Shown here: piece after piece, positions 1-64,000 of the stretch | Layout of the letters: every line of letters starts with the position of its first letter | How positions within the stretch are numbered: the stretch's first letter is position 1 | Assembly: GCA_964646815.1 (NCBI GenBank) | Contig: CAZYFH010000008.1 | Coordinates: forward strand, 8,675 to 72,674 | Reading direction: 5' to 3' | Source: an uncultured Vicinamibacteraceae bacterium | GTDB taxonomy: Bacteria; Acidobacteriota; Vicinamibacteria; Vicinamibacterales; UBA8438 | Length of the DNA: 64,000 nt | Translations under genes and position numbers: made by a program | The notes under the pieces: generated by a model | What the model saw: the letters and a program-made list of their open reading frames with translations, nothing else | Database searches by the model: none | Told to the model about the DNA's origin: nothing

Positions 1-2
1 TC

Positions 3-542
3 CCGATCATGGCGCGTGACGCGGTGCGGCGCCGGCTGGCCGAGAACCAACCGCCCGAAGCGCTGCCGGTGCTGACCTACAGCGACGACGTCACGATTCA
101 CCTTAACGGCGAGACGGTGCACATCATCCCGGTGCCAGCGTCTCATACCGACGGCGACAGCATCATCCACTTCATCGATTCCGATGTCATCCACACGGGC
201 GACATGTTCCGGACGGTGGCGTTCCCGGTAATCGACCGCAACAACGGCGGTACGCTTCCGGGCACGGTCGCGGCGCTCGGGGTCCTGGCGGGCATGGCAG
301 GCCCGCGTACGAAGATCCTGCCAGGACACGGCGTGGTGTCGAGCCGCGCGGACGTTATCGAGTTCCGCGACATGGTGATCACCGTGGCCGACCGCGTCAG
401 AGAACTGGTGGAGCAGGGCAAGAGCTACGAGCAGGTGGTCGAGGCCAGGCCGACCCGGGAGTTCGAGACGAAGTGGGGCGACCCGAATCGTTTCTTGACC
501 GCGATCTACGCCGAGCTCGGCGGAGACGCCACAGCCCAATGA
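3..542 (+). CDS. MBL-fold metallo-hydrolase, C-terminal part (5' end lies outside the window)
   Basis: The reading frame is open to the window edge. The region PASHTDGDSIIHF...HTGDMF resembles the distal metal-ligand part of beta-lactamase-fold hydrolases. Confidence 0.6.
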   Translation, partial: PIMARDAVRRRLAENQPPEALPVLTYSDDVTIHLNGETVHIIPVPASHTDGDSIIHFIDSDVIHTGDMFRTVAFPVIDRNNGGTLPGTVAALGVLAGMAGPRTKILPGHGVVSSRADVIEFRDMVITVADRVRELVEQGKSYEQVVEARPTREFETKWGDPNRFLTAIYAELGGDATAQ

Positions 543-717
543 GGCGTGGCGCTCTGGTTACGTCTCGGAACGCGCCATCCTCGGCGTATTGGACCCTCAC
601 GGGCCCTCCGCGGGGGTGTCTTTGCGGCCGGTGGGATAACAGCGCGGCTCGAAGCGCGGGATGGTGGCCGCACGCAGTGTACGAGGCACAGTGCACACAG
701 CTCCCAGGGGAGGCTCG

Positions 718-1809
718 ATGAGTCACCTTTGTCTTCGCGCGTGGCTGACGGTCGCTGGGATGGCATGGGTGGCGCCCGGGGTTGCCGTCGGGCAGCCTCC
801 GGCGCCAAGCAGCGCGGACACGGGCACGCCATGGAGCGTGCCGCGCACACCAGAGGGCCAGCCGGACCTCCAGGGCTACTGGACGACCCAGACCTTCACG
901 CCCCTGGAGCGACCCGAGCACCTCGCCGGTCAGGAGTTTTTCACCGAGGAGGAGGGCGCCGCACTCGAGCGGCAGCTGACTGCAGATGGGGTCGACCCTT
1001 CCGCGGCGCGCGAGCTGCTTCACATCGAGGATTCAGAGGACATCGAGCGGTACAAGTATCAGGACAACCGGACGAGTGAGGAGCGCCATCACATTCACTA
1101 TGACAACGCGATCTGGCTCCGGACACCAGTGCCCAAAGGGCTGTCGAGTCGACGCACATCGCTGATCACGGATCCGCCCGACGGCCGGTTTCCCGCGTTG
1201 ATCCCGGCCGCCGCCGCGCGTCGCGCGGCAGAGGTCGAGGCGAGTCGGCAGCCGAGCGCCTTCGATAGCCACGAGACCCGGCCGTTCTCGGAGCGGTGCA
1301 TCGTTTGGGCACACGAGGGCCCGCCGATCTTGCCGCCGTCCTACAACGACATCCATCAGATCATCCAGACACGGGATCACCTGGTGGTGTTCTCCGAGCT
1401 GGCCGCCAACCCTCCGCGCATCATCCCGCTGGACGGACGCCCGAACATCCCTGAGGCGATCCGGCAGTTCGCCGGCGACTCACGCGGCCGGTGGGAGGGG
1501 GACACACTGGTCGTCGAGACCAGGAACTACTCGGAACGGAGACTTTACCGGGGCGCCAGTGGGTCCCTGCATGTCGTGGAACGCTTCACGCGTATCGGCC
1601 CCGACCGCATCGACTACGAGTTCACCGTCACTGACCCGAACACGTGGGTAAGCCCGTGGAGCGCCGAGGTGCCTATGGTGAAGACGGACGGACCGATGTT
1701 TGAGTACGCCTGCCACGAGGGCAATCACGACATCCGCCACATCCTTGAGATCTATCGGAACCTCGAGACGGACGCGGCCGTCGGCGCCTCACCATCGGGG
1801 TCGAGGTAG
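718..1809 (+). CDS. Secreted protein of unknown function (YEYACHEGN family), paralog of 33345..34313
   Basis: ATG at 718 is preceded by GGGGAGG and followed by a signal-like N-terminus (MSHLCLRAWLTVAGMAWVAPGVAVG). It shares blocks with the 33345 ORF: DLQGYW, RTSLITDPPDGRFP, PLDGR, RGRWEGDTLVVETRN, YEYACHEGN. Confidence 0.6.
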   Translation: MSHLCLRAWLTVAGMAWVAPGVAVGQPPAPSSADTGTPWSVPRTPEGQPDLQGYWTTQTFTPLERPEHLAGQEFFTEEEGAALERQLTADGVDPSAARELLHIEDSEDIERYKYQDNRTSEERHHIHYDNAIWLRTPVPKGLSSRRTSLITDPPDGRFPALIPAAAARRAAEVEASRQPSAFDSHETRPFSERCIVWAHEGPPILPPSYNDIHQIIQTRDHLVVFSELAANPPRIIPLDGRPNIPEAIRQFAGDSRGRWEGDTLVVETRNYSERRLYRGASGSLHVVERFTRIGPDRIDYEFTVTDPNTWVSPWSAEVPMVKTDGPMFEYACHEGNHDIRHILEIYRNLETDAAVGASPSGSR

Positions 1810-1875
1810 CAATGCAACTGTCCGTCCTGCAGGGCTCACGGCACATGCAGGTCGTCGGTTGACGGCGGTGGAGGC

Positions 1876-2799
1876 GTGCGTTTCCCGATGAGCAGGCGGC
1901 ACACGACGGCGAGGCACCGGGCACTCGTGCTGGTCGCGGTGACAGTCATGCTGCCGGCGATCGAGGGGAGTCTGGTTGCGCAGCCAGCCTCCGAGCGGCG
2001 AGTCGCCAATCCCGGCGAGACCCAGTTCGACGTGCAGCTGCTGCGGTCCTCCGGAGGTCCCGTCATTCCGATTTTCGAAGGGTGGTATCAGAATCCCGAC
2101 GGGACCTACGAGCTGTCGTTTGGCTACTTCAATGTGAATACCGAAGAAGCGCTCGAGGCGCCGCTCGGTCCCGATAACTTTATCGAGCCCGCGGAGTTCG
2201 ACGGTCGTCAGCCGACCTACTTCGATCCCGTGCCGGAAGGAGATCGCCGACACTGGGGCGTGTTCACCGTGACCGTGCCATCGGATTTCGGCAAGCAAGA
2301 TTTGGTGTGGACGGTGCGCACGAGTGGGCAAACGCTGTCGGTTCCAGGGCGACTGACGCGCGCTCCGTATCAGCTGGCGGGGTGGGAGTTCCCAGGGCGC
2401 GCGAGCATGGCCCCCCTGCTGAGATGGGATCCCACCGGACCGGTGGGTCGGGGTCCCGCTGGCGTGACGGGCGTGCCGCGGCATGCCGTCGTGGGGGTCC
2501 CCCGCCGGCTGAGGGCCTGGACTACGCGGGACCCAGCTGCCCGCGATGACGAGCGTCCCATCAACGTGAAGTGGTTCAAGCATCAAGGGCCCGGCACCGT
2601 TACGTTCGCCCAGCGATCCCACCGCATCGAGCCGGAGGCATGGGCGGAGTCCAACAGCTGGACCGATGTGGCGACGGAGGTGACGTTCTCCGACCCGGGT
2701 GAGCACGTCCTGCGTGCGCTCGCGTTCAACACGACGCGTGAGTTCGAGTTCCAGTGTTGCTGGACCAACGGGTTCGTGCACGTGACCGTTTCGCCGTGA
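1876..2799 (+). CDS. Hypothetical secreted protein (C-terminal FQCCWTNGFV motif)
   Basis: 307-aa ORF with a hydrophobic N-terminus, lying 66 nt after the previous gene and 17 nt before the next on the same strand. No family recognised. Confidence 0.5.
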   Translation: MRFPMSRRHTTARHRALVLVAVTVMLPAIEGSLVAQPASERRVANPGETQFDVQLLRSSGGPVIPIFEGWYQNPDGTYELSFGYFNVNTEEALEAPLGPDNFIEPAEFDGRQPTYFDPVPEGDRRHWGVFTVTVPSDFGKQDLVWTVRTSGQTLSVPGRLTRAPYQLAGWEFPGRASMAPLLRWDPTGPVGRGPAGVTGVPRHAVVGVPRRLRAWTTRDPAARDDERPINVKWFKHQGPGTVTFAQRSHRIEPEAWAESNSWTDVATEVTFSDPGEHVLRALAFNTTREFEFQCCWTNGFVHVTVSP

Positions 2800-2816
2800 T
2801 CACAAGGAAGAGCACC

Positions 2817-4238
2817 ATGAAGATATCGATGACCTCCCGTCCCGCCCAACGTCGTTGGACAACATCTATCCTGGGCGCGGTTGTGATCGTTGGCGTCGTG
2901 GGCCATGCCGCCGCAGCGGTCAGGCGGGGCGCCGCGCCGGAGGCGGAGGCGGAGGACAGGACGCCCATGTTTAGTCGGGACATCGCGCCCATCCTTCAGC
3001 GGTCGTGTCAGCACTGCCATCAGCCGGCCGGGATCGGGCCGATGTCGCTCCTCACCTACCGCGAGGTGCGGCCATGGGCGCGCAGCATCAAGGACCGGGT
3101 CGCGCGCCGTCTCATGCCCCCATGGCACCTCGACACGTCGGTGGGTATCCAGGACTTCAAGAACGACATCTCGTTGACGTCGGAGGAGATCGAGACGGTG
3201 ACCCGGTGGGTGGACGCGGGTGCGCCAGAAGGCGACCCGGCCGATCTTCCGCCACCGCTCGAATGGCCACCGGCCGACGAATGGGAACTCGAGCGGATGC
3301 TCGGTCGGCCGCCCGACTTCATCGTCAGCTCGACGCCCTACACGGTCATGGCGAATGGCCAGGACCAGTGGTGGGAGCCGACCGTGGAGTTCGAGGGGTT
3401 CGATGAAGACCGCTGGATTCGAGCCGCCGAGTTCAAGCCGTCGTACCCGCTCGGTATCCGGGTGACGCATCACGGTCACGCTTCGGTGCGCTGGGACGAC
3501 CCCGAGCAGGAGAGCACAGAGGAGCGACCGCGGTCGGTGCGACTGGTCGGCATGGGTATCGGCAAGCGATGGGATCTCCTTCCCGAGGGCGTCGGAAAGC
3601 TCCTGCCGGCAGGCCAGGCCAAGGTGCGCTACAACCTGCACTACTTCCCTGTCGGCGAAGAAGCGAGCGACGTCGTCGCCGAGGTGGGTGTGTGGCTCTA
3701 TCCGAAGGGCGAGGCGCCGACGAAGGTCACGGCGGGCGAACAGCAGTTCTACGTGGATGGCACCCATCGCACCCGGTTGCGGGCCAGCGACCTCATTATT
3801 CCGCCTCATGGGTATCTGATACTTGAGGATCAATACGTGATGGAGACGCCGGCGCTGATCCAGAGCTTCCGGCCGCACATGCATATGCGCGGCGTGGCGA
3901 TGTCGATGGAGGCGCTCTATCCGGACGGTCGCCGGGAGCTGCTGAGCAGCGTCAATCGATACGATCACAAATGGCAGATCGCTTACGTCTACGACGACGA
4001 TGCCCAACCGCTCCTGCCACGCGGGACGGTCCTGTTCCTACGCTCGCGCTATGACAACACGGCGAGCAACCGGATCAATCCAGACCCCGATCAATGGGTG
4101 GTGTTCGGGGCTCGTGGCGTCGATGAGATGTCCCACGCCTGGATCGGGATCACCTATCTCGAGGACCCCGAGTTCGAGAGTCTCTCCGCCGCGCGTGCCG
4201 TAAGTCGTCCGGCCGATGAGGATGAGAAGGACCGATGA
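2817..4238 (+). CDS. Heme-c binding domain fused to a PHM/DBH-like copper type II monooxygenase fold
   Basis: ATG at 2817 follows AAGGAAG, with an N-terminal TM/signal segment. CQHCH (CxxCH) sits within ...PMSLLTYREVRPWARSIKDRVARRLMPPW. Later motifs THHGH, HMHMRG, YDHKWQ and VDEMSHAW resemble the CuH/CuM ligand blocks of Cu2 monooxygenase N/C domains. Confidence 0.55.
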   Translation: MKISMTSRPAQRRWTTSILGAVVIVGVVGHAAAAVRRGAAPEAEAEDRTPMFSRDIAPILQRSCQHCHQPAGIGPMSLLTYREVRPWARSIKDRVARRLMPPWHLDTSVGIQDFKNDISLTSEEIETVTRWVDAGAPEGDPADLPPPLEWPPADEWELERMLGRPPDFIVSSTPYTVMANGQDQWWEPTVEFEGFDEDRWIRAAEFKPSYPLGIRVTHHGHASVRWDDPEQESTEERPRSVRLVGMGIGKRWDLLPEGVGKLLPAGQAKVRYNLHYFPVGEEASDVVAEVGVWLYPKGEAPTKVTAGEQQFYVDGTHRTRLRASDLIIPPHGYLILEDQYVMETPALIQSFRPHMHMRGVAMSMEALYPDGRRELLSSVNRYDHKWQIAYVYDDDAQPLLPRGTVLFLRSRYDNTASNRINPDPDQWVVFGARGVDEMSHAWIGITYLEDPEFESLSAARAVSRPADEDEKDR

Positions 4239-4331
4239 CCGGACAACGCGCGGTCCCGTCGTCGTGACTGACCGTTCACCGAGTCGATCTCGGCAGCGGC
4301 CAAGCGCTGAGAGATTCGTCTCCCGGGCCGC

Positions 4332-6473
4332 TCAGCGGGTCGCGCCCGCCGGCAAACGCAGCGCCACCAGCGCGCCTGGTTGCCCGCGCCGCGCGCTGCC
4401 CGCTTGCAACAGGATGTACTGCGTGCCTTCGTGCTGGTAGGTCAGCATGCCGTATTGGCCGGGGATCGGGATTTCAACGCTCGCCACGATCTGCCCAGAC
4501 CGCTTGTCGCGTGCCCGGAGCAGCGGTAATCCGTTGTCGCTAAGTTCAGCCTCGCCACGCAGGTCCTCGGTGGTCTGCACCAGTAGGTCGCCCATGACCA
4601 TCTGGATGGAGCGCCCGGTGCCTCCCAGGTTAGGGATGTCCACGCCCGCCAGACGAGGGTGGTTCCGGATGCGCTCGGGCGTCTCGCCGATCGGCCGGTC
4701 CCAGAGCCGCTCGCCGCTGTTCATGTCGTAGGCAGCCAGCGCTTGAAAGAGGGGCCGGTACACTGGGAGGCCGTCGATCTGCGCCGGGAACTCCGCCGGG
4801 CCGCCGGGCGCCCAGGCGGCCACGGTCGCCCCCGTCGTGGGCGTATGCCGCTCCCGACCCCGCCAGGCCTCTGCCGACCGCCCCGGCAACCCGCGCTCGA
4901 CGTCCACGCCATTGGTGGGCACCATGAAGCGCGGTGCGCTGCAGACCCGGTTGTGCGGTGCGTACATGATGCCCGTGGTCGGATCGGCGACCGGCGGGTG
5001 GTAAATGTTGAGCCCGCCCATGCAGCCAATCACGTTGCGATAGCTGTGGTCGTGCGGGTAGGGCAATGGCGGCACGTAGAGGCCCCCGACTCTGAACTCG
5101 CTTAGGGTCTCAAGCGCCTCGCGCTTCAGCTCGGGGGTGAAGTCGATGACGAACTCGTCGGTCAGCCCGTCCACAACGATCGGGTCCAGCGGCGCGGGCC
5201 GCGTGGGGTACGGCTGGGTGGGGGCCGTGTAGTTGCCGGGAACTTCGGTCTGCATCACCGGCCGTTCCGCGATGGGCCAGATCGGCTCGCCGGTGGCCCG
5301 GTTGAAGGCGAACACCAGCCCTTGCTTCGTGTTCTGGATCAGCGCGGGGATGCGCTCGCCATCGACTGTGAGGTCCATCAGGATGGGCGCCGTCGGTAGG
5401 TCGTAGTTCCACTGGTCGCTGTGATGGATCTGGAAGTGCCACCGCCGCTCACCGGTCGCGACGTCCAGCGCCAGCACGCTCCCGCCGAAGAGGTTGTGGC
5501 CGGGCCGATGGCCCGTGTAGGACTGGACCGTCGAGGCGTTCGTCACCAGGTAGACGAGTCCCAGCGCCGGGTCGGCCGACGCGGGTGCCCAGGTCGACAT
5601 GTCGCCCGACCAGCGCCAGGCGTCGTTCTCCCACGTCTCGTGGCCGAACTCGCCTGGGCGGGGAATGACGTGGAACTTCCAGAGTGGCGCGCCCGTACGA
5701 GCGTCATAGCCCATGATGTCGCCCGGGACGTTCTCGATGCGGGTCTGGTCGTAGCTGGGCTCGTGGCCCACGAGCACCACCACCACCCCGTTCACCACGA
5801 TGGGCGGGGAGGACGCTGTGACCATGCCGAGGTGCCTCGGAATGCCGTGGTCCGGGTCGTAGGGTCCATCCCAGGCCAGCCACGGATCCCAGTCGCGCAC
5901 CAGATTCGGAATGAGATCGACACCCCCGGTGCGTGAGAAAGGTTCGAGCGGCACCGGCGTGCCCCAGTTCTCGAGCGGACGTCCCGTCTCGGCGTCCAGC
6001 GCCCAGAGGAAAAAGGCGGGCGTCGTCACGTAGACCACGCCTCGGCCGTCGACCTCCGCGTAGGCGACGCCCTTGCCGAAGTCGGTGCGCGGCGAGCGTA
6101 AGTAGCGCATCGTCTCCGGCTCGCGGAAGGTCCAGAGCGTCTCGCCGGTGGCCGCGTCGATCGCCACGACCTGTCGCCGCTGTCCGGTGACCGTGTACAG
6201 CACGCCATCGGCGAACACTGGTGTGGCCCGCACGGTGTACTCGATACTCGGTCCGAAATTATCCGCCCGCCAGACCCACGCCACCTCGAGATCAGCGAAG
6301 TTGGAGGCGTCGATCTGAGTCAGCCACGGATTGGATCGGGTGTGTCCAGCGTCGCCCCCCAGGTACCGCCACTGGCCGTTTTCGACTCCAGGGAGCTGCG
6401 CGGCGCTGTCGGACGTCACGCCCAGCAGGAACGCGAAGGTGAGGACGCCAGCACCATATCGAAATCGCGTCAT
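4332..6473 (-). CDS. PQQ-dependent dehydrogenase (quinoprotein beta-propeller), secreted
   Basis: Large ORF. ATG at 6473 is preceded by GAGAGGAA and followed by a signal peptide (MTRFRYGAGVLTFAFLLG). It has repeated W-containing propeller motifs and is a paralog of 17561..19609 (GQWRYLGGDAGHTR...NFADLEVAWVWR versus GEWRSHGGDLGGTK...NFSDLEVAWHWQ). Confidence 0.75.
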   Translation of the reverse strand: MTRFRYGAGVLTFAFLLGVTSDSAAQLPGVENGQWRYLGGDAGHTRSNPWLTQIDASNFADLEVAWVWRADNFGPSIEYTVRATPVFADGVLYTVTGQRRQVVAIDAATGETLWTFREPETMRYLRSPRTDFGKGVAYAEVDGRGVVYVTTPAFFLWALDAETGRPLENWGTPVPLEPFSRTGGVDLIPNLVRDWDPWLAWDGPYDPDHGIPRHLGMVTASSPPIVVNGVVVVLVGHEPSYDQTRIENVPGDIMGYDARTGAPLWKFHVIPRPGEFGHETWENDAWRWSGDMSTWAPASADPALGLVYLVTNASTVQSYTGHRPGHNLFGGSVLALDVATGERRWHFQIHHSDQWNYDLPTAPILMDLTVDGERIPALIQNTKQGLVFAFNRATGEPIWPIAERPVMQTEVPGNYTAPTQPYPTRPAPLDPIVVDGLTDEFVIDFTPELKREALETLSEFRVGGLYVPPLPYPHDHSYRNVIGCMGGLNIYHPPVADPTTGIMYAPHNRVCSAPRFMVPTNGVDVERGLPGRSAEAWRGRERHTPTTGATVAAWAPGGPAEFPAQIDGLPVYRPLFQALAAYDMNSGERLWDRPIGETPERIRNHPRLAGVDIPNLGGTGRSIQMVMGDLLVQTTEDLRGEAELSDNGLPLLRARDKRSGQIVASVEIPIPGQYGMLTYQHEGTQYILLQAGSARRGQPGALVALRLPAGATR

Positions 6474-6656
6474 CAGGGTTCCTCTCGGCGGGCCAGTTCG
6501 TTTCAACGCGTAGCGCCACGGCCTTCTGTTCGGGCCGGCGGCGGCGACGTCGGCGGCCTGGGCCGTGGGTCGGAGAACGAACCTTACGTTAACCGAAGGG
6601 TACCCGTCTAATACGTCCTATGGACCACTGCCAGTCGTCGGCGAACGGTCGATCCA

Positions 6657-8162
6657 CTACTCGCCGTTGACGATTTGCAAGAAGTCAAAGTGTGAGCCGA
6701 CCAGCCCGTGGATGCCTACGTGACGCGTGACGTGAAGGCCGAGTTGCTCGATGTTCTGGGCCAGGCTGCGCATGCTCGCGGTCACGGCAGGCGGATCCGC
6801 GCCACTGGCGGGCGGCGAGTACAGGTCCGCATTGATCAGAATCCGCTCCGCGGGGAGGTGCACGATCAACATCGTGCCGGCGTGTCCCAGACGTAAAACG
6901 GGGTAGACATTCATGGTCCGCTCGCCGTCCGTGAGCGTGTACTCCTCGCCAACGAGCTCGAAGGTAGGGATGCGGTTTGACGCAAACCACGGCATCCGCC
7001 CCGATAAGATATCTGGTTCCAGCATGCGCGTGCCGGGATGGAAGAAGACGTTATTGTAGAAGGCGTGGTTTGCCTCGTGCGTGATGACGGTCGCGCTCTG
7101 TGCGACGTAGGTGCGGAGACCGCCGGCGTGATCGAAGTGATGGTGTGTGTTGACGACGTACCGAATCGGCTTGTCCGGGATTCGGCGGCGCAACTCCTCG
7201 ATGACGGCCAGCGAGCGCGCCTCGCTCTGTGGTGCCTCCACGACTGCCACGAAGTCTGAAAATTCGACCGCGACACTATGATGGGTCCCGCCGGTGACGA
7301 ACCATACGCCGTCGGCCATCTGGGTCGACCGGGCGACGAGGGACGGCCGCGCGGCGTCTCGCACGACGTCCGGCAGCGTCGGCGGCTCGGGGTCGATGTT
7401 GGGACGCGCGCTCGTCACGCGAATTTCCATCCAGTTGTGTCCGGGGTGAATCCGCGGATCGCCCTGGTGCGAGTGGAGGACCGTCGGGAACATCACTCCA
7501 TCGAATGCCTGGTAGTCCGTATAGCGATGGTCGTAAATCATGTCGCCGAACACGGGGTTTGGCACCCACGTTTGAACGCGTTCCACGAGATGGTCTTCGT
7601 TGATCGTGCCGTTGACCCGGTATCGGTCCATCGCGGTGAACGACACGATGGTCAGATCGCGACCCTCCAGGGTCAACGCCGTCGCTGTGGCGTCGTCCGC
7701 GGCGCCCGCAGCCTTCAGAAACCCGTGCGGCGACATCCAGATGTCGAGCTGCCGGACCGAGGCGGCTGCGGGTTGTGGCACCGGCGTGGAACCGAACACC
7801 GTCCAGCTATGCTCGCCGCTGGTCACGACGACGCGCGGTTGCTCGCCTAGGATGGGCGCGCCCCCGCCCCTCGGGGGATAGTTGCCCTGACGCCGCGTAT
7901 AGGCCTCCGTCGAGGAGCCAGTGTCGTAATCGATCGTGCGCGTATACTCGGTGATCTCGAACCTCGGCCAGTCGTCGGCGGGCGTGTGGCTCTGGCCGAC
8001 GTTCGCCGTCCAACCGGTGCCGGAGTACTCGATCGACGTCACGGTGTCCAGGTCGCCCATCGCCGTGGCGGCCGCGTCCAACACCCCGTCGACGTCCTGA
8101 GCCGCGGCAGAGGTGGCGATCAGTACGCCGAACGCGGCGACAACGAAAAGTCTCCAAACCAT
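6657..8162 (-). CDS. MBL-fold metallo-hydrolase with N-terminal extra domain, secreted
   Basis: Contains the HHHFDHAGG (HxHxDH) motif. The internal Met at 8162 starts a clear signal peptide (MVWRLFVVAAFGVLIATSAAAQD). Confidence 0.7.
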   Translation of the reverse strand: MVWRLFVVAAFGVLIATSAAAQDVDGVLDAAATAMGDLDTVTSIEYSGTGWTANVGQSHTPADDWPRFEITEYTRTIDYDTGSSTEAYTRRQGNYPPRGGGAPILGEQPRVVVTSGEHSWTVFGSTPVPQPAAASVRQLDIWMSPHGFLKAAGAADDATATALTLEGRDLTIVSFTAMDRYRVNGTINEDHLVERVQTWVPNPVFGDMIYDHRYTDYQAFDGVMFPTVLHSHQGDPRIHPGHNWMEIRVTSARPNIDPEPPTLPDVVRDAARPSLVARSTQMADGVWFVTGGTHHSVAVEFSDFVAVVEAPQSEARSLAVIEELRRRIPDKPIRYVVNTHHHFDHAGGLRTYVAQSATVITHEANHAFYNNVFFHPGTRMLEPDILSGRMPWFASNRIPTFELVGEEYTLTDGERTMNVYPVLRLGHAGTMLIVHLPAERILINADLYSPPASGADPPAVTASMRSLAQNIEQLGLHVTRHVGIHGLVGSHFDFLQIVNGE

Positions 8163-8558
8163 GTCTTCCCCCCCACGTTGTGTCAAAAGGGAATCATAGC
8201 TCGGGCGGCCGGCGACCACACGCCCTCCGGCACGCCGGGTTGGCATGGACACTTGGGAACGGCCGGGGTAGTTCGAGAATTGCACGATTTCGGGTCGTTG
8301 CGACAGGCCGAACCGATCTCTCCAAACCTCTCGTCAATCGAGCCTTCGTCGCCACACTGCCGAACTAGCCGTGTGGCGCGGTTCTGAGCTACGTGGCGAC
8401 CTGGCGGCGGAGGCAACCGCGAGGGACGGGGGGTGGCCAAGGGGAACCGCCCAGGCGTACCGTGCTCCCGACGCAGTGCCGGCTTCCGCACGCTCAACGC
8501 GCTCGGGCGGGTTCGTCGCGCGTCGTATGATGGCCAGCTCTCCGAGAGGAGAGGTGTC

Positions 8559-8969
8559 ATGCATTGTGCGTGGATGGTCGTCGGTCTGATCCTGTTTGCG
8601 CTCCCCATCACCGCAACGTTCCAGGATGCCATCGCGAGAGCCAGAAGTGACGGGCTCGCGTCGATTTTCGCCGAGGCTACGGTCATGGACTGGGACCTGA
8701 ACGTGATCAGCCAGGGGAGTGACGACTGGACATGTCTGTCGGATCGACCGAATATTCCCGGCAACGACCCCTGGTGTGTGACCGTCGTCTGGCTCGACTT
8801 TCTCAAGGCCTACGTCAACCAGACGGAACCGACGTACTCGACCTTCGGTTTCGCGTACATGTTGCAGGGCGACACCCCGGTGAGCAACACTGAACGGCCG
8901 ACGGGGTGTCCCGTCCTGGCCCGGGACCCCGGGCTCCTGGGCGACCGCGTGAATCGCAGCGTAGAATGA
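8559..8969 (+). CDS. Hypothetical small secreted protein
   Basis: ATG at 8559 is preceded by GAGAGGAGAGG and followed by a signal-like MHCAWMVVGLILFALPITA. No family recognised. Confidence 0.4.
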   Translation: MHCAWMVVGLILFALPITATFQDAIARARSDGLASIFAEATVMDWDLNVISQGSDDWTCLSDRPNIPGNDPWCVTVVWLDFLKAYVNQTEPTYSTFGFAYMLQGDTPVSNTERPTGCPVLARDPGLLGDRVNRSVE

Positions 8970-9002
8970 GTCGCGGCGTTTGACCACCCGATAGACCAAT
9001 TG

Positions 9003-9135
9003 ATGGCCGTCCAGGTCGGTTCGCGGCTGGGGTATTACAACGTCACCGCCCTCATCGGCGAGGGCCGTTGGGAAAGGTGTGGGAAGCTTTCGGTACCAAG
9101 CTCAACCAAGTGGCGCTCAAGCTCCTACCCCCTTA
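9003..9135 (+). pseudogene. Ser/Thr protein kinase N-terminal stub (frameshifted, truncated after subdomain II)
   Basis: MAVQVGSRLGYYNVTALIGEG in one frame continues in another frame as MGKVWEAFGTKLNQVALKLLPP. This reconstitutes the G-loop (GxGxxG) and VAxK lysine motif of Hanks kinases. Nothing kinase-like follows. Confidence 0.45.
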
Positions 9136-9306
9136 TGTGTGCCGACTTTGGAGGCAGGGGGTCTTCGACGAGGGGCTGGCTCACCGGATTGAGGCGGGTG
9201 CCAACATGTTCCTGATGCGTGCAGCGGAGAGTTCCTGCGTTAAACTGATGGACCATTTCCAGGGGCGACCGATGCGGGAACATCGCCTGGAGCAAGGAGA
9301 ATCGAT

Positions 9307-9972
9307 ATGAAGAGAGTTCAAAGCGCTATTGTTCTGGCCGCGCTCGTCGCGCTGGCTTCATCTGTGTATACGCAACAGGCTCCCATGAGCTTTTTCGTAA
9401 CCAGCACAGGACCGGGTGACGGCGCCAACCTCGGCGGACTCGAAGGTGCGGACGCCCACTGTCAGATGCTCGCGGCCGGTGTCGGTCGTGGCAGCGCCAC
9501 CTGGCGCGCCTACCTCAGTCAAGCTTCGGGTTTTCGGGGTCCGGCTGCGATTAACGCCCGCGATCGCATCGGAACCGGCCCGTGGTACAACGCAAATGGG
9601 GCGATGATTGCGGCGAACGTCACAGATCTTCACGGAGATGTCCAGCGCGACCGAAACAACATCCGCAAGCCCACCGCGCTGGACGAAAACGGGGAAGAGG
9701 TCAAGGGAGTCGGGGACCAGCCCAACGAACACGATGTTCTGACCGGCTCGGACTCCCACGGCCGGGTCGTTGGACCCGTTGGCACGGCCGCGGCGACCAC
9801 CTGTGACAACTGGACCAGTAACGGTGACGGTGCGGCTATCGTTGGCCACCACGACCGTCTTGGTGGTCCCAACGCATCGTGGAATTCGGCGCATTCCAGT
9901 TTCGGCTGCAGCCAGGAGAATCTGGTGGCGACCGGCGGTGCCGGACTCTTTTACTGCTTCGCGAGCAACTGA
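9307..9972 (+). CDS. Secreted endostatin/DUF1554-like (C-type-lectin-fold-like) protein
   Basis: Signal peptide MKRVQSAIVLAALVALASSVYTQQ. The blocks FFVTS...GGLEGADAHCQMLAAGVG...WRAYLS and ...TGSDSHGR...TCDNWTS...GCSQENL...FYCFA parallel the collagen XVIII endostatin pattern (GGMRGIRGADFQCFQQA...FRAFLSS...HGSDPNGRR...YCETW...C). GC appears locally lower than the neighbours. Confidence 0.5.
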   Translation: MKRVQSAIVLAALVALASSVYTQQAPMSFFVTSTGPGDGANLGGLEGADAHCQMLAAGVGRGSATWRAYLSQASGFRGPAAINARDRIGTGPWYNANGAMIAANVTDLHGDVQRDRNNIRKPTALDENGEEVKGVGDQPNEHDVLTGSDSHGRVVGPVGTAAATTCDNWTSNGDGAAIVGHHDRLGGPNASWNSAHSSFGCSQENLVATGGAGLFYCFASN

Positions 9973-10029
9973 TGTGATTCCGGGAGGTTCGCGACACCGG
10001 CATGTGTTCCACGGGAGCGGTCGAGTGGC

Positions 10030-10221
10030 CTACGGTCGTCTCCCGGTGCGGTGTCCGCGAGCATCCTTTGCCCGCTCGCGTCCACCACGTTGCGGTAGCC
10101 GATGGGGGTAACGGACGGCCAGAGGTCCTGCTGAGCCTTTTCCGTCATTCCCTTCCGGGTCTCCTCCGAGAGGTTGTCGATGTAGTTCTTGACCATCAAC
10201 ACCTTGATGCCGTGTATGGGC
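10030..10221 (-). pseudogene. Serine recombinase (resolvase/large serine recombinase family) internal fragment
   Basis: The translation SPIHGIKVLMVKNYIDNLSEETRKGMTEKAQQDLWPSVTPIGYRNV matches the conserved ...HGIKVLMAKNYIDNLSEE..KG...A..G.WP...P.GY block. A stop lies immediately upstream, there is no catalytic N-terminal domain, and the C-terminal part has degenerated. Confidence 0.6.
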
Positions 10222-10300
10222 GATAGGCGCTACTAGACCCTCTTGTCAACATAACGCTCGTTCTTCGACCCCGACGCTAGACGCCTCACGCCCCGCTTGA

Positions 10301-10706
10301 GTCTTCGACAACGACATCGTAATCGCGCTCGCGCTGTATGGCGTCGAGTTTTTTGCGGACAAGATCCCGTGGGTCGACTTGCTCTGGGATGCGGTCCACA
10401 CGCCGATCCGACCGCTGGGCGGCGCCGTCATCACGGTGATGGCGCTGGGGGCGAGGCGACCACGAGCAGCGGGGGGGTGATGGCCCATGTCGGCGGGGCG
10501 GTAGCGCCGGCGCGCACCTGACGAAGGCGATCACCCGCGCCGCCGTGAACAGGAAGCCGGAGTCGGCGTCGAACTGGGTGCTGAGCTTCGCCGAAGACGG
10601 GTTCGTCATCGGGCTGGGCATCCTGACGCTGAGCGACCCGGTGGCCGCGCTCGTCGTCGCCAGCGTCCTGTTTCTGCTGATTCTGCTCTTCCTCGGTGCC
10701 ATCTGA
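10301..10706 (+). pseudogene. DUF4126 membrane protein, N-terminally truncated with two frameshifts
   Basis: Frame 1 reads IALALYGVEFFADKIPWVDLLWDAVHTPIRPLGGAVITVMALG, which contains the DUF4126 hallmark E.FADKIPWVD. Frame 2 reads VMAHVGGAVAPA. Frame 3 reads HLTKAITRAAVNRKPESASNWVLSFAEDGFVIGLGILTL...LFLGAI*. The first shift is at a G7 run (~10471-10477). Confidence 0.6.
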
Positions 10707-10751
10707 CGCTCCCGCGCCCGCCTGGCGCTGGCTGGCTGCTCGCCGCACGGC

Positions 10752-10780
10752 GCCCGCCTGGACCCGCCAGACAGGCGGGC
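10752..10780. terminator. GC-rich hairpin between convergent DUF4126 remnant and frdD
   Basis: GCCCGCCTG-(11 nt)-CAGGCGGGC forms a perfect 9-bp stem. No U-tract. Confidence 0.3.
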
Positions 10781-10862
10781 AGAGACGTCCGACCGGAGAC
10801 ATCAACCCTCCCGTCGATGATTCTGACGACGCGTAGCCTGAAGGGGGGAGATGCTTCGCCGA

Positions 10863-11225
10863 TCACATCGCGAGGAACAGCAGGTAGGCGGCGACAACCG
10901 AGCCAGTAAACGCCCCGCCGTAGGTGCCGACGAGGATTATCCCATTCAGATGCCTGATCTGTGCACCATCGTACAGCGTATAGCGGAATCGGTGAGCCGC
11001 GTGAAACAGCGATAGGACACAGAGGACGAGCAGGTAAAGACGTGTCACCGGAGATTTGAGCAATCCGAGGAGGCTGTCATAACCTGGAGCTTCGATCCAG
11101 CCTAGAGGAAAGGCCAGACCGAAGAGGAACACATGCACGGGTAGGAGGAACGCAGCTGTGACCCCTCCCGCGCTGAAGAGCGTCCAGAAGAAAGCCACGT
11201 AGGATTTCTTCGCCATTCTAGCCAC
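10863..11225 (-). CDS. frdD: Fumarate reductase membrane anchor subunit D
   Basis: 120 aa with three hydrophobic segments. The FFWTLFSAGGV motif parallels E. coli FrdD (FWGLFGAGGM). Last gene of an A-B-C-D order, overlapping frdC. Confidence 0.7.
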   Translation of the reverse strand: MARMAKKSYVAFFWTLFSAGGVTAAFLLPVHVFLFGLAFPLGWIEAPGYDSLLGLLKSPVTRLYLLVLCVLSLFHAAHRFRYTLYDGAQIRHLNGIILVGTYGGAFTGSVVAAYLLFLAM

Positions 11226-11634
11226 CGAGGACGAACCAGGCGACGACGCCCGATAACACGACCCACGCCACGTAGTGAGGCGCGATGATCAGTGGATCGG
11301 GAACGCGCTTTCCACCCACTCGAAGGATCAGCGCTCGGGCCGTGATGTGGAACCAGGTGAAAGTGTGGAGGAGGAGGAAAAGTAAGGCGACGATGTTCAC
11401 GAGAACGACGAGGGGATGCGTCATGAACTCCTGAAATGCCGCGTGCTCAGCCCTTCCCTGACCCAACGCGTGAACTTGCATTAGCGTGATCACAATGAAG
11501 TACGCCACGAACACACTGCTCAGTTCCCGCAGCATGAACTTCGCGTGAGACCATTGTAAAAGCCACCAGTAAGGAGATACACGCGTACGGTACCACTGCG
11601 GGTGAAACTCCTGGTATGCCGGATTACTCTTCAT
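11218..11634 (-). CDS. frdC: Fumarate reductase membrane anchor subunit C
   Basis: ATG at 11634 overlaps the frdB stop (ATGA). [14 protein letters not shown]...LRELSSVF...[14 protein letters not shown] parallels E. coli FrdC (WWKKLPFYRFYMLREGTAV...LLHTKTWFELAPKA). Confidence 0.7.
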
Positions 11635-12374
11635 TCCGCGCCCCGGGGCATGATGAAGGATTGGAACCAGTCCACTGTCGCGGTCAATTTGTATTGTTGG
11701 ATGGCCCGCGCGGGGTCGACATTCTTCGGGCACACTTTGGTGCACTCGCCAACGAACGTGCAGCCCCAGACTCCATCGTGGTCTGAGAGCACGTCAAGGC
11801 GCTCCCGCGATCCCTGATCCCGTGAATCCATGTTGTAGCGCTGAGCGAGGGCGATCGCCGCCGGCCCGGTGAAATTTGAATCCAGTCCGTAGACAGGACA
11901 CGCGGAATAGCACAGCATGCAGTTGATGCACATGCTGAACTGTTTGTAGGCGTCCAGTTGCGCTGGGCTCTGAAGATACTCTCCTGCTGACACGGGTTTT
12001 TCGTCTCTTGGGATGATCCACGGCTTGACACTTTTGAGTTTTCCCATGAAATCGGTCATGTCGATCGTGAGATCGCGAATGATCGGGAAGTAACGGAGCG
12101 GTTCGATGCGGACGGGGCCTGGCGCGTAATCGGACACGAACGTCGCACACGTCAGCTTGGGTTCCCCGTTGACCATCATGCCGCAACTGCCGCAGATTCC
12201 CATCCGACAGGACCATCGGAACGACAGCGATCCGTCGATCTTGTCCTTGATGTAGTTCAGGGCGTCGAGGAGAACCCACTCATCGCTGAATGGAACCTCG
12301 TACTCTTGAATCGTCGGTTCCGTTTCCTGCTCGGGCCGGTACCGCGTGACATGGAGGACGACCTTGTCTGTCAT
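11631..12374 (-). CDS. frdB: Succinate dehydrogenase/fumarate reductase iron-sulfur subunit
   Basis: Cys clusters typical of the 2Fe-2S, 4Fe-4S and 3Fe-4S centres: [39 protein letters not shown]. Confidence 0.9.
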
Positions 12375-12380
12375 GCGCGC

Positions 12381-14129
12381 CTACTTTCCATAGACTCGTT
12401 CCGAAGGCGGCCAACGGGTGATGGTCACCGGGAGGTACTCAATTCGGGACGAGCCATCTTCATTTCGGTAGAAGAGCGAATGCGCGAGGAAATCAGCGTC
12501 GTTCCGGTCGGGGAAATCGGTCCGTTGGTGAGCTCCACGGGATTCGGTTCGATTTAAGCCGCACCGGACGATCGCAGCAGCCACGTCGAGCATGTATGCA
12601 AGCTCGAGTGCTGAGGTCAATTCAGTGTTGAAGGTCCGGCTATCGTCTTCGATCAGGACGTTGCGGAAGCGATCTTGGAGTTCTCGGATCTTGTCCGTCG
12701 ATTTCTTGAGCGCCTCGCGGTTTCTGTAGATGCCCGCGCCCTCCTCCATAGCGGCCTGCATTTCTTGCCTGATCGTCGCGATCCGTTCGGTGCCACCCGT
12801 CTTTCGTAGATACTGCTCTTCCAGGCGACGGCGTTCGTCGTTGGCCTGAGCCACAATGTGCTTCGAGGGCTCCTTCTGATCCGAAGCGAAGGCCGCCGCC
12901 GCCTTCCCTGCGCGGGCTCCGAACACGAGCAGCTCTGGTAGAGAATTCGATCCAAGGCGATTCGCCCCGTTGATGCTGACGCAGGCGACCTCGCCGGCGG
13001 CAAACAAGCCGGCGATCGGGGTTGCACCGTCCTTGTCCGTATGAACGCCTCCCATGCAGTAATGAACGACAGGTCGGACGGGAATCATCTCTCGGACGGG
13101 ATCGATGTTCTGGTACTTGATGCAGAGCTCCCGGACGAACGGGATCCTGGCGTCGATCTTCTTTTCTCCTAGATGCCGGAGATCGAGATTGACGACGTGA
13201 CCGTGCGGACCTTCGATCGTGCGTCCTTGTGCCTGTTCCTTGACGAAGGCCTGCGACAGGCGGTCCCGTGGACCCAGTTCCATCGAGCGCAGCACAGGTT
13301 CGCGCTCGGGTGTGCCCAGATCGTAATCCTGCAGATAACGATATTCGTCCTTATTCACTAGATAACCGCCCTCCGCTCTCGCGGCTTCCGTGATTAGGAT
13401 GCCGGTGAACGGAAGGCCGGTCGGATGGTACTGGACGAACTCCATGTCCTTCAGAGGCGCACCGGCCCAGAGTGCCAACGCCATTCCGTCGCCGTTCTTG
13501 ATGTTGGCGTTCGTGGTGAACGGAAACACTTTGCCGCAGCCGCCGGTGCAGAGGATTACCGCCTTCGCGGTGATCGCCACGATCTTCCCGGACATCAGTT
13601 CCAAGGCCACCACGCCTTGCACTCGGCCATCGTCGACGAGCAATTTGGTGACGAACCACTCGTCATACCGGACGATGGGGTCGTACTTGAGCGATGTCTG
13701 GAACAACGTGTGGAGCATGTGGAAGCCGGTCTTGTCCGATGCAAACCAGGTCCGCTTCTTCTTCATGCCGCCAAACGGCCGTACCGCGATTCGTCCGTCC
13801 GGCGTCCGGCTCCACGGACAGCCCCAGTGCTCCATCTGCAGTAGTTCTTTGGGAGCTTCGTCTACAAACAGTTCGACCGCGTCTTGGTCGCATAGCCAGT
13901 CGCCCCCGGAAACGGTGTCGTAGGCGTGTTCATCGAGGCTGTCGTCCTGTGCGACCGCACCCGCGGCACCACCCTCCGCCGAAACCGTGTGGCTCCGCAT
14001 CGGATAGACCTTCGAGACCACGGCAACGCTGAGTTCGGGTTTGGACTCCGCTACGGTAATAGCCGCGCGAAGACCTGCACCGCCACCACCAACAAGGAGA
14101 ACATCGTGAGAGAAGACGTCCACTACCAC
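12381..14129 (-). CDS. frdA: Succinate dehydrogenase/fumarate reductase flavoprotein subunit
   Basis: The FAD-binding site contains [10 protein letters not shown]. Also has [10 protein letters not shown] (covalent-FAD His region) and HYCMGG. 582 aa. The start could be the GTG at 14123, after GAGG. Confidence 0.9.
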
Positions 14130-14239
14130 CTCGAGTAACGTGTACGGCGAAGAATCGTGACGGAAACGGTCAAGACCTTACCTAACGCGTCTTCGTCAAT
14201 TAGTCCACGGAGACCTATCAAATGCTGAGCGAGATTTGG

Positions 14240-14374
14240 CTAATGCGCGGCAAGGAGTTCGTCGACGAGCGTGTTGCCGTTGTGATGAACCACTGTTCGG
14301 TCGACGCTGCCGTCGTGGTACTCGTGACAAGTAATGGCGCACCCGCAAGCGTAGCACTCATATTCGGTGACCAT
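14240..14374 (-). CDS. Possible small Cys/His-rich protein (44 aa) upstream of frdA
   Basis: ATG is preceded by GAGGAAATC. Sequence is MVTEYECYACGCAITCHEYHDGSVDRTVVHHNGNTLVDELLAAH. No homology recognised and coding status is uncertain. Confidence 0.25.
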   Translation of the reverse strand: MVTEYECYACGCAITCHEYHDGSVDRTVVHHNGNTLVDELLAAH

Positions 14375-14876
14375 GATTTCCTCGTCTCGGTCCTCGTAGC
14401 GCTCGCCGTCCATGGTATTGCCGCACGCGGCACTTTGGTTCTTGAAGGCGGGCGCTGGATCCATCGCTCTGCCAGAGCGATTGTTCGACCTTCTGCCTTT
14501 ACCGCCGATCCTGGCGTCTCTTGGTCGACCGCTCCCGGGTAGTTGGCCGCCACGTCGAAGTCTCAAGGAATCTACGAGACACGATACTAGCACTGGGGAC
14601 GAACGTGGGGCTAGGCGATCCCAATCTCGGAGCTAGGATCGAGCCATGTGTTACGGGAGCGGTACTCGTGCATGAGAGCGGTGAGGGCTCTGGGTTCTCC
14701 GATCCGATCTGGGGGATATCCGAATATGCCTTTCATGAAGGCAATCACGCCGCCGAACTTGCTGTTCCGGTCCAGGGCGAAAGATGCTAGATGGCACAGT
14801 CGACTCGAGTCGGAGCGTTTCATTCACGTCCGTACGGAACGTGGCCCTCGCCTTCGGCATCGCGCTGCCTCATCGC

Positions 14877-14904
14877 TTGACACTCACCTCGCCCTGGCGA
14901 TAAT
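14877..14904 (+). promoter_or_regulatory. Sigma70-type promoter for the cytochrome c / PQQ operon
   Basis: TTGACA, a 16-nt spacer, then GATAAT, ending about 30 nt upstream of the ATG at 14935. AGGA lies ~10 nt before the start. Confidence 0.45.
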
Positions 14905-14934
14905 CGCCCCGATGCAGCGCAGGACTGCGAGTTC

Positions 14935-15810
14935 ATGCTGACTCGCCACATCACCGCCGTTGCCGCGGTCGCCGTCATAATCGCGACTGGCACCGCCATC
15001 GCGCGCGGGGCCGGTCGTTCCACTGGTCCCGCTTCGGAAGGGCAGCAAGGCCGCCGCCAGCGGATCTATCCGGCGCTGCAGCGTCCACCCGGTGATCCCG
15101 CCGTGATCGCGCGCGGTCGGGGACTGTACGATCTCAACTGCCGTGCCTGCCACGGCGCCGATTTGCGCGGCGGGGATCTTGGTGGGCCCAATCTGCTGCG
15201 GTCGCAGCTCGTGCTCGGCGACCGGCAAGGTGAGTCGATGTGGCCGGTCATGCGGGACGGGCAGTCGTCGCCGGGCGAAGAATCGATGCCGCCGCAGCCG
15301 TTGACCGAGGACGATGGGCGCGCGGTTGCGGAGTTCATCCACAGCATCCTCGCCTCGGCCACGCCGCAGGGCGGGCCGCCGCGGGGTGATCGCGTGGAGC
15401 TGAACGTACTGGTGGGGGACGCGGCGGCGGGCGAGGTCTACTTCGCCGCGACCTGCGCGGCCTGTCACTCGGCCGGTGGGGACCTGCAGGGGATCGCCAC
15501 CCGGATCCCGGATGCGAAGCAATTGCAGAACACCTGGGTCCGCGGCGGCGCGCGGGCCGCCACTCGACCGCCAGTCCTGGTGACGGTGACCGAGCCGTCC
15601 GGCGAGCGCGTGGAAGGCCGGCTCGATCGGCTGGACGACTTCATCGTTGTGCTCACGACGCCTGATGGCCGACATCGGTCGTTCAGCCGGCGTGGCGGCG
15701 TGCCCGCGGTGGAGGTCGATGATCCGATGTCGCGCCACACCGAGCTGCTCACCGAGTACAGCGACGCGAACATCCACGACGTCACGGCGTATCTGGCCAC
15801 GCTCAAATGA
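14935..15810 (+). CDS. Diheme c-type cytochrome, secreted
   Basis: Signal-like N-terminus and two CxxCH sites (CRACH, CAACH). The stop overlaps the start of the next gene (ATGA). Confidence 0.75.
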   Translation: MLTRHITAVAAVAVIIATGTAIARGAGRSTGPASEGQQGRRQRIYPALQRPPGDPAVIARGRGLYDLNCRACHGADLRGGDLGGPNLLRSQLVLGDRQGESMWPVMRDGQSSPGEESMPPQPLTEDDGRAVAEFIHSILASATPQGGPPRGDRVELNVLVGDAAAGEVYFAATCAACHSAGGDLQGIATRIPDAKQLQNTWVRGGARAATRPPVLVTVTEPSGERVEGRLDRLDDFIVVLTTPDGRHRSFSRRGGVPAVEVDDPMSRHTELLTEYSDANIHDVTAYLATLK

Positions 15811-17510
15811 CACGCACAAACGTCGTGCTCATCGCGTCGTTGTTAGGCGGGATTGGGGGGCTGGGTGCAGTTGTCGCGCCCGCTGTGCTCGCCGGGCAGG
15901 AGCGGGGTAGCGTCGATCCGGCCTCGCTTCTGGAGCCGCTGAAAGATTCGTGGCCCACCTACTCCGGTGACTACACCGGCCGGCGCTACAGCGGCCTCGC
16001 AGAGGTCACCACCGAGACGGTGACGCGCCTCTCGCTAGCCTGGACCAGGCAGTTGGACACCGGCATGCCGAGGCTCGACGACAGCGCGGGCAGGCGCGGC
16101 GAGACTCCCACGTTCGTCGGTGGAAGAGGGACCGGCGAGTTCACGATCGGTAGCCAGCGTATCAAGGGCAGTATCCTGCAGGTCGGCGATCTGCTATATG
16201 CGACGGCACCGGACCACGTGTGGGCGCTCGACGCCCGCGACGGCGGGGTACGCTGGCACTACTTCTGGAAGACGCGGGGAGGCCCCCACATCGGGAACCG
16301 CGGCGCGGCCTTGTGGCACGACTATCTCTTCTTTGAGACCCCCGACAACTACCTCGTCTCCCTCGACGCGCGGACCGGCGAGGAGCGATGGCACACCGAG
16401 ATCGCGAGCTTCGACGAGCAGTACTTCTCCACGATGTCGCCCATCGTGATCGGCAATCACGTGCTGGCCGGAACGGGCAACGACCTCGACGCACCGGGGT
16501 TCCTGCAGTCGTTCGATCCGGAAACAGGCGAGCGGCAGTGGCGGTTTTACACGGTCCCGATGAGTCCGGGTGACCCAGGCCTCGATACCTGGCCCAACCT
16601 GGACGCGGCACGCCATGGCGGCGGGCAGGTCTGGGTCCCCGGCGTCTACGATCCCGATACCAACTACTACATCTTCGGCACGGGCAACCCGACGCCCGGG
16701 TACACGGGTGTGGCCCGACCGGGCGACAACCTGTTCACCTGCACCCTCATGGCCGTCGATGTCGATACGGGTGAGATGGGGTGGTACTTCCAGACTTCGC
16801 CTCACGATACGCATGACTGGGACTCCGCACAGACGCCGGTCCTGATTGACGGGATCGTGAACGGCGAGCCTCGCAAGCTCGTGTCGACCGCGGCGCGAAA
16901 CGGCTACTTCTTCACCGTCGATCGCGTGACCGGCGCACACATCGCGACGAGTCGATACGGGGCCACCTCGAACTGGGCCAGCCACATCCGAGACAGCGGG
17001 TCTCCCAATCCCGATCCCGACAAAGAGGCGATCATTCCCGGTGCGCTCGTCTCTCCAGTCGAAGGAGGCGTCGCGAACTGGCAGCCGCCAGCGTTCAACC
17101 CCGACACGGGGCTCTTCTACACGCAGGAGAACAACGGGTTCAATCTTCTGTATCTGACCGACCCAGATCCGCGCGGCTCGATGGGACTGGGGGGCAAGGA
17201 TCGGGTGCCGGTCGGCTCTGGCGGAAACGCCTTTTCGGCGATCGACTACCGGACCGGTCGAACGGTCTGGCGGCATCCGTGGCCACCCGGGGGCGGCGGC
17301 GGAGCCGGCGTGCTAACGACCGCGGGTGGCGTCGTCTTCACCGGCGACGGTAGCGGGAATTTCGTGGCGTTCGACGCGGCGGATGGCCGTCTCGTCTGGC
17401 ACACGCGGATCGGCAATATCTCGAACGCGCCGGAGACGTATCTGCTCGATGGGCGCCAGCACGTCCTGGTGGCCGTCGGTGACCGCCTGTTCGCGTTCGT
17501 GCTGTACTGA
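15807..17510 (+). CDS. PQQ-dependent dehydrogenase, methanol/ethanol-family-like quinoprotein
   Basis: The N-terminal DSWPTYSGDYTGRRYSGL...LAW block and repeated propeller W motifs match the family. No vicinal Cys-Cys pair is seen. Translationally coupled to the cytochrome c gene. Confidence 0.8.
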   Translation: MTRTNVVLIASLLGGIGGLGAVVAPAVLAGQERGSVDPASLLEPLKDSWPTYSGDYTGRRYSGLAEVTTETVTRLSLAWTRQLDTGMPRLDDSAGRRGETPTFVGGRGTGEFTIGSQRIKGSILQVGDLLYATAPDHVWALDARDGGVRWHYFWKTRGGPHIGNRGAALWHDYLFFETPDNYLVSLDARTGEERWHTEIASFDEQYFSTMSPIVIGNHVLAGTGNDLDAPGFLQSFDPETGERQWRFYTVPMSPGDPGLDTWPNLDAARHGGGQVWVPGVYDPDTNYYIFGTGNPTPGYTGVARPGDNLFTCTLMAVDVDTGEMGWYFQTSPHDTHDWDSAQTPVLIDGIVNGEPRKLVSTAARNGYFFTVDRVTGAHIATSRYGATSNWASHIRDSGSPNPDPDKEAIIPGALVSPVEGGVANWQPPAFNPDTGLFYTQENNGFNLLYLTDPDPRGSMGLGGKDRVPVGSGGNAFSAIDYRTGRTVWRHPWPPGGGGGAGVLTTAGGVVFTGDGSGNFVAFDAADGRLVWHTRIGNISNAPETYLLDGRQHVLVAVGDRLFAFVLY

Positions 17511-17560
17511 TCCGGACGAGCTACCGCACGGAGCGGTCGATAGGACGGCGAGGAACGACC

Positions 17561-19609
17561 ATGCAACGGACTGGTATGTGGATGCTGGAGATGGCCGCCG
17601 TGATCGGGCTGGCGGCGGGCCCTGTGGACGCGCAGCATGGCGCTGCCAACGGCGAATGGCGGAGCCACGGCGGTGATCTCGGCGGCACGAAGTACTCGCC
17701 GCTCGATCAGATCACGGCTGAGAATTTCAGCGACCTCGAGGTCGCGTGGCACTGGCAAACGGTCGACACGCATCTCGCGCGTGTGACCGGCGCCGGGATC
17801 GCGCTCGTGCCCGCGGACACGCTGTTCGATCTGCTCGAGGCCGAGGAACCGGATCGCTGGTCTTCGTGGGACGGAGTCACGCGGTCGCGTACGCGCCCGT
17901 CCATCCGCGCGATGGTCGCCACGCCGCTGATGGTCGACGGCGTATTGTTTCTCAGTACCGCCCTCTATCGCGCCGCGGCGATCGACGCCCGGACCGGCGA
18001 GACGTTGTGGGTGTACGACCCCCGAGCCTACGAGTCTGGTACGCCGCCCCCGCTGCCCTGGCGACATCGGGGGGTGGCGTACTGGGAGAACGACGGCGAC
18101 GCGCGGGTGGTGTGGGGCACCGGGGACGGCTTTCTCATCGCCGTTGATGCAGAGACGGGCTTGCCGGCCGAGGACTTCGGGGAGCACGGGCGCGTCGACC
18201 TCACTCAGGGGCTGCCGCGGGCCACGCGCGGCGAGCGCGACATCGTGAATCTGGTGAAGCTGTCGTCACAATCGCCCCCGATCGTCGTTCGAGACACCGT
18301 CATCGTCGGCTCGTCGATCAACGATCGCGTGTTGACGAAGGAGATGCCGCCGGGGTGGGCGCGAGCCTTCGACGTGCGGACCGGGCGGCACAAATGGGAC
18401 TTTCACACCGTGCCGCAGAGTGCCGACGAATTCGGTTCGGATACGTGGCTTGAGGAGGCGTGGCGCTACTCGGGCAACACGAACATATGGTCGATCATGA
18501 GCGGTGACGAGGAACTGGGTTTCGTCTACCTGCCCGTCGGCACACCGACCAATGACTACTACGGCGGGCATCGGCTCGGGGATAATCTCTTTGCCGAGAG
18601 TCTGGTGGCGGTCGATGTCGAGACCGGCCAACGACAGTGGCACTTTCAGATGGTGCACCACGGGTTGTGGGACTACGACAACCCGGCGGCGCCGAACCTG
18701 CTCGACATCACCATTGATGGTCGTCCGGTGAAGGCGGTTGCGCAGGTCACCAAGCAGGGGTTCGTCTACGCCTTCGACCGTGTGACGGGAGAGCCGATCT
18801 GGCCGATCGAGGAACGGCCGGTCGCGACCGACACCGATCTGGTGGGCGAGGTCGTGTCGCCGACGCAGCCGTTCCCCTCCAGGCCGGAGCCGTTTGAGTA
18901 TCAAGGGACATCGATCGACGACCTCGTCGACTTCACGCCCGAGATCCGCCAGATGGCGGTCGAGGCGGTCGAGGGGTTTCGCCTGGGGCCGCTCTACACG
19001 CCGCAGATGCTCGGTGGCACGGTGATGCGACCTTCCGTCGGCGGCGGCGCGAACTGGTCGGGCGCGGCCGTCGACCCGGAGACCGGGTATCTCTACGTGC
19101 CTTCCGCCAACCGGCACTCGACCATCCGACTGTCCGAGCCGGAGCCCGACGAGCCCGCCACCATTCGCTACGTGCGGCGGTCGCTGTCAGCCGGTCCCGT
19201 CATGCCGCGAGGACTGCCGCTCTGGAAGCCGCCCTACACACGGATGACAGCGATCGACATGACAACCGGCGAGCACGCGTGGATGAGACCCACGGGGAAC
19301 GGCGACCGAATACGCAACCATCCGATGTTGCGCGACCTCGATCTTCCTCCCGTCGGGGGTGACGCGGGCAGCAGCGGGCCGCTGCTGACCAGAACACTGC
19401 TTATCCACGCGCTGGCGGCCGGAGGCTCGAACGGGGGACCGCGGTTGGTGGCATATGACAAGGCCACCGGGGCGGAACGTGCCTCGCTCGACCTGCCGGG
19501 GGGTGCGCTCGGTGCGCCGATGACTTACTTGCTCGACGACCGGCAGTACATCGCGATCACGGTGGGCGGCGAGGTGCCCGGGCTCGTCGCGCTCACCCTG
19601 CCAGAGTGA
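17561..19609 (+). CDS. PQQ-dependent dehydrogenase (quinoprotein), paralog of 4332..6473
   Basis: Signal peptide, GEWRSHGGDLGGTKYSPLDQI...LEVAWHW, and propeller repeats throughout. 682 aa. Confidence 0.8.
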   Translation: MQRTGMWMLEMAAVIGLAAGPVDAQHGAANGEWRSHGGDLGGTKYSPLDQITAENFSDLEVAWHWQTVDTHLARVTGAGIALVPADTLFDLLEAEEPDRWSSWDGVTRSRTRPSIRAMVATPLMVDGVLFLSTALYRAAAIDARTGETLWVYDPRAYESGTPPPLPWRHRGVAYWENDGDARVVWGTGDGFLIAVDAETGLPAEDFGEHGRVDLTQGLPRATRGERDIVNLVKLSSQSPPIVVRDTVIVGSSINDRVLTKEMPPGWARAFDVRTGRHKWDFHTVPQSADEFGSDTWLEEAWRYSGNTNIWSIMSGDEELGFVYLPVGTPTNDYYGGHRLGDNLFAESLVAVDVETGQRQWHFQMVHHGLWDYDNPAAPNLLDITIDGRPVKAVAQVTKQGFVYAFDRVTGEPIWPIEERPVATDTDLVGEVVSPTQPFPSRPEPFEYQGTSIDDLVDFTPEIRQMAVEAVEGFRLGPLYTPQMLGGTVMRPSVGGGANWSGAAVDPETGYLYVPSANRHSTIRLSEPEPDEPATIRYVRRSLSAGPVMPRGLPLWKPPYTRMTAIDMTTGEHAWMRPTGNGDRIRNHPMLRDLDLPPVGGDAGSSGPLLTRTLLIHALAAGGSNGGPRLVAYDKATGAERASLDLPGGALGAPMTYLLDDRQYIAITVGGEVPGLVALTLPE

Positions 19610-19615
19610 GGGGCG

Positions 19616-20701
19616 TCAGTCTCGCGCCGCGTAGCTCCGTGTGTAGCCGGTTCGGCTGTTGGTCACCGTGAAGCTCCCGTCGCTCCGGGCCGACAGCTTG
19701 TTCCAGTGCGCGGGCCCCATGTGGACGGGTGGGGTCTCAGACGGGGTGCCATCACTTCCATCGTCGAGGTTGGCGATGAAGCGCTCCGGGCGGTTGTGTG
19801 TGTCACCGCCGTCGACGGAGTAGTGGTTCTGCCAGAGGTGCTCGAGGCTCGCCGTCGCATCCAGGATGTCGAATGTCTGCACGGCGCCGCCTTTCCGCGG
19901 CCCGTTGTTCATCAGGGCGGCCAGGGGCTGGAGCGCACGCACAAGTGCCTCTGAGCCCGACGTGTCCGATCCGTGGTGCGAGACCAGGTAAGCGTCGACC
20001 CTGCCGACTTGGTTGTTCGGGCACATCAGGTCGTGTTCCTTGTTCCACGTTAGATCACCCATGATCACGGTTCGGAATCGACCGAAGCCAATGTACGCGC
20101 TCACCGACAGTTGGTCATCCGCGTCGCCGAATCGGCTGGTGATGTCCTCGCCGTGAAACGTAAAGCCCTCGCAGAACGGGTTGTGCTGACCTGCCCCCGC
20201 CAGCGGTGTGCGGAGGACGTCGCCACCAGAGGCGATGATCCGCACGTCGAGCCCGGCGATCGGTACCGTATCGCCAGGCTTGACCGGGAGGTGCCTCCCC
20301 GTCGTCCGGAGGGTGGCGTAGGCGTCGAACGCCTCGCGACCGCCACCGCTGAGTCCGCTTCCTGCTCCGCGGTCCACGAAGTGGCGAATCGGAAGCCGCT
20401 CGGCCAGCTGCAGCGCGCCGCCCATGTGGTCGCGATGGAAGTGCGTCACGAGCAGGTAGTCGATCTGGCTGACGCCTGCGTCGGAGGCCGCCGAGACGAT
20501 GCGGTCGGCGTCGCGTCCCTCGAACGCCGGCCAGCCGGCATCAACGAGCATCGACTCGCCTGACGGCGCCACGAACAGGGTGGCCTCACCGCCCTCGACG
20601 TCGATGACGTAGATATCGAGCGTGGCGGCCGGACCGTGCTGGGCGGCTGTCGCCGCGCACACGACTACGAGACACGCTAGTAATACCGGTAGCACGCGCA
20701 T
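19616..20701 (-). CDS. MBL-fold metallo-hydrolase (ComEC-type lactamase_B-like), secreted
   Basis: Signal peptide MRVLPVLLACLVVVCAATAA and a THFHRDHMGG motif. Confidence 0.7.
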   Translation of the reverse strand: MRVLPVLLACLVVVCAATAAQHGPAATLDIYVIDVEGGEATLFVAPSGESMLVDAGWPAFEGRDADRIVSAASDAGVSQIDYLLVTHFHRDHMGGALQLAERLPIRHFVDRGAGSGLSGGGREAFDAYATLRTTGRHLPVKPGDTVPIAGLDVRIIASGGDVLRTPLAGAGQHNPFCEGFTFHGEDITSRFGDADDQLSVSAYIGFGRFRTVIMGDLTWNKEHDLMCPNNQVGRVDAYLVSHHGSDTSGSEALVRALQPLAALMNNGPRKGGAVQTFDILDATASLEHLWQNHYSVDGGDTHNRPERFIANLDDGSDGTPSETPPVHMGPAHWNKLSARSDGSFTVTNSRTGYTRSYAARD

Positions 20702-20822
20702 GTCACCCCCTGGGTCAGTGGCGTTGCTGAACGACCGGGATACTATACGGGAGCGGAATTTACGGAACTATTACATTGGATTTATCGATCTGGCGGGTGA
20801 TGGCTGATAGGCTGTCTAAACA

Positions 20823-21716
20823 GTGACGCGTGCAGAATGCGAGCCGGAGAGCGTTAGCGGTGCGGTACAGTTCGGGTCCCGCGACCGCATCAACTGGATG
20901 ACGCTGGTGGTGATGGTGGTGTTTCACATCCTTGCCGTAGCTGCCCTGTTCTACACGACATGGCAGGCTATAGCTGTCGCGTTGGGGCTGCACTGGATGT
21001 GCATTGGCTGGGGAATCGGTATGGGGTATCACCGGCTCCACACGCACCGCTCGTATGTGGTACCCAAGCCGCTCGAGTACTTTTTTGCCGTGTGCGGGAC
21101 ACTCACTCTCCAGGGTGGACCCATCTTCTGGACGGCAGTCCACCGCGTGCATCATCAGAAGTCCGACCAGGCGGGCGATCCGCACACGCCGCGCGACGGC
21201 CGATGGTGGTCGCATATGCTCTGGACGGTGTTTGGCCGTCCACTGCATTCGAACACGGCCCTCATGGGTCGGTATGCGCCAGATCTAATGAAGGATCGGT
21301 TCTATCGCGTGCTCAGCGGCTGGCACTGGGTGCCGCTCGTTGGGCTTGGCCTGGTCCTTCTTGCCGCCGGCGGACTGCCCTGGCTGTTGTGGGGCGTGTT
21401 CCTCCGTGTCGTGTTCGGCTTGCACTCAACGTGGCTCGTGAACTCGGCGACTCACTTGTGGGGACGGCGTCGCTTCGAAACGACCGACGATTCCAGGAAT
21501 TCGTGGTGGGTGGCCCTCGTCACCTTCGGCGAGGGCTGGCACAACAACCACCACGCCCATCCCACGTCGGCCCGGCACGGGCTCAGGCGGCGTGAGCTCG
21601 ACGTGACCTGGCTTCAGATTCGGCTGCTCGAAAGAGTCGGGTTGGCGTGGAATGTCCGGCTGCCCACCGTCGACCAACTGGCGAGACAGGCTCCGCTTCC
21701 CACCGCCAACCGCTGA
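20823..21716 (+). CDS. Acyl-CoA (delta-9-type) fatty acid desaturase
   Basis: Three histidine boxes: HRLHTHRSY, HRVHHQKSDQAGDPH, GEGWHNNHHAHP. The start is uncertain (GTG at 20823 or a downstream Met). Confidence 0.85.
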   Translation: MTRAECEPESVSGAVQFGSRDRINWMTLVVMVVFHILAVAALFYTTWQAIAVALGLHWMCIGWGIGMGYHRLHTHRSYVVPKPLEYFFAVCGTLTLQGGPIFWTAVHRVHHQKSDQAGDPHTPRDGRWWSHMLWTVFGRPLHSNTALMGRYAPDLMKDRFYRVLSGWHWVPLVGLGLVLLAAGGLPWLLWGVFLRVVFGLHSTWLVNSATHLWGRRRFETTDDSRNSWWVALVTFGEGWHNNHHAHPTSARHGLRRRELDVTWLQIRLLERVGLAWNVRLPTVDQLARQAPLPTANR

Positions 21717-21801
21717 CACACCCGCCGTTCCCGCGTGGGTGCGATCCGCCTCACGGTTCGGCCTGACGGGTCAAGCGCTCCGGGATGCGTGACCGCCACA
21801 G

Positions 21802-22749
21802 GTGTCCACACGCGTTGGGAGAGGCGCTATCCTAGAAGCGATGATCCTGGCCGGCACGCGCAAGCGCTCCGTGGTCTTGGTCGGCGTGCTGGGGGCGGTG
21901 CTCATCGCCGTCGCGATCGCGCTGAACGTCAGCTGGATCGTCGTGAACTGGCGGACCGGGCTGCTCCTGCTCGTCGGGATCGTGAGCTTTGCAGTGCTCA
22001 TCGCCGGTCTCGCGCTCAACACGGCCTTCCTCATCCGCGAGATCCGCCGAAGCGAGCAGCACGACGCGTTCATTCACGCCGTCACGCACGAGCTGAAAAC
22101 TCCCCTGGCGTCCATCAAGCTCTATCTGCAGACACTCCGTCATCGCGACCTGGTCCGCGACCAGCAGCATGAGTTCATCAACATCATGCTGGAAGATTCA
22201 GACCGCCTTCAGGCGACGATCGATCAGATTCTGCTCACTGGGAAGACGAGCGCGGCGAGGCGCATCGTCGATCCTACCGACGTCGACGTCCCAGACGTCG
22301 TACGGGAATGCGTGACCCTCGCCGGCAAGCAGCACCACCTCGATGACGGCGAGTTGCATCTGTCCGATCGGTGGGCACGGCAGGACGAAGTCGTCATCCT
22401 GGGTGATCGTGACGAGCTGAAGGCGGCGGTGACGAACCTGATCGACAACGCCATCAAGTACTCGGGTGACACGGTGAGGGTCGGCGTGGAGCTTGCGCTG
22501 GGCGCCCGGAACGTCGCCATCCGGGTGAGGGACCAAGGAACCGGCATCACGACGGACGAGCTGAAGCATATCTTCCGGCGCTTCTATAGAATCCCTGGCG
22601 CGTTGAGATTGCGAGTGCGAGGCACGGGACTCGGCCTCGCCATCGTCCACGCGGTGGCCCGACGGCATGGAGGCCGGGCGTATGCGGTGAGTGAGGGACT
22701 GGGGAAGGGCAGCACGTTCACCCTTGAGCTTCCCCTCAAATCGCCATGA
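21802..22749 (+). CDS. Sensor histidine kinase (two TM segments, HisKA + HATPase_c)
   Basis: H-box AVTHELKTPLASI, N-box NLIDNAIKY, G-box GTGLGLAIV. Alternative ATG at 21841. Confidence 0.8.
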   Translation: MSTRVGRGAILEAMILAGTRKRSVVLVGVLGAVLIAVAIALNVSWIVVNWRTGLLLLVGIVSFAVLIAGLALNTAFLIREIRRSEQHDAFIHAVTHELKTPLASIKLYLQTLRHRDLVRDQQHEFINIMLEDSDRLQATIDQILLTGKTSAARRIVDPTDVDVPDVVRECVTLAGKQHHLDDGELHLSDRWARQDEVVILGDRDELKAAVTNLIDNAIKYSGDTVRVGVELALGARNVAIRVRDQGTGITTDELKHIFRRFYRIPGALRLRVRGTGLGLAIVHAVARRHGGRAYAVSEGLGKGSTFTLELPLKSP

Positions 22750-23465
22750 CGCGCGTGCTGATCGTCGAGGACGAGGAGCACCTCGCGACGGGTCTGCGAT
22801 TCAACCTAGAAGCCGATGGCTACGAGGTAGAGCTCGAGGATAACGGCCAGGCCGCGCTCGATCGGCTAACGTGCACCCACGCATTCGATCTCGTGCTGCT
22901 CGACATCATGTTGCCGGGTATGGATGGGTTCGAGGTGGTCCAGCGCCTTCGCGCGGCTGGTGACTTCGTGCCCGTCATGATCCTGACGGCGCGAGGACAC
23001 ACCGATGACGTGCTGCGAGGGTTCGAAGTCGGTGCCGACGACTATCTGCCAAAACCGTTCGACCTCACTGTGCTGCTCGCCCGTATCCAGGAATTGCTCC
23101 GTCGCCGGGAGGGTCTCCAGCGCCGAACGAACAGCGGCCCGTCGGATGAGGCCGACGAGTATCGTTTCCCGGGGGGAAGAGTCGATTTTTCGCGGCAACT
23201 CGTCGATCGGAACGGACGGGAGCAGGCGTTGACTCTTATGGAGACCGCCCTGCTGCGGTATCTGGTCCGTCATGAAGGGACCACGGTCGGGCGGAAAGCG
23301 CTGCTTGAAGAGGTGTGGGGCGTGCGGAAGGATACCGACACGCGCACCGTCGACAATTTTATCGCGCGCTTGCGGCGGCACCTCGAGGATGAGCCGTCGA
23401 ACCCGCGGCACCTGCAGACCGTGCGCGGCGTTGGTTACCGATTCGTTGCGGACCCCGATCGCTGA
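22746..23465 (+). CDS. OmpR/PhoB-family response regulator
   Basis: Receiver domain (VLIVEDE...DLVLLDIMLPGMDG...KPF) plus a winged-helix C-terminus (TVRGVGYRF). The start overlaps the kinase stop. Confidence 0.9.
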   Translation: MTRVLIVEDEEHLATGLRFNLEADGYEVELEDNGQAALDRLTCTHAFDLVLLDIMLPGMDGFEVVQRLRAAGDFVPVMILTARGHTDDVLRGFEVGADDYLPKPFDLTVLLARIQELLRRREGLQRRTNSGPSDEADEYRFPGGRVDFSRQLVDRNGREQALTLMETALLRYLVRHEGTTVGRKALLEEVWGVRKDTDTRTVDNFIARLRRHLEDEPSNPRHLQTVRGVGYRFVADPDR

Positions 23466-23475
23466 CAACCTGCGA

Positions 23476-23493
23476 GCCAGGCTGACGCCTGGC
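23476..23493 (+). terminator. Short hairpin after the response regulator gene
   Basis: GCCAGGC-TGAC-GCCTGGC lies 10 nt after the stop. No U-tract. Confidence 0.25.
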
Positions 23494-23603
23494 ACTCCGA
23501 ATGGCCGTACAAGTGAACTCAGCGGCAGCGTAGGTCTTCAGGGTCCACGACCCAAGCCTGGACGCTTGGCTCAGGCGGAGCGAACACGGCGAGGTCAGGG
23601 CTC

Positions 23604-25067
23604 CTACGCCAGGACGGCGTCGACGACCTTTCCGTGCACGTCGGTGAGGCGGAAGTCGCGTCCCTGGTATTGGAACGTCAGCTTCGCGTGGTCGATGCCG
23701 AGCAGATGCAGCATCGTGGCATGCAGGTCGTGGATGTGCACCGGATCCCTGGCGATGTTGTACGAGAAGTCGTCAGACTCGCCGTAGGTGATGCCCGATT
23801 TGATGCCGCCGCCCGCCATCCAGATCGTGAAACAGCGTGGATGGTGGTCGCGCCCGTACGTTTCTTCCGTGAAGATCCCCTGGCAGTAGGCGCTGCGGCC
23901 GAACTCGCCGCCCCAGAGGACTAGCGTGTCGTCCAGCATCCCTCGGCTTTTCAGGTCTTGCACCAGCGCCGCCTGGGCCTGGTCGACGTCCTTGGCCTGT
24001 CGCTCGATCCCCAACGGAAGTCGCGTGTGCTGGTCCCATCCCCGATGGAAGAGCTGGATGAACCGCACGTCGCGCTCGGCCAGACGCCTGGCGAGCAGGC
24101 AGTTGCGGGCGAAGGTTCCCGGCTTTCGAGCATCCTCACCGTAGAGCTCGAAGACGCTGTCCGGCTCGTCCGACAGGTCTGCCAGCTCCGGCACGGAGCT
24201 CTGCATCCGATACGCCATCTCGTACTGCGCGATGCGCGTGCCGGTCTCTGGATCCCCGAATTCCTCTTCCTTCTGCCGGTTGAGCTTCTCGAGATCGTCC
24301 AGAAAGCGGCGCCGCGTGGTCTGGTCGACGCCCGGCGGGTTCGACAGATACAGCACAGGATCACCGGTGGCGAGAAACTTGACCCCTTGGTAGCGCGTCG
24401 GGAGGAATCCGCTGCCCCACAGCCGGTCGTAGAGCGGTTGCCCGACCTGCGCCGACCCTTTCGAGATCATCGCCACGAACGTCGGCAAGTCGGCGTTCAT
24501 CGTGCCGAGACCGTAGGACAGCCAGGCGCCGATACTCGGCCGGCCCGCGAGCTGCGCGCCGGTCTGGAAGAACGTGATCCCCGGGTCGTGGTTGATAGCC
24601 TCGGTGTGCATCGACTTGATGAAGCAGAGGTCGTCGACGATCTTGGCGGTGTGCGGCATCAGGTCGCTGACCCACGCTCGGGAGTCGCCATGCTGCCGGA
24701 ACGGGAACTTCGACGGGACGAGCGGGAAGCTCGTCTGGGCCGCCGTCATCGTGGTCACGCGTTGATTGCCACGCACGGACGGCGGTAGATCCTCGCCCAC
24801 CATCTCCGCGAGGCGCGGCTTGTAGTCCCATAACTCATGCTGCGACGGTGCGCCGGACTGGAACAGATAGATGATGCGCTTCGCCTTCGGCGCGAAGTGC
24901 GGCAGCCCCGGCAGCCCGCCCGTTGCCGTTCCGGCGATCCCGGGCGCCTGAGCCGAGAGATCGGCGTTGAAGAGCGTGGCCAGTGCGGCTGCGCCGATTC
25001 CCGACCCAGAGAGCTCGAGAAAGCGCCGGCGACTGAGGAGACGCTCAAGATGTTGAAGCGGATCCAT
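23604..25067 (-). CDS. DUF1501 (sulfatase-fold) protein with Tat-type signal
   Basis: N-terminus [19 protein letters not shown]. The length and motifs are typical of DUF1501, and it sits immediately downstream of a DUF1549/DUF1553 gene, which is the classic pairing. Confidence 0.8.
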
Positions 25068-25072
25068 CGCTG

Positions 25073-28000
25073 CTATTCCTTTGTGATCGTCCCGTCGAGG
25101 TTCAGGATGAGGCTGGCCGCCATCGTGTAGGACGCGAGCTCCGCGACGTCGAGCGTCTCATCACGCGGTGATTCGCCCATTTTGATGAGCTCCAACGCGG
25201 CCGCGCGATCACCCTGGTAGTGCTCCATGTGGCGCCGGAACCCGTCGATGAGCACGGCGTGCGCCTCGGGTCGTGGACGGTGCGCCGTGGCCGCGCGGTA
25301 GCCGTAGGCGAGGCGTTCCTCGGGTGTCGCGCCCCCCTCGGCCATCATGCGCTCGGCCAACCGGCGCGCTGCCTCGACATAGGTGACGTCGTTCATCAGG
25401 TTCAGCGCTTGGAGCGGTGTGTTCGTCCGCCCCGTCCGCACGACGCACGTCTCCCGTGTTGACGCATCGAACGTCATCATCGTCGGCGGCCCGAGCGTCC
25501 GCTTCCAGAAGGTGTAGAGGCTCCGGCGGTATAGATCGTCGCCCTCGCCCTCCACGTAGTCGCCGTAGCCGCCTTCGACCATGTCGGCCCACAGGCCGTC
25601 CGGTTGATAGGGCTTGACCGACGGTCCGCCGAGCTTCTCGACCAGCAGTCCGGACACCGCGAGCGCTTGGTCGCGGATCATCTGCGGCGGCAAACGCAGT
25701 CGCGGTCCTCGCGCGAGGCGGCGGTTTTCCGGGTCAGCTTCGAACACGTCCGGCGTGACATGTGACGCCTGCCGGTAGGTGGCGCTGGTCACGATCGTTC
25801 GCTGGAGCGCTTTGACGTCCCAACCCGAGTCGATAAAGCTCGTCGCCAGCCAGTCGAGCAGCTCGGGATGGCTCGGGCGTTCGCCCTGGGTGCCGAAGTT
25901 TTCGGCCGTCTTGACGATGCCGGTGCCGAAGTACATCTGCCAGAAGCGATTCGCCGTTACACGTGCGGTGAGCGGGTGGCTCGGGTCGACGAGCCAGCGC
26001 GCGAGCGCCAGCCGGTTTGCATCGACGTCAGCCGGAAGCGGCGGCAGCACCGCCGGTACGCCAGGGCTGACCGGATCCCCTGGGTTGTCGTAGGCGCCAC
26101 GAATGAGCTGAAACGTCGGCCGTCGGTCCTCTAGCTCTTCCATCACCATGACGGTCGGGAAGCTCTCCCAGAGCGCCTCACGGTCGCGCTCGAGCGCGAC
26201 GACCTGGCGCCAGGCCTCGTGGATCTCCAGCGGCGCGTACTGATCGAGAAAGGCGAGACGCATCTTGTCGGCCTGTGCGTCCGTCCGCCGATCCGCGGGG
26301 ATGACCGCGATGTCGGTGAGCGAGTCAGCAGTTCCGATGACCGCTGCCTCTTCAGGCGTCAAGACCGCCGCGTAGATACGCACATCGTCGATGCGCCCCT
26401 GGAAACGCGGTTTGTCGGAGCCGCTCGCCCCGATGCGCAATGGCCACCGTAGCCGGAGGCGGTTACCGACGAGATCGTTGAGCCCCGTCAGCGTTTGCGA
26501 TCTGCCGTCGATATAGACGCGGATCCCGTCCGGCGTCTTCGATCCGTCGTACGTGGCCACGACATGCTGCCATTCGTTGAGGCGAATGGCCCCGACGGTT
26601 TTGGCAGCCACGCCGTCGTCGAGCACACGGGTCGACATGTTGAAGAGGACCTTGCCGTCCTCGAGATAGAGGCCCCAGCCCACCTCGCCTTGGTCACCGG
26701 CCGTCGCCCGCGACACGATCACGCCGTCCATTGCGGCGGGATAGATCCAGGCAGCAAGCGTCCACTCGTCGTCGTAGGTGAGGTCCGGGTGGTTGCCCGC
26801 ATTGATGAACCGCTGTCCGTCGAAGCTGGCGGCGACGCCGACCTTGCCATCGACGAAATGCGGCCGGCCATCCTCGAGTACGACCGTGACGGGCTCGGCG
26901 GCATGGACGACGCCGGCGAGGTCGCCGTCGAGCGGATGATGCACGACGAGGTTGTCGCTCAGGACCCAGTTGATCGGCAGAGACGCCTCTAGCGTGCCTT
27001 CCCATGCCACCTGTGCCGCGGTGGCGTCAGGTTGCAGCGCGCGGAACGCCTCATGCGCGTCGCGCAGCTTGTCATCTACTGCTGCGAGCTCTGTCTCCTG
27101 TGCGGGAGTTGGCGCCGTGATCAACGGAGGCGAGTTGACGTACTTGAACCCCTTGCCGCGGTCGGGCACGTTGTTGAAATTGGCGAGGAACTCGTAGAAC
27201 TCCCTCTGGGTCAGCGGGTCGAACTTGTGGTCGTGACAGCGCGCACACCCAAGCGTCAGACCGAGCCACACCATCGACGTCGTCTGCACGCGGTCGACGG
27301 CATACTCGACGAGGAACTCTTCCGGGACGATGCCTCCCTCGCTGTTCTGGCTGTGGTTGCGGTTGAACGCGGTCGCGATCTGTTGGTCGCGCGTCGCGTT
27401 CGGCAGCATGTCGCCGGCGATCTGCTCGATGGTGAACTGATCGAACGGCATATTGTCGTTGTACGCGTCGATCACCCAGTCCCGCCAGCGCCACATCGAA
27501 CGCTCACCGTCGGTCTGATAGCCGTTGGTGTCGGCGTAGCGCGCGGCATCGAGCCATTCGGTGGCCATTCGCTCGCCGTAACGCTGGGACCCGAGCAACC
27601 GGTCGACGGCGCGCTCGTACGCATCAGGGGAGTCGTCGTTAAGAAACGCGGCGACGTCGCCCGCCGTCGGTGGCAGCCCCGTCAGATCGAGCGTGACGCG
27701 GCGCAGCAGCGTGGCGCGGCCGGCCTCCGCCGAGGGGGTCATCCCGTCCCGCTCAAGCTGTGCGAGGACGAAGGTATCGATCGGATTGCGTATCCACCCA
27801 CGGTTCGCCACCAGTGGCAGCAAAGGGCGCTCGGGTGGGATGAACGCCCAGTGCGATGCCCACTCGCTACCCTGATCGATCCAGAGTCGAATCGTCTCGA
27901 TCTCGTCGTTGGAGAGCGGATCGCCGCCGCGGGGCATCCGTTCACGCGCGTCGTCCGCCGCGATCCGGTGGAACAGCGCACTACCGGACGCGTCACCCGC

Positions 28001-28597
28001 GACGATCACCGGGCCGCCGAACTGGCCGCGGTCCGCAAATGGCCCCGTCTGCACGTCCAACCGGAGGCCACGCTGGCGCCCTTGCTCGTCCGGCCCGTGA
28101 CACGAAAAACAGTTCGCGGAGAGGATCGGGCGCACCTCCCGATCGAAGTCGACGACCCTCGCCGTGGTTGCGGTGGCTCCAGGAACGGTCGCCGCGAGGT
28201 CGCCCTCCCACGCAGCTCCCGCGTCGATCCAGCGTCGCACGAACTCGACCTGGCCGGCGGTCAAGGATCGTTCCGAAGATACCGGCGGCATGCGTCCGAC
28301 CGTATCGTCGGTCGTCAGCCGTTGAAAAAGGGGGCTAGCCTCTGCGTCGCCCGGCACGACCACCTTGCCGATGAACGCGCCCGTGTCGAAGCGCAGGTCG
28401 GCCTGTCGCGTGGTCTCGTTCGGGCCGTGGCAACCGAGGCACGCCTCGGCGAGCAACGTCCGAATAGTATGGCCATCGTCCCGGGTTTGAACGGCGACTT
28501 GCGCAGAGGCGACACTGGTCTCGCGGGTCAGGTGGACGCTCAGCACGACCGCGAGGATGGCACAGGGAAGCGCACAGGCCCGAAGGATGGTTGTCAT
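25073..28597 (-). CDS. PSCyt1/DUF1549/LamG/DUF1553 multidomain protein
   Basis: ATG at 28597 gives a signal peptide ([21 protein letters not shown]). Two CxxCH motifs occur in Planctomycete-cytochrome-like contexts ([38 protein letters not shown]). A LamG-like block ([20 protein letters not shown]) and the [14 protein letters not shown]1549/1553 hallmark are present. Confidence 0.8.
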
Positions 28598-28682
28598 ATG
28601 CGTACCTTCTCGTGTCGTCCCCCGAGGCGTCATGCTCCCCAAGTCTATCGTGCCAGCGACGCAAACACGAGGACCACGCCGG

Positions 28683-30596
28683 TCAATACGCCATCGCGTA
28701 ACAGTCCCGACGCGGGTCACCTGCAGCTAGTCGGTTGCCTGTCGCCGGGTCGATCATCACCACCGTGGCGCAGCCGGACACGCCGAACGCCGGAACCTTA
28801 GTAACGTCGTGCCCGCGGCTGCGCAGCTCGCGAAACACCTCGGGCGAGAGAGTCGATTCGACGTCCATTTGATTGAAGCCGGCGGCGTGCGGCCAGAACG
28901 AGCCGTGCAGGTGACGCGTGCGGACCCGTGGCCACGCGATGGCGTCGTGCAGGTTCGGGTACCAGTCCGACCAGAACTCGACGATGTTGAGAAACGCCTG
29001 CAGGATGGTCTGATCCTGGTTGTCGCCGCCAGGTGTACCGATCGCCATGAGCGGGTCGTTGCCCCGAAGCACGATGCTCGGGGTCAGCGTGTAGCGCGGG
29101 CGCGCCCGCGGGCGGATCTGATTGGCGCGGTCTGCGTCGAGCCAGAACTGTTCGCCGCGGGTGCTGAGGCCAATGCCGGTGTTACCCAGAATTACCCCAC
29201 CGCCAATCCATCCGCCGCTCGGCGTACTATCGAAGACGTTGCCGGCCTCGTCGATGACGGCGATGTGCGTTGTATCCTTCAGGCCCCCGGCGGACGGCAC
29301 GAACGATCCCGGCGCATTCTCCGTGTCCGAGGCGTCCTCGAGGTCCGCGACCCAGTAGGGCCAGGTATCCACCTGGGGGTCGTGGGGTAGCGGATCGCCG
29401 GCCTTGAACGCAAGCGAGGCGCGCGCGCGGTCGATCGTCGACGCGCGCGCAGCGCCGTAGCTCTTGGAGAGGAGCCCGATGGCCGGCACCTCCACGAATT
29501 CGGGGTCGGCGTAGTAGGTGTCGCGGTCCGCATACGCCAGCTTCATCGCTTCGACGAGCGTGTGCAGATAGTCGGGGCTGTTGTGCCCCATCGATCGGAG
29601 ATCGAAGGTCTCTAGGATGTTGAGTGTCTGGAGCAGCACGGGGCCCTGACTGCCAAACCCCTGCTTGTAGACGGTGTACCCCCGATAGTCGGTTCTGGTA
29701 GGCTCCTCGATCTTGGCGAAGAACTCGGCGAAGTCTGTCGCATCGAACGGCGCGTCGTGCCGCTGCAGAAAGGCCACCATCTCCGCGGCGATGTCGCCTT
29801 TGTAGAACCTGTCACGCGCCGCGGTGATGCCCTCTGCGCGGCCCAGGCGAGACGCCTCCCGCTCCGCGTCGACCATCCTCGCGAGCGTCGCCGCAAGCGC
29901 TGGAAATCTGATGGTCTCGCCGGCGGTGTAGAGTGTGCCGTCGGGCTTCAGCCAGGCGCGTCGGTTGTCCGGCCACGCTTGGACGAACTCCAGGTTCGCC
30001 TCGATAGCTCGCGCAGTGAGCGGCCGCAGCGGAAACCCGTGCTCCGCGTAGTCGATGGCGCGCGACGAAACCTGTTCGAAACTCATCGTGCCCCACCGCT
30101 CGAGGACGGTCAGCGCGCCGTGAAGCGCACCCGGCACGACGGCCGGATCGAGCCCTTCGCCGAACAGATCCCGGTTCCGCGTGCGATACCATGCAAGCGT
30201 GGCCCGCTTCGGCGCCCAGCCTTGGCCGACGATGGAGGTGACCCGTCGCTCCGCGTTTGGATACACGAGGATGAGCGCCTCGCCGCCCAGCCCGTAGAGA
30301 TCCTGCTCGACGACGCCGCCGACGAGCAGCGCCGTCACGCCGGCATCGAAGGCGTTGCCGCCACGGAGCAGCGTGTCGAGGGCAGCGGCCGACGTCAGCG
30401 GGTGTCCGGTCGAGACGGCAGCGGTTCGACCTGAGACCGGTGGCCGTTGGGCGCTGAGCGACGCGGCGGCCAGCGCCACGATCACGCTGGCGACGGCGAC
30501 CTGACATTGCGCGATCCATGGCTGGTGCCGATGGCCGGCAGGGTGCGGTGACCCGCGACGACGGATGGGTGCTTTACGCGAGTGGCGGAGCATCAA
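28683..30596 (-). CDS. ggt: Gamma-glutamyltransferase family protein
   Basis: The nucleophile region LKDTTHIAVIDEAGNVFDSTPSGGW and GTPGGDNQDQTILQAFLN are present. The signal-like segment lies after an arginine-rich leader, so the start is uncertain. Confidence 0.85.
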   Translation of the reverse strand: MMLRHSRKAPIRRRGSPHPAGHRHQPWIAQCQVAVASVIVALAAASLSAQRPPVSGRTAAVSTGHPLTSAAALDTLLRGGNAFDAGVTALLVGGVVEQDLYGLGGEALILVYPNAERRVTSIVGQGWAPKRATLAWYRTRNRDLFGEGLDPAVVPGALHGALTVLERWGTMSFEQVSSRAIDYAEHGFPLRPLTARAIEANLEFVQAWPDNRRAWLKPDGTLYTAGETIRFPALAATLARMVDAEREASRLGRAEGITAARDRFYKGDIAAEMVAFLQRHDAPFDATDFAEFFAKIEEPTRTDYRGYTVYKQGFGSQGPVLLQTLNILETFDLRSMGHNSPDYLHTLVEAMKLAYADRDTYYADPEFVEVPAIGLLSKSYGAARASTIDRARASLAFKAGDPLPHDPQVDTWPYWVADLEDASDTENAPGSFVPSAGGLKDTTHIAVIDEAGNVFDSTPSGGWIGGGVILGNTGIGLSTRGEQFWLDADRANQIRPRARPRYTLTPSIVLRGNDPLMAIGTPGGDNQDQTILQAFLNIVEFWSDWYPNLHDAIAWPRVRTRHLHGSFWPHAAGFNQMDVESTLSPEVFRELRSRGHDVTKVPAFGVSGCATVVMIDPATGNRLAAGDPRRDCYAMAY

Positions 30597-30625
30597 TCGT
30601 GTCGACTCGTGAGTGGGACACCCGA

Positions 30626-31222
30626 TTATACGCGCGCACGGGCGCGCTGGGGCCGCTGCACGGCGCGATGTCTAAAGCAGTTGACGAGATGGTCGTTGAC
30701 CATGCCCGTGGCCTGCATATGCGCGTAGCAGATGGTCGATCCGACGAACTTGAACCCGCGGCCCTTGAGGTCCTTGCTCAGCGCGTCCGATTCCTTGGTG
30801 CGGGCTGGTACCTGCTTCAGCGTCGTCCAGGCGTTGCGGATTGGCCGGCCGTTCACGAATCGCCAGATGTAGCGATCGAAGCTGCCGAAGGCCTCTTGCA
30901 GGGCGAGAAATGCGCGGGCGTTGGTGACCGCGGCGTTGATCTTTAGCCGATTGCGGATGATCTGGTCGTTGGCGAGCAGGCGATTGATCTTGCGCACGTC
31001 GTATCTGGCGACCTTCCGCGGATCGAAATGGCTGAACGCGCGGCGGTAGCCCTCGCGCTTCTTGAGGATGGTGAGCCAGCTCAGCCCGGCCTGGGCGCCT
31101 TCGAGCAGTAGCATCTCGAAGAGCTTCGTCTCGTCATGCTGCGGCACACCCCACTCGGCATCGTGATAAGCGACGTAGAGCGGGTGCGTGTCGCCCCACG
31201 GGCACCGCGTGCGTGTCACCAT
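30626..31222 (-). CDS. tag: DNA-3-methyladenine glycosylase I
   Basis: CPWGDTHPLYVAYHDAEWGVPQHDETKLFEMLLLEGAQAGLSWLTILKKREGYRRAF is a near-textbook Tag sequence. Confidence 0.9.
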   Translation of the reverse strand: MVTRTRCPWGDTHPLYVAYHDAEWGVPQHDETKLFEMLLLEGAQAGLSWLTILKKREGYRRAFSHFDPRKVARYDVRKINRLLANDQIIRNRLKINAAVTNARAFLALQEAFGSFDRYIWRFVNGRPIRNAWTTLKQVPARTKESDALSKDLKGRGFKFVGSTICYAHMQATGMVNDHLVNCFRHRAVQRPQRARARV

Positions 31223-31225
31223 CGC

Positions 31226-32047
31226 TCAGCCGCCGGCCGGAGTCAGGCCGCGGGCAAGCCGCTCGCGCGCCGCAGTCACCGCGCGGTGAAAGGCGAACAG
31301 GAAGTCCGCGTTATCCGCACGGTCGGTGAAGTTGTAGGTCCGGCCGCCCCGTTGCTTGATCCGGAGATTGTGCCCCAAGTAGTCGACCTCGAACTGCTCG
31401 AGATCGGGGAAGGGCAGCGTGAACGCATCATCGTCATCGGTTTCGAACCGGATGCCGCCGGTGTCGGCCACCAGGACCCCCTCGCAGTCGCCGAACCGAT
31501 GCTTGTGCACCACCGGCACCCGCTCGTTCAGGCGCACCACTCGGAAGCGAACGTCTACCTCGGTGAGGCTGTCCGCGGTGATCGCGACCTCCTCGACCTG
31601 GCTCTGGAAGCCACTCGCCGTGACGTTGATGCGCCGCTGTCCTGGTTCGACGTCGGAGGATTCGAACGGCGTGCGACCGACGAACTCCCGGTCGATGAAC
31701 ACGTCGGCCGGCTCCACGTCAGCAGTCACACGCAGCCGCACGGGATCCGGCACCGCTCGGATCGGGATCTCCGGCGCGGGTTCCGGGTCGGCGGGCGCGG
31801 GGGCCGGTTCGGGATCCCTGGGTGGCGGCGGCGGTGCAGATGGCGGGGCGGCGGCGGCTGGTGGCGGTGCGGCCACCGGTCGTGCATCTGTCTCGGTCCG
31901 CGCCTCCGGCTCGGGTGGCGGCGGTGCGAACGATGGGAGCATGACGTACAGGCCGGTCGCCGCGAGGACTAAGATCACGCTGACCGCCAGCCACCGCGGC
32001 GAGCGTCGTTCGGACGGCTCGCTCGGGTCCAACAGGCTCATCGGCAC
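31226..32047 (-). CDS. Membrane-anchored Pro/Ala-rich protein with PEGA-like domain
   Basis: One TM segment, a low-complexity PPPPEPEA...PAPAP linker, and a PEGA-like block (ADVFIDREFVGRTPF...GQRRINVTASGF). Confidence 0.5.
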   Translation of the reverse strand: MPMSLLDPSEPSERRSPRWLAVSVILVLAATGLYVMLPSFAPPPPEPEARTETDARPVAAPPPAAAAPPSAPPPPPRDPEPAPAPADPEPAPEIPIRAVPDPVRLRVTADVEPADVFIDREFVGRTPFESSDVEPGQRRINVTASGFQSQVEEVAITADSLTEVDVRFRVVRLNERVPVVHKHRFGDCEGVLVADTGGIRFETDDDDAFTLPFPDLEQFEVDYLGHNLRIKQRGGRTYNFTDRADNADFLFAFHRAVTAARERLARGLTPAGG

Positions 32048-32064
32048 ATGATACTGTCCGAGGA

Positions 32065-33195
32065 ATGACCCGCCCAGTCGGACGTCTCGTCCCGTGTCTC
32101 GTGGCCGGCGTGGTGGTGACGGTTGGGGCGCAGGCGCCGGACGAGCCCTACGTCACGCCGCTCGCGGTCGTCGAGATGACCGGCAAGCAGTTGTTGCTCC
32201 ACACCGACCGTGGCGAGATCGCGATCGATCTGCGCCCGGACCTCGCTCCCAATCACGTTGGTCTCGTGATGGAAATGGCGAAAGAGGGCGCCTACGATGG
32301 CACCGTCTTCCACCGCATGGTGGCGCACGGCATCGTCCAGGGCGGCGATCCGCTCACAACCGACCCGGCACGGGCGGATGTCTATGGCCGCGGTGGTCTG
32401 GGCATGGTGGACGCCGAACTCAGCGACGCGCAGCATCTCCGCGGTTCGGTCTCAGCCGTGCTCGTGCCCGGCCAACTCGACAGCGGTGGCGCGCAGTTCT
32501 TCATCTGTGTCGTCGCTCAGCCGGCGCTCGATGGCCGGCACACCATCTGGGGTCAGGTGGCCGACGGCATGAACGTCGTCACGACGATCTCCGAGACCCC
32601 GGTCGATTCGGAGGGCCGGGCGATGGAGCGCGTCACGGTGCGCGCTGCCACCATCCGCGACAAGCCGCCGCCAGAGGCGGTGCCCTTTACGACGGAGACC
32701 GACGCCGAGCTTGCTGCCTTCCGCGCCCTACTCGAGACGGACGCGGGCTCGATTGCGATCGACTTCTATCCGGACCGCGCGCCAGCTCACGTGCGCAACT
32801 TCCTGCGTCTTGCCGAGGCCGGGGTTTACGACGGCATGGCGTTTCATCGTGTCGTCCCAGGGTTCGTCATCCAGAGCGGGCACCTCCCGACGCGACGCGA
32901 CCCGCTCACGGATCGGCAGCAGCGCCTCATCGAGAGCTTGGAGCCGGAGTTCAATGACACGCCCCACGTTGCGGGCATAGTGTCGATGGCGCGGCTCGAT
33001 GACCCGGCCAGCGCGTCGACCTCGTTCTTTATTTGCACGGACGCAGCTAGCGAGCTCGACCGGAAGTACACCGCGTTCGGTGTCGTCGTAGCGGGGCTCG
33101 ACGTCGTGAGGACCATTGAGGCGATGCCGACAGACGGTGAAGAGGCGCCCGTCGCGCGCGTCGAGATCCGCGACGCGCGCGTCGTGCGGCGGTAG
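32065..33195 (+). CDS. Tandem cyclophilin-type peptidyl-prolyl cis-trans isomerase, secreted
   Basis: Two cyclophilin domains: FHRMVAHGIVQGGDP...GAQFFICV and FHRVVPGFVIQSG...STSFFICT. Confidence 0.85.
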   Translation: MTRPVGRLVPCLVAGVVVTVGAQAPDEPYVTPLAVVEMTGKQLLLHTDRGEIAIDLRPDLAPNHVGLVMEMAKEGAYDGTVFHRMVAHGIVQGGDPLTTDPARADVYGRGGLGMVDAELSDAQHLRGSVSAVLVPGQLDSGGAQFFICVVAQPALDGRHTIWGQVADGMNVVTTISETPVDSEGRAMERVTVRAATIRDKPPPEAVPFTTETDAELAAFRALLETDAGSIAIDFYPDRAPAHVRNFLRLAEAGVYDGMAFHRVVPGFVIQSGHLPTRRDPLTDRQQRLIESLEPEFNDTPHVAGIVSMARLDDPASASTSFFICTDAASELDRKYTAFGVVVAGLDVVRTIEAMPTDGEEAPVARVEIRDARVVRR

Positions 33196-33344
33196 TGTTC
33201 TGCGACCGTCGGGTGCCGGCTGGACCGCGGTTCCGGCTGGCGCTCGGGGCGCGGTGATCGGGTGGACACTTGGGTGGGGGCAGCCGGTGACGCGACGCCG
33301 GCGGTAAGATGACCCTGTCGCGACGCGAATGAAAGGTACGGGAG

Positions 33345-34313
33345 ATGATCAAAAGGCGTCACACGGCGGTGTCGGCAGTCGTCGCAGCGGCGCTTGTGGT
33401 CTCGATATTGCCCAGTCCGGCCTTGGGCCAATCGAAGACCGCGTGGGGCGATCCGGACCTGCAGGGCATATGGGACTTCCGGACGATTACGCCCATGGAG
33501 CGGTCCGAAGAGCTGGCCGATCAAGAGTTCCTGACGGCGGAAGAGGCGGCCAACCTGGAGCGCGAGGTCCTCGAGCGGAACGCGCAGCTGGATAGCCGAG
33601 CGGCGCGGCGCACCGAAGCCGGCGGCAGCGTCGGCGCCTACAACAATTTCTGGATGGACCGGGGCACACGAACGGTCGGCAGCCGTCGGACGTCGCTCGT
33701 GATCGACCCACCGAACGGTCGGATCCCGCCGTTGACCGCGGCCGGCCAGGCGCGCAAGGATGCGACCGCCGCCCTGCGCCGACGCCCCGCCATCGGCCCG
33801 GAGGACCGCAGCATGGGTGAACGGTGCCTCCTCGGGTTCAACGCCGGCCCCCCGATGGAGCCGCGCGCGTACAACAACCACGTCCAGCTGTTTCAGACGC
33901 CAACCCACCTCGTGATCCTGAACGAGATGGTCAACGATGCCCGTATCGTGCCGCTTGACGGTCGGGAGCATCTCCGCGAGGACACGCGCCAGTGGCGGGG
34001 CGATTCCCGCGGGCGATGGGACGGCGACACCCTCGTGGTCGAAACACGTAACTTCCACACGCGGACTGCCTTCAGTGAGCGGCAGGGCTCGAGCCCGCAG
34101 ATGGAGCTCGTCGAGCGGTTCATGCGGCTGGATGCCAACACGCTGCTGTATGAGGCGACGATGAACGATCCGTCGACCTGGATACAGGCGTGGACGTTCG
34201 AAGTGACGATGTTCCGGAGCGACGAGCCGGTCTACGAGTACGCGTGTCACGAGGGGAACTACGGGATGGACGGCATCCTCGCGGGGGCACGCGCCGACGA
34301 TGCCGACCGGTAG
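33345..34313 (+). CDS. Secreted protein of unknown function (YEYACHEGN family), paralog of 718..1809
   Basis: Signal peptide plus the blocks shared with the paralog: DLQGIW, RTSLVIDPPNGRIPP, PLDGR, RGRWDGDTLVVETRN, YEYACHEGN. Confidence 0.6.
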   Translation: MIKRRHTAVSAVVAAALVVSILPSPALGQSKTAWGDPDLQGIWDFRTITPMERSEELADQEFLTAEEAANLEREVLERNAQLDSRAARRTEAGGSVGAYNNFWMDRGTRTVGSRRTSLVIDPPNGRIPPLTAAGQARKDATAALRRRPAIGPEDRSMGERCLLGFNAGPPMEPRAYNNHVQLFQTPTHLVILNEMVNDARIVPLDGREHLREDTRQWRGDSRGRWDGDTLVVETRNFHTRTAFSERQGSSPQMELVERFMRLDANTLLYEATMNDPSTWIQAWTFEVTMFRSDEPVYEYACHEGNYGMDGILAGARADDADR

Positions 34314-34350
34314 TCACCTCACTTGTGGACCAGAGGGACTGCTCGCGGCA

Positions 34351-35355
34351 CTACATCCGCAACAGCGTCTCCGCGAGCCCCACGTACAGATCGACCGCTT
34401 CATGTAGCTCGACGATCGACACGTGCTCGTCATCGGTGTGCGCGACGTGCACGGAGCCTGGACCAAGGAGGAGCGGCTTGCCCCAGGCGGTCAGGAAGGG
34501 GATGTCGGTCGTGAACGAGAAGACGTCGGTCTCAAAGCCGGGCACCGTCGTCAACGTCACCGGCGGCACGACCACGATGTCCTCGAGCGTGACGCGTTCG
34601 CGGAGGGGCGCCAAGCTGCTCAGCACATCGGCGGCCGGCCCGACCGTCCGGAAGTTTACGTCGGCCTCCGCAATTGGTGGGACGACGTTCGGCGCGACCC
34701 CGCCGGACATCAGCCCGACGGTGTAGCTGGTCTTGCCGAGCGCGGGGTCCTCGGGTAATGGCAGGTCGCGCAGGGCGACCAGCGCGTCGAGGAGCTTGTC
34801 GATCGCCGAGTCGCCGAGCTCCGGGTAGGCGGAGTGCGCTGCCCGCCCGCTCGCTCGGAGGCGCACGCGATAGGCACCGCGTGTCGCCGCGCCCAGCCGG
34901 TTGCCCGTCGGTTCACCGTTGATGAGATAGCGCGCCGTCGAGACGAGAGTGTTCGCCGCCTGCGCACCCTGACTGCCGCGCTCTTCGCCGACGACCACTA
35001 GGAGGCCGACACGCGCCTCGCCGGTGCCACGTAGCTGTTCGAGCGCCGCCAACATCGCCGCCAGGATGCCCTTGGCGTCGCACGCGCCGCGTCCGTACAG
35101 CATGCCATCTTTCTCCCTGCTCGGAACATACGGCGGCACGCAGTCGATGTGCGTGGATAGCACGACCTCGGGCGACGTCTGGCCGACGGTCGCGATGAGG
35201 TTGGCGCGGTTCTCGGCGACCGGTTGCTCGACGATGTCGTAGCCGCGCTCGCTCAGCCAGTCAGACACCCACGCCGTCGCCTCCGCTTCGCGTCCGCTGG
35301 TCGAGTCGATGTCGATGAGCGCGCGGGCGGTCTGGACGAGCGTTACCGAATCCAT
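34351..35355 (-). CDS. dapE: M20-family metallopeptidase, probable succinyl-diaminopimelate desuccinylase (or ArgE-like deacylase)
   Basis: STHIDCVPP, GRGACDAKG and GEERGSQG are M20 metal-site blocks. ATG at 35355 (MDSVTLVQTARALIDIDS). The gene is last in a dapB-dapA-dapD string and overlaps the dapD stop. Confidence 0.65.
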   Translation of the reverse strand: MDSVTLVQTARALIDIDSTSGREAEATAWVSDWLSERGYDIVEQPVAENRANLIATVGQTSPEVVLSTHIDCVPPYVPSREKDGMLYGRGACDAKGILAAMLAALEQLRGTGEARVGLLVVVGEERGSQGAQAANTLVSTARYLINGEPTGNRLGAATRGAYRVRLRASGRAAHSAYPELGDSAIDKLLDALVALRDLPLPEDPALGKTSYTVGLMSGGVAPNVVPPIAEADVNFRTVGPAADVLSSLAPLRERVTLEDIVVVPPVTLTTVPGFETDVFSFTTDIPFLTAWGKPLLLGPGSVHVAHTDDEHVSIVELHEAVDLYVGLAETLLRM

Positions 35356-36200
35356 GCCTCGAGCTCGGTGCGGGTGTCGGTCCGATCGTCCCGGTACTTG
35401 ACGATGACCGGTGTCGCCAACGACAGGCCCCATTCTGGCCCTGGTGCCGCGGTCACGGCGCGCGCGCCCGGTACGACGACGGCGCCTGTGGGAATGATTA
35501 TGGGTTGTCCCGGCTCCGGCCTGATGAGCCGCCGCTTCGGTAGGTCGTAGACCGGCGTCGAGCCCGTTAACACCGTGCCCGCGCCGATGACGGCGCGTCG
35601 CTTGACGACGGCGCCCTCGTAGAGCCCAGTGTTGCCACCGATCAGTACCTCGTCCTCAATAATCACAGGGAGTGCACCGACCGGCTCGAGGACGCCGCCA
35701 ATCTGGGCACCGGCGCTCACGTGCACGCGGCTGCCGACCTGGGCGCAGGAGCCGACTAGCGCGTGCGAGTCGATCAGGCTGTTATCGCCCACGTACCCGC
35801 CGATGTTGATGTACATCGGTGGCATGCAGATCACGCCGCGCCCCAGATATGCCCCATCGCGGACGGAGGATCCCCCCGGCACCACGCGGATCCCAGAATC
35901 GGTTCGGAGCGGTTTCAGTGGAAGCGTGTCCTTGTCGAGGAAGGGGGCGTCTACGCTCGGTGCGTCATAGGCCACGATCTTGCCACTGCGGAAGCCGACC
36001 AGGATCCCCTGCTTCACCCACGCATTGACCCGCCAGCCGGTCGCGGTGGAGCCATCGGGCTCGGCCGCGCGCACGCGACCCGCCGACAACTCCTTGCGCA
36101 GCCGCGCGAAGGCGGCGCGCGACTCATCGCGGTCCGCGTCGGCGGCCTGGTCGAATAGCCGCTGGATCTGGGCTGCGAGCTGCGGAACGGTTACGGTCAT
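35343..36200 (-). CDS. dapD: 2,3,4,5-tetrahydropyridine-2,6-dicarboxylate N-succinyltransferase
   Basis: A left-handed beta-helix hexapeptide repeat region (GGYVGDNSLIDSHALVGSCAQVGSRVHVSAGAQIGGVLEP) with a DapD-type N-terminal domain. The start overlaps the dapA stop. Confidence 0.85.
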   Translation of the reverse strand: MTVTVPQLAAQIQRLFDQAADADRDESRAAFARLRKELSAGRVRAAEPDGSTATGWRVNAWVKQGILVGFRSGKIVAYDAPSVDAPFLDKDTLPLKPLRTDSGIRVVPGGSSVRDGAYLGRGVICMPPMYINIGGYVGDNSLIDSHALVGSCAQVGSRVHVSAGAQIGGVLEPVGALPVIIEDEVLIGGNTGLYEGAVVKRRAVIGAGTVLTGSTPVYDLPKRRLIRPEPGQPIIIPTGAVVVPGARAVTAAPGPEWGLSLATPVIVKYRDDRTDTRTELEAWIR

Positions 36201-37105
36201 CGCACCGGGTGGAGCTCGGCGCGGGGCAGCCCAAGCTGCGCGAGCACCTCGACGATTCGGGCCCGCGACGCCGGTCGGGGGGGGACCAGTGGCAACCGAT
36301 AGACCTCCTCCAGCAGCCCCATCTCGGCCATCGCGGCCTTGACCGGGATTGGATTCGACTCGACGAAGTTCACCTGCATCAGGGGTAGCAGGCGCTCGTG
36401 CACCGCGCGGGCGGTCGTCAGGTCGCCGGCGAGTCCGGCGTCGACGAGCCGTGCCATCTCGGCGGGGGTCTCGTTGGCGGCCACTGAGATCACGCCGACA
36501 CCGCCAAGCGCCATCAACGGGAGCGTGAACGCGTCATCCCCCGAGAGCACGTTGAAGTCGTTGGGTACGGTGCGACAGATCTCGCACATCTGTGCGAGAT
36601 CGCCGGACGCCTCCTTGACGCCGACGACATTGGGAATGCCCGCCAATCGGACCAGCGTCACCGGATCGATGTTGATGCCGGTGCGTCCTGGAACGTTGTA
36701 GACGACGATCGGCAAAGGGGTCGCGTCCGCAATGGCCTGGAAATGCTGATACAACCCCTCCGGGGTCGGCTTGTTGTAGTACGGGGTGACCGAGAGTAGG
36801 CCGTTTGCGCCGAGGTGCTCCAGATCGCGGGCGAGCCCCACGATCGACCGCGTGTCGTAACCACCGGCACCGGCGAGGACCGGTACCCGGCCGGCGGCCG
36901 CCGCGATCACCAGCTCGACGACCCGCAGCTGCTCGGATCGCGAAAGTGTGGGGTTTTCTCCCGTCGTGCCGCACGGCACCAGGAAATGCACGCCGCCCGA
37001 GATCTGCCGCTCGACGAGGCGCGCGATCGCCGCCTCGTCCAGTCCGCCGGCCTTGGTGAACGGGGTCACCAGCGCCGGTCCGCAACCTGCCCATCGCGTG
37101 CGCAT
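36197..37105 (-). CDS. dapA: 4-hydroxy-tetrahydrodipicolinate synthase
   Basis: PALVTPF...VPCGTTGE...YNVPGRTG, and the active-site Lys context VGVKEASGD. ATG at 37105 after GGAAGA (the ORF track start 37144 is a GTG). Confidence 0.9.
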   Translation of the reverse strand: MRTRWAGCGPALVTPFTKAGGLDEAAIARLVERQISGGVHFLVPCGTTGENPTLSRSEQLRVVELVIAAAAGRVPVLAGAGGYDTRSIVGLARDLEHLGANGLLSVTPYYNKPTPEGLYQHFQAIADATPLPIVVYNVPGRTGINIDPVTLVRLAGIPNVVGVKEASGDLAQMCEICRTVPNDFNVLSGDDAFTLPLMALGGVGVISVAANETPAEMARLVDAGLAGDLTTARAVHERLLPLMQVNFVESNPIPVKAAMAEMGLLEEVYRLPLVPPRPASRARIVEVLAQLGLPRAELHPVR

Positions 37106-37118
37106 GTCCGTCTTCCGT

Positions 37119-37820
37119 CTACTCGCCCAGCCCGAGCACGTCACGCATCGTAAACCAGCCGCGACGTCCCTTGATCCAGTGTGCCGCTTCCAGCGCGCCG
37201 CGCGCGAACGTCGACCGGTCGCGCGTCGTGTGGGTCAAGGTCAGTGTCTCGAAGGGTCCGTCGTATCCCACGCGGTGGGTTCCCGGCATGCTGCCCGCGC
37301 GCGTTGACGCAATGTCGATGCCGCGATCGTACCCCGCTCCCTGCATCGCCGCTTCCAGCGCGAGGGCGGTCCCGGAGGGCGCGTCCTGCTTCGCGGCATG
37401 ATGTCCCTCGTGGATCCACGCCCCGAAATCGTCATAGCGGGCGAGCAGCGCTGCGCTGCGTTCGACGATCGCCTGGAACACGTTGACGCCAAGCGAGAAG
37501 TTGGCCGCGTGGACGACGCCGATCCCCGCGGCTTCGGCAACGTCGCGTACCGCCTTCTCCTGAGCGTTCCAGCCCGTGGTACCGATGACGACGTTGATGC
37601 CCAGCGCTGCCAGCTTCGTCACGTTGGTCACCACCGCAGTGGCGAGCGAGAACTCAATCGCCACGTCGACGGCGTCGAGCCGGGTGGCCGAGATGCCTGC
37701 CCCATCGGCGTTGTCGTTGATGTCGAGTCGTTCGATGATGCGACAGTCATGCGTGTGGCTCAGCGCATCGATCGCCTTCCCCATCCGGCCATAGCCGATC
37801 AGCGCGACCCTCAGGCTCAT
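37119..37820 (-). CDS. dapB: 4-hydroxy-tetrahydrodipicolinate reductase
   Basis: The last 233 aa of the long ORF begin MSLRVALIGYGRMGK (NAD-binding GxGxxG), followed by GTTGW and HHAAKQDAPSGTA (the DapB HHxxKxDxPSGTA signature). The start overlaps the upstream ACT gene stop. Confidence 0.85.
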   Translation of the reverse strand: MSLRVALIGYGRMGKAIDALSHTHDCRIIERLDINDNADGAGISATRLDAVDVAIEFSLATAVVTNVTKLAALGINVVIGTTGWNAQEKAVRDVAEAAGIGVVHAANFSLGVNVFQAIVERSAALLARYDDFGAWIHEGHHAAKQDAPSGTALALEAAMQGAGYDRGIDIASTRAGSMPGTHRVGYDGPFETLTLTHTTRDRSTFARGALEAAHWIKGRRGWFTMRDVLGLGE

Positions 37821-38272
37821 GATCGACGGTCCGGTTGCGGAGTCCGACCCTGAATGACCTTGCGAATCAACGTCGCCGCCCGGCGGCGCTCGTCGTCCGT
37901 GCGGAAGCCGAGTAGCGCAGTGTAGCGGGCGCCGACCACTTGCGCGGACAGGAAGCGGACCTTGATGCCGGTCCACGCGATGGCGCTCGTGACTGCGAAG
38001 ACGAGCCCCGGCCGGTTCGCGCCCTCGACCAGCAACACAGGAGTCGGCGACCGGCTGAACCCGGCGGCACGCGCCACCACTCCCGCGCGGCGTCCGGCAC
38101 CAGGAATTATCTCCACACTCGCACGCATTGGCCGTCCCGGTACGTTCTGCTTGATGACGGCCTGAAGATTGATGCCAGCGTGCGCGAGCGGTTCCAGGAC
38201 GGCATCGAGCGCGCCGGGCCTGTTCGGGACCTCCGTCCGCCACAACACCACCCGTGTGATCTTGACGGTCAT
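37817..38272 (-). CDS. ACT-domain-like small protein, first gene of the dap operon
   Basis: 151 aa with two ACT-like halves (VPNRPGALDAVLEPLAHAGINL and ANRPGLVFAVTSAIAWTGIKV). Translationally coupled to dapB. Confidence 0.5.
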   Translation of the reverse strand: MTVKITRVVLWRTEVPNRPGALDAVLEPLAHAGINLQAVIKQNVPGRPMRASVEIIPGAGRRAGVVARAAGFSRSPTPVLLVEGANRPGLVFAVTSAIAWTGIKVRFLSAQVVGARYTALLGFRTDDERRRAATLIRKVIQGRTPQPDRRS

Positions 38273-38412
38273 GTCGATTGGTGCAACGGAACCACGGCGG
38301 AGAGCGTGACGCGATTATACTCGCTCGCCCGTACCGCACCGGCTCGTCAAAGGTACGGCCGCGGCCGAGTCGCCGGTGTATAGTCTGGCGCTTACCCACA
38401 CGGAGAGACCGG

Positions 38413-39408
38413 ATGGCGATGCCAGCAACGATGACCGTCGTCGAGATCACCGCGCCCGGTGGTCCTGACGCCCTGGCGCTGAAGACGCGCGCGGTGCCGG
38501 TGCCTGGCGCCGACGAACTACTCGTCGAGGTGGCGGCTGCGGGTCTCAACCGCGCCGACATCATGCAGCGCGAAGGCAACTACCCGCCACCCCCCGGTGC
38601 GTCAGACATCCTCGGTCTCGAGGTGTCTGGCACCGTCGCGGTCATCGGTCCCGGGGTGACGGACTGGAGTGTGGGCGATCGCGTGTGCGCGCTGATCACC
38701 GGCGGCGGCTACGCGGATTACTGCGTTGCGCCAGCCCCGCAGTGCCTGCCGGTGCCGGAGACGGTGACCTTGGTGGAGGCCGCCAGCCTGCCGGAAGCCT
38801 ATTACACGGTCTGGACCAATGTCTTCGAGCGCGGACAGTTGTCGGCTGGCGAGAGCGTTCTCGTGCACGGTGGGTCGAGCGGCATCGGCACGACGGCCAT
38901 TCAGCTAGCACGGCGGTTCGGCGCCCGAGTCTTCGCCACCGCAGGCACCGCCGACAAGTGCGCAGCCTGCGAGCGCCTGGGCGCCGAGCGAGCGATCAAC
39001 TACCGTGCGGGCGATTTCGTGGCGGTCATTAAGGAGGCGACCGGCGGACGAGGCGTTGACCTGATTCTCGATATGGTCGGCGGTCCCTACCTCATGCGAA
39101 ACCTGGACTCCCTGGCGATCGAGGGACGCCTCGTCGTCATCGCGCTGATGGGCGGCGGCCAGACGGAGATCAACCTCGCCGCCGTGATGTCTCGGCGTCT
39201 GTTCGTGACCGGTTCAACCCTGCGAGCCCGCTCGGTCGAGCAGAAGGCCGCCATCGCCAGAGCGCTCCGCACCCAGGTGTGGCCGCATCTTGTCTCGGGC
39301 GCGCTCCGCCCCATCGTTCATGCAACCTATCCGTTCAGCGAGGCCGCGGAGGCACATCGGGTGATGGAGGCGAGCACGCATATTGGGAAAATCCTTCTAG
39401 TGCCCTAA
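38413..39408 (+). CDS. qor: NAD(P)H:quinone oxidoreductase (zeta-crystallin/MDR family)
   Basis: ATG at 38413. Shows the MDR pattern without zinc ligands: [35 protein letters not shown].SG, and [14 protein letters not shown]. Confidence 0.8.
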   Translation: [331 protein letters not shown]

Positions 39409-39491
39409 ATCTCTGGGTTCACTGCCTCATCACTGTTCCACGTCCCTTCGCAGCTCGTTCCGTGCCCATCGGTCCTCGCTCCACCCATGCG

Positions 39492-39534
39492 GAACCATGA
39501 ACCCTGCACACTGAATTCTGAACCCCGCCGATGC
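39492..39534 (-). repeat. GGGGTTCAG-type post-stop motif (copy 1, downstream of treT)
   Basis: In the gene sense the sequence reads TAG-GGTGCATCGGCGGGGTTCAGAATTCAGTGTGCAGGGTTCATGGTTCC. About five GTTCA/GAAYYC units occur with 7-nt periodicity. Confidence 0.35.
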
Positions 39535-39537
39535 ACC

Positions 39538-40779
39538 CTACTTCCGGCCGGCCGTCATCAGGGTGATGTCGTGCTCGCGATGCTCCATTGCGAGCATCAT
39601 CAGCAGGTAGTCGCGCACGTGGCGAGTCGTGAGGAAATTCTCGCGGACGTGCTGATGACCGTTCTTGCCAATCGACCGGCGGAGCTGCTCGTCGCCCAGA
39701 AGTTCGACGACGCGATTGGCGGCGCCCTCGGGTGAGTGAACGAGGAAGCCGGTCACGCCGTTCAGGATCTGTAGCTTGATGCCACCAACCGCGCCGGCGA
39801 CGACCGGCTTGCGTTTCCAGAGCGCTTCGGTAACCGTCAGGCCGAAGCCCTCCCTGAGCGATTTCTGCATGACTACTGTCGAGCCGCGCACCAAAGCGTT
39901 GATCTCGAGATCGGCGAACGGCGGCAGCAGCAGGACGTGGATGTCGGGGTCGTCCTGCGCGGCGTCTCTTACTTCCTGCAGAACCTTCTCGCCCTCGGGG
40001 TCGTCGCTTGCCCCACCGCCGGCGAGGATAAGCTGACAATCGTAGCGGCGCTTGACGAGTCGATAGGATTTGATGACGCCAAGCGGATCCTTGAGTCGGT
40101 CGAAGCGTGAGATCTGCGTGAGGATCGGCCGATCTGTGTCGACCTCGTATTTCTCCAGGACGGCGGTGACCTGGGCCTCCGGCAGATCGCGGTTCTTGTC
40201 GGCGAGCGGGTCGATGGACGGCGGCACCATGAACTGCGGAATCGCCAGCTTATGCGCGAACGCAGGCATCGAAAAGATCGACGCGTCGTACTGATCCACG
40301 AACCGCTTCAAGAAGCCCCACACCACCGGATCCGGCGCCGAGACGTCGATGTGGCAACGCCACAGCCAATGCCCGCCGGAGTCGTTCTTCTTGGCGATCA
40401 GTGCTGCCGGCTGCGGATCGTGGACGACGACGAAATCGCCCGCGTTTCCGAGGTCGTGGAGGTTCATGTCGGTCGTCTGACGGTAGACGTCGAACATGTC
40501 CTGCGTGATGACCTCCGTGCCGCCATGGAGCGCGTTGTGAAAGGCCTTGGTGACCTCGAAGAACGCCTGGTCGCCCTTCATTACGTCCCAGGTCGTCTCT
40601 ATTCCGAGGTCACGGAAAAGCGGCACCAGGCGGGTGAGCAACTCGGCCACGCCGCCACCCACGGACGTCGAGTTGATGTGTTGTAGCCGCCGGTGACGCA
40701 CGCGTTCGGCGAGGAGTGTGAGCTCGTCGATCGCAGCCGACCCGGCGACCCGGCGATAGTCCTCGAGGGTTGCACTCAT
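39538..40779 (-). CDS. treT: TreT-like trehalose glycosyltransferring synthase (GT4)
   Basis: Collinear blocks shared with archaeal TreT: INSTSVGGGVAELL..LVPL, FFEVTKAFHNALHG, VHDPQPAAL, WLWRCHID, PPSIDPL, ILTQISRFD, REGFGLTVTEALWK.KPVV, VGGIKLQI..GVTGFLV. Confidence 0.75.
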   Translation of the reverse strand: MSATLEDYRRVAGSAAIDELTLLAERVRHRRLQHINSTSVGGGVAELLTRLVPLFRDLGIETTWDVMKGDQAFFEVTKAFHNALHGGTEVITQDMFDVYRQTTDMNLHDLGNAGDFVVVHDPQPAALIAKKNDSGGHWLWRCHIDVSAPDPVVWGFLKRFVDQYDASIFSMPAFAHKLAIPQFMVPPSIDPLADKNRDLPEAQVTAVLEKYEVDTDRPILTQISRFDRLKDPLGVIKSYRLVKRRYDCQLILAGGGASDDPEGEKVLQEVRDAAQDDPDIHVLLLPPFADLEINALVRGSTVVMQKSLREGFGLTVTEALWKRKPVVAGAVGGIKLQILNGVTGFLVHSPEGAANRVVELLGDEQLRRSIGKNGHQHVRENFLTTRHVRDYLLMMLAMEHREHDITLMTAGRK

Positions 40780-41429
40780 CGCTCGTTCGCGCCCAGCCTG
40801 ATGATGGCCTGCTTGAGCTCGTCAAGTGTCCGGCTATACGGGTTGAGTGCGTCAATGGCCTTGGCGAGGTCGTCGCGCCCCTGATCGTTCAGCCAGCGGG
40901 AGAAGTCGTTTGTGCGTCGACCGAGACGCAGTCTGGCTTCGAAGAAATGGAAATAGAGCGAGGCGTTCGAAATGAGCGGTAGTTTCGCGAAGAACTCCGG
41001 CACGTCGTGCGCGACTATCCCCGTCGGCAGCACGAAGCTCTTCGACCGACAGAACTGAAATGCCTCGTCGTAGCGGCACTCGTATGTCGGCCGGTCCAGG
41101 CCAGCCACGTAGTCGTCGATGGTGGAGCCAATCGTGTCGCGAAGCTCGCGAATCGTCGTGAACGCCAGCAGATCGATCGACGCCAACTTTTCGGCGAGCG
41201 CCTCCTCACGGAGCGTCTGCGACACCCAGATCGCGAAGTCGTTGTAGTACACCGGTTTCTGGAAGTTGTGGGCGAGGTATTCCTGATGCGTGTGAAAGAA
41301 GACCGATGACCCCGGCACCTTCGCCAACGCGTGTCGCAACTCGGTGAGTGTGCGGGCTTTGATCCCGGTCAGCACGACGAGCCGCAGCTCGGTGTCGAAG
41401 AGAAAGGACTTCTGGTGCTGTGGAGCCAT
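40776..41429 (-). CDS. Conserved hypothetical protein coupled to treT
   Basis: ATG at 41429 (MAPQHQKSFLFDTEL...). The stop overlaps the treT start. No function recognised. Confidence 0.5.
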   Translation of the reverse strand: MAPQHQKSFLFDTELRLVVLTGIKARTLTELRHALAKVPGSSVFFHTHQEYLAHNFQKPVYYNDFAIWVSQTLREEALAEKLASIDLLAFTTIRELRDTIGSTIDDYVAGLDRPTYECRYDEAFQFCRSKSFVLPTGIVAHDVPEFFAKLPLISNASLYFHFFEARLRLGRRTNDFSRWLNDQGRDDLAKAIDALNPYSRTLDELKQAIIRLGANER

Positions 41430-41490
41430 GGGGACGCCCAGCCAGCCAACAGTATAGGACAGGCGATGGCGCACACGCGCCGCCGTATAC

Positions 41491-42423
41491 TCAGGAGCTT
41501 GACGGTGCGTCAATCGCCGGCGCGCCGCCAGTACCGAAGACACGGTCGAAGTTGTCGGCGAAGATGGCCCGCTGCGCGTCGTCAGCGACGCCGAGTGCCG
41601 TCAGCGTCTCGAGTTGCGCCGCATGGAGAGGCTGCTGCCAGCCACGCGGAAAGAACGACGAGTCGGATCCGAACAACATGCGGCCGGCCCCCACGACGTC
41701 GAGCGTCTGTCTAAACGCGTCGGCCAGGGTGATCGGCGCCAGGTACCGCATCCACGCGTTCGAGCTCGAGGTGTCGATGTGTATGTTGGGGCAGAGGTCG
41801 GCCGCCATGAGCGTTTCGCGGAGGAACCCCGCACCAAAGTGGGGGATAATCGTCACGACGGATGGATGTGCGGCTGCGACCGGCACGAGCGCCAGCGGAT
41901 CGCCACGCCGGATATCGAACCGCGAGGGGAGCCCTAGCTTCTTTCGCACACCGACCGAGAGCACCCCGCAATGGACGAAGACCGATGCTGCGTATGCCGC
42001 GGCCTGGTCGAAGACCGCGGCGACGCGATCGTCGTCGAGCGTGAACCCGTGCATCGCTGGAAACAAGCAGGCGCAGCGCAGTCCGAGCACCGAGAATGCG
42101 CGCGCGGCGCGCGCCGGCGCGTCCACGGCCGTCGGGTCGAGCATGAACGAGCCGACCAGGCGTGCGGGATGTCGCGTGACGGCGGCGGCGACCGAGGATT
42201 CATCCCCTGGGACGCTCGCCATCACCGCGGCGCGCGCCACGTCGTGCCGGTCGAGCTCCGCGATCCAGCGGTCGGCGAGCCTCTCGGGTGAGCCCGGCGC
42301 CTCCCATCCGAGCCGCGCCGGCAGGTCGATGGGCGGGTCGTCGACGGCGGGCGCCGCCGGGTCTTGTGCCAGAGCCGCGAAGAAGCGGGCGGAGAAGAAG
42401 TGGCAGTGTGCATCGTTGATCAT
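41491..42423 (-). CDS. Amidohydrolase-2 / TIM-barrel metal-dependent hydrolase
   Basis: The N-terminal [10 protein letters not shown] (HxH metal site) and the IDTSSS and FGSD blocks are typical of the family. Confidence 0.7.
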
Positions 42424-42464
42424 GGCCGTGCAGTATACTTTCGGCGCCCCGGGGGTGGACGACC

Positions 42465-42698
42465 ATGGCAGCTGACAAGGTTGGTCGCAACGACCCGTGC
42501 CCGTGCGGGAGCGGGCGGAAGTATAAGCAGTGTTGCGCCAACAAGGCCGAGGGTCGGTCGCGTTTCGGCACCTACCTGCTCATTGCGGCGCTGATTGCAA
42601 TGGTCGCTGTCGTCGTCTACAACGTGACGGGCGAGCGTGGCGCTGGGCCGCGGCAGGTATGGGATCCGGACCACGGCCACTATCACACCCTGCCCTGA
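42465..42698 (+). CDS. Small SEC-C-motif protein with one TM segment
   Basis: [18 protein letters not shown] (SEC-C zinc motif), then a hydrophobic helix ([16 protein letters not shown]) and a His-rich tail (DPDHGHYH). Confidence 0.6.
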
Positions 42699-42783
42699 CG
42701 CCATGGTTCCCCTCAGCGTGACTGTCGGGTACATCCCTCCAGAAATCGGCTCGCTTCGGGGAAGATCGCGCCGCTAGTCACTG

Positions 42784-43770
42784 ATGCAGTACATCAACCT
42801 TGGTTCGACCGGGCTCAAGGTCTCGCGCATCTGCCTGGGAACCATGACCTTCGGGTCGCGGAAGTGGCGCGACTGGGTGCTGCCCGAAGAGGAGAGCCAC
42901 CCTTTCATCCGGCGCGCCCTGGAGGCGGGCATCAACTTCTTCGACACCGCCGACATGTACTCGCGCGGCGTCAGTGAAGAGATTCTCGGCCGGGCGCTGG
43001 CCGAGTTCACCACGCGAGATCAGGTCGTTGTTGCGACGAAGGCGTTCTTCCCGCTAACTGACGGCCTAAATTCCCAGGGGTTGTCTCGCAAGCACCTGCT
43101 GGAGGCTATCGACGGATCCCTCCGCCGTCTCGGGACCGACTACGTCGACCTTTATCAGATCCACCGGTTCGACCACGAGACGCCGATCGAGGAGACGCTC
43201 GAAACTCTGAACGACATCGTCCGCTCGGGCAAGGCGCGCTACATTGGCGCATCGAGCATGTACGCTTGGCAGTTCGCGCAGATGCTCCATCTCTCGCAGC
43301 GACGCGGCTGGGCACGGTTCGTCGCGATGCAGAACCACTACAACCTCATTTATCGGGAGGAGGAGCGCGAGATGCTGCCGCTCTGCCGGGCGGAGGGCAT
43401 CGGTGTCATTCCATGGAGCCCACTCGCGCGCGGTTTTCTCGCGGGGAACCGGCGCTCGTCCTCCGAGGATTGGGGTGCGACGCGGCGCGCGCGCACCGAT
43501 GAGTATGCGCGCCGGCTGTACTACGCGACGTCTGATTTCGCGGTGGTGGATCGTGTCATGGAGCTGGCGACCCGGCGTGGCATGCCGGCGGCGCAGATCG
43601 CGCTCGCGTGGATTCTCCGTCAGCCGGGCGTGACGGCGCCGATCGTCGGGACCACGAAGGTCGATCATCTCGATGCGGCAGTGGCGGCGCTCGAGGTGAC
43701 GCTGGATGACGACGAGTGCGGGCTCCTCGAGGAGGCGTATATGCCGCACCAAGTGCTGGGGCATGAGTAG
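42784..43770 (+). CDS. Aldo/keto reductase
   Basis: LGTMTFG, DTADMYSRGVSEEILG, DYVDLYQIHRFD and IPWSPLARGFL are classic AKR blocks. Confidence 0.9.
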   Translation: MQYINLGSTGLKVSRICLGTMTFGSRKWRDWVLPEEESHPFIRRALEAGINFFDTADMYSRGVSEEILGRALAEFTTRDQVVVATKAFFPLTDGLNSQGLSRKHLLEAIDGSLRRLGTDYVDLYQIHRFDHETPIEETLETLNDIVRSGKARYIGASSMYAWQFAQMLHLSQRRGWARFVAMQNHYNLIYREEEREMLPLCRAEGIGVIPWSPLARGFLAGNRRSSSEDWGATRRARTDEYARRLYYATSDFAVVDRVMELATRRGMPAAQIALAWILRQPGVTAPIVGTTKVDHLDAAVAALEVTLDDDECGLLEEAYMPHQVLGHE

Positions 43771-43775
43771 ACGCA

Positions 43776-43800
43776 GATGCGGGGTTCAGGGTTCAGAGAT
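43776..43800 (+). repeat. GGGGTTCAG-type post-stop motif (copy 2, downstream of the AKR gene)
   Basis: TAG-ACGCAGATGCGGGGTTCAGGGTTCAGAG matches copy 1 at 20 of 26 positions, at the same offset from a TAG stop and in the same gene-sense orientation. Confidence 0.35.
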
Positions 43801-44269
43801 CTTCCGCTCCGCACCCTGAAAGTCCAGGATCCGTGGGATGTAGTAGCAGCACCCCCCCCACTGCGCTTTTGTCGATCCGGCGTCACACCGGCCGCATCAT
43901 TGTCGCCCGCGAGGAGCAGACTCCCCTCCTCCACGCGCCCGATCACGGGTAGTCGACATCGGTGTTGACACCTGGGTGGGACGCGACATTCACGTCGATA
44001 ATCGAGCGCGACCGGTGGCGCCGGCCCTCGTGACAAGAGCGGGGAATCCCCGTGTTTTTGGCTCTGACGACTTTACCCAACGGTACCCGTTTCTGACCTG
44101 CGCTTTGCACCCGCACGACTGAACGGAGAGCCACCGCTGTAGGGGGTGGCGCTGTACGACCGCGCGAAGCCCCGCGCATCACTCCCAGGTTGTCGGTCGC
44201 GCTCGCGATGAAACATGTTGCCACCATTTTCAGCAGGTGTGCGCATCGGAGGCGCTCTCGAATGGAACT

Positions 44270-45210
44270 GACCTGAAAGGCGACGCGGATTCGGCTCTTC
44301 AATTTTGCTTTACCGCATATGAGCGCGTTCCACATGACCTGGTTAGGCATCGCGCCGCTGATGAAGATCGTGCGCGACGAAATGGCATTGACTCAGTTGC
44401 GGATCAGTAACCTGGTCATTGGATCGGTCACGGTCATGGCCCGGTTGTTCATCGGTTGGCTCTGCGATCGCCTCAGGCCGCGGCTCGCGTATACATGGCT
44501 CCTCCCCTTGAGCTCGTTGCCCGTGATGGGGATCTGTTTCGCACACGACCACCAGACGTTCCTGATTTTTCGTGTGCTAATTGGCGCCATCGGCGCGTTG
44601 TTCGTGATCACGCAGCACCACACCTCCGTGATTCTTGCGCCCAATGTCGTGGGGACCGCCAACGCGACCACCGCCGGTTGGTGCAACTTCGGTGGCGGCG
44701 TCACGCAGCTCGTCATGCCGATCGTGCTCGGCATCCTGACGGTCGGCGCCTATTTCCCATTCACGGAGGTCCAATTCCTGCCGGGGTTCGGCCCTGAGCG
44801 ACGCGGCTGGATGGCGCGTGGCGATGGTGCTGGCCGGGGCGATGTGCGCCCTGGTCGGCGTGGCGTACTGCTTCCTGACCAGAGACGCCCTCAAGGGGAA
44901 CTATCGTGACCTGCGCGCCCCCGGAAAGCTGCCGACGTCGCAGAGCGTCAAAGGTTCGTTCGTGGTGGCCGCGCAAGAACCACACGTCTGGATGCTCTTG
45001 GTCATCTACGGGGCATGCTTTCGGATGGAGTTGACGCTGATCAACGTGCTCGCGCTCTACTTCATCGAGTATTTCGAGTTCTTCTAGTCGATGGGTACCG
45101 TGCAGGCGTTGCAATGGGCTGGCGCGGCCGCGATGCTCTACGGACTGACCGACGTGTTCGCGCGAACCCTACCTGTGCAGGCCGCGGTGAAAGACACGGT
45201 CGTGCCGTAT
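44270..45210 (+). pseudogene. narK: NarK/NasA-type (NNP family) nitrate/nitrite transporter, heavily decayed
   Basis: Fragments occur in three frames: PHMSAFHMTW(gap)LGIAPLM...VVGTANATTAGWCNFGGGVTQLVMP (the NNP signature GWGNxGGG region); MAMVLAGAMCALVGVAYCFLTRDALKGNYRDL...VIYGACFRMELTLINVLALYFIEYF*; and LQWAGAAAMLYGLTDVFAR. There is an internal deletion in TM1, frameshifts and premature stops. Confidence 0.65.
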
Positions 45211-45417
45211 CTGCTGGCGGAAGGCCCCGACGGGCAGTTGGGCTATCTGAGGCGACAGCTGGGCGCGGGAGCGCGCTGAACGCGAGGCTCAAGGGTCCCA
45301 AGAGGCCCAGGCTCGGGAGTCGACCTCAAGCTACGCTCCCCTCGTCCGCAGTCTTCGATTCCCGGCTCGGAAGCGACACCCTCGCTTGGGAACCGTGGAA
45401 CTCTTGGAATCTCGCGA

Positions 45418-48400
45418 CTACTCTTCCAATCGCTTCATCCCATTCTCGTAGATCTGGCGCACGCGTCCAGTGATCTCTCGGTAGCGTTGTAGCAGCGCAG
45501 ACCCGGTCGCGGGTTCGATCGGAAGACGATTGGCGACCGGGTCCAGGTCTGCCGGATTGTTAGTGATCGAGCTCACGCTGGTATTGGCCTCGATACGGAC
45601 CGCGGTTTCCAACGTTCGAAGAAAGAGATGCGCATCGCACAATGCGTCGGCGTCGGCGCGATCGACGAACGAGGTGTCAGGCCACGCGCGCAACAGCTGT
45701 CGCGTGCCGGCACCTCGGAACTCCGTGCGCGCTGGACCTTCGCGAAGCTGCAGCGTCTGCACGAGAAAGTCGATGTCGGCGAGTCCGCCGAGCCCGCGCT
45801 TGAGGTCGTGCCGGCCACTCTCGGCTTCGCGCGAGAGCTCGCGCTCGACACGTGATCGCATGTGACGTGCGTACGCCGGAATCTCACTCGTCCACGTGGC
45901 GTAGACGAAATCGTTGACCGCCGCACCGACCTCCTCCGCGAGCGCGGCGTCACCCGCCACGACGCGGCATCGTGTCCAGGCCATCCGCTCCCAGATCTCC
46001 GCGCGCTCGTCGAGATAGCGGCGAAAAGTCACGAGCGGAACGGTGATCGCGCCCTTCTCGCCTTCTGGTCGAAGGCGCGCGTCGAGCTGGTATGCCGACC
46101 CGAACGATGTCCGCGCGTCGAGGAACTCGTGTAGCGCGCGCACGAATCTCTGTTGCCGCTCGAACTGCGCGGCGTCACCGGGATCCCCTCGATAGAGAAA
46201 CACCAGGTCGAGGTCGGAATGCACTGTGAGCTCTCGGCCACCCAACTTGCCGAGTGCCAGGACGACCCAGGCGCCATCGCCAGTGTCCGGCAACCGCTCG
46301 TCGGCGACCTCGCGTGCCGCCGTGTTGACTGCTGCGTCGGCGATTACCGACAGCTTGTTCGTGAGCCGGTCGAGGTGCCCCACCGACAGCCATTCAGCGA
46401 GTGCCTTGAACTCCTCGATCATCTTGATTCTCCGAAACGGATCCCTCAACGCCTCAAGTGTCGTGTCAGGCGCGGCAAGCTCGGCGAACGCCCTTCGGAC
46501 CGCTGCCCCGAACGCGTCCGGATCAAGCGGGGGGACGACGAGCGAATCGAGAAGCTCCGGAAACCGCGCCAACCGCTCTGCGAAGAGGTCGCCCGCATCG
46601 AGCACGATCAAGAGCCGCACGCGCAGGTCGTCGCTTTCGAGCAGACTGCGGTAGAGTGCCGCCGCCGCCCCGGAGCGATCCACGATGGTTTCGAGTCGCA
46701 TCAGCGCTGTCGCCGACGTCACGCCGCTCGCGAGGTCGGGGAGGACCGATGCCAGCAGGTTGGCCAACAGGTTCCGCGTGGCGGACGGTGAGTGGGCGTG
46801 CGAGGGCACGTCGTCGAGCGCGCGGATGGCCCTGAACACGGCGTCGGCGTCGCTGATGCCGCCCGCGCGAAGGTGGTCAATCGCATCCGTTTTACTCATT
46901 TCCCCGGCCAGCACGCGAAAGAACTGGCGGGCTTGGAAGCCGGTATCGTCGCCGCGTCGGTCGAGCAGGCTGGCATAGACGTCGTGCACTCGCACGCGGT
47001 GTCGGTCGAGTTCGGCCATGAGACGCGCGGTGGTGTCGAGCCCGGTGCGTCTGGCCAGAATCCTGAGCTCGGCGTCACTGTCTTTCAGGCTGTGCGTCTG
47101 CGTCTCCTGCACGATCTGCAACCGATGCTCCACCTTGCGGAGAAACTCGTAGGCGGTCTGCATGTCCACGCGCACCGCCTCGTCCACGAACCCGTGCCGT
47201 TCGAGCGCCGCCAGCGCCGACAGCGTGTTGCCGTCCTGCAGGTCGACCACATCCGCTCCGTAGATCAGCTGAAAGACCTGAGTGAAGAGCTCGATCTCCC
47301 TGATCCCGCCGCGACCGACCTTCACGTTGCGTTCGGTGGCCTCGTGCCGCGCGTGCTCGCGATCGGCACGCGCCTTGTAGCGCGCCAGCTCTTCGATCGC
47401 GGCGTGGTCGAGATACTTGCGGTAGACGAACGGGCGAACCATTTCGACGAAGCGTTGGCCCAGTGCGGCGTCGCCCGCGACGGGCCGTGCCTTGATCAGC
47501 GCGAACCGTTCGAAGGTTTCTCCCATGCTCTCGTAGTACTGCGCGCACTGCGCGAGCGACAGGGCGAGGCTGCCGCGCGGTCCCATCGGCCGCAGGCGCA
47601 AGTCGACCCGGTAGAGATAGCCTTCGGCCGTATGTTCTCCAAGCAGTGCCGTCAGTCGCCGCCCGAGTTTCTGGAAACGGTTGTGGGCAGTTCCGTCCTC
47701 CGGTTCGGTCGGCTCGTAGACGTAGACGAGGTCGATATCGGAGCTGTAGTTCAGCTCGCGCCCGCCGAGCTTGCCCATTCCGATTACGGTGAAGGCGCCC
47801 GGGAGCGGGTCCTCCGTGCGGAGCTCGGCCATCGCCACCCGCAGGGCGCCGCTGGCCATCGCATCTGCGAGATTCGACAGCTGCTCCGTGGTCGACCGGA
47901 GTGTGTCGGTGCCGAGAAGGTCCCGTCCCGCGATCCGGAGTATCTCGCGCCGCTGAAACCGGTTCAAGGCGTCGCGACGACGTGTGTCCCTGCTGTCCTC
48001 GCTCAAGAGCCGATCGAGCTCACGTCCGTATGCAATGTGGTCGGGCGGCGATCGATCAAGCTCGCCTTGTAGCCAATGAAAGTACTCCGGACTGCGGATC
48101 AGGATCTCGCTCAGAAACGGGGAGCTGCCGAGGAGCATGGCGAGCACCTGGAGCGAGCGCGGGTCATCGAGCAGATAGCCGAGGAACGAGCTCTTCGGTG
48201 TCCGGGTCGCCATGTAGCGGCAGAACCCGACGAGGGCCGCATCCGGGTCCGGCGCCGCGCCCAGATGCTCGAACAGTGATTCCGCAAGCTCGCCGAGCGC
48301 GAGACGGGTGGGCAGATCTTCCGCTAGGTGCTGCAGGTGCCGGTCGGCCGCTTCCGGGTTGCGGAATCCCCGGGTGCGGAGGAACTGAGCCGCGGCCGCC

Positions 48401-48465
48401 TCTGACAGGTCATATGCCAGAAGCACGTCGCGAGGGTGGACGTCGGACGCCGCGTCATCCGTCAT
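45418..48465 (-). CDS. glnE: Bifunctional glutamine synthetase adenylyltransferase/adenylyl-removing enzyme
   Basis: 1015 aa with two nucleotidyltransferase halves (GMGKLGGRELNYSSDIDLVYVY and LGKLGGRELTVHSDLDLVFLY). Confidence 0.9.
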   Translation of the reverse strand: MTDDAASDVHPRDVLLAYDLSEAAAAQFLRTRGFRNPEAADRHLQHLAEDLPTRLALGELAESLFEHLGAAPDPDAALVGFCRYMATRTPKSSFLGYLLDDPRSLQVLAMLLGSSPFLSEILIRSPEYFHWLQGELDRSPPDHIAYGRELDRLLSEDSRDTRRRDALNRFQRREILRIAGRDLLGTDTLRSTTEQLSNLADAMASGALRVAMAELRTEDPLPGAFTVIGMGKLGGRELNYSSDIDLVYVYEPTEPEDGTAHNRFQKLGRRLTALLGEHTAEGYLYRVDLRLRPMGPRGSLALSLAQCAQYYESMGETFERFALIKARPVAGDAALGQRFVEMVRPFVYRKYLDHAAIEELARYKARADREHARHEATERNVKVGRGGIREIELFTQVFQLIYGADVVDLQDGNTLSALAALERHGFVDEAVRVDMQTAYEFLRKVEHRLQIVQETQTHSLKDSDAELRILARRTGLDTTARLMAELDRHRVRVHDVYASLLDRRGDDTGFQARQFFRVLAGEMSKTDAIDHLRAGGISDADAVFRAIRALDDVPSHAHSPSATRNLLANLLASVLPDLASGVTSATALMRLETIVDRSGAAAALYRSLLESDDLRVRLLIVLDAGDLFAERLARFPELLDSLVVPPLDPDAFGAAVRRAFAELAAPDTTLEALRDPFRRIKMIEEFKALAEWLSVGHLDRLTNKLSVIADAAVNTAAREVADERLPDTGDGAWVVLALGKLGGRELTVHSDLDLVFLYRGDPGDAAQFERQQRFVRALHEFLDARTSFGSAYQLDARLRPEGEKGAITVPLVTFRRYLDERAEIWERMAWTRCRVVAGDAALAEEVGAAVNDFVYATWTSEIPAYARHMRSRVERELSREAESGRHDLKRGLGGLADIDFLVQTLQLREGPARTEFRGAGTRQLLRAWPDTSFVDRADADALCDAHLFLRTLETAVRIEANTSVSSITNNPADLDPVANRLPIEPATGSALLQRYREITGRVRQIYENGMKRLEE

Positions 48466-48504
48466 AACTAGATGCGCTTTGCCTCAACCTCCCGCAACCG
48501 CTAC

Positions 48505-48516
48505 GGGGGGGGGGGG
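48505..48516. repeat. G12 (C12 on the coding strand) homopolymer about 40 nt upstream of the glnE start
   Basis: Read directly from the sequence: ctac-GGGGGGGGGGGG-aggg. Confidence 0.9.
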
Positions 48517-48563
48517 AGGGCGAGTGCCCCACTCCACGGTCGCGCGGCGCGCTGTGCGCGCCT
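48513..48563. repeat. 51-nt GC-rich intergenic repeat, copy 1 (upstream of glnE)
   Basis: GGGGAGGGCGAGTGCCCCACTCCACGGTCGCGCGGCGCGCTGTGCGCGCCT matches copy 2 at 42 of 51 positions. It contains a GGCGCGC-TGT-GCGCGCC hairpin. Confidence 0.6.
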
Positions 48564-48632
48564 ACTGTCTCAACGAAACTTGACACATATGCACGAGTCC
48601 CGGGTTTAAGACAGCAAGTGGGACCGCGATGA

Positions 48633-48661
48633 CCCCTGGGCGGCCTGTCGCAGCCCAGGGG
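48633..48661 (-). terminator. Hairpin downstream of glnA
   Basis: CCCCTGGGC-(11 nt)-GCCCAGGGG forms a 9-bp stem about 20 nt after the glnA stop. No U-tract. Confidence 0.4.
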
Positions 48662-48682
48662 GTCGCTAGGATCGAGCGCGGG

Positions 48683-50119
48683 CTAGATATCAAAATAGAG
48701 CGCAAACTCCCACGGATGCGGCCGCAGGCGAATGGCGTCGACTTCGTTCTCGCGCTTGTAGGCGATCCAGTTCTCGATCACGTCGCGCGTGAACACGTCG
48801 CCCTTCAGCAGGAAGTCGTGATCGGCCTCGAGCGCGTCGAGCACCTCAGAGAGGTCCGCTGGTGTGCTGTCGATCTTCGCGAGCTCCTCCGGCGGCAAGT
48901 CGTAGAGGTCCTTGTCGAGTGGCCCAGGCGGCGTCAGCTTATTCTGGATACCGTCGAGGCCGGCCATCAGCATCGCGCTGAACGCCAGGTAGCCGTTGCA
49001 GGTCGGGTCCGGGAACCGGCACTCGACGCGCTTCGACTTCTCGCTGCTCGAATAGACCGGGATCCGGACGGCGGCACTCCGATTACGCATCGAGTAGATC
49101 AGGTTGATGGGCGCCTCGTAACCCGGGACTAACCGACGATAGGAATTGGTGGTCGGGTTGGTCAGTGCGAGGAGCGCCGGCGCGTGCTTGAGCAGCCCGC
49201 CGATGTAGTAGAGCGCCGTCTTGCTGAGGTCGCCGTACGTGCCGGCCTCGAAGAATTGGTTCCGCTTGCCCTTCCAGATGCTCTGGTGGACGTGCATGCC
49301 CGAGCCGTTGTCCTGGAAGATCGGCTTCGGCATCATCGTGACGACTTTGCCGTGGCGGCGGGCGACGTTTTTGACGGCGTACTTGTACTTGAGGAGCTTG
49401 TCGCCCATGCTCACGAGCGAGTCGAACCGCATGTCGATCTCGGCTTGGCCGGCGGTGCCAACCTCGTGGTGATGTACCTCGATCTCGACGCCGATCGACT
49501 CCAGCATCAGCATCATCTCGGTGCGGATGTCCTGCAAGCTATCCATCGGAGGGACCGGGAAGTAGCCCTCTTTGTACCGCGGTTTGTACCCGAGGTTGTG
49601 CGATGCCCCGGCGCTGTCCGGGTTCTCGACGCGGCCCGCATTCCAGAAACCCTCGGTAGCGTCGATGTGGTAGAAGCCCTCGTTGTAGGTCTGACCGAAG
49701 CGGACATCATCCAGGATGAAGAACTCGGGCTCGGGACCGAAATACGCCGTGTCACCAATGCCCGTGGACTTCAGATAGGCCTCGGCCTTCTGCGCGATGT
49801 GGCGCGGGTCTCGGGAATACGACTCTCCGGTGATCGGGTCCTTCACATTGCAGATCAGGCACAAGGTTGGCGCCGCTGCGAAGGGATCAACAAAGGCCGT
49901 CGCCGGGTCCGGGAACAGCAGCATGTCACTTTCCTGGATCTGCTGGAACCCGCGAATACTCGATCCATCGAAGCCGATCCCCTCGTCGAACACATCAACG
50001 GCGAACTCCTTCGCCGAGACCGTGAAGTGCTGCCAGAGACCAGGCAGATCGACGAATCTTAGGTCGATGGCCACAATGCCCTTCTCCTTGATGAGCGCCA
50101 TGACGTCTGTTGCTTTCAT
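48683..50119 (-). CDS. glnA: Glutamine synthetase type I
   Basis: Canonical GSI blocks are present ([57 protein letters not shown]), including an adenylylation-loop-like region. Confidence 0.95.
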
Positions 50120-50210
50120 CCGTTACCTCCAAAACTCTAGGTGTTGACTACGATGACCAGGGTTTGCGTTTTGTACAGTTCCGAGCTGTCGCACGGCGAG
50201 TCCCGTCGGC

Positions 50211-50543
50211 TCATACCACATCCCGCTCGCCGGTTCGAATGACGCGGCTTTGTTCGACCGGCATGACGAACACGCGACCGTCGCCGATCTCGCCGGTTCG
50301 CGCGGCTGTCATGATCGCGTCGATTGCCTCCTCGACAGCCTCGTCCGCCACGACGACTTCGATCTCCATCTTGGGCAGCAGGCTGACCTCATATTCGCTT
50401 CCTCGATAGACTGGTGAATGCCCACGCTGGCGCCCGTGGCCCCGCACTTCCGTCACCGTCAGGCCCGCGATGGCGTTTCGGGCGAGCGCGTCCTTGATGT
50501 CGTCGACCTTGTTCGGGCGTACGATGGCCTTGATGAGTTTCAT
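50211..50543 (-). CDS. glnB: Nitrogen regulatory protein P-II
   Basis: MKLIKAIVRPNKVDDIKDAL...TVTEVRGHGRQRGH..VYRGSEY (T-loop Tyr) ...TGEIGDGRVFV. The start overlaps the glnD stop. Confidence 0.9.
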   Translation of the reverse strand: MKLIKAIVRPNKVDDIKDALARNAIAGLTVTEVRGHGRQRGHSPVYRGSEYEVSLLPKMEIEVVVADEAVEEAIDAIMTAARTGEIGDGRVFVMPVEQSRVIRTGERDVV

Positions 50544-53116
50544 GACGTCGGTCCTACGGTCAGCGCCGTCTCCACCTCGACCCGGAGCTGCCGTTGCGCC
50601 GTCTCGGAAAGCTTCTGGTTGGCCTGGGTGATATGAAAAACGTCGATCGCGCGGCTGCCTTCGGTCGAGATCAAGACCAGGTCGATGTCGCACTGCCGGT
50701 TCGATATGGCTCGGCTGACGCGATACAGCAGGCCCCATGCGTTCTCAGCGACGATCTCCACGACGGTGAAGCGGCGGGAGTGATGGTTGTCGAAATGGAC
50801 AACCGGAACAATACGCTGCTTGCGCGAGGATCCGGCGAGCGCTCGGGCACGGCCGCGGAGCTTGGTGTCGATATCGACCTTGCCTGCGACGACGTCGCCG
50901 AGTAGTTGGGTCAGCTCCGTTGCCGCGCTCTGGTGGAGCTGAAGGTAGTCCTCGTGGTCGGCGAACTGGAAGAGGTCGAGGACGATATCGCCCTGGTTCG
51001 TCATCGCCTGACCGCGCAGGATGTCCATCCCGAAGTAGGACAACACGCCGCAGACGTTGGCAAAGAGCCGTGGCTGATCGAACGCGATGGCACTCAGCTC
51101 CCAGGCCGATCCTGTCTCCTCGAGTGCGCAGCGGACCTCGCCAGGCCGAATGTCACGGGACAGGCGCACGTGCTCGTAGACGCGGGCCCGGTCGACCAGT
51201 CGCAGGTAACGCTGCGGATAGCCTTCGAGAAACGTCGTGAGCTCACCCTCCGGAATATCGTCGGGACGCGCGGTCACGACCTCGTCGATTGTCGGTACTG
51301 TGTCGTCGATCACGTCGTCACCGTAGCCAAGCGTCAGGCGGTTGTACGTCTCGACATACAGCCGCCACAGCATGTCCTCCTTCCACGGCGTCATCACATC
51401 GGGGCCAACCGCGTCGACGTCAACGAGCGTCATAAGACACAGGAGCTTGAGCCGCTTCTCGCTGCCGACGAGCCGCGCGAACTGCGTGACGACCTCTGGA
51501 TCGGTCACGTCCCGACGGAACGCCGCAAGCGACATCTGTAGGTGATGGCGAATCAGGAATACGACGTCGGTAATCGAACGCTCAGGGACCTTGATTCGCC
51601 GGAGCGCGCCGACGGCCATCCGCACGCCCTCCTCCGAGTGGTTCCGGTTGGTCCATTTGCCTACGTCGTGGAACAGAAGGGCGAGCACGAGCAGCTCGGG
51701 GTTCGACAGTTCGGCGAGGACGTCGCCGAAGCGCTGCCGGCCAGGTGTGTGCGGCGTCGTGAGTCGCTCGAGGTTGCGAATGGTCAATAGCGTGTGCTCA
51801 TCGACGGTGTACTTGTGATAGAAGTCTCGGATTACGAGGCAGTAGATCTTCTGGAACTCAGGAAAGATACGCCCCAGCAGCCCGCTGCCATGCATCTCGG
51901 AGAGCCGCTCGTAGAGACCAGCGCGGGGGCGCAGCATGCGCATCAGCCGGTCCCGTTCATCGGTGGACGGGAGAAATCGTTCCGGCGCATACCGCTCGCC
52001 GTGCCGCTCGATGCACGTCAATACCTGATCCGAGACAGGCACGTGCGCGTCGAGCGCCGCTTCGAACGGGCACAGCCACGTATCGGGACGAAGTGACGCG
52101 CGCGTCCCGTCGGTGAAGCGGACGCCGTCCCACGCCCGTTCCAGGTCGTGTCCGATCGCGGCCGGCGTCGACGTCGACGGCGCCGAAAGCGACTTCATGA
52201 CGGCCGCCAACGAGCGGGCGATGAGACGCGCGTGGTGGAAGTATGTGCTCATGAGCGCTTCCACCTGGCGCGGCCGCTGGTTGCCCGAGGATCCGAACAG
52301 CGTCGCTACCGTCTCCTGGAGCTCGTGACTCAAATCGTTGAGATTCCTTCCGCGTTCGAGATGCAGGATGGAACGAATGCGCAGTAGGAAATCCTCGGCT
52401 TCGTCCAGGCGTCCCGCGTCGCTCGTCGCACGCCTGGCTAGGTCACGGTCGGCGAGCCGCGCAAGCAAGCGGATGGCGGTCGCATCCCGCAGCCCGCCTG
52501 GCGCGTCCTTGATGTCGGGCTCGAGGTGGAACACCGTCCGGTTGAACTGGGCGTGGCGCTGCGCGGTCAGCTCGACCAGGGCGTTGCGCATCGGCGCGTG
52601 CCAGTCCGACCCTTCGCTCAGGCACGCGGCAACGAAGCGCTCGAAGACGGCGCGATCGCCCGCGAGGAAACGCGCCTCGAGGATCGCTACGAGGTATTCG
52701 GGGTTGTCGACCTCGACGTGGTCGAAATCGCGGAGTTCGCGCACTTGGTGGCCGACGTCGAGACGAAGGTCCCAGAGCGGATGCAGGACCAATCTCAGAA
52801 ACCGTTCCTCGGCGGCCGCGATTGGTCCGCCAAAGACGACCATGAGATCGAGGTCCGAGTGGAGGCAGAGCTGTGCCCGGCCGTAGCCGCCTATGGCCAG
52901 CAGCGCGACCGGCGTCGTGGTTTCGCCGCGCGCCGATGTGTAGATGTCCTGAATGAGCTTGTCGATACGCATCGAGTAGCGGTCAAGGGCCGACAACCCA
53001 GCGCGCGCCAGACGCGCATCGGCGACGAGCTCGGCACGCGCGACGTCGAGCTGCGACCCCCAGCGCTCAGACGCCACGGCTGTCTCGACGGGAGCGATGT
53101 GTGCAACGCGAAGCAT
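50540..53116 (-). CDS. glnD: [Protein-PII] uridylyltransferase/uridylyl-removing enzyme
   Basis: NTase block (GGYGRAQLCLHSDLDLMVVF), HD domain (LLFHDVGK) and two C-terminal ACT-like regions. 858 aa. Confidence 0.9.
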   Translation of the reverse strand: MLRVAHIAPVETAVASERWGSQLDVARAELVADARLARAGLSALDRYSMRIDKLIQDIYTSARGETTTPVALLAIGGYGRAQLCLHSDLDLMVVFGGPIAAAEERFLRLVLHPLWDLRLDVGHQVRELRDFDHVEVDNPEYLVAILEARFLAGDRAVFERFVAACLSEGSDWHAPMRNALVELTAQRHAQFNRTVFHLEPDIKDAPGGLRDATAIRLLARLADRDLARRATSDAGRLDEAEDFLLRIRSILHLERGRNLNDLSHELQETVATLFGSSGNQRPRQVEALMSTYFHHARLIARSLAAVMKSLSAPSTSTPAAIGHDLERAWDGVRFTDGTRASLRPDTWLCPFEAALDAHVPVSDQVLTCIERHGERYAPERFLPSTDERDRLMRMLRPRAGLYERLSEMHGSGLLGRIFPEFQKIYCLVIRDFYHKYTVDEHTLLTIRNLERLTTPHTPGRQRFGDVLAELSNPELLVLALLFHDVGKWTNRNHSEEGVRMAVGALRRIKVPERSITDVVFLIRHHLQMSLAAFRRDVTDPEVVTQFARLVGSEKRLKLLCLMTLVDVDAVGPDVMTPWKEDMLWRLYVETYNRLTLGYGDDVIDDTVPTIDEVVTARPDDIPEGELTTFLEGYPQRYLRLVDRARVYEHVRLSRDIRPGEVRCALEETGSAWELSAIAFDQPRLFANVCGVLSYFGMDILRGQAMTNQGDIVLDLFQFADHEDYLQLHQSAATELTQLLGDVVAGKVDIDTKLRGRARALAGSSRKQRIVPVVHFDNHHSRRFTVVEIVAENAWGLLYRVSRAISNRQCDIDLVLISTEGSRAIDVFHITQANQKLSETAQRQLRVEVETALTVGPTS

Positions 53117-53202
53117 GGTGGTTGTTGGCCATCCGGTGTTCGACGTGACTCCAGCTCGACATCATGCCAGGACGCGCCGCCGCGCGGAGTGTCGTCACAA
53201 CT

Positions 53203-54744
53203 CTATCGAAATCGTCGGCAGTCGATGCCGTACTTTTTCACCTTGTAGTTGACGATCCGTTCCGTCGAGTCGAGGAGCTTTGCGGCTTTGACCCGGTTGC
53301 CGCGCGTGGTCTTGAGCGCGTCCTGCAGCAGATCCTTTTCGTAGGCGCCAACGGCGTCGGCCAGCGAGACGTTCGTGGTCGTCCCCGACGCCTCACCCGT
53401 CTGCAGGGACGGCGGTAGATGATGCGCATGAACGACGCTGCCGTCGCAGACCAGTACCGCGCGCTCGATGGCGTTCTCCAACTCCCGCACGTTGCCGGGC
53501 CAGTGATATGCCATGAACATATCGATGGCGGGGGTCGAGACGCGTTTCACGCTCTTCCCGTGCTCGACGGAGTATTTGTCGAGAAAGCTGTCGGCGAGGA
53601 GCAACACGTCGGTCTTTCGCTCCCGTAGCGGCGGAACGAAGATCGTGAACACATCGAGCCGGTAGTGGAGGTCCTCGCGAAAGGTCCCGGCGGCGATGGC
53701 CTTCTCGAGGTCGCCGTTGGTCGCAGCAATCATCCGCACATTTGCCTTGACGGAGGCGGTGCCGCCAAGACGTTCGAATTCCTTCTCCTGAAGCACGCGG
53801 AGCAGCTTGACCTGGGTCGAGAGGTTGATGTCGCCGATCTCGTCCAGGAAGACCGAGCCGCCCTCCGCGAGTTCGAACCGGCCCTTTTTTCGCGTGGCCG
53901 CGCCCGTAAAGGCGCCTTTCTCGTATCCGAACAGCTCGGATTCGATCAGGGAATCCGGGAGCGCCGCACAGCTCACCTTGACGAACGGCTTCTTGCCGCG
54001 CGGCGAGTTGTAGTGGATGGCGTGCGCGATCAGTTCTTTGCCGGTACCGGACTCGCCGCGAATCAGGACTGTCGTGTTGGTGGCGGCGACGCGTGCGATC
54101 TGCTCGTAGACTTGCCGCATCGGACCGCTCGTCCCGATTATCTGGGAAAAGTCGTAGCGCTCTTTCAGCTCTGCCTTTAGGTGGATGTTTTCGTCGAGCA
54201 GCCGCTGACGCTCGGCCTCGGCGGCCTGTTGCAGGCGAATCGCCTGACCAAACATGGTCGACACGACTCGACAGACATGTAGGTCGCGATCGTAGTTGCG
54301 CGTCTTCTCGAATGGGAAATCGACGTTGAGCGCGCCGATCGACCTCCGCTCGCCAGGGATCGGCACCGACATGAAAGTGATCTCCGAGCCTGCTCCCTGC
54401 TGCCGTCGTCCGGTCCGATGGAGAAACATCGGTTCCTGGCTGATCTGTGGCACGACGACCGGCTTGCCGCTGGCCACGACGCGCCCCGTGATCCCCTCGC
54501 CCATCTCCCATTCGGCGTGTCGGCCTGCACCGGTCAGGCCCGCGGACGCCTCGACCCGCAGCCGGCCGGTATCCGGGTCGGCGAGCACGACCGCGCTTCG
54601 AATCACGCCGTAGTCATGGTCCAGCAACTCGAGGGCACGCTGGAGACCGGCGCGCGGGCTCTGCGCCACAGTTAGCGCTTGGTTGATCTCGGCGAGGATC
54701 GCCAGCGGTCTGACGTCGTCGGCGAGCGCCTTCAGCTTCTTCAT
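53203..54744 (-). CDS. Sigma-54-dependent transcriptional activator, GAF-AAA+-HTH (NifA-like architecture, no receiver domain)
   Basis: N-terminal GAF-like region, Walker A GESGTGKE, the GAFTGA motif (EKGAFTGA) and a C-terminal Fis-type HTH (RGNRVKAAKLLDSTERIVNYKVKKYGI). The start is uncertain (TTG 54792, ATG 54774 or 54744). Confidence 0.85.
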   Translation of the reverse strand: MKKLKALADDVRPLAILAEINQALTVAQSPRAGLQRALELLDHDYGVIRSAVVLADPDTGRLRVEASAGLTGAGRHAEWEMGEGITGRVVASGKPVVVPQISQEPMFLHRTGRRQQGAGSEITFMSVPIPGERRSIGALNVDFPFEKTRNYDRDLHVCRVVSTMFGQAIRLQQAAEAERQRLLDENIHLKAELKERYDFSQIIGTSGPMRQVYEQIARVAATNTTVLIRGESGTGKELIAHAIHYNSPRGKKPFVKVSCAALPDSLIESELFGYEKGAFTGAATRKKGRFELAEGGSVFLDEIGDINLSTQVKLLRVLQEKEFERLGGTASVKANVRMIAATNGDLEKAIAAGTFREDLHYRLDVFTIFVPPLRERKTDVLLLADSFLDKYSVEHGKSVKRVSTPAIDMFMAYHWPGNVRELENAIERAVLVCDGSVVHAHHLPPSLQTGEASGTTTNVSLADAVGAYEKDLLQDALKTTRGNRVKAAKLLDSTERIVNYKVKKYGIDCRRFR

Positions 54745-54786
54745 CGTCCGTGTCTTGGTGGCCCTCGAAACCATGGCCGAAACCCG

Positions 54787-54803
54787 TGCCAAGGAACGTG
54801 CCA
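54787..54803 (-). promoter_or_regulatory. Sigma-54-like element (perfect -24, imperfect -12) upstream of the activator gene
   Basis: The minus strand reads TGGCACG-TTCC-TTGGCA. The -24 box matches the consensus TGGCACG, but the -12 box has an extra G (TTGGCA versus TTGCA), so the GG/GC spacing is off by one. Confidence 0.2.
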
Positions 54804-54822
54804 GGTCAAGGAGGGCCAGGTA

Positions 54823-55000
54823 CTAGTGACCTGTCTCGGGTGAATCAAGAGCGCTCGCCGGGCAGGGCATCCCGCGATGGCCGGCGCGGGACCATGCGTC
54901 AGCGCGGTCACAGACGGTGTGTTTGCTCCCTCGTCGCACTTTGTCAGCCGGGCGCCGCGTGCCGGTGAACACTACTGATTCACCCGATACAGGCCACTAG
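54823..55000 (-). mobile_element. MITE-like non-autonomous element, copy A (178 bp, ~25-bp terminal inverted repeats)
   Basis: The ends are CTAGTGACCTGTCTCGGGTGAATCA ... TGATTCACCCGATACAGGCCACTAG (23 of 25 TIR match). The reverse complement aligns to copy B at about 152 of 177 positions with one indel. There is no ORF, and the terminal CTAG contains the gltD TAG stop. Confidence 0.7.
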
Positions 55001-56442
55001 ACGGGCGCGGGTAGCCCGGACGAGCCCATGAGATAGGCATCGATTCCGCGCGCGGCGCTCCGCCCTTCCGCGATGGCCCACACGATCAGCGATTGACCGC
55101 GCTGCATGTCGCCAGCCGTGAAGATCGCCGGAACGCTGGTCATCCAGTTCGTATCCCGCCACACGTTGCCCCGATCGGTCAGTCGCACCCCGAGCTCGGT
55201 CAGCATGCCTGGCCGCTCGGGACCCAGGAACCCCATCGCCAGCAGCACGAGGTCGGCGTCAACCTGAAACTCGCCGCCCGCGACCGGATCGAACACCGGC
55301 CGGCCGTTCCGACTTGTCATCTCGACCCTTGTTCCGTAGAGCTTCTCCACCCGGCCGTTCTGCGCACCGCTGAATCGCTGTGTCGACACGGCGTAGCGTC
55401 GATCGCCGCCTTCCTCGTGAGCGGCCGAGGCGCGGAAGACCTGGGGCCACGTCGGCCAGGGATTGTCCTCGGCCCGCGAGTCGGGCGGGCGCGGCAGCAG
55501 CTCGAACTGGGCGATCGATCGAGCGCCCTGACGGTGCACGGTGCCGAGGCAGTCCGCGCCGGTGTCTCCGCCGCCGATAATGACAACATGTTTGTCCTGG
55601 GCCGTGATCGCGCTCTCCTCCGGGACCACGTCCCCTTCGCAGCGGTGGTTCTGCTGCGTTAGATAGTCCATCGCGAAATGGATGCCCGCGAGCTCGCGTC
55701 CCGGCACGTTGAGGTCTCGCGGCCAGCCGGCGCCTCCGGCGAGCAACATCGCGTCGTGCCCGCGGCGGATGCGCTCGGCCGGGGTGTCGACTCCCACGTT
55801 GACGCCCGTCTGGAAACGGACACCCTCCTCCTCCAGGATCTGGAGGCGTCGGTTAAGGAACCGCTTCTCCATCTTGAACTCGGGGATGCCATAGCGCAGG
55901 AGCCCGCCGATACGGTCGGCTTTCTCGAAGACCGTGACAGTGTGGCCCGCGCCATTGAGCTGGTCGGCGGCCGCGAGGCCGGCTGGGCCCGAGCCGACGA
56001 TGGCCACCGTCTTGCCGGTGCGCGCGTCGGGCGGCGTCGCGCGCACCCACCGTTCCTCGAACGCCCTCTCGATGATCGCCAGCTCGATCGATTTGATCGT
56101 GACCGGCTCGCGGTCGATCGCGAGCACGCACGACCCCTCGCACGGCGCCGGGCACAACCGTCCGGTCCACTCGGGAAAGTTGTTGGTCTTGTGCAGGCGG
56201 TCGATGGCCGCCCGCCATTTGCCCCGATACACGAGGTCGTTCCAGTCGGGAATCAGGTTGCCGAGGGGGCATCCGTCGTGGCAGAAGGGAATGCCGCAAT
56301 CCATGCAGCGCGCCCCCTGCGCACGGAGGTCTGGTGCGACATACGGCAGATAGACTTCGCGCCAGTCGGTGACTCGCCTTGCCACGGGGCGGGTCGGCGC
56401 CGTCTGACGTTCGATCTCGAGAAAGCCCTTCAACTTGCCCAT
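54997..56442 (-). CDS. gltD: Glutamate synthase small subunit (NADPH)
   Basis: Fe-S Cys clusters (CMDCGIPFCHDGCPLGN...CPAPCEGSC), FAD/NAD Rossmann motifs (VAIVGSGPAGLAAA, VVIIGGGDTGADC) and a C-terminal GRSAARGIDAYLMG. Confidence 0.9.
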   Translation of the reverse strand: MGKLKGFLEIERQTAPTRPVARRVTDWREVYLPYVAPDLRAQGARCMDCGIPFCHDGCPLGNLIPDWNDLVYRGKWRAAIDRLHKTNNFPEWTGRLCPAPCEGSCVLAIDREPVTIKSIELAIIERAFEERWVRATPPDARTGKTVAIVGSGPAGLAAADQLNGAGHTVTVFEKADRIGGLLRYGIPEFKMEKRFLNRRLQILEEEGVRFQTGVNVGVDTPAERIRRGHDAMLLAGGAGWPRDLNVPGRELAGIHFAMDYLTQQNHRCEGDVVPEESAITAQDKHVVIIGGGDTGADCLGTVHRQGARSIAQFELLPRPPDSRAEDNPWPTWPQVFRASAAHEEGGDRRYAVSTQRFSGAQNGRVEKLYGTRVEMTSRNGRPVFDPVAGGEFQVDADLVLLAMGFLGPERPGMLTELGVRLTDRGNVWRDTNWMTSVPAIFTAGDMQRGQSLIVWAIAEGRSAARGIDAYLMGSSGLPAPV

Positions 56443-56451
56443 GCGTCTCGT

Positions 56452-59400
56452 CTACTGCGCGCCGATCAGCTCGGCAAACTCCGGTTCCCGCGACTCGGCG
56501 CGCGCCCGAGCTTCGGCGGCCAGCACCCGCTTGTAGTCGCGCGGCATGACTTTGACGAAGCGCCCGCGGATCGACGCCCACTGATCGACCACCCGTTTCG
56601 CGACCGCACTGCCCGTGAGCCGCGCGTGGCGCGTGAGGAGCCCGCGCACGAACTCGTCGTCGTCATCCTCGAGCGATTCGAGGTCGACCATGCCAGCATT
56701 GCAGCGCCGCTCGAAGTCGCACGCCGCATCGAGGACGTATGCGATGCCGCCACTCATTCCTGCGGCGAAGTTCCGCCCTGTGGGGCCGATGATGACGACG
56801 CGGCCACCGGTCATGTACTCGCAGCCGTGGTCACCAACTGCCTCCACGACGGCATGGGCTCCGCTGTTGCGAACGGCGAACCGTTCACCGGCCACGCCCC
56901 GCACGAACGCCTCGCCGCCGGTCGCCCCATACAGCGCGACGTTGCCGATGATGATGTTGTCTTCGGCCGCGAAGGTGGAACGGGCCGGCGGGTAGAGGAC
57001 CAGCCGGCCCCCGGACAGCCCCTTGCCGAAGTAGTCGTTCGCGTCACCCTCGATGGTCAACGAGACTCCGCGCGGCACGAACGCCCCAAAGCTCTGGCCG
57101 GCTGAGCCCGTGAACTTGATGCGGATCGTGTCGTTGGGTAGGCCCGCGGCCCCCCAACGGCGGGTGATGGCGGAGCCCAGCATCGTGCCGACTGTCCGGT
57201 TGACGTTGCGGATCGGCAAGTTGATCTCAACCGGCTCACGCCGGTCCAGCGCCGCCGCACTCATGTCGATGAGCGTGGCATCGAGTGCTCGGTCGAGCCC
57301 GTGGTCCTGCGGTCGCACGCACCGGCGACCCACCGAGTAGGGCACCTTTGGCTGGTACAGGATGGAGGTCAGATCCAGCCCCCGCGCCTTCCAGTGGTCG
57401 ATCGCGCCGTGCATGTCGAGGCGGTCGGCGCGTCCGATCATCTCGTCCATCGTGCGGAACCCGAGGCTGGCCATCAGCTCTCGGATCTCCTCGGCCACGA
57501 ACCAGAAATATTGCTCCACGAACTCGGCCGTGCCGGTGAAGTGCTTGCGAAGCTCGGGGTTCTGGGTCGCGACACCCACGGGACACGTATCGAGGTGGCA
57601 GACACGCATCATGATGCATCCGGAGACGACCAGGGGCGCCGTTGAGAAGCCGTACTCCTCAGCGCCGAGCAGGGCAGCTACCACGACGTCACGGCCAGTC
57701 TTCATCTGGCCATCCACCTGCACCACGATCCGGTCGCGCAGATTATTCAGCACGAGGACCTGCTGCGTTTCGGCCAGCCCGAGCTCCCACGGTACTCCGG
57801 TGTGCTTGATGCTCGTGAGCGGCGACGCTCCCGTGCCGCCGTCATGACCCGAGATCAACACGACATCCGAATGGGCCTTCGCCACCCCGGCGGCGACCGT
57901 CCCAACGCCCACTTCGGCCACGAGCTTGACGTGAATCCGGGCATCCGGGTTCGCGTTCTTCAGGTCGTGGATCAACTGCGCCAAGTCTTCGATCGAATAG
58001 ATGTCGTGATGCGGAGGCGGTGAGATTAGGCCCACGCCGGGCGTCGAGTAGCGCACCTTCGCAATCCACGGGTAGACCTTGAAGCCGGGCAGCTGTCCGC
58101 CTTCGCCTGGCTTGGCGCCCTGCGCCATCTTGATCTGGAGGTCGTCCGAGTTGACGAGATACTCGCTCGTCACGCCGAAGCGGCCCGACGCGACCTGCTT
58201 GACCGCGCTCCGGCGCAGATCGCCGTTCACGTCTGGCGTGTATCGTGCCGGGTCTTCGCCGCCTTCACCGGTGTTGGATTTGCCGCCGAGGCGGTTCATC
58301 GCGATTGCCAGCGTCTCGTGCGCTTCCGCGCTGATCGACCCGTAGGACATCGCTCCGGTCGCGAACCGGGGGAAGATTGCCTCCGCTGGTTCCACCTCAT
58401 CGAGCGGCACCGGCTTCGCCGCAGGCTTCAGGTCGATCAGTCCGCGGAGCGTCGCCCGTGTGCGACTCTGGTCGTTCACCAGCCCGGCGTACTCTCGATA
58501 CACGTCGTGCTGCCCGCTCCGGCTGGCGTGCTGGAGCTTGAAGACGGTCTCCGGGTTGAAGAGGTGGTATTCGCCATCTCGCCGCCACTGATACTCGCCG
58601 CCCGTGTCGAGTTCGTCGTCCACCGGGCCACGCACCGGGAACGCCCGCACATGCCGCCGGATGACCTCCTCGGCCACCGTGTCGATGCCGATGCCGCCGA
58701 CGCGTGACGCAGTCCAGGTGAAGTAGCGGTCGACAAAGGCCTGGTCCAGACCGATCGCCTCGAAAATCTGTGCCCCGCGGTAACTCTGCAGGGTCGAAAT
58801 GCCCATCTTCGACATCACCTTGAGCACACCCTTCGTGCACGCCTTGATGTAGTGCCGGATGGCCTGGGTGAGCTCGAGATCCTGGAGTTCGCCGTCCAAC
58901 AGGAGCTCCGCGATCGTCTCGAAGGCAAGGTACGGGTTGACGGCGGCGGCGCCGTAGCCGACCAGCAGCGCCATGTGGTGGCACTCACGCGCCTCCCCCG
59001 TTTCGATGATCAACGCGCACTTGGTTCGGCTGCCTTCACGCACGAGGTGGTGGTGCACGCCCGCTGTGGCCAGGAGTGCCGGGATGGGGGCATGCGCGCG
59101 ATCCATGCCACGATCCGAAAGCACGATCATGGTCGCGCCGTCCGCCACCGTCGCGCTGGCCTTTCGGCATAACGCCGTCATCGCCGGTTCGAGTCCCGCG
59201 GTGCCAGCGCCAGGGTCGAACAGCATGTCGAGAGTGGCAGCCCGGAACGCGGGGTCGGTCAGATGACGCAGCTTCGCAAGGTCGTCGTTGTCCAGGACCG
59301 GATCGTCGATCCTAATGTGGTGACACGACGCTGCCTCGGGTGCCAGGAGATTGCTCTCGGCGCCGAGCATCGATCCCATGTCGGTGACCAGCTCCTCACG

Positions 59401-61047
59401 GATCGCGTCCAGCGGAGGGTTCGTCACCTGCGCGAACAACTGCTTAAAGTAGTCATAGAGTAGCCGCGAGCGGTCCGAGAGCACCGCCAGGGCCGTGTCG
59501 GTGCCCATGGAGCCGAGCGGCTCGGCTCCATGCTGAGCCATCGGGCCGATGAGAATCCTGAGGTCCTCCTCGGTGTAACCAAACGCGCGTTGGCGCCGGC
59601 GCACGGTGTCGTGCGACGGCGGCGGCGCGTACGGCGCGGCCGGGACGTCGTCGAGGTGGACGAGTTCCGCGTCGAGCCATGCGGCGTACGGGTGCTCGGC
59701 CGCGAGCTCTCGCTTGATCTCTTCGTCATCGATGATCCGGCCCTGCGCCGTGTCGACGAGGAAGATGCGTCCGGGGTGCAGCCGTTCCTTGATCCGCACG
59801 TTCTCCGGTGGGACATCCAGCACGCCGACTTCAGAGGCCATGATGACCATGTCGTCGGTCGTCACGTAGTACCGCGAGGGACGTAGGCCGTTACGGTCGA
59901 GCACCGCGCCAATCACTGTCCCGTCAGTGAACGCGATGGATGCCGGTCCGTCCCACGGCTCCATGAGCGAGGCGTGATACTGGTAGAACGCGCGGCGCTC
60001 CGGCGACATCGATTCATGGTTCGACCACGGTTCCGGGATCATCATCAGCATGGCATGGGCGAGCGGCCGGCCGGTCTGCACGAGGAACTCGAGGACGTTG
60101 TCAAACGTGGCGGTGTCGCTTTGGCCCTCCTTGATCAGCGGAAACAGCTTGGCGAGGTCGTCGCCGAACAGCTCTGAGCGACACAGCGTCTCGCGCGCCC
60201 GCATCCAATTGATGTTGCCGCGCAGCGTGTTGATCTCGCCGTTGTGCGCGACATAGCGGTAGGGGTGGGCCAGCGGCCATGACGGGAATGTGTTGGTACT
60301 GAACCGCGAGTGCACGAGGGCAAGCGCCGATTCGACATCGGGGTCGGCGAGATCCGGGAACATCGTCTCGAACTGATCGGCGATAAGCATGCCCTTATAG
60401 ACAATGGTGTTCGACGAAAGGCTGGCAATGTAAAACAGATGGCGTTCGGCGAGCTCGAGGCCGTCGACGTCAAGCGTCACGCGTCTCCGGATGACGTATA
60501 GGTCGCGCTCGAACCGGGCGCGTGGGTCGGGCACATTGGCGCGCGCGGGACTGCGGCCGATGATGATCTGCCGAATCACCGGCTCGCCACTCCGGGCCGT
60601 CGCGCCGAGTGGCGTGTCGTCCGTCGGCACGTCTCGCCAACCGAGGAACTGGTGGCCCTCGTCGGTCACGATGCGAGCAAAGAGCTCCTCGATGTGACGG
60701 CGCTCCGACTGATCCTGTGGCAAGAACACCATCCCGACCCCGTACGCTCCAGCCTCGGGGAGGTCGATACCGAGCGTGCCGGCGGCCTTCTTCAGGAACT
60801 TGTGCGGCAGTTGCAAGAGCATGCCTGCCCCGTCCCCGGTGTTCGCCTCGCAGCCGCAGGCACCCCGATGCGAGAGGTTGAGGACAACTTCGAATGCCTG
60901 CCGCACCAGCTTGTGCGACCGATTACCTGCGATGTTGACGACGAAACCGACACCGCACGAATCGTGCTCGTTCCGCGGATCGTACAGACCCTGCGCCGGC
61001 GGCAGTGCGCCGCGGAGTCCGCGGGGGAGAGGAGGTGGCCCGCTCAT
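56452..61047 (-). CDS. gltB: Glutamate synthase large subunit
   Basis: The amidotransferase N-terminus has the HDSCGVGFV nucleophile Cys after a ~30-aa propeptide. FMN/3Fe-4S and GXGXG domains are present. ATG at 61047 (the ORF track start 61182 overlaps lysR). Confidence 0.95.
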
Positions 61048-61052
61048 CTGCG

Positions 61053-62063
61053 TCAACTCGCGCCCCGGTTGGAGACGGCGGCGTGCGATGGGCCCGCGCG
61101 CCCGGACTCCGAGGGCGGCACGTGTCGCGCGGCCGGCCCGCGCAGCTGGCGGCCGACCGCGCCGGCAACGCCAGGAGCGCACAGTACCTTGATGAACTCG
61201 GTGACGGCTGGGTTGAGGCGTCGCTTGCGGCGATGGATAATGTTCAGGGGGCGGACGAACGGCGTATCTCCGGCGGCGGTCTGCAACCCGATCTTCACGA
61301 GCGTGCGTCGCTGCACCTCGCGTCTCAGGGTCGCTTCGGGGAGGATGGCGACGCCGGCGCCGTCCTCGATTGCTTGCTTGATGTTCTCGATGTTGTCGAA
61401 CTCGGCCGCGACCTGAACATCGGCGTCATGGCGTCGGAGAAAACGGTCTATCTCCCGGCGCACTGGCAATCCCCGGTCGAACGTGACGAATGCCTCGCCG
61501 GCGAGCTCTCGCGGTCCGAGCGCCGCCTTCTCCTGCGCGAACCGATGCGTGGGCAGGCAAGCGACCACCATCGTCTGGTTTTGCCAAGGGATTGCCGTAA
61601 GCTCGCGGCCCGGGGTCGCAAACGAGATGAGCCCGAGATCCGATTGGTCGTTGAGCACCCGCATGTAGATCTGATCCGGATGCATGTATTCGAGGTCGAC
61701 CCCGACACCGGGCACCGATGCGCGGAACTGGTCGACGTACTGGCTGAGATCGTGTAGCCGGACGGAGTAGATGGATGCGAGCCGGACTGTGTAACCGGAG
61801 GGGTGCTTCCGCCGCTGCACCGCCTCTTCCAGCTCGTGATACCGGTCGACGATCTCCTGACAGCCCTTGAAGAACAACTTGCCCTCTGGCGTCAGCAACC
61901 ATGGGCGCTTGGAGCGGTCGATGAGCTGCGTCCCGAGTCGTTTCTCTATCTGGCGCACGGCTTGGCTGGCCGCCGACTGGCTCACCGAGTTGGCCATCGC
62001 GCCGCGTGAGAAGCTCTGGTGGCGAACCACATCGCAGAAAATATTGAGGGCCTCAAGGTGCAT
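61053..62063 (-). CDS. LysR-family transcriptional regulator
   Basis: N-terminal wHTH ([51 protein letters not shown]) plus a LysR substrate-binding fold. It ends 5 nt before the gltB start on the same strand. Confidence 0.85.
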
Positions 62064-62071
62064 GGCCAGCC

Positions 62072-62100
62072 ACTTTACCCACCAGGGTCACTAATGGCAA
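62072..62100 (-). promoter_or_regulatory. Candidate sigma70 promoter for lysR (near-leaderless)
   Basis: The minus strand reads TTGCCA, a 17-nt spacer, TAAAGT, then 8 nt and the ATG. Confidence 0.3.
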
Positions 62101-62225
62101 GTCGTCTAGATATTAATGTTTATGATTCAGTGTAGTGCCGCGCCACGGGCCGATCTAGAGATCGTTAAATTCTTGTAACATATTTACTATCATGCACTTA
62201 CGTATTTCTTGAGGAGCATTTAAAG
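62101..62225. promoter_or_regulatory. AT-rich island (two AT-rich blocks) in an otherwise GC-rich genome
   Basis: The sequences tagatattaatgtttatgattcagtgtag and gatcgttaaattcttgtaacatatttactatcatgcacttacgtatttcttgaggagcatttaaag lie upstream of lysR. They contain T-N11-A-type dyads but no clear consensus box. Confidence 0.35.
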
Positions 62226-62610
62226 TGGGGCGAGTGCCCGAACTTAAGTGGCCAACGTGCCAACGGATGTGGCGGCCTGACCCCGGACTAGGTCCGTTGA
62301 CAACGAGGTCGTCGAGGCGCAGTTGGGTGTTGCCCGTGCCCAGAGGAGAAAGATGCGCGGTTGTTCGGGTCGGTTGGATTCCGTTGGCCAGTGGTCGAGA
62401 CCCCGTTGGGCCAACGGCCTGGCGTTCACCTGCGGTCGCGCGCCCTACCGGGCGGCCGTCACGGTGCCACGCCTGTTTGGCCGCACGCTACTCTCTCGAC
62501 GACAGCTTCTGAGCGCCGTCCAAAGTGCCGAACGCGCAGCCCACGTGCCCAGCCGCAGAGTCCCGCCGTTCGCACGATCTCGAGCGTGAGATAGTCGGAA
62601 AACCCCACCG

Positions 62611-62787
62611 CTAGTGGCCTGGATCGGGTGGATCGGTAGTGGTCACCGGCGCGCGACGCCCGGCTGACAAGGCGCGACGAGGGAGGAGACGCACCGTCTG
62701 TGAATACGCTGATGCATGGTCCAGCGCCGGCCATCGCTGGATGCCCCGCCCGGTGAGGCTCTCGATTCACCTGATACAGGCCACTAT
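62611..62787 (+). mobile_element. MITE-like non-autonomous element, copy B (177 bp)
   Basis: The ends are CTAGTGGCCTGGATCGGGTGGATCG ... CGATTCACCTGATACAGGCCACTAT. It is ~85% identical to the reverse complement of copy A. The terminal CTA (62784-62786) is the TAG stop of the adjacent minus-strand gene. Confidence 0.7.
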
Positions 62788-63368
62788 CCGCCGAGCCTGC
62801 GAAGAAGGGTATCCAAGGGTGCGGCTTGAGGCACGGTGACGCTGACGGCGAGGCGGTCGTCTGCCTCGGCGTTTCTCGCGACTTCGCACGACTGCCCATC
62901 GAATAACGTGGTCGCAAACGCGAGCAGTGCCGTCTCCAGCGTGAGTGCGGCCTCATCGGTGTTCGGCGCCAGCAGCCGGTCGTTTGCGATGAGCTCAATC
63001 TCGCTACTGCGAAACCTGACCGGCGCGTCGAAGGTCGTCTCCGTCTCGAGTAGCCGCGCGGCGCCGAATAGCATCCGACACACCGCTCGAAGCCGATCCG
63101 CGAACGACCCATCGAGCGGCTGTTTCCTGGTGTAGACGAAACCGGGCCGCCCGCCCGCGTCATCGATCCCGTAGTTGCCCTCGTGCGCGACCAGTAGGAC
63201 ACGGGGGCCGTCGGTGAGGTGCGTGTAGTCCGCGACGTCGATCAGGAGGCCGTCGACGGCGCCGGTCTGGATCCAGCGATGAAAGACCGGAACGCACGCG
63301 TGAGGCGACACGACCGCCGCCGAATCCACGAAGAGCTTGAGCCCGAAGCGTTGCAGTTGCTCGACCAT
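62784..63368 (-). CDS. Hypothetical protein (194 aa)
   Basis: ATG at 63368 (MVEQLQRFGLKLFVDS...). The upstream ORF extension is Arg/Pro-rich junk. No family recognised, and the stop codon lies inside MITE copy B. Confidence 0.5.
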   Translation of the reverse strand: MVEQLQRFGLKLFVDSAAVVSPHACVPVFHRWIQTGAVDGLLIDVADYTHLTDGPRVLLVAHEGNYGIDDAGGRPGFVYTRKQPLDGSFADRLRAVCRMLFGAARLLETETTFDAPVRFRSSEIELIANDRLLAPNTDEAALTLETALLAFATTLFDGQSCEVARNAEADDRLAVSVTVPQAAPLDTLLRRLGG

Positions 63369-63410
63369 ATTTAAACGGGGCTTCACCCCGACCCCCTGCG
63401 GGCGCTGCGT

Positions 63411-63461
63411 GGGGACCCCGAGAGCCCCACTCCGCGCCCGCGAGGCGTGCTGTGCGCGCCT
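63411..63461. repeat. 51-nt GC-rich intergenic repeat, copy 2 (upstream of the 62784..63368 gene)
   Basis: GGGGACCCCGAGAGCCCCACTCCGCGCCCGCGAGGCGTGCTGTGCGCGCCT has the same orientation and a similar distance from the downstream start codon as copy 1. Confidence 0.6.
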
Positions 63462-63508
63462 TGGCCGTTCGCCACCGAGGACCCTCTCGTGTCGGCCCGC
63501 ATGAAGGT

Positions 63509-64000
63509 CTAAGAGCCAGGCGACAGCCGTGGGGCGGCGCCGGCTGATGGCGGCAGGTCGGCGATCGGGCGCACCGCCAGCCGTGCCTGGCATGCGTGGC
63601 TCGCCTCGAGGAAGAGCTGCGCCTCCTCGACGAGTCGGTGCGCCGCTTCGGCGGACGCGCGCGGTCCGTTCTCGTGGCGCCGGAACAGATACATCGCGAA
63701 CTTGCCACCGGCGAATCTGTCGAAGAAGAGCTCCGTGTTGAAGAACCGCGTTCGGAACTCCCGAACGATCACATCTGGATCGTCGGCGATGTCGACGAAC
63801 TCCGATTTAATAAGTCCCTTCGCGGCGAGGACCATCCCTCCGTAGGCGAGGGCATCCGCCCTGATCGCATCACCCGCCTCAAGTTGGAGCTGCGCCTCGA
63901 AGATTTGTGCTTCGGCCGCCGCGAGGTCGAACTCCGTCAGCGAGACCACCTCCCCGGCGCACTCGCCGACGCCCATGTCGCCGAGGGTGAACTCGCGGGG
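63509..64000 (-). CDS. C-terminal part of a larger protein (5' end outside the window), helical domain of unknown function
   Basis: The frame stays open to the window edge (...PREFTLGDMGVGECAGEVV...). The sequence is protein-like (AEAQIFEAQLQLEAGD...VREFRTRFFNTELFFDRFAGGKF...). I cannot assign a family with confidence. Confidence 0.45.
   Translation of the reverse strand, partial: PREFTLGDMGVGECAGEVVSLTEFDLAAAEAQIFEAQLQLEAGDAIRADALAYGGMVLAAKGLIKSEFVDIADDPDVIVREFRTRFFNTELFFDRFAGGKFAMYLFRRHENGPRASAEAAHRLVEEAQLFLEASHACQARLAVRPIADLPPSAGAAPRLSPGS

Follow-up and report, generated by a model that had tools for sequence, protein, structure and literature searches.

A probable compound rearrangement scar around an intact secreted-protein gene in an uncultured marine acidobacterium

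The segment at 8895-10830 of the window (the whole 64-kb stretch of DNA analysed here, from an uncultured marine bacterium) spans about 1.9 kb with at least six junctions and is, with a probability that we put at roughly 0.6, a compound rearrangement scar left by several events and not a working system. Several separate events would have brought side by side pieces of at least four unrelated genes, namely a 3'-cut secreted-protein gene, the 5' stub of a kinase gene, an internal piece of a recombinase gene whose source would be an integrative element that died long ago, and a DUF4126 gene that is frameshifted and cut at its 5' end. The scar would stop where the conserved frdABCD-mdh-pckA cluster is broken. 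Most likely, the events were mobile-DNA insertion and loss, IS-type insertions and deletions by illegitimate recombination. A putative endostatin-like secreted-protein unit, which, judging from its codon composition, would be a horizontal arrival from a lower-GC3 genome, would have survived because selection keeps it. Features of this kind are known: the locus is an ordinary scar left by repeated rearrangement and represents no new system or mechanism. All four features described in a first-pass annotation of this DNA (kinase stub, signal-peptide gene, serine recombinase fragment and DUF4126 remnant) proved real and correctly placed when checked by homology and DNA alignments. The features of the region are the following:

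8559-8969, plus strand: 136-aa ORF, probably a 3'-truncated gene; family homology ends at 8894
9003-9135, plus strand: Ser/Thr kinase 5' stub of 44 codons, with homology to four kinase 5' ends (DNA alignment)
9143-9238, plus strand: tentative glycogen-synthase-like trace (LAHRIEAGANMFLM...), seen with NCBIfam GlgA models
9173-10030, plus strand: intact-gene module, recurring in other genomes with unrelated flanks
9307-9972, plus strand: intact gene for a 221-aa secreted protein, with dN/dS values, homologs and DUF1554, LenA/B and endostatin matches
10044-10217, minus strand: piece from within a large serine recombinase (about residues 131-189 of some 530)
10218-10300, no strand: spacer with one copy (10262-10275) of an imperfect 14-nt repeat
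10301-10760, plus strand: DUF4126 pseudogene without about its first 44 codons, by homology to L088:10133-10590 and PF13548
10831-14269, minus strand: frdABCD block, whose frdD-side end is a breakpoint at the mdh stop codon

Concerning the source of the DNA, the closest matches to the metallo-beta-lactamase-fold protein at 6657-8285 come from MAGs of Vicinamibacteria/Vicinamibacterales with no more than 74% protein identity, and the frd operon DNA is 92-93% identical to two Vicinamibacterales assemblies. The stretch at 8301-11300, frameshifts included, is matched without gaps at 100% or 99.93% identity by six independent metagenome assemblies (two spanning all of it and the remainder part), which stem from five samples and different assemblers. 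Given this identity, the population carries these frameshifts and junctions as real, fixed features, so that the frameshifts are not read artefacts and the rearrangement scar with its truncated genes, as it had been described, is genuine. A group II intron or other RNA inside the scar was considered and rejected, as Rfam returned nothing at E ≤ 1 over 8000-15000.

No closer genome was found in which the locus is unbroken, and the relatives compared share 82-93% DNA identity with the window and may differ from the ancestral arrangement. Synteny was followed from the metallo-beta-lactamase gene through 80 genome loci (best match 74%), none of which has frd, DUF4126 or the intact gene comparably arranged, and from FrdD in metagenomes, where nothing was common beyond the frd operon itself. 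In the sampled relatives, frd, DUF4126 and the secreted-protein gene are each intact at a location of their own, on separate contigs or at a long distance from one another. The uninterrupted arrangement of kinase and DUF4126 that the first-pass annotation had led us to look for is present in none of them; intact DUF4126 is preceded by other genes. Fragment-rich and IS-rich regions are common in related genomes.

The scar reaches beyond the segment originally described at both sides. On the left, the ORF at 8559-8969 has 430 homologs at E ≤ 1e-3 with a conserved domain covering query residues about 10-114, but the homology ends at residue 112 ('...VSNT', 8894) and the final 24 codons are unrelated. 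Family members (P0312, P0307) extend for about 60 conserved residues beyond this break, and these residues occur in no frame of 8200-9400, as would be seen in a gene that has probably lost its 3' end. On the right, the frd block at 10831-14269 has 92.8% nucleotide identity to L140 and 91.7% to L141/L142 (L numbers denote fetched loci), where frdD is followed by a convergent mdh (malate/lactate dehydrogenase) and then by pckA (PEP carboxykinase). The homology stops at the mdh stop codon ('...GCGTAG', 10831), and neither mdh nor pckA is found in the window. In this marine acidobacterial lineage, fumarate reductase is thus no longer linked, as it usually is, to malate dehydrogenase and PEP carboxykinase. 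The frd operon was also considered as a recent foreign island and rejected as such, its low GC being common to the relatives and hence no sign of recent transfer. With the additional breakpoints at 8894 and 10831, there are more breaks than one event would account for. Besides the spacer at 10218-10300, which matches no fetched locus, the scar contains further spacers at 8895-9002 and 10761-10830.

The kinase stub starts with an ATG at 9003, and its homology ends at about 9133-9135, directly after the VALKLLP codons. When repaired, it shows 28/44 identity (64%) with residues 1-44 of an 861-aa Ser/Thr kinase (pairwise E-value = 6e-17) and covers positions 1-32 of the 263 of Pfam Pkinase (PF00069, E-value = 0.3). 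It keeps the G-loop and the VAxK lysine and nothing further, as had been noticed at first sight; with homology stopping at about 9135, the catalytic loop (HRD), the DFG and APE motifs and an intact frame are all absent. The single frameshift reported for it corresponds to a 1-nt deletion at about 9068, in the second Gly codon of the G-loop, and is accompanied by an in-frame 3-nt deletion of one codon. Such 5' stubs are common in relatives. Specifically, a 13.5-kb contig (L005) carries four separate stubs along with one real kinase, and a 21.5-kb locus (L016) has a real kinase and five kinase fragments, four of which are 5' ends, with transposase genes of the IS256, IS110 and Mu types scattered among them. 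One of the L016 stubs is the product of the insertion of an IS110-family element, whose terminal inverted repeats measure 11 nt, at ...AAGATCCT|CCCC, a point 4-6 nt from the end of the kinase stub in the window. The two stubs are thus alike in ending at almost the same point, and they differ in that the scar of the window keeps no IS sequence and no inverted repeat. Since 5' stubs are common and one of them was made by an IS110 element, the stub of the window gives no specific pointer to a recombinase event. Additionally, a group II intron lies within the G-loop codons of a kinase gene in L089, so that related loci include one kinase gene with an IS110-family element, and another with a group II intron, within its first 45 codons. 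The conserved 5' end of this large family of Vicinamibacteria Ser/Thr-kinase paralogs might be a favoured site of mobile-DNA landing or breakage, a conjecture that we regard as improbable; if it were true, the stub would be the remnant of a targeted insertion, possibly of a recombinase-bearing element.

The DUF4126 remnant shows 81.8% nucleotide identity over 10301-10760 to the intact gene at L088:10133-10590, and after frame repair it matches positions 46-172 of the 175 of PF13548 (E-value = 2.3e-29). Its truncation, as first reported, was confirmed. The two frameshifts that had been counted turned out to be four indels (-6, +2, -1 and +7 nt) together with a premature TGA at 10704, and the homology runs to 10760, 54 nt beyond the end given at 10706. 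The coding sequence is spread over three frames and the full-length domain is absent from any single open frame, while full-length homologs have 195-203 aa. These multiple indels and the stop codon show that the inactivation is old. The GC3 of the pseudogene is 0.88-0.94. In the loci with intact DUF4126 (L088-093), the gene is preceded by an SLT-domain gene (SLT/NHL) or by an ankyrin-repeat (Ank) gene and a small ORF. The second copy (10302-10315) of the imperfect 14-nt repeat (family D10) whose first copy is in the spacer lies just inside the DUF4126 breakpoint. The kinase and DUF4126 had been described as truncated face to face, which holds for their broken ends, as these do face each other, and not for their orientation, both being on the plus strand. 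The missing 3' part of the kinase and the missing 5' part of DUF4126 are nowhere in the 64-kb window.

At the center of the scar, the gene at 9307-9972 is functional and under purifying selection, with a dN/dS of 0.13-0.19 against three homologs. Its 221-aa product begins with a signal-peptide-like sequence (judged by eye) and has more than 8000 homologs, the best 120 of which are 65-94% identical, with four invariant cysteines (C52, C166, C201 and C217). Matches to known families fell below the cut-offs, both for Pfam DUF1554 (PF07588; E-value = 0.0025, 18.1 bits against a cut-off of 27.5) and for NCBIfam LenA/B (E-value = 0.0022, 17.4 bits against a cut-off of 300), and a profile search of PDB returned three matches, all of them endostatin chains (E-values = 0.056-0.6). 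Taken together, these weak but concordant matches in three independent libraries (Pfam, NCBIfam and PDB) point to a secreted protein that is probably endostatin-like and related to DUF1554. The AlphaFold model reached a pLDDT of only 48, because the alignment was shallow, all of its sequences being at least 66% identical. The Len proteins of Leptospira are endostatin-like and have been described previously (PMC2063517). The product resembles them through its weak but specific similarity to DUF1554, LenA/B and the endostatin domain of collagen XVIII, as well as through its signal peptide and its four invariant cysteines; it differs in scoring under the family cut-offs and in belonging to a free-living marine acidobacterium, and the likeness is a predicted one. 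The locus highlights a very widespread, highly conserved and putatively endostatin-like secreted family, which is intact here where all of its surroundings have decayed.

The surviving unit comprises the intact gene with about 85-135 nt upstream and 25-60 nt downstream, in a module that is shared with other genomes. Four other contexts with at least 90% DNA identity to the gene were identified (L005, L132 and L143-145), and they hold IS elements and gene fragments. The module at 9173-10030 is 90.2% identical at the nucleotide level to L005:9881-10715, it is 93.3% identical to L143-145 over 9224-9994, and in L132 an internal piece alone (9414-9926) is found at 93.6% identity among transposase genes. 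The end points of the homology therefore vary with the context (9173/10030, 9224/9994 and 9414/9926), which does not indicate an element with fixed ends and fits a selected gene in unstable surroundings. In L143-145 the gene adjoins a PQQ dehydrogenase gene, and the flanking IS elements vary between strains. That the intact gene was ancestrally linked to a PQQ dehydrogenase was considered and rejected, as the L143 neighbour has no DNA homology to the PQQ genes of the window. Upstream of the gene, the trace at 9143-9238 may tentatively be a glycogen-synthase-like fragment, judging from a weak NCBIfam match (E-value = 0.002, model positions 352-383 of 482, far under the cut-off); from 9173 onward it is common to L005, with 93.75% conservation over 16 aa, and it had no match in PDB.

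The lower GC that had been noticed for this gene is modest in total GC (62.5% against a window mean of 65.0%) and clear in GC3, which is 0.68 against 0.79-0.85 for the neighbouring host genes. The L143 copy is likewise well under its neighbours with a GC3 of 0.72 (neighbours of the window and L143 copies, 0.79-0.89). The L005 copy, with 0.73, is at the level of its own neighbours, and copies at 83% protein identity are in a stable context with a GC3 of 0.80, equal to that of their neighbours. The composition suggests that the gene is foreign and originates from a genome with lower GC3, and the low GC3 of the window and L143 copies, together with the matching GC3 in L005, argues that this clade of the gene would have arrived horizontally from an L005-like genome.

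Next to the intact gene, 70 nt from its stop codon, lies the remnant of a mobile-element recombinase on the opposite strand, an internal fragment of about 60 aa as had been proposed. The sequence at 10217-10059 (minus strand) has 66% identity over 53 aa (E-value = 2e-18) with residues 131-183 of a 531-aa large serine recombinase from an IMG/VR contig, and the similarity fades by about 10044. There were 65 database matches at E ≤ 0.01, many with PF00239, and the identity to PF00239 proteins annotated as site-specific recombinases was 60-77%. The matches came from a large protein database and from IMG/VR contigs, whereas searches against plasmids, phages, PDB and Pfam gave either no match or weak, non-significant ones. 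By comparison with a full-length relative (L134, with Resolvase at 16-162, Recombinase at 190-274 and Zn_ribbon_recom at 290-343), the fragment corresponds to the last part of the Resolvase domain (helix E region) together with the linker. It starts at residue 131 and hence lacks the catalytic serine, the Recombinase domain (PF07508) and the zinc ribbon (PF13408) are absent from the window, and tblastn of the full-length 531-aa protein against the window revealed no second piece. The fragment is 66% identical to a protein of the same kind as CcrA/B/C of SCC elements, XisF and phage integrases (the best NCBIfam matches of the 531-aa protein being CcrB and XisF, below the cut-offs). Unlike active large serine recombinases, the window copy has no catalytic serine, no DNA-binding domains and no coiled coil and therefore cannot be active. 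The GC3 of the fragment (58 codons) is 0.88, like that of host genes and of the DUF4126 pseudogene.

The original interpretation was that one element, equipped with a large serine recombinase and carrying the secreted-protein gene as its cargo, had integrated between or into the kinase and DUF4126, replaced host sequence and then decayed until only the cargo gene was left. It is partly supported, since the recombinase fragment is so close to the stop codon of the intact gene, the gene is compositionally foreign and the broken ends of kinase and DUF4126 face the segment, but as an account of the whole locus we consider it unlikely. Nothing ties the intact gene to the recombinase, which differ in GC3 (0.68 against 0.88), and no recombinase stands beside the gene in L005, L006, L132, L133 or L143-145. 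To be whole, the recombinase gene would have to continue for about 1 kb further to the left, across the present position of the intact gene, which means that the latter interrupts the recombinase and is not its passenger. Related recombinases abut tRNA-Gln and not a kinase gene (their 3' end overlaps tRNA-Gln in three of six related viral contigs), and the window has no tRNA gene. The att-like direct repeats that had been expected to bound the segment are missing, as are hybrid att sites at its ends, and only short repeats at chance level are present. For instance, the 9-mer GTCTTCGAC occurs at 9161 and at 10301, the DUF4126 breakpoint; it was rejected as a target-site duplication, as the sequence to the left of 9161 has no homology to the DUF4126 5' part and such a repeat is not unexpected. 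Neither was a target gene found split in two halves around the segment, the kinase being represented only by its 5' part and DUF4126 only by its 3' part. Finally, a single element leaves the breakpoints at 8894 and 10831 unexplained. The evidence thus argues, though not decisively, against the recombinase as the vehicle of the intact gene. Remnants of genomic islands and 'grounded' prophages have been reviewed (PMC6379469), and the window is similar to them in its leftover recombinase fragment, its truncated neighbours and the one selected gene that was kept. In contrast to them, it keeps only 58 recombinase codons with no att sites or other element genes, it has no split target gene with both halves, and the retained gene does not share the composition of the recombinase.

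Another explanation is a patchwork made in one step, in which the joining of double-strand break ends captured as filler several short DNA pieces, copied from other parts of the genome or from incoming DNA, so that the fragments were never whole at this site. In its favour are the five unrelated pieces of 130-860 nt with short spacers, sharp homology ends throughout and no repeats or IS traces. We nevertheless hold it to be improbable: the four indels and the stop codon of DUF4126, at 82% identity to the nearest intact gene, imply long decay or a divergent source, and the pieces differ in composition and in apparent age. The compound scar is compatible with serial events as it is with one complex event. 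The scar shows no detectable trace of an IS, no inverted repeat and no att site, so that each of the proposed events is without a direct signature; how many events there were, in which order they came, and that a complete recombinase-bearing element was once present at the locus are what we infer. The locus is better read as a hotspot that gathered several insertions, deletions and rearrangements, while selection preserved a single small gene.

An assembly or sequencing artefact (a chimeric contig, false frameshifts), or the existence of real short genes at 9077-9310 (77 aa) and 9951-10196 (81 aa), where gene callers predicted ORFs, is hardly credible given the identical, gap-free assemblies described above, the course of the 77-aa ORF over the frameshifted kinase stub, and the 81-aa protein being the single member of its protein cluster and an internal piece of a 530-aa enzyme. 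For annotation purposes, these 77-aa and 81-aa pipeline 'genes' count as pseudogene debris and the DUF4126 ORFs as parts of a single dead gene.

Fragments of Ser/Thr-kinase genes like the 5' stub of the window (9003-9135, plus strand) recur in the comparison loci L005, a different context of the secreted-protein gene, and L016.

Ser/Thr-kinase fragments
L005: 786-949, 4027-4096, 8363-8501 and 11169-11234
L016: 2260-2730, 7153-7281, 8755-8877, 12277-12756 and 18924-19055

Almost all of them are 5' ends, and each shares the strand of a complete kinase gene that lies at the opposite extremity of the locus. Transposase genes of the IS256, IS110 and Mu/rve types lie between the fragments of L016. 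Two insertions inside kinase genes were located.

Insertions inside kinase genes
L016: 7282-8795, IS110-family element, interrupting the gene at codons LKIL|PE
L089 (a further comparison locus): 15141-17252, minus strand, group II intron (Rfam RF02005, E-value = 1.3e-14)

The IS110-family element is bounded by 11-nt terminal inverted repeats (ATGAAGCGGCT / AGCCGCTTCAT), and the window stub ends 4-6 nt from the position equivalent to its insertion point. The intron of L089, which carries a 441-aa reverse-transcriptase ORF, is inserted directly past the G-loop codons; the kinase gene is thereby left as an apparent 5' stub and a kinase that seems to lack its N terminus.

Only three copies of the 9-mer GTCTTCGAC are present in the window; two of them (9161-9169 and 10301-10309), both on the plus strand, each lie beside a junction of the scar. 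This pair may represent microhomology or chance; a target-site duplication was ruled out.

Concerning the large serine recombinase, of which the window retains a fragment (10217-10044, minus strand), full-length relatives in three IMG/VR contigs overlap a tRNA gene with their final ~20 codons.

tRNA-Gln overlapping the recombinase gene
L134, L135 and L137: 5276-5349 in each, strand opposite to the recombinase

The overlap lies at the border of the predicted viral region and suggests that integration took place at tRNA-Gln and that the recombinase gene reads through the junction.

The probably endostatin-like family of the secreted protein (window 9307-9972), which the sources leave unnamed, is very large (>8000 matches) and unusually conserved, with 65-94% identity among the top 120 homologs and ~80 invariant positions across 34 sequences. 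In a further contig the gene is incomplete.

Secreted-protein gene fragment
L132: 9949-10461, internal piece only, 93.6% identical to window 9414-9926

This piece is joined to transposase-like sequence, and the region contains ISL3, IS110 and DDE_3 transposase genes.

In the close relatives L140, L141 and L142, convergent genes for malate dehydrogenase and PEP carboxykinase come after frdABCD (window 10831-14269) and form with it a coherent reductive-branch cluster. Neither gene is present within the 64-kb window, and this linkage is lost in the window lineage. GC3 of the frd genes (0.68-0.73 in the window; 0.74 for frdA of L141) is below that of most adjacent genes in window and relatives alike. 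A small ORF lies directly upstream of frdA.

Small ORF
Window 14240-14593, minus strand

It had no Pfam match. Five metagenome loci that are more distant (L110, L117, L118, L123 and L124) conserve it at the same place, upstream of frdA, with 43-54% protein identity. Most of it has been deleted from L141 and L142, both close relatives.

Follow-up and report, generated by a model that had tools for sequence, protein, structure and literature searches.

Does a sigma-54 activator that sits inside a row of nitrogen-assimilation genes drive the whole row as one unit? The question is raised by a 64-kb stretch of DNA (64,000 nucleotides; hereafter the window) in which lysR, gltB, gltD, a GAF–AAA+–HTH sigma-54 activator gene, glnD, glnB, glnA and glnE are contiguous on the minus strand (positions 45418–62063; Table 1). 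We use the abbreviation EBP for the activator gene and its protein. The host, a soil acidobacterium of a Vicinamibacterales (Acidobacteriota) lineage, has almost all of its genes for ammonium assimilation in this row. The original prediction put the supercluster under the GAF activator in place of NtrBC. We think it likely that the locus is a conserved multi-unit neighbourhood and not one sigma-54 operon, that its local sigma-54 module has been deleted and that the targets of EBP are most likely unlinked. The cluster is real and conserved, yet would then not be a single activator-driven unit.

Table 1. Features of the nitrogen-assimilation cluster and its flank, in window positions
Feature	Position	Strand	Evidence or remark
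glnE, bifunctional GS adenylyltransferase / adenylyl-removing enzyme	45418-48465	-	NF010707, 652 bits (cut-off 625); two GlnE domains
Repeat family B, copy 1	48468-48627		160-bp insertion between glnA and glnE; absent from L081
glnA, type I glutamine synthetase	48683-50119	-	TIGR00653, 660 bits; adenylylation site KDLYDLP, Tyr406
glnB (PII)	50211-50543	-	P-II domain; Tyr51 present
glnD, PII uridylyltransferase / uridylyl-removing enzyme	50540-53116	-	TIGR01693, GlnD_UR_UTase, HD and ACT domains
Deletion scar	53164-53201		38 bp where relatives have a 4657-bp glnK-amt-TorF porin-hypothetical module
EBP, one-component sigma-54 activator	53203-54774	-	GAF, Sigma54_activat, AAA_lid, HTH_8
Sigma-54-like element CTGGCACGTTCCTTGGC (TGGCACGTTCCTTGG element)	54788-54804	-	EBP ATG about 14 nt downstream; PWM 7.6
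MITE family A, copy 1	54823-55000		178 bp; 39-nt TIRs (CTAGTGGCCTGTATCGGGTGAATC...); between gltD and EBP
gltD, glutamate synthase small subunit	54997-56442	-	TIGR01317, 701 bits
gltB, glutamate synthase large subunit	56452-61047	-	NF008730, 1747 bits
lysR-type regulator	61053-62063	-	HTH_1 and LysR_substrate domains
Sigma-70-type promoter TTGCCA-N17-TAAAGT (predicted)	62072-62100	-	lysR ATG 8 nt downstream
MITE family A, copy 2	62618-62780		TIR matches; at the orf194 stop codon; ~85% identical to copy 1
orf194, conserved hypothetical downstream of nirA	62784-63368	-	80% amino-acid identity to a 194-residue ORF of L081
Repeat family B, copy 2	63369-63565		small insertion; absent from L081
nirA-family (nitrite/sulfite reductase) gene, 3' end	63566-64000	-	87% nucleotide identity to L081 1620-2054

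Domain and family models place all eight genes in one minus-strand row with short gaps or overlaps, as had been described. The compactness noted earlier is real. Independent gene calls on a 99.97% identical contig gave identical starts. GlnD scores slightly below the cut-off of its family model (489 bits for TIGR01693, cut-off 519), yet has the full GlnD architecture. A single ATGA holds the stop codon of glnD and the start codon of glnB, the 4-nt overlap reported before, by which, judging from this arrangement, glnB is translationally coupled to glnD; the lysR stop codon (TGA) is followed after 5 nt by the gltB ATG, also as reported. The nirA fragment at the window edge means that the cluster runs on beyond it. 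The L081 counterpart of this gene matches the NirA family (NF007126, E = 7.5e-79, below cut-off) and Pfam NIR_SIR, and orf194 gave zero Pfam or NCBIfam matches. EBP is the only GAFTGA-type activator in the 64-kb window; the sole two-component pair there (21802–23465) is OmpR-type, which bears out the statement that the window holds no ntrB or ntrC.

The comparison of synteny that had been proposed as a check found the same gene order in relatives. Six of them share the order lysR-gltB-gltD-EBP-glnK-amt-gcw-hyp-glnD-glnB-glnA, and glnE follows glnA wherever the contig reaches far enough (L081, L082/83). The neighbourhood is conserved in Vicinamibacterales and probably serves nitrite and ammonium assimilation. 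All six (L001, L003, L081, L082/83 and L084) also carry, between EBP and glnD, an extra 4.66-kb module of glnK, amt, a TorF-like porin gene and a hypothetical gene, at the place of the scar in the window; breakpoints of this deletion and of the insertions described below were set by comparison with L081. The module is likewise absent from L085–L087 and from one SRR22804949 contig, and the module-less layout recurs on contigs of four independent samples at an identity of at least 99.9%. These alignments indicate that the window's population has lost the module, enhancers included.

We scanned for sigma-54 promoters and enhancers with PWMs built in this analysis; the calls are sequence motifs only. 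Over the whole 64 kb the top sigma-54 score was 10.4; of 100 random sequences matched to it in length and composition, 99 had a higher maximum (mean top score 14.2). Within the cluster, for which such a scan had been suggested, nothing credible emerged: the best match (8.5) lies in the EBP coding sequence and the best non-coding one (7.6) just upstream of EBP. The latter element has a good -24 box and a non-canonical -12 box (TTGG for TTGC); its positional homologues score 18.9 in L001, where the site is canonical, 16.0 in L081 and 14.4 in L082. Sigma-54 promoters of the relatives precede glnK, the porin gene and EBP and score 14–20.6; those of L081 and L082 (14–17.6) are no higher than chance can produce in long sequences, and only their position makes them convincing. 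The relatives have no sigma-54 promoter before lysR-gltBD or glnD-glnB-glnA; a doubtful match of 12.8 in L081, within the orf194 coding sequence about 270 nt upstream of lysR, is not conserved.

Enhancers give a similar picture. In the relatives, the palindrome CTACA-N4-TGTAG occurs in the module and just upstream of EBP. In 83 loci, the 500 bp on either side of EBP genes gave 45 matches with at most one mismatch (0.73 expected and a maximum of 4 in composition-matched simulation), a count biased towards one DNA specificity because related loci were partly recruited with the recognition-helix peptide VNYKVKKY; distant family members have a different helix (MGLRV), and the motif is still present. 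In Spirochaetota, Desulfobacterota and PVC loci, amtB or glnA has a strong sigma-54 promoter preceded by paired sites, and in L031, L038 and L046 an enhancer and a sigma-54 promoter stand directly before glnA or glnA-gltBD. The cluster has no palindrome in its non-coding parts and no enhancer PWM match; enhancers can act from within coding regions or from kilobases away, and the sole match with at most one mismatch, inside the EBP coding sequence, is consistent with chance. On these motif scans, no credible sigma-54 promoter or enhancer appears to be left in the 64 kb.

The evidence bears directly on the idea that EBP substitutes for NtrC and drives all 17 kb (gltBD, glnD-glnB, glnA and glnE) from sigma-54 promoters while sensing a metabolite or PII. 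EBP does lie mid-cluster in a window devoid of NtrBC, and its family in other phyla is found with an enhancer and sigma-54 promoter before glnA or glnA-gltBD. We nevertheless regard such control as unlikely: no -24/-12 promoter precedes these genes in the window, the relatives offer only the one doubtful match, the palindrome is absent and the lysR-gltBD promoter is of a conserved sigma-70 type. On the same grounds, together with the loss of the module, the original prediction of an activator-governed supercluster finds no support.

That lysR promoter is the only minus-strand sigma-70-like match in the cluster, and its sequence is conserved in L081 and L082. The lysR-gltB-gltD transcript is predicted to start there and to be near-leaderless; lysR probably heads the gltBD operon, and its product, encoded on the same transcript, is the probable regulator of gltBD. 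The co-orientation and near fusion of lysR to gltB pointed out earlier hold, and are conserved in relatives, where the gap ranges from -4 to about +100 nt; lysR has a dN/dS of 0.085. Bacillus subtilis GltC, the LysR-type activator of gltAB, is likewise a LysR-family regulator adjoining glutamate synthase genes, but here lysR, instead of being divergent, runs in the same direction as gltB and ends 5 nt before it. Assignment as GltC was rejected (106.4 bits against the NF053705 cut-off of 350); the gene matches generic LysR domains and reaches the cut-off of no specific NCBIfam model.

EBP comprises a GAF domain (about residues 25–190), a predicted signalling helix (about 161–206), an AAA+ domain with Walker A GESGTGKE and GAFTGA at residue 287, and a Fis-type HTH (Pfam GAF_2, Sigma54_activat, AAA_lid_14 and HTH_8). 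The NifA-like architecture without a receiver domain was thus correctly recognized: GAF is N-terminal, and there is no Response_reg match. Modelling of the GAF domain, another suggested check, gave a fold that superposes on the Nlh2 GAF domain (TM 0.87, rmsd 2.4 Å). Residues 161–206 are modelled as one long helix (pLDDT about 70–89 up to residue 200; AAA+ part unreliable), and the model is poor beyond the GAF domain, with a mean pLDDT of 56. The protein is 96% identical to that of L081 (dS 0.44) and identical in four samples; its dN/dS of 0.040, the lowest in the cluster, is a pairwise average blind to selection relaxed since a recent deletion. By these comparisons EBP is intact, and purifying selection on it is strong.

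With module and enhancers deleted, EBP would be left without a recognizable target in the cluster. It could therefore be an orphaned relic, functionless since its target operon was lost and now decaying; its promoter-like element, moreover, has a MITE 20 bp upstream. An intact ORF with Walker A and GAFTGA, the identity and dN/dS values above and the invariance of the protein in four samples make decay very unlikely. Given its intact sequence and strong conservation, EBP most likely works on sigma-54 promoters at other, unlinked sites of the genome.

The window, L081, L082 and L001 all have the sigma-54-like element at the corresponding position upstream of EBP, with the ATG 12–15 nt downstream in each, and this element may leave room for some sigma-54 transcription in the cluster. 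It is also the starting point for a reading in which EBP acts locally through non-canonical sites, by autoregulation at TGGCACGTTCCTTGG or by FleQ-like repression or activation of the sigma-70 type, and modulates read-through from gltD into glnD-glnB-glnA. The gap between EBP and glnD, just 86 nt in which no terminator-like hairpin was seen, would suit such read-through. We consider local action quite unlikely, given a -12 box that lacks the GC dinucleotide at canonical spacing, the low PWM score and the lack of any nearby enhancer apart from the chance-level match inside EBP itself.

Under the favoured reading of a multi-unit neighbourhood whose activator works elsewhere, the transcription units would be (nirA-orf194), lysR-gltB-gltD, EBP, glnD-glnB(-glnA) and glnE, with EBP behind the weak sigma-54-like element and lysR-gltB-gltD behind the near-leaderless sigma-70-type promoter. 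The GlnD–PII–GlnE–GS cascade is textbook knowledge for these families. The cluster would encode this post-translational chain in full: GlnD would uridylylate PII at Tyr51, and PII would steer GlnE, which would adenylylate and de-adenylylate GS at Tyr406. In the EBP family, we hypothesize that GAF most likely holds AAA+ off through the signalling helix until a nitrogen-status signal arrives, which may be a ligand such as 2-oxoglutarate, or PII-UMP. The active oligomer would bind paired CTACA-N4-TGTAG sites about 31 bp apart and 100–170 bp upstream of a -24/-12 promoter, a layout observed as a sequence pattern in EBP-family loci, and would open sigma-54 promoters of amtB-glnK, the porin gene and, in some phyla, glnA. 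The 4.66-kb deletion would have taken the adjacent sigma-54 module, with the ammonium-transporter operon that EBP would switch on in the relatives, and enhancers, and EBP probably acts on unlinked targets.

Known systems offer partial parallels. A NifA-like protein of Aquifex reportedly binds upstream of glnBA, in work ascribed to Studholme et al. in 2000. The best solved sequence match to the EBP GAF domain is Aquifex aeolicus Nlh1 (NifA-like homolog 1, 4g3k/4g3w; E = 4.7e-18 over 168 residues), which has the same GAF–AAA+–HTH architecture in an organism without nitrogenase and shares the motifs GEGITG...P.V.P.ISQEP.FL (family signature GEGITG...ISxEPxFL) and F..VPI. Nlh1 is thought to regulate nitrogen assimilation via GAF/coiled-coil repression, its ligand being unknown (PMC9866876). 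The comparison of sequence covers the GAF domain, Nlh1 comes from a thermophile of another phylum, and in the window the local targets are deleted. Over the full length, the best solved match is Azotobacter vinelandii NifA (NifL–NifA complex, PDB 9qq6; E = 5e-109), with the same domain order and GAFTGA. TIGR01817 is also the best NCBIfam match of EBP, at 485.5 bits below the NifA cut-off of 528.85, and EBP was rejected as NifA. Unlike NifA, EBP has no inter-domain Cys motif; its recognition helix is RIVNYKVKKY, not of the TPRQ type, and the EBP-family enhancer has ACA-N4-TGT inside CTACA-N4-TGTAG, not the TGT-N10-ACA of NifA. No nif genes occur in the 64-kb window or the relatives' gene lists, and no nifL at these loci. 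The sequence features assembled here suggest a one-component, Nlh1/NifA-like activator whose family spans several phyla.

NtrB/NtrC appears to fill the same niche as the EBP family, namely to switch on amtB-glnK and glnA through sigma-54 and paired enhancers upstream, but the window retains no credible sigma-54 promoter. EBP was rejected as NtrC, having neither a receiver domain nor an adjoining NtrB-like kinase; its signal would have to enter via the GAF domain. Other GAF-type or one-component EBPs are tied to nitrogen genes, namely Leptospira EbpA–RpoN and Desulfovibrio vulgaris DVU1949 and DVU0569. EbpA, described with two GAF domains unlike EBP, activates amtB (PMC12655853); amtB-glnB, glnA and gltB-type operons are the predicted targets of DVU1949 (PMC4641369). 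The DNA-binding helix of DVU0569 ends in RIVNYKVKKY, as in EBP, but that protein is assigned to alanine dehydrogenase, and for DVU1949 and DVU0569 sites other than CTACA-N4-TGTAG are predicted. Gene order resembles the actinobacterial amtB-glnK-glnD operon and glnA-glnE adjacency: the relatives likewise have glnK-amt...glnD, and glnA beside glnE. Two of the matching models are of the actinobacterial type, PRK14109 as the best one for GlnE and PRK03381 as one of those for GlnD. Here, unlike in actinobacterial operons, these genes form one block together with GOGAT, a LysR regulator, a sigma-54 activator and nirA, and the phylum is one that uses sigma-54.

Small insertions distinguish the window further from L081. 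The MITE reported between gltD and the activator gene is confirmed: its TIRs are 82% complementary, and it sits at a CTAG that holds the gltD stop codon, with CTAG on either side. L081 lacks the element and has 14 bp at this position, its empty site reading CTAG; the element is also present in L085–L087. Copy 2 is flanked by ATAG and CTAG and lies in a 654-bp stretch that matches just 174 bp in L081. The family is short, has terminal inverted repeats and two copies, and carries no transposase. No parent element was found for it; its target (TA within CTAG) is one that we take to resemble that of IS630/Tc1-type elements. The copies of repeat family B have about 100 nt in common, corresponding to 48468–48570. 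Copy 1 holds a C12 tract (48505–48516, read on the minus strand), and copy 2 separates nirA from orf194, two genes that overlap in L081. In the window's population, three genes have a small MITE inserted beside them.

The original prediction described eight nitrogen genes on one strand, a 4-nt overlap of glnD and glnB, a lysR gene ending 5 nt before gltB, a MITE between gltD and the gene for a GAF-AAA+-HTH sigma-54 activator (EBP), and no ntrB or ntrC in the window; this description of the cluster was confirmed in every particular. Eight long minus-strand open reading frames span 45418-62063 in our ORF map, their identities were assigned from NCBIfam and Pfam profile matches, and they match the genes called on a nearly identical public contig. 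The glnD stop and glnB start share the sequence ATGA, 5 nt separate the lysR stop from the gltB ATG, the MITE is present as a unit with terminal inverted repeats, and NtrB and NtrC were not found in the 64 kb. The sole two-component pair of the window is OmpR-type, the window encodes only one GAFTGA activator, and there is no amt gene in the 64-kb window. Motif checks located Tyr51 in GlnB, the adenylylation motif KDLYDLP in GlnA, and Walker A and GAFTGA in EBP, all of whose catalytic motifs are intact. With GlnB Tyr51 and the GlnA motif in place, the post-translational nitrogen cascade is complete on paper.

Features of the nitrogen cluster and its surroundings (window positions unless a related locus is named)
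Feature	Position	Strand	Basis or remark
glnE	45418-48465	-	NCBIfam/Pfam
glnA	48683-50119	-	NCBIfam/Pfam
glnB	50211-50543	-	NCBIfam/Pfam
glnD	50540-53116	-	NCBIfam/Pfam
EBP (GAF, sigma-54 AAA+, HTH_8)	53203-54774	-	NCBIfam/Pfam
gltD	54997-56442	-	NCBIfam/Pfam
gltB	56452-61047	-	NCBIfam/Pfam
LysR-type regulator	61053-62063	-	NCBIfam/Pfam
MITE copy 1	54823-55000		178 bp, 39-nt terminal inverted repeats; between gltD and EBP
MITE copy 2	62618-62780		second copy of the gltD-EBP element
Repeat family B	48468-48627; 63369-63565		two copies
C tract	48505-48516		C12 in minus-strand reading; glnA-glnE spacer
Deletion replacement	53164-53201		38 bp
Promoter-like elements	62064-62103; 54774-54804; L001 9907-9940; L082 9831-9860		8-15 nt before lysR and EBP ATGs
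TorF-family putative porin (gcw_chp)	L081 13956-14858		after amt
Hypothetical gene	L081 15078-15932		after amt/porin
CTACA-N4-TGTAG-like sites	L005 9590-9885		upstream of EBP gene, Cystobacter fuscus
PQQ/cytochrome/sdhAB-like regions	4332-6506; 15807-19609; 23604-28720; 11631-14129

To place the cluster among relatives, species-representative genomes were scanned for EBP (584 relatives, 80 loci kept), and the window proteins were mapped onto the kept loci and onto metagenome contigs encoding near-identical EBPs. The closest EBP among the species-representative genomes belongs to a Vicinamibacterales MAG (85% identity), and matches in other Acidobacteriota, Myxococcota, Desulfobacterota, Spirochaetota and PVC bacteria are 48-67% identical over the best aligned segment. 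Six relatives (L001, L003, L081, with 96% EBP identity, L082/83 and L084) have the order (nirA-orf194-)lysR-gltB-gltD-EBP-glnK-amt-TorF-like porin-hypothetical-glnD-glnB-glnA; where the retrieved DNA is long enough, glnE follows. The synteny comparison proposed with the original prediction thus recovered the cluster order with an extra glnK-amt-porin-hypothetical module. Because six relatives share this order, the supercluster is a conserved feature of the Vicinamibacterales, usually of greater size than it has in the window. The porin gene, which has its own predicted sigma-54 promoter in L081 and L082, and the hypothetical gene also occur in L001, L082 and L084, and both are missing from the window; in relatives the porin may provide an outer-membrane ammonium route co-regulated with AmtB.

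Alignment of the window with L081 is collinear at ~88% nucleotide identity with four exceptions: 38 bp stand in place of the 4657 bp that carry glnK-amt-porin-hypothetical in L081, a MITE is inserted exactly at the CTAG holding the gltD stop codon, ~480 bp (second MITE copy included) are extra upstream of lysR, and the glnA-glnE gap contains a 160-bp insertion, a related ~197-bp copy of which lies between nirA and the conserved hypothetical gene orf194. Contigs from four independent samples encode an EBP protein identical to that of the window, and all have the 86-nt EBP-to-glnD gap, the MITE and at least 99.9% nucleotide identity. The module deletion is therefore real and fixed in the population of the window; an assembly error as the source of the missing module was rejected because the junction is identical in the four samples.

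We scanned the window and its relatives for sigma-54 promoters with a -24/-12 position weight matrix (PWM) built within this analysis; a consensus search (TGGCAC-N5-TTGCW, two mismatches) had been uninformative, with 13 matches against 21 expected. In the relatives, predicted near-consensus promoters precede glnK (L001 TTGGCACGGTTCTTGCT, 20.6; L003, 19.9; L082, 16.0; L081, 14.1), the porin gene (L081, 17.6; L082, 16.7) and EBP itself (L001 TTGGCAAGGAAATTGCA, 18.9), and no convincing one precedes lysR/gltB, glnD or glnA. The one L081 match upstream of lysR (TTGGCAACTCTCCTGCA, 12.8) was rejected: it falls within the coding part of orf194, and neither the window nor L082 preserves it. The same scan, proposed with the original prediction, gave a best score within the cluster of the window of 8.5, inside the EBP coding sequence; the only non-coding candidate, CTGGCACGTTCCTTGGC (7.6), lies ~14 nt upstream of the EBP ATG and is conserved in position among relatives, with a non-canonical -12 box. 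A TGGCAT upstream of glnD was dismissed as a promoter: its spacing is wrong, it straddles the deletion junction, and it is not conserved. The top score anywhere in the 64 kb is 10.4, and 99 of 100 Markov-simulated sequences of the same length had a higher maximum (mean maximum of the set 14.2); avoidance of spurious sigma-54 sites is one possible reason, a shortcoming of the Markov-1 null model another.

Two palindromes downstream of EBP in L001, CTACATTTTTGTAG and CTACATTTCTGTAG, share a second signal, CTACA-N4-TGTAG. Strict enumeration of 5+5 palindromes downstream of EBP genes found little, and allowing one mismatch exposed the motif: across 83 loci it has 45 matches within 500 bp of EBP genes and 14 in the other 1.17 Mb, against 0.73 (maximum 4) expected in the same flanks from composition-matched simulation. 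Although the loci were fished partly with the recognition-helix peptide VNYKVKKY, the motif is also present at distant family members whose helix differs (ERIMGLRV). In Spirochaetota, Desulfobacterota and PVC loci, paired sites ~31 bp apart lie 100-170 bp upstream of strong predicted sigma-54 promoters, either before amtB-glnK (L048, L062, L060, L029 and L030) or before glnA (L031, L038 and L046). This predicted arrangement is the classic enhancer-binding-protein architecture, and because of it the direct targets of the family would be ammonium uptake and assimilation genes. A PWM derived from these sites matches four times between EBP and glnK in L001, once in L003 and once in L081, and has no match in the cluster of the window.

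Judged from these motifs, the recognizable targets of the activator in the Vicinamibacterales would be glnK-amt, the porin gene and EBP itself, most of them deleted in the lineage of the window. The proposal that a GAF activator controls the cluster as a substitute for NtrBC was not borne out: no credible sigma-54 promoter or enhancer motif was found in the cluster, and in other genomes such motifs occur at amt/glnK/glnA loci.

EBP is a new member of the known and poorly characterized Nlh1/NifA-like group. Its best NCBIfam model is TIGR01817 (NifA), at 485.5 below the cut-off of 528.85, and its best full-length solved relative is Azotobacter vinelandii NifA (9qq6; E 5e-109); it lacks the NifA-type cysteine motif, and no nif genes lie nearby. 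The closest match of the GAF domain alone is Aquifex aeolicus Nlh1 (4g3k; E 4.7e-18); the two have in common the signature GEGITG...P.V.P.ISQEP.FL, invariant or nearly so in the family alignment. A full-length AlphaFold model from a shallow alignment (mean pLDDT 56, AAA+ below 50) can be trusted only in the GAF domain and the long helix 161-206, and we used the GAF part alone; in the structural check suggested earlier it superposes on the Nlh2 GAF domain with a TM score of 0.87. Fold matches to the AAA+ part were disregarded (rmsd ~19 Å). A review presents Nlh1 as a presumed nitrogen-assimilation regulator kept off by its GAF dimer and coiled coil pending an unknown ligand (PMC9866876), Leptospira EbpA activates amtB (PMC12655853), and the Desulfovibrio one-component EBP DVU1949 has a predicted nitrogen regulon (PMC4641369). 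The DNA-binding helix of D. vulgaris DVU0569, a predicted regulator of alanine dehydrogenase (PMC4641369), ends RIVNYKVKKY exactly as in the window EBP (53203-53290; PMC4641369 supplement), whereas the site predicted for DVU0569 in that paper is of TGG-N16-CCA type and thus unlike CTACA-N4-TGTAG. Our literature search found no report on such one-component nitrogen EBPs in Acidobacteria.

The orphaned gene is under purifying selection. Its dN/dS against L081 (0.040, dS ~0.44) is the lowest in the cluster, compared with 0.053 for glnA and 0.173 for glnD, and together with the intact catalytic motifs this argues for continued EBP function, most simply on unlinked promoters; a very recent relaxation of selection is also compatible. 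In the mechanism we envisage, GlnD would uridylylate PII according to glutamine level and PII would steer GlnE in modifying GS, while the GAF domain would hold the AAA+ ring repressed until a nitrogen-limitation signal comes. By analogy with A. vinelandii NifA the signal may be a metabolite, for example 2-oxoglutarate; by analogy with Azospirillum-type NifA it may be PII-UMP. An EBP oligomer at paired enhancers would then remodel the sigma-54 holoenzyme. The GlnD/PII/GlnE, GAF and enhancer-oligomer steps draw on established family knowledge; gene content, the deletion, presence and absence of motifs, the sigma-70-type lysR promoter and purifying selection on EBP were read from the sequence.

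We tentatively propose, at somewhat less than even confidence, that Nlh1-like GAF activators form one orthologous family across Acidobacteriota, Myxococcota, Desulfobacterota, Spirochaetota and PVC bacteria that acts as the primary one-component nitrogen-status regulator of these phyla, replaces NtrBC functionally and binds the so far undescribed enhancer CTACA-N4-TGTAG. If so, the window represents a natural lineage in which the regulator was uncoupled from its ancestral amtB-glnK target yet kept, and a wider, unlinked regulon could be read directly from genomes via the two motifs. Acidobacteria rank among the most abundant bacteria in soil; their nitrogen control has essentially not been studied, and the one genomic survey we found mentions only the amtB-glnK operon (PMC5900883). 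The outcome is a testable regulatory model for the whole order, comprising a one-component GAF activator, an enhancer motif and sigma-54 promoters; the enhancer motif and the spread of the family across phyla are the most useful by-products, and the lineage with the deletion offers a natural experiment in what becomes of a regulator after loss of its neighbouring target operon. Gene adjacency alone over-predicts the regulon, as GOGAT, GS, GlnD and GlnE adjoin the activator without its signals. In the myxobacteria Cystobacter fuscus (L005) and Archangium (L006), whose orthologues have 67% identity, 3-4 CTACA-N4-TGTAG-like sites lie upstream of the EBP gene itself, tblastn detected no gln, amt or glt gene within the fetched flanks, and the family regulon may be different.

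The cluster has a single sigma-70-type match on its minus strand, TTGCCA-N17-TAAAGT, which ends 8 nt before the lysR ATG. This match is kept in L081 and L082, although the flanking DNA is not, and points to a near-leaderless lysR-gltB-gltD operon that would begin with the gene for its own regulator. Similar promoter-like elements stand before lysR and EBP in the window, L001 and L082 (table), and leaderless or near-leaderless mRNAs are suggested for this lineage. The 86-nt EBP-glnD and 91-nt glnB-glnA gaps hold no conserved promoter or terminator, so we infer a putative glnD-glnB(-glnA) grouping; alignments upstream of glnD and across glnB-glnA show no conserved promoter, only the glnA ribosome-binding site, and an intrinsic-terminator scan of the minus-strand intergenic regions returned zero matches.

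Both MITE copies sit exactly on stop codons (the TAGs of gltD and orf194) within CTAG/ATAG, the stop coming from the end of the element or from the target site; this placement suggests an IS630/Tc1-like TA/CTAG target preference. The two repeat family B copies share ~100 nt, are GC-rich with a hairpin and are insertions that L081 lacks; one copy interrupts the nirA/orf194 overlap and the other widens the glnA-glnE gap. The C tract in that gap is the only indel among the four near-identical contigs (C12 in the window and L085, C9 in L086 and L087), and may be either hypervariable DNA upstream of glnE or an artefact of sequencing or assembly. Elsewhere, the window encodes three PQQ-dependent dehydrogenases, a cytochrome c, a DUF1501/PSD1/PSCyt (planctomycete cytochrome) pair and sdhAB-like genes, and its GC content falls to 0.59-0.61 at 10-14 kb.

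Follow-up and report, generated by a model that had tools for sequence, protein, structure and literature searches.

The two inverted repeats found in the window, by which we mean the whole stretch of 64,000 nucleotides that was analysed, belong to a well-known class of elements, in which they form a new family: a non-coding MITE of soil Acidobacteria that inserts at CTAG. Filled and empty insertion sites, together with copies dispersed over other genomes, confirm that both repeats are copies of a mobile, non-autonomous DNA transposon. The best explanation of their movement, to which we assign a probability of roughly 70%, is mobilization by an IS5/IS1182-type, CTAG-specific transposase. This would be a DDE enzyme acting in trans, which would integrate the element at the palindrome CTAG and leave a CTAG on both sides. 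The type of enzyme is suggested by the commonest sister subfamily, which carries the ends of an IS1182-like insertion sequence (IS) that is likewise specific for CTAG.

The first-pass annotation had described the two segments as inverted repeats of each other at about 85% identity, with imperfect terminal inverted repeats (TIRs) of about 25 bp and no ORF, each adjoining a minus-strand gene at its 3' end, and our analysis agrees with this description (Table 1). The global alignment of copy A (54823-55000) with the reverse complement of copy B (62611-62787) shows 153 identical columns out of 178 and one indel, and a repeat search of the window retrieves the two copies as a gap-free inverted pair of 147 nt with 87% identity. 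The similarity between the copies ends precisely at the CTAG flanks. The TIRs, of about 24 nt, match at 22 of 24 positions in copy A and at 20 of 24 in copy B, and the 24-nt end GATTCACCCGATACAGGCCACTAG occurs four times in the window at no more than three mismatches, compared with 0.00 expected from 100 shuffles. A single long hairpin is predicted for each copy (z = -5.5 and -7.0). No gene is called inside either copy in the gene table of L013, an independent metagenome scaffold, and no Pfam-bearing ORF is present. As L013, which is 99.97% identical to the window, carries both copies, and as a second metagenome scaffold (L014) also has copy A, the copies are not assembly artefacts.

Table 1. 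Positions of the two MITE copies, of their parts and neighbouring genes (window coordinates), and of the insertion sequences compared with them (locus coordinates).
Feature	Position	Strand	Remarks
MITE copy A (178 nt with the CTAG of both ends; type-1 arms)	54823..55000	+ (= "F" orientation of core)	CM score 145 bits on minus strand
Left TIR of copy A, CTAG-TGACCTGTCTCGGGTGAATC	54823..54846	+	2 mismatches to consensus end
Right TIR of copy A, GATTCACCCGATACAGGCCA-CTAG	54977..55000	+	CTA reads as the gltD stop TAG on the opposite strand
Conserved core of copy A, common to elements with other arm types	54860..54960	+	nhmmer core profile, E = 3.9e-18
MITE copy B (177 nt; type-1 arms), opposite in orientation to copy A	62611..62787	-	
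One TIR of copy B, CTAG flank	62611..62634	-	
Other TIR of copy B	62764..62787	+	flank CTAT on + strand, A-TAG on gene strand
Conserved core of copy B	62651..62752	-	nhmmer core profile, E = 1.4e-17
gltD, glutamate synthase small subunit	54997..56442	-	TAG stop 54997-54999 within CTAG target of copy A; empty site in L022
Conserved hypothetical gene (200 aa in the L013 gene calls)	62784..63386	-	TAG stop 62784-62786 within target of copy B
GAF / sigma-54 activator / HTH_8 regulator, directly downstream of copy A	53203..54774	-	context, outside the element
IS1182-like IS	L005:6391-7857		CTAG flanks included
IS1182-like IS	L028:17085-18551		CTAG flanks included
IS630 element	L028:16059-17088		NF033545, 129 bits; ends CTAAAGCGCTTTTCA; one element examined

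The repeats had been regarded as a non-autonomous family on first inspection, and empty sites in relatives had been proposed as a check. Such sites were found. The relative L022, the GltD of which is 89% identical, has the same gene order as the window (NirB-like / hypothetical / LysR / gltB / gltD / sigma-54 activator) and neither copy. Its empty sites read GGTC TAG CGCAG at the end of gltD and GGCGGC TAG CTCGG at the end of the hypothetical gene, with a single CTAG at each site, where the window shows CTAG/ATAG ... CTAG around each copy. This comparison shows that copy A entered the stop codon of gltD, and copy B that of the neighbouring hypothetical gene, after the split from the L022 lineage. 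In the more distant L023, L024, and L025, both copies are absent and the stop codons are TGA or TAA.

The family extends well outside the window, as had been expected of it. Type-1 copies, that is, those with the arms of the window copies, are present at unrelated loci in at least five MAGs and seven metagenome contigs, and the family as a whole ranges over Vicinamibacterales/Acidobacteriota MAGs and soil metagenomes. Shortened type-1 relatives also exist, comprising internally deleted versions of 59-86 nt and truncated copies, and core-less derivatives of 42-86 nt occur naturally. With a size of 177-178 nt, TIRs, no transposase gene, filled and empty sites, and dispersed copies, the two repeats have the characteristics of MITEs. 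One locus, L010, was left out of the alignment and of the statistics, as its flanks are perfectly palindromic at a contig end and probably reflect a fold-back assembly artefact. Matches in L001 (Pseudomonas), L003 (Dehalococcoidales), and L008 (Trueperaceae) are lone ends with neither partner nor core and were attributed to chance. BLASTN searches with copy A gave just chance 40-nt matches in eboE genes of Streptomyces among plasmids and no match among phages, and viral contigs scanned with the end pattern and with the core pattern gave 0 matches.

The position of both copies on stop codons calls for an explanation. The first-pass annotation proposed that the element donates the TAG stop of the neighbouring gene. 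The corresponding genes in L022 already end with C-TAG at the same codon, and the TAG of gltD and of the hypothetical gene, as read from these empty sites, was the pre-existing target, regenerated on insertion rather than donated. The proposed link between the CTAG target and stop codons is nevertheless real: in 7 of 14 complete copies, a coding-like ORF or a called gene has the flanking TAG as its stop. The idea that CTAG sites are themselves concentrated at stop codons was not retained, as only 2 of the 42 CTAGs of the window are stops in a crude gene set. The stop-codon association more likely results from strict CTAG targeting combined with the loss of gene-breaking insertions. When CTAG is in register with a reading frame, its only possible reading is a C-ending codon and then the stop TAG, which places such sites at gene ends. 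An insertion there would restore ...C TAG and leave the protein unchanged, whereas insertions at the remaining intragenic CTAGs would break the gene and be lost. This would explain how, in a high-GC genome, a small repeat can recur precisely at stop codons, the observed copies being the survivors at ...C TAG gene ends.

With regard to the transposase, the most informative copies are those of the commonest arm type, type 3. Their ends are identical at 18 of 18 positions to the ends of a 1.46-kb IS1182-like IS (type-3 arm at L028:19476-19652, compared with the IS at L005:6391-7857). In addition to the two copies listed in Table 1, this IS was found in L030-L045, with lengths of 1462-1466 bp. Its TIRs are CAGCCCGTGGTGAAAGTC / CAGCCCGTGGTTAAAAGG, and it encodes an intact transposase of about 460 aa with DUF772 and DDE_Tnp_1 domains, the best NCBIfam match of which is IS1182. 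The transposase scores 157-166 bits with NF033551 (IS1182; cut-off 270) and 72-79 bits with NF033581 (IS5; cut-off 140), in both cases below the cut-off. By these profiles, the partner transposase is IS1182-like, and not a certified member of IS1182 or IS5. The sampled copies of the IS (n=15) have CTAG flanks at independent sites, with two single-flank exceptions, and the inner base next to the CTAG flank is invariant. CTAG flanks also serve as targets repeatedly: a type-1 mini-MITE adjoins the IS at the CTAG of the latter (L005), and tandem copies of the IS have one CTAG in common (L031/L034).

The ends of the type-1 elements show a modest similarity to those of this IS, with 5 of 8 positions identical, a 4-nt insertion, and then 6 of 6 in an alignment made by eye. 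No transposase with matching ends is present in the window, as stated by the first-pass annotation. The search that it recommended for a full-length IS with the same ends retrieved only pairs no more than 177 nt apart or single ends in 185,579 species genomes, and no full-length IS with type-1 ends in the metagenome scan or in 447 kb of retrieved loci; the IS found is that of the type-3 sister. In a protein search for a type-1 partner, all transposases among the matches listed shared 83% identity or more with the type-3 partner. Relatives of the IS1182-like transposase were not detected in the viral contigs searched for them.

Mobilization by an IS630/Tc1-mariner-type transposase, the other type put forward by the first-pass annotation, appears rather unlikely. 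Such an enzyme would target NTAN, preferring CTAG, and would duplicate TA; the element proper would begin with G (GTGGCC...GGCCAC), and this G, following the duplicated TA, would restore TAG. Most MITE copies are flanked by CTAG on both sides, and the variants differ at the outermost base, namely in copy B (ATAG), L009a (CTAA), L022c (TTAG...CTAA), and L007 (TTAG), with the G and C immediately inside, next to the element, being invariant. A 2-bp duplication of TA, which is an IS630 signature, suits some flank pairs better than a 4-bp one, the variants of copy B, L009a, and L022c slightly favouring TA, and L022c would require no mutation if its target was TTAA with duplication of TA. Furthermore, IS630-family elements are present in these genomes (L028:16059-17088 and L033), and RUP with IS630-Spn1 provides a precedent (PMC2229807). 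As CTAG is a palindrome, duplications of TA and of CTAG are indistinguishable, and as identical CTAG flanks, again next to an invariant inner base, are found for the IS1182-like IS, the two types of transposase are not separated by the flank pattern. The sole IS630 element examined has ends unrelated to any arm type, and the sister subfamily is linked to the IS1182-like IS by 18 of 18 terminal bases. The IS5-type part of the earlier proposal, in its IS1182-like form, is thus favoured over the IS630 part by the type-3 ends, which are those of a CTAG-flanked IS.

The hallmark of the family is a structured, conserved core of about 100 nt, which is found with at least five arm types, the window copies being "type 1". 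The family is consequently defined by this core and not, as first suggested, by the 25-bp ends. The elements measure about 165-180 bp, and their inverted ends pair over nearly the whole length, closing on the core. Across subfamilies the arms are far more variable than the core, which is the opposite of what simple recognition by a transposase would predict. It could be argued from this that the selected unit is the structured core with its long closing stem, as RNA or single-stranded DNA, and that the arms merely need to pair. On this view, the element would act as a hairpin of the REP/REPIN-like or regulatory kind, either spread by a structure-recognizing enzyme or retained by the host, to serve in mRNA processing or stability or to make insertions in operons harmless. 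Several features agree with such a role. The arms vary with compensating changes on both sides (38 of 62 pairs). Taken by itself, the core has 95% of its cells paired and double changes in 10 of 28 pairs, the observed value being reached by 0 of 500 shuffles; there is covariation in the apical hairpin CATAC/GTATG and conservation of two tandem G-A internal loops. In 8 of 9 copies, one strand gives the more stable fold, and copies in L026, L027, and L028 occupy tight gaps of a few bases between same-strand genes, such as thiO / thiS.

Nevertheless, we consider it very unlikely that structure, and not transposition by a DDE enzyme, accounts for the family. The compensation in the arms is not diagnostic, because both inverted ends bind one transposase and must covary anyway, and the covariation was measured on just 9 related sequences, from which the structure itself was derived. 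The core lies in either orientation with respect to the gene upstream (5 forward, 2 reverse), and the type-3 ends match those of a classical DDE insertion sequence. Rfam 15 gave no match at the gathering threshold over the whole window, and permissive scans of three copies gave sub-threshold matches only, mainly to generic long-hairpin miRNA-precursor models. As defined in PMC3733652, REP/REPIN elements spread via RAYT are 20-40-nt palindromes with a GTAG or CGTC tag and no target duplication. The present elements are 165-180 nt long, have ends reading CTAGTGG, bear neither tag, and repeat CTAG at both ends.

Other possible functions of the sequence were examined and rejected. No consensus promoter or terminator signal is present in copy A or B. 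An in-frame ATG...TAG of 15 aa occurs in several copies on one strand, and many copies have an open frame of about 50 aa on the other, but an element-encoded peptide was dismissed because the frames differ from copy to copy and show non-conservative substitutions; they are open by chance only. By our own tally, G-U pairs occur in 19 columns and the mirror A-C mismatches in 11; this strand asymmetry is not significant and, with the mixed orientation relative to upstream genes, was not accepted as evidence for RNA.

The core, in which the two tandem G-A internal loops flank the covarying apical hairpin within the long closing stem, could be a functional module in its own right, which would persist for this reason while the ends are exchanged or diverge into at least five classes, although we regard this as quite unlikely. 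In a testable form of the idea, pairing would start from the first base, the folded mRNA would rejoin the flanks, and insertions between tightly coupled genes would be harmless. In L027, the element puts 180 nt between the Shine-Dalgarno sequence GAGG at the end of thiO and the start codon of thiS.

That the repeats are immobile, as a conserved 3' UTR or terminator or as the ends of a segmental duplication or composite transposon carrying lysR-gltB-gltD, might seem plausible from their position after genes of one nitrogen-assimilation cluster and on either side of lysR-gltBD in inverted orientation, but the empty sites and the copies dispersed elsewhere refute it: neither copy is present in relatives that agree in gene order and orientation (L022 and L025, which also excludes a composite transposon or an inversion of lysR-gltBD between the copies), the similarity of A and B stops exactly at the CTAG flanks and is not that of one segmental duplication, copies in other genomes sit at unrelated loci, and no terminator-like feature is present.

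Based on these results, a MITE superfamily and its very abundant IS1182-like partner are documented in the Vicinamibacteria, a dominant yet little-studied group of soil bacteria. The architecture of this superfamily, one conserved core with many kinds of ends, is unusual and is open to functional testing. There is also a consequence for annotation: a search with the translated core showed that public databases contain more than 200 "hypothetical proteins" (206 entries), 47-95 aa in length, which are spurious translations of copies of the element.

Several known repeats resemble this family. The Correia/NEMIS elements of Neisseria and the ERIC/IRU elements of enterobacteria are also 100-170 nt long with a terminal TA, form a long end-to-end hairpin, and in either orientation frequently share a transcript with the gene upstream (PMC2229807). 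In contrast to the present family, they are A+T-rich and unrelated in sequence, their transposases are unknown, and their ends are conserved rather than a shared core. RNA-level effects, namely RNase III cleavage and altered mRNA stability, have been demonstrated for them, whereas here such effects would be hypothetical. Correia ends also begin with TA-TAGTGG. RUP of Streptococcus pneumoniae, which derives from IS630-Spn1 and is the textbook case of trans-mobilization in bacteria, is likewise a non-coding repeat (of about 100 nt) with TIRs matching an IS and TA-containing targets (PMC2229807). The partner of RUP belongs to the IS630 family, whereas the sole partner identified here, that of the sister subfamily, is IS1182-like, and the nearby IS630 ends are unrelated. 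MITEPsy1 / ISPsy2 of Pseudomonas syringae shares with our elements a non-autonomous nature and a CTAG target, and its TIRs resemble those of an IS5-family element; MITEPsy1 inserts at either CTAG or YTAA, the target being duplicated, and differs in its length of 100 nt and its 18-nt TIRs of unrelated sequence (GGAAGGTCTGAAAAAGCC), a structured conserved core not being described (PMC3189936). Finally, MITEPye1 of Paracoccus yeei, a precedent for a MITE derived from the IS1182 family, comes from another phylum, is unrelated in sequence and is of low copy number (1-3 per chromosome), and neither CTAG or stop-codon targeting nor one core among several TIR classes is reported for it; like the family described here, it is small, non-coding, and intergenic and forms a hairpin; its TIRs resemble those of the IS1182 family, and short direct repeats, reported as 4 bp, lie at its flanks (PMC11578231).

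Copies A and B are reverse complements of each other, with 153 of 178 columns identical and one indel in a global alignment. The repeat search of the window returned a gap-free stretch of 147 nt (87%) for this pair, and the likeness breaks off exactly at the element ends. Each copy exhibits terminal inverted repeats (TIRs) of ~24 nt, complementary at 22/24 and 20/24 positions, whose end sequence is present four times in the window at ≤3 mismatches versus none expected. Folded end to end, each copy gives one long hairpin (z-scores −5.5 and −7.0). The first-pass annotation had described this inverted pair, its TIRs and its position at the 3' ends of minus-strand genes, and all three are borne out as written. 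The element has the defining features of a bacterial MITE: it is small, lacks a transposase, has inverted ends with the target repeated on either side, occurs in dispersed copies, and its sites are found both filled and empty. The earlier MITE reading was right in outline.

A metagenome scaffold that is 99.97% identical to the window across 19 kb (L013) carries both copies, and copy A was found again in a second scaffold (L014). In L022, a relative with the same gene order and a GltD 89% identical to that of the window, neither copy is present, which provides the empty sites that the first-pass annotation had proposed to look for. The gltD site reads ...CCGGTC TAG CGCAG... in L022, 51 nt ahead of the activator gene, and ...CCCGTC TAG [TGGCC...GGTCAC TAG] TACC... 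in the window. The site at the hypothetical gene reads ...CTCGGCGGC TAG CTCGG... and ...CTCGGCGGA TAG [TGGCC...GGCCAC TAG] CGGTG..., respectively. The last residue of both proteins is at the same position with or without the element. The copies are also absent from three more distant relatives (L023-L025), where the stops are TGA or TAA. By parsimony, two insertions occurred in the window lineage, each into a pre-existing C-TAG. The copies had been proposed to donate the TAG stops, but the empty sites already end in C-TAG at the same residue, so the stop is regenerated. The same gene order and orientation in L022 without the copies exclude a composite transposon, an inversion and a segmental duplication, the last of which had been named beforehand, in combination with a lack of further copies, as evidence against a MITE.

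CTAG is five-fold rarer in the window than expected from base composition (42 observed versus 207 expected). TAG is a common stop: of 40 genes in a crude set based on GC3, 17 end in it, and it is preceded by C in just two of these 17, one of them gltD. CTAG sites are therefore not concentrated at stop codons, contrary to what had been supposed. Among 14 complete copies, 7 are placed so that a coding-like ORF or called gene terminates at their flanking TAG; these genes include DUF1800 in L026, thiO in L027 and, in L028, one that is OMP-like. This is most simply explained by strict targeting of CTAG together with purifying selection: insertions at CTAG within genes would destroy the gene, while insertion at ...C TAG would rebuild the stop and leave the protein unaltered. 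In another locus (L021), a 567-aa open frame enters a single type-1 end and stops at the terminal TAG (...DSPDTGH*), which suggests that an element fragment now provides the last residues and the stop. In L027, a type-3 copy separates thiO from thiS. The thiO stop, a GAGG Shine-Dalgarno sequence and the thiS ATG would otherwise all be inside 17 nt (TGTGAGGTCTAGTCATG); with the copy present, GAGG and the ATG are 180 nt apart unless the hairpin folds.

Both copies lie within a minus-strand nitrogen-assimilation cluster, in the order NirB-like reductase, hypothetical gene, copy B, LysR regulator, gltB, gltD, copy A, GAF/sigma-54 activator, glnD, PII, glnA and glnE. With a third element upstream of the NirB-like gene, the cluster comprises three copies within ~11 kb. 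A sigma-54-type promoter-like motif between copy A and the activator-gene start is retained in L022 as TTGGCACGTTCTTTGGAA and has its canonical form in L024 as TGGCACGAACATTGCT. From the position and conservation of this motif, copy A sits between the gltD stop and the putative promoter, leaving the latter undisturbed. Two further repeats were observed in the window. A 51-nt direct repeat (82% identical), intergenic at both positions in the minus-strand gene array, is unrelated to the MITE and could be a shared regulatory site. The second-longest inverted repeat (80 nt, 80%) simply reflects the similarity of opposite-strand PQQ-dependent dehydrogenase paralogues.

Positions of the elements and associated features. 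Positions are those of the window unless preceded by an L handle, which denotes a genome, MAG or metagenome locus.
Feature	Position	Strand	Remarks
Copy A	54823-55000		Adjoins 3' end of gltD
gltD stop	54997-54999	minus	
Copy B	62611-62787		Adjoins 3' end of conserved hypothetical gene
Hypothetical gene stop	62784-62786	minus	~200 aa
Third superfamily element	L013:423-585 (near 65860-66020)		Type-3 arms; ~1.9 kb past window right end
Sigma-54-type motif	54787-54803	minus	TGGCACGTTCCTTGGCA; activator-gene start at 54774
51-nt direct repeat	48513-48563		glnA/glnE gap, after run of ~11 G
51-nt direct repeat	63411-63461		NirB-like/hypothetical gap
80-nt inverted repeat	5257-5336 / 18743-18822		
PQQ-dependent dehydrogenase	4332-6506	minus	PF01011
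PQQ-dependent dehydrogenase	17561-19609	plus	PF01011
PQQ-dependent dehydrogenase	15807-17510	plus	PF01011
Arm type 1	Copies A and B, L004, L009, L012		CTAG-TGGCCTGTATCGGGTGAATC
Arm type 2	L011, L015; variant in L026		CTAG-TGTCCTGTAACCGTGATTCG
Arm type 3	L022, L026, L027, L028, L013:423-585		CTAG-[C/G]AGCCCGTGGTGAAAGTCC
Arm type 4	L009		CTAA-GGACCCTGACCGGAATAAGG
Arm type 5	L015		
Half element	L007:3468-3512; L011:2375-2420		Single type-1 arm
Minimal derivatives	L005:3522-3567; L002:5146-5206; L005:7854-7927; L019:712-797		Type-3 and type-1 arms
Palindromic copy	L010:1276-1441		
Open frame ending in element	L021:56-1759	minus	
Copy between thiO and thiS	L027:9991-10175		
Type-3 MITE	L028:19476-19652		
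IS630-family element	L028:16059-17088; L033 (~1040-1990)		Ends CTAAAGCGCTTTTCA

When one genome per species was searched with a degenerate end pattern, true copies were limited to MAGs of Vicinamibacterales and other Acidobacteriota, and the window (G+C ~65%) is assigned to a Vicinamibacterales-like acidobacterium. These copies measure 59, 74, 164-168 and 177 nt. In addition, a half element stands at an orthologous position beside the same neighbouring gene in two Vicinamibacterales MAGs and represents an old truncated copy or else a retained fragment. Three matches in other phyla, each consisting of a single end, were discarded as chance. Seven more contigs came from the metagenome scan, several of them carrying truncated copies. 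Copies beyond the window, as expected by the first-pass annotation, do exist. Searches of viral contigs, plasmids and phages gave no copies, and those of Rfam no match; the annotation had recognised no named family. The element profile also matches the central ~100 nt, or core, within elements bearing other arms. The family is defined by its core, and the type-1 copies of the window are a minor branch. On the complete 6.6-Mb chromosome OZ252227.1, the end-pattern scan detected no more than three type-1 loci; element density in unselected fetched DNA is roughly 1 per 25-50 kb (estimated on ~150 kb). A protein-database search with the translated open frame through the core matched at least 206 "hypothetical proteins" of 47-95 aa (P0121-P0240 and others, e.g. 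MKVPLHSTGDASRLAALLLGRIFPIFSLVAPCQPGASPVSVRRGTFTTGS). These are spurious ORFs on element copies, that is, gene-calling artefacts, and their abundance indicates that the family is widespread in soil metagenomes. By manual reading, ~38 of 54 fetched sequences are type 3, their stop being the terminal TAG or TAA of the element. Minimal derivatives of ~46-86 nt including flanks were also observed, with little beyond two inverted ends, the core deleted and CTAG flanks still present. In L010, where a short MAG contig ends, an element with ~20 nt of flanks forms a perfect palindrome, probably a fold-back assembly artefact due to the hairpin.

For nine full elements with four arm types (1 to 4), RNAalifold returned one long stem of 62 pairs, 38 of which still pair through changes on both sides; the inverted ends of any transposon must covary, which limits what the arms can tell, and the structure was derived from the same nine related sequences that scored it. 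When only the core is considered, 95% of cells are paired and 10 of 28 pairs show double changes, values reached by 0 of 500 shuffles; slid controls fall to 22-43% paired. The apical hairpin covaries (CATAC/GTATG, CATAG/CTATG, AATAC/GTATT, CAAAT/ATTTG) and lies between two conserved tandem G-A internal loops. The core has no uniform orientation with respect to the upstream gene (5 to 2), and no promoter- or terminator-like signals were found in the copies. Bacterial MITEs usually form end-to-end hairpins (PMC2229807). The conservation of one core across many end types is the one feature that could prove more than routine.

With regard to type-3 arms, a partner was found in 1.46-kb elements in contig L028 and MAG contig L005, encoding a ~460-aa transposase with DUF772 and DDE_Tnp_1 domains, intact in L005 and frameshift-split in the low-coverage L028. 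Its best NCBIfam match is IS1182 (157-166 bits, under the curated 270), and IS5 models score 72-79 bits, under 140. The protein database holds more than 8000 relatives, all ≥83% identical to the query among the 120 matches listed. Fifteen further loci with two of these transposases represent ~12 distinct insertion sites, as some repeat one site. The IS there measures 1462-1463 bp and has ends CAGCCCGTGGTTAAAAGG. CTAG lies to either side of it, the only departures being one flank with CTAA and one with CTCA. The ends of the L005 IS (CAGCCCGTGGTGAAAGTC) are the same as the arm of a type-3 MITE in L028 at 18 of 18 bases, and a second variant in L031 has ends GAGCCCGTGGTAAAAGTCGCC that match other type-3 arms. 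Beyond the ends, IS and MITE have no sequence in common, and the core is absent from the IS. The CTAG flanks are repeated landing sites, which gives nested and tandem insertions: a type-1 mini-MITE adjoins the L005 IS, one CTAG is common to two IS copies in L031/L034, and a two-ORF IS630-family element (NF033545) occupies the TA of the CTAG adjoining an IS1182-like element, with the same junction in L028 and L033. The first-pass annotation had considered the IS630 or IS5 type; an IS1182/IS5-like origin is supported by the type-3 arms, while the IS630 lean is not, the ends of that element being unrelated to those of the MITE.

For the type-1 copies of the window, the likeness to the IS ends, judged by eye, is suggestive only. 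The first block (TGGCCTGT versus CAGCCCGT) is identical at 5/8 positions, all three differences being transitions, and the second (GGTGAA) is identical, with a 4-nt insertion (ATCG) between the blocks. Type-1 and type-3 copies have CTAG flanks, core and host genomes in common. Most economically, type 1 would be mobilised by a transposase related to this IS1182-like one. Neither the scans of genomes and metagenomes nor the 447 kb of fetched loci yielded a full-length type-1 element. As CTAG is palindromic, filled and empty sites look the same under TA or CTAG duplication; flank variants on the outermost base in copy B (ATAG), L009a (CTAA) and L022c (TTAG...CTAA) lean slightly towards TA.

No named family or Rfam model was found for the element, and a literature search on MITEs in Acidobacteria gave no description of this family. 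Useful outcomes are the account of how the target relates to stop codons and the recognition of the annotation artefact. In mechanism, the closest known systems are IS1182- or IS5-derived MITEs, namely MITEPye1, of IS1182 type with 4-bp repeats (PMC11578231), and MITEPsy1, of IS5 type with CTAG or YTAA duplicated (PMC3189936). In architecture, the closest are the Correia, ERIC and RUP elements.
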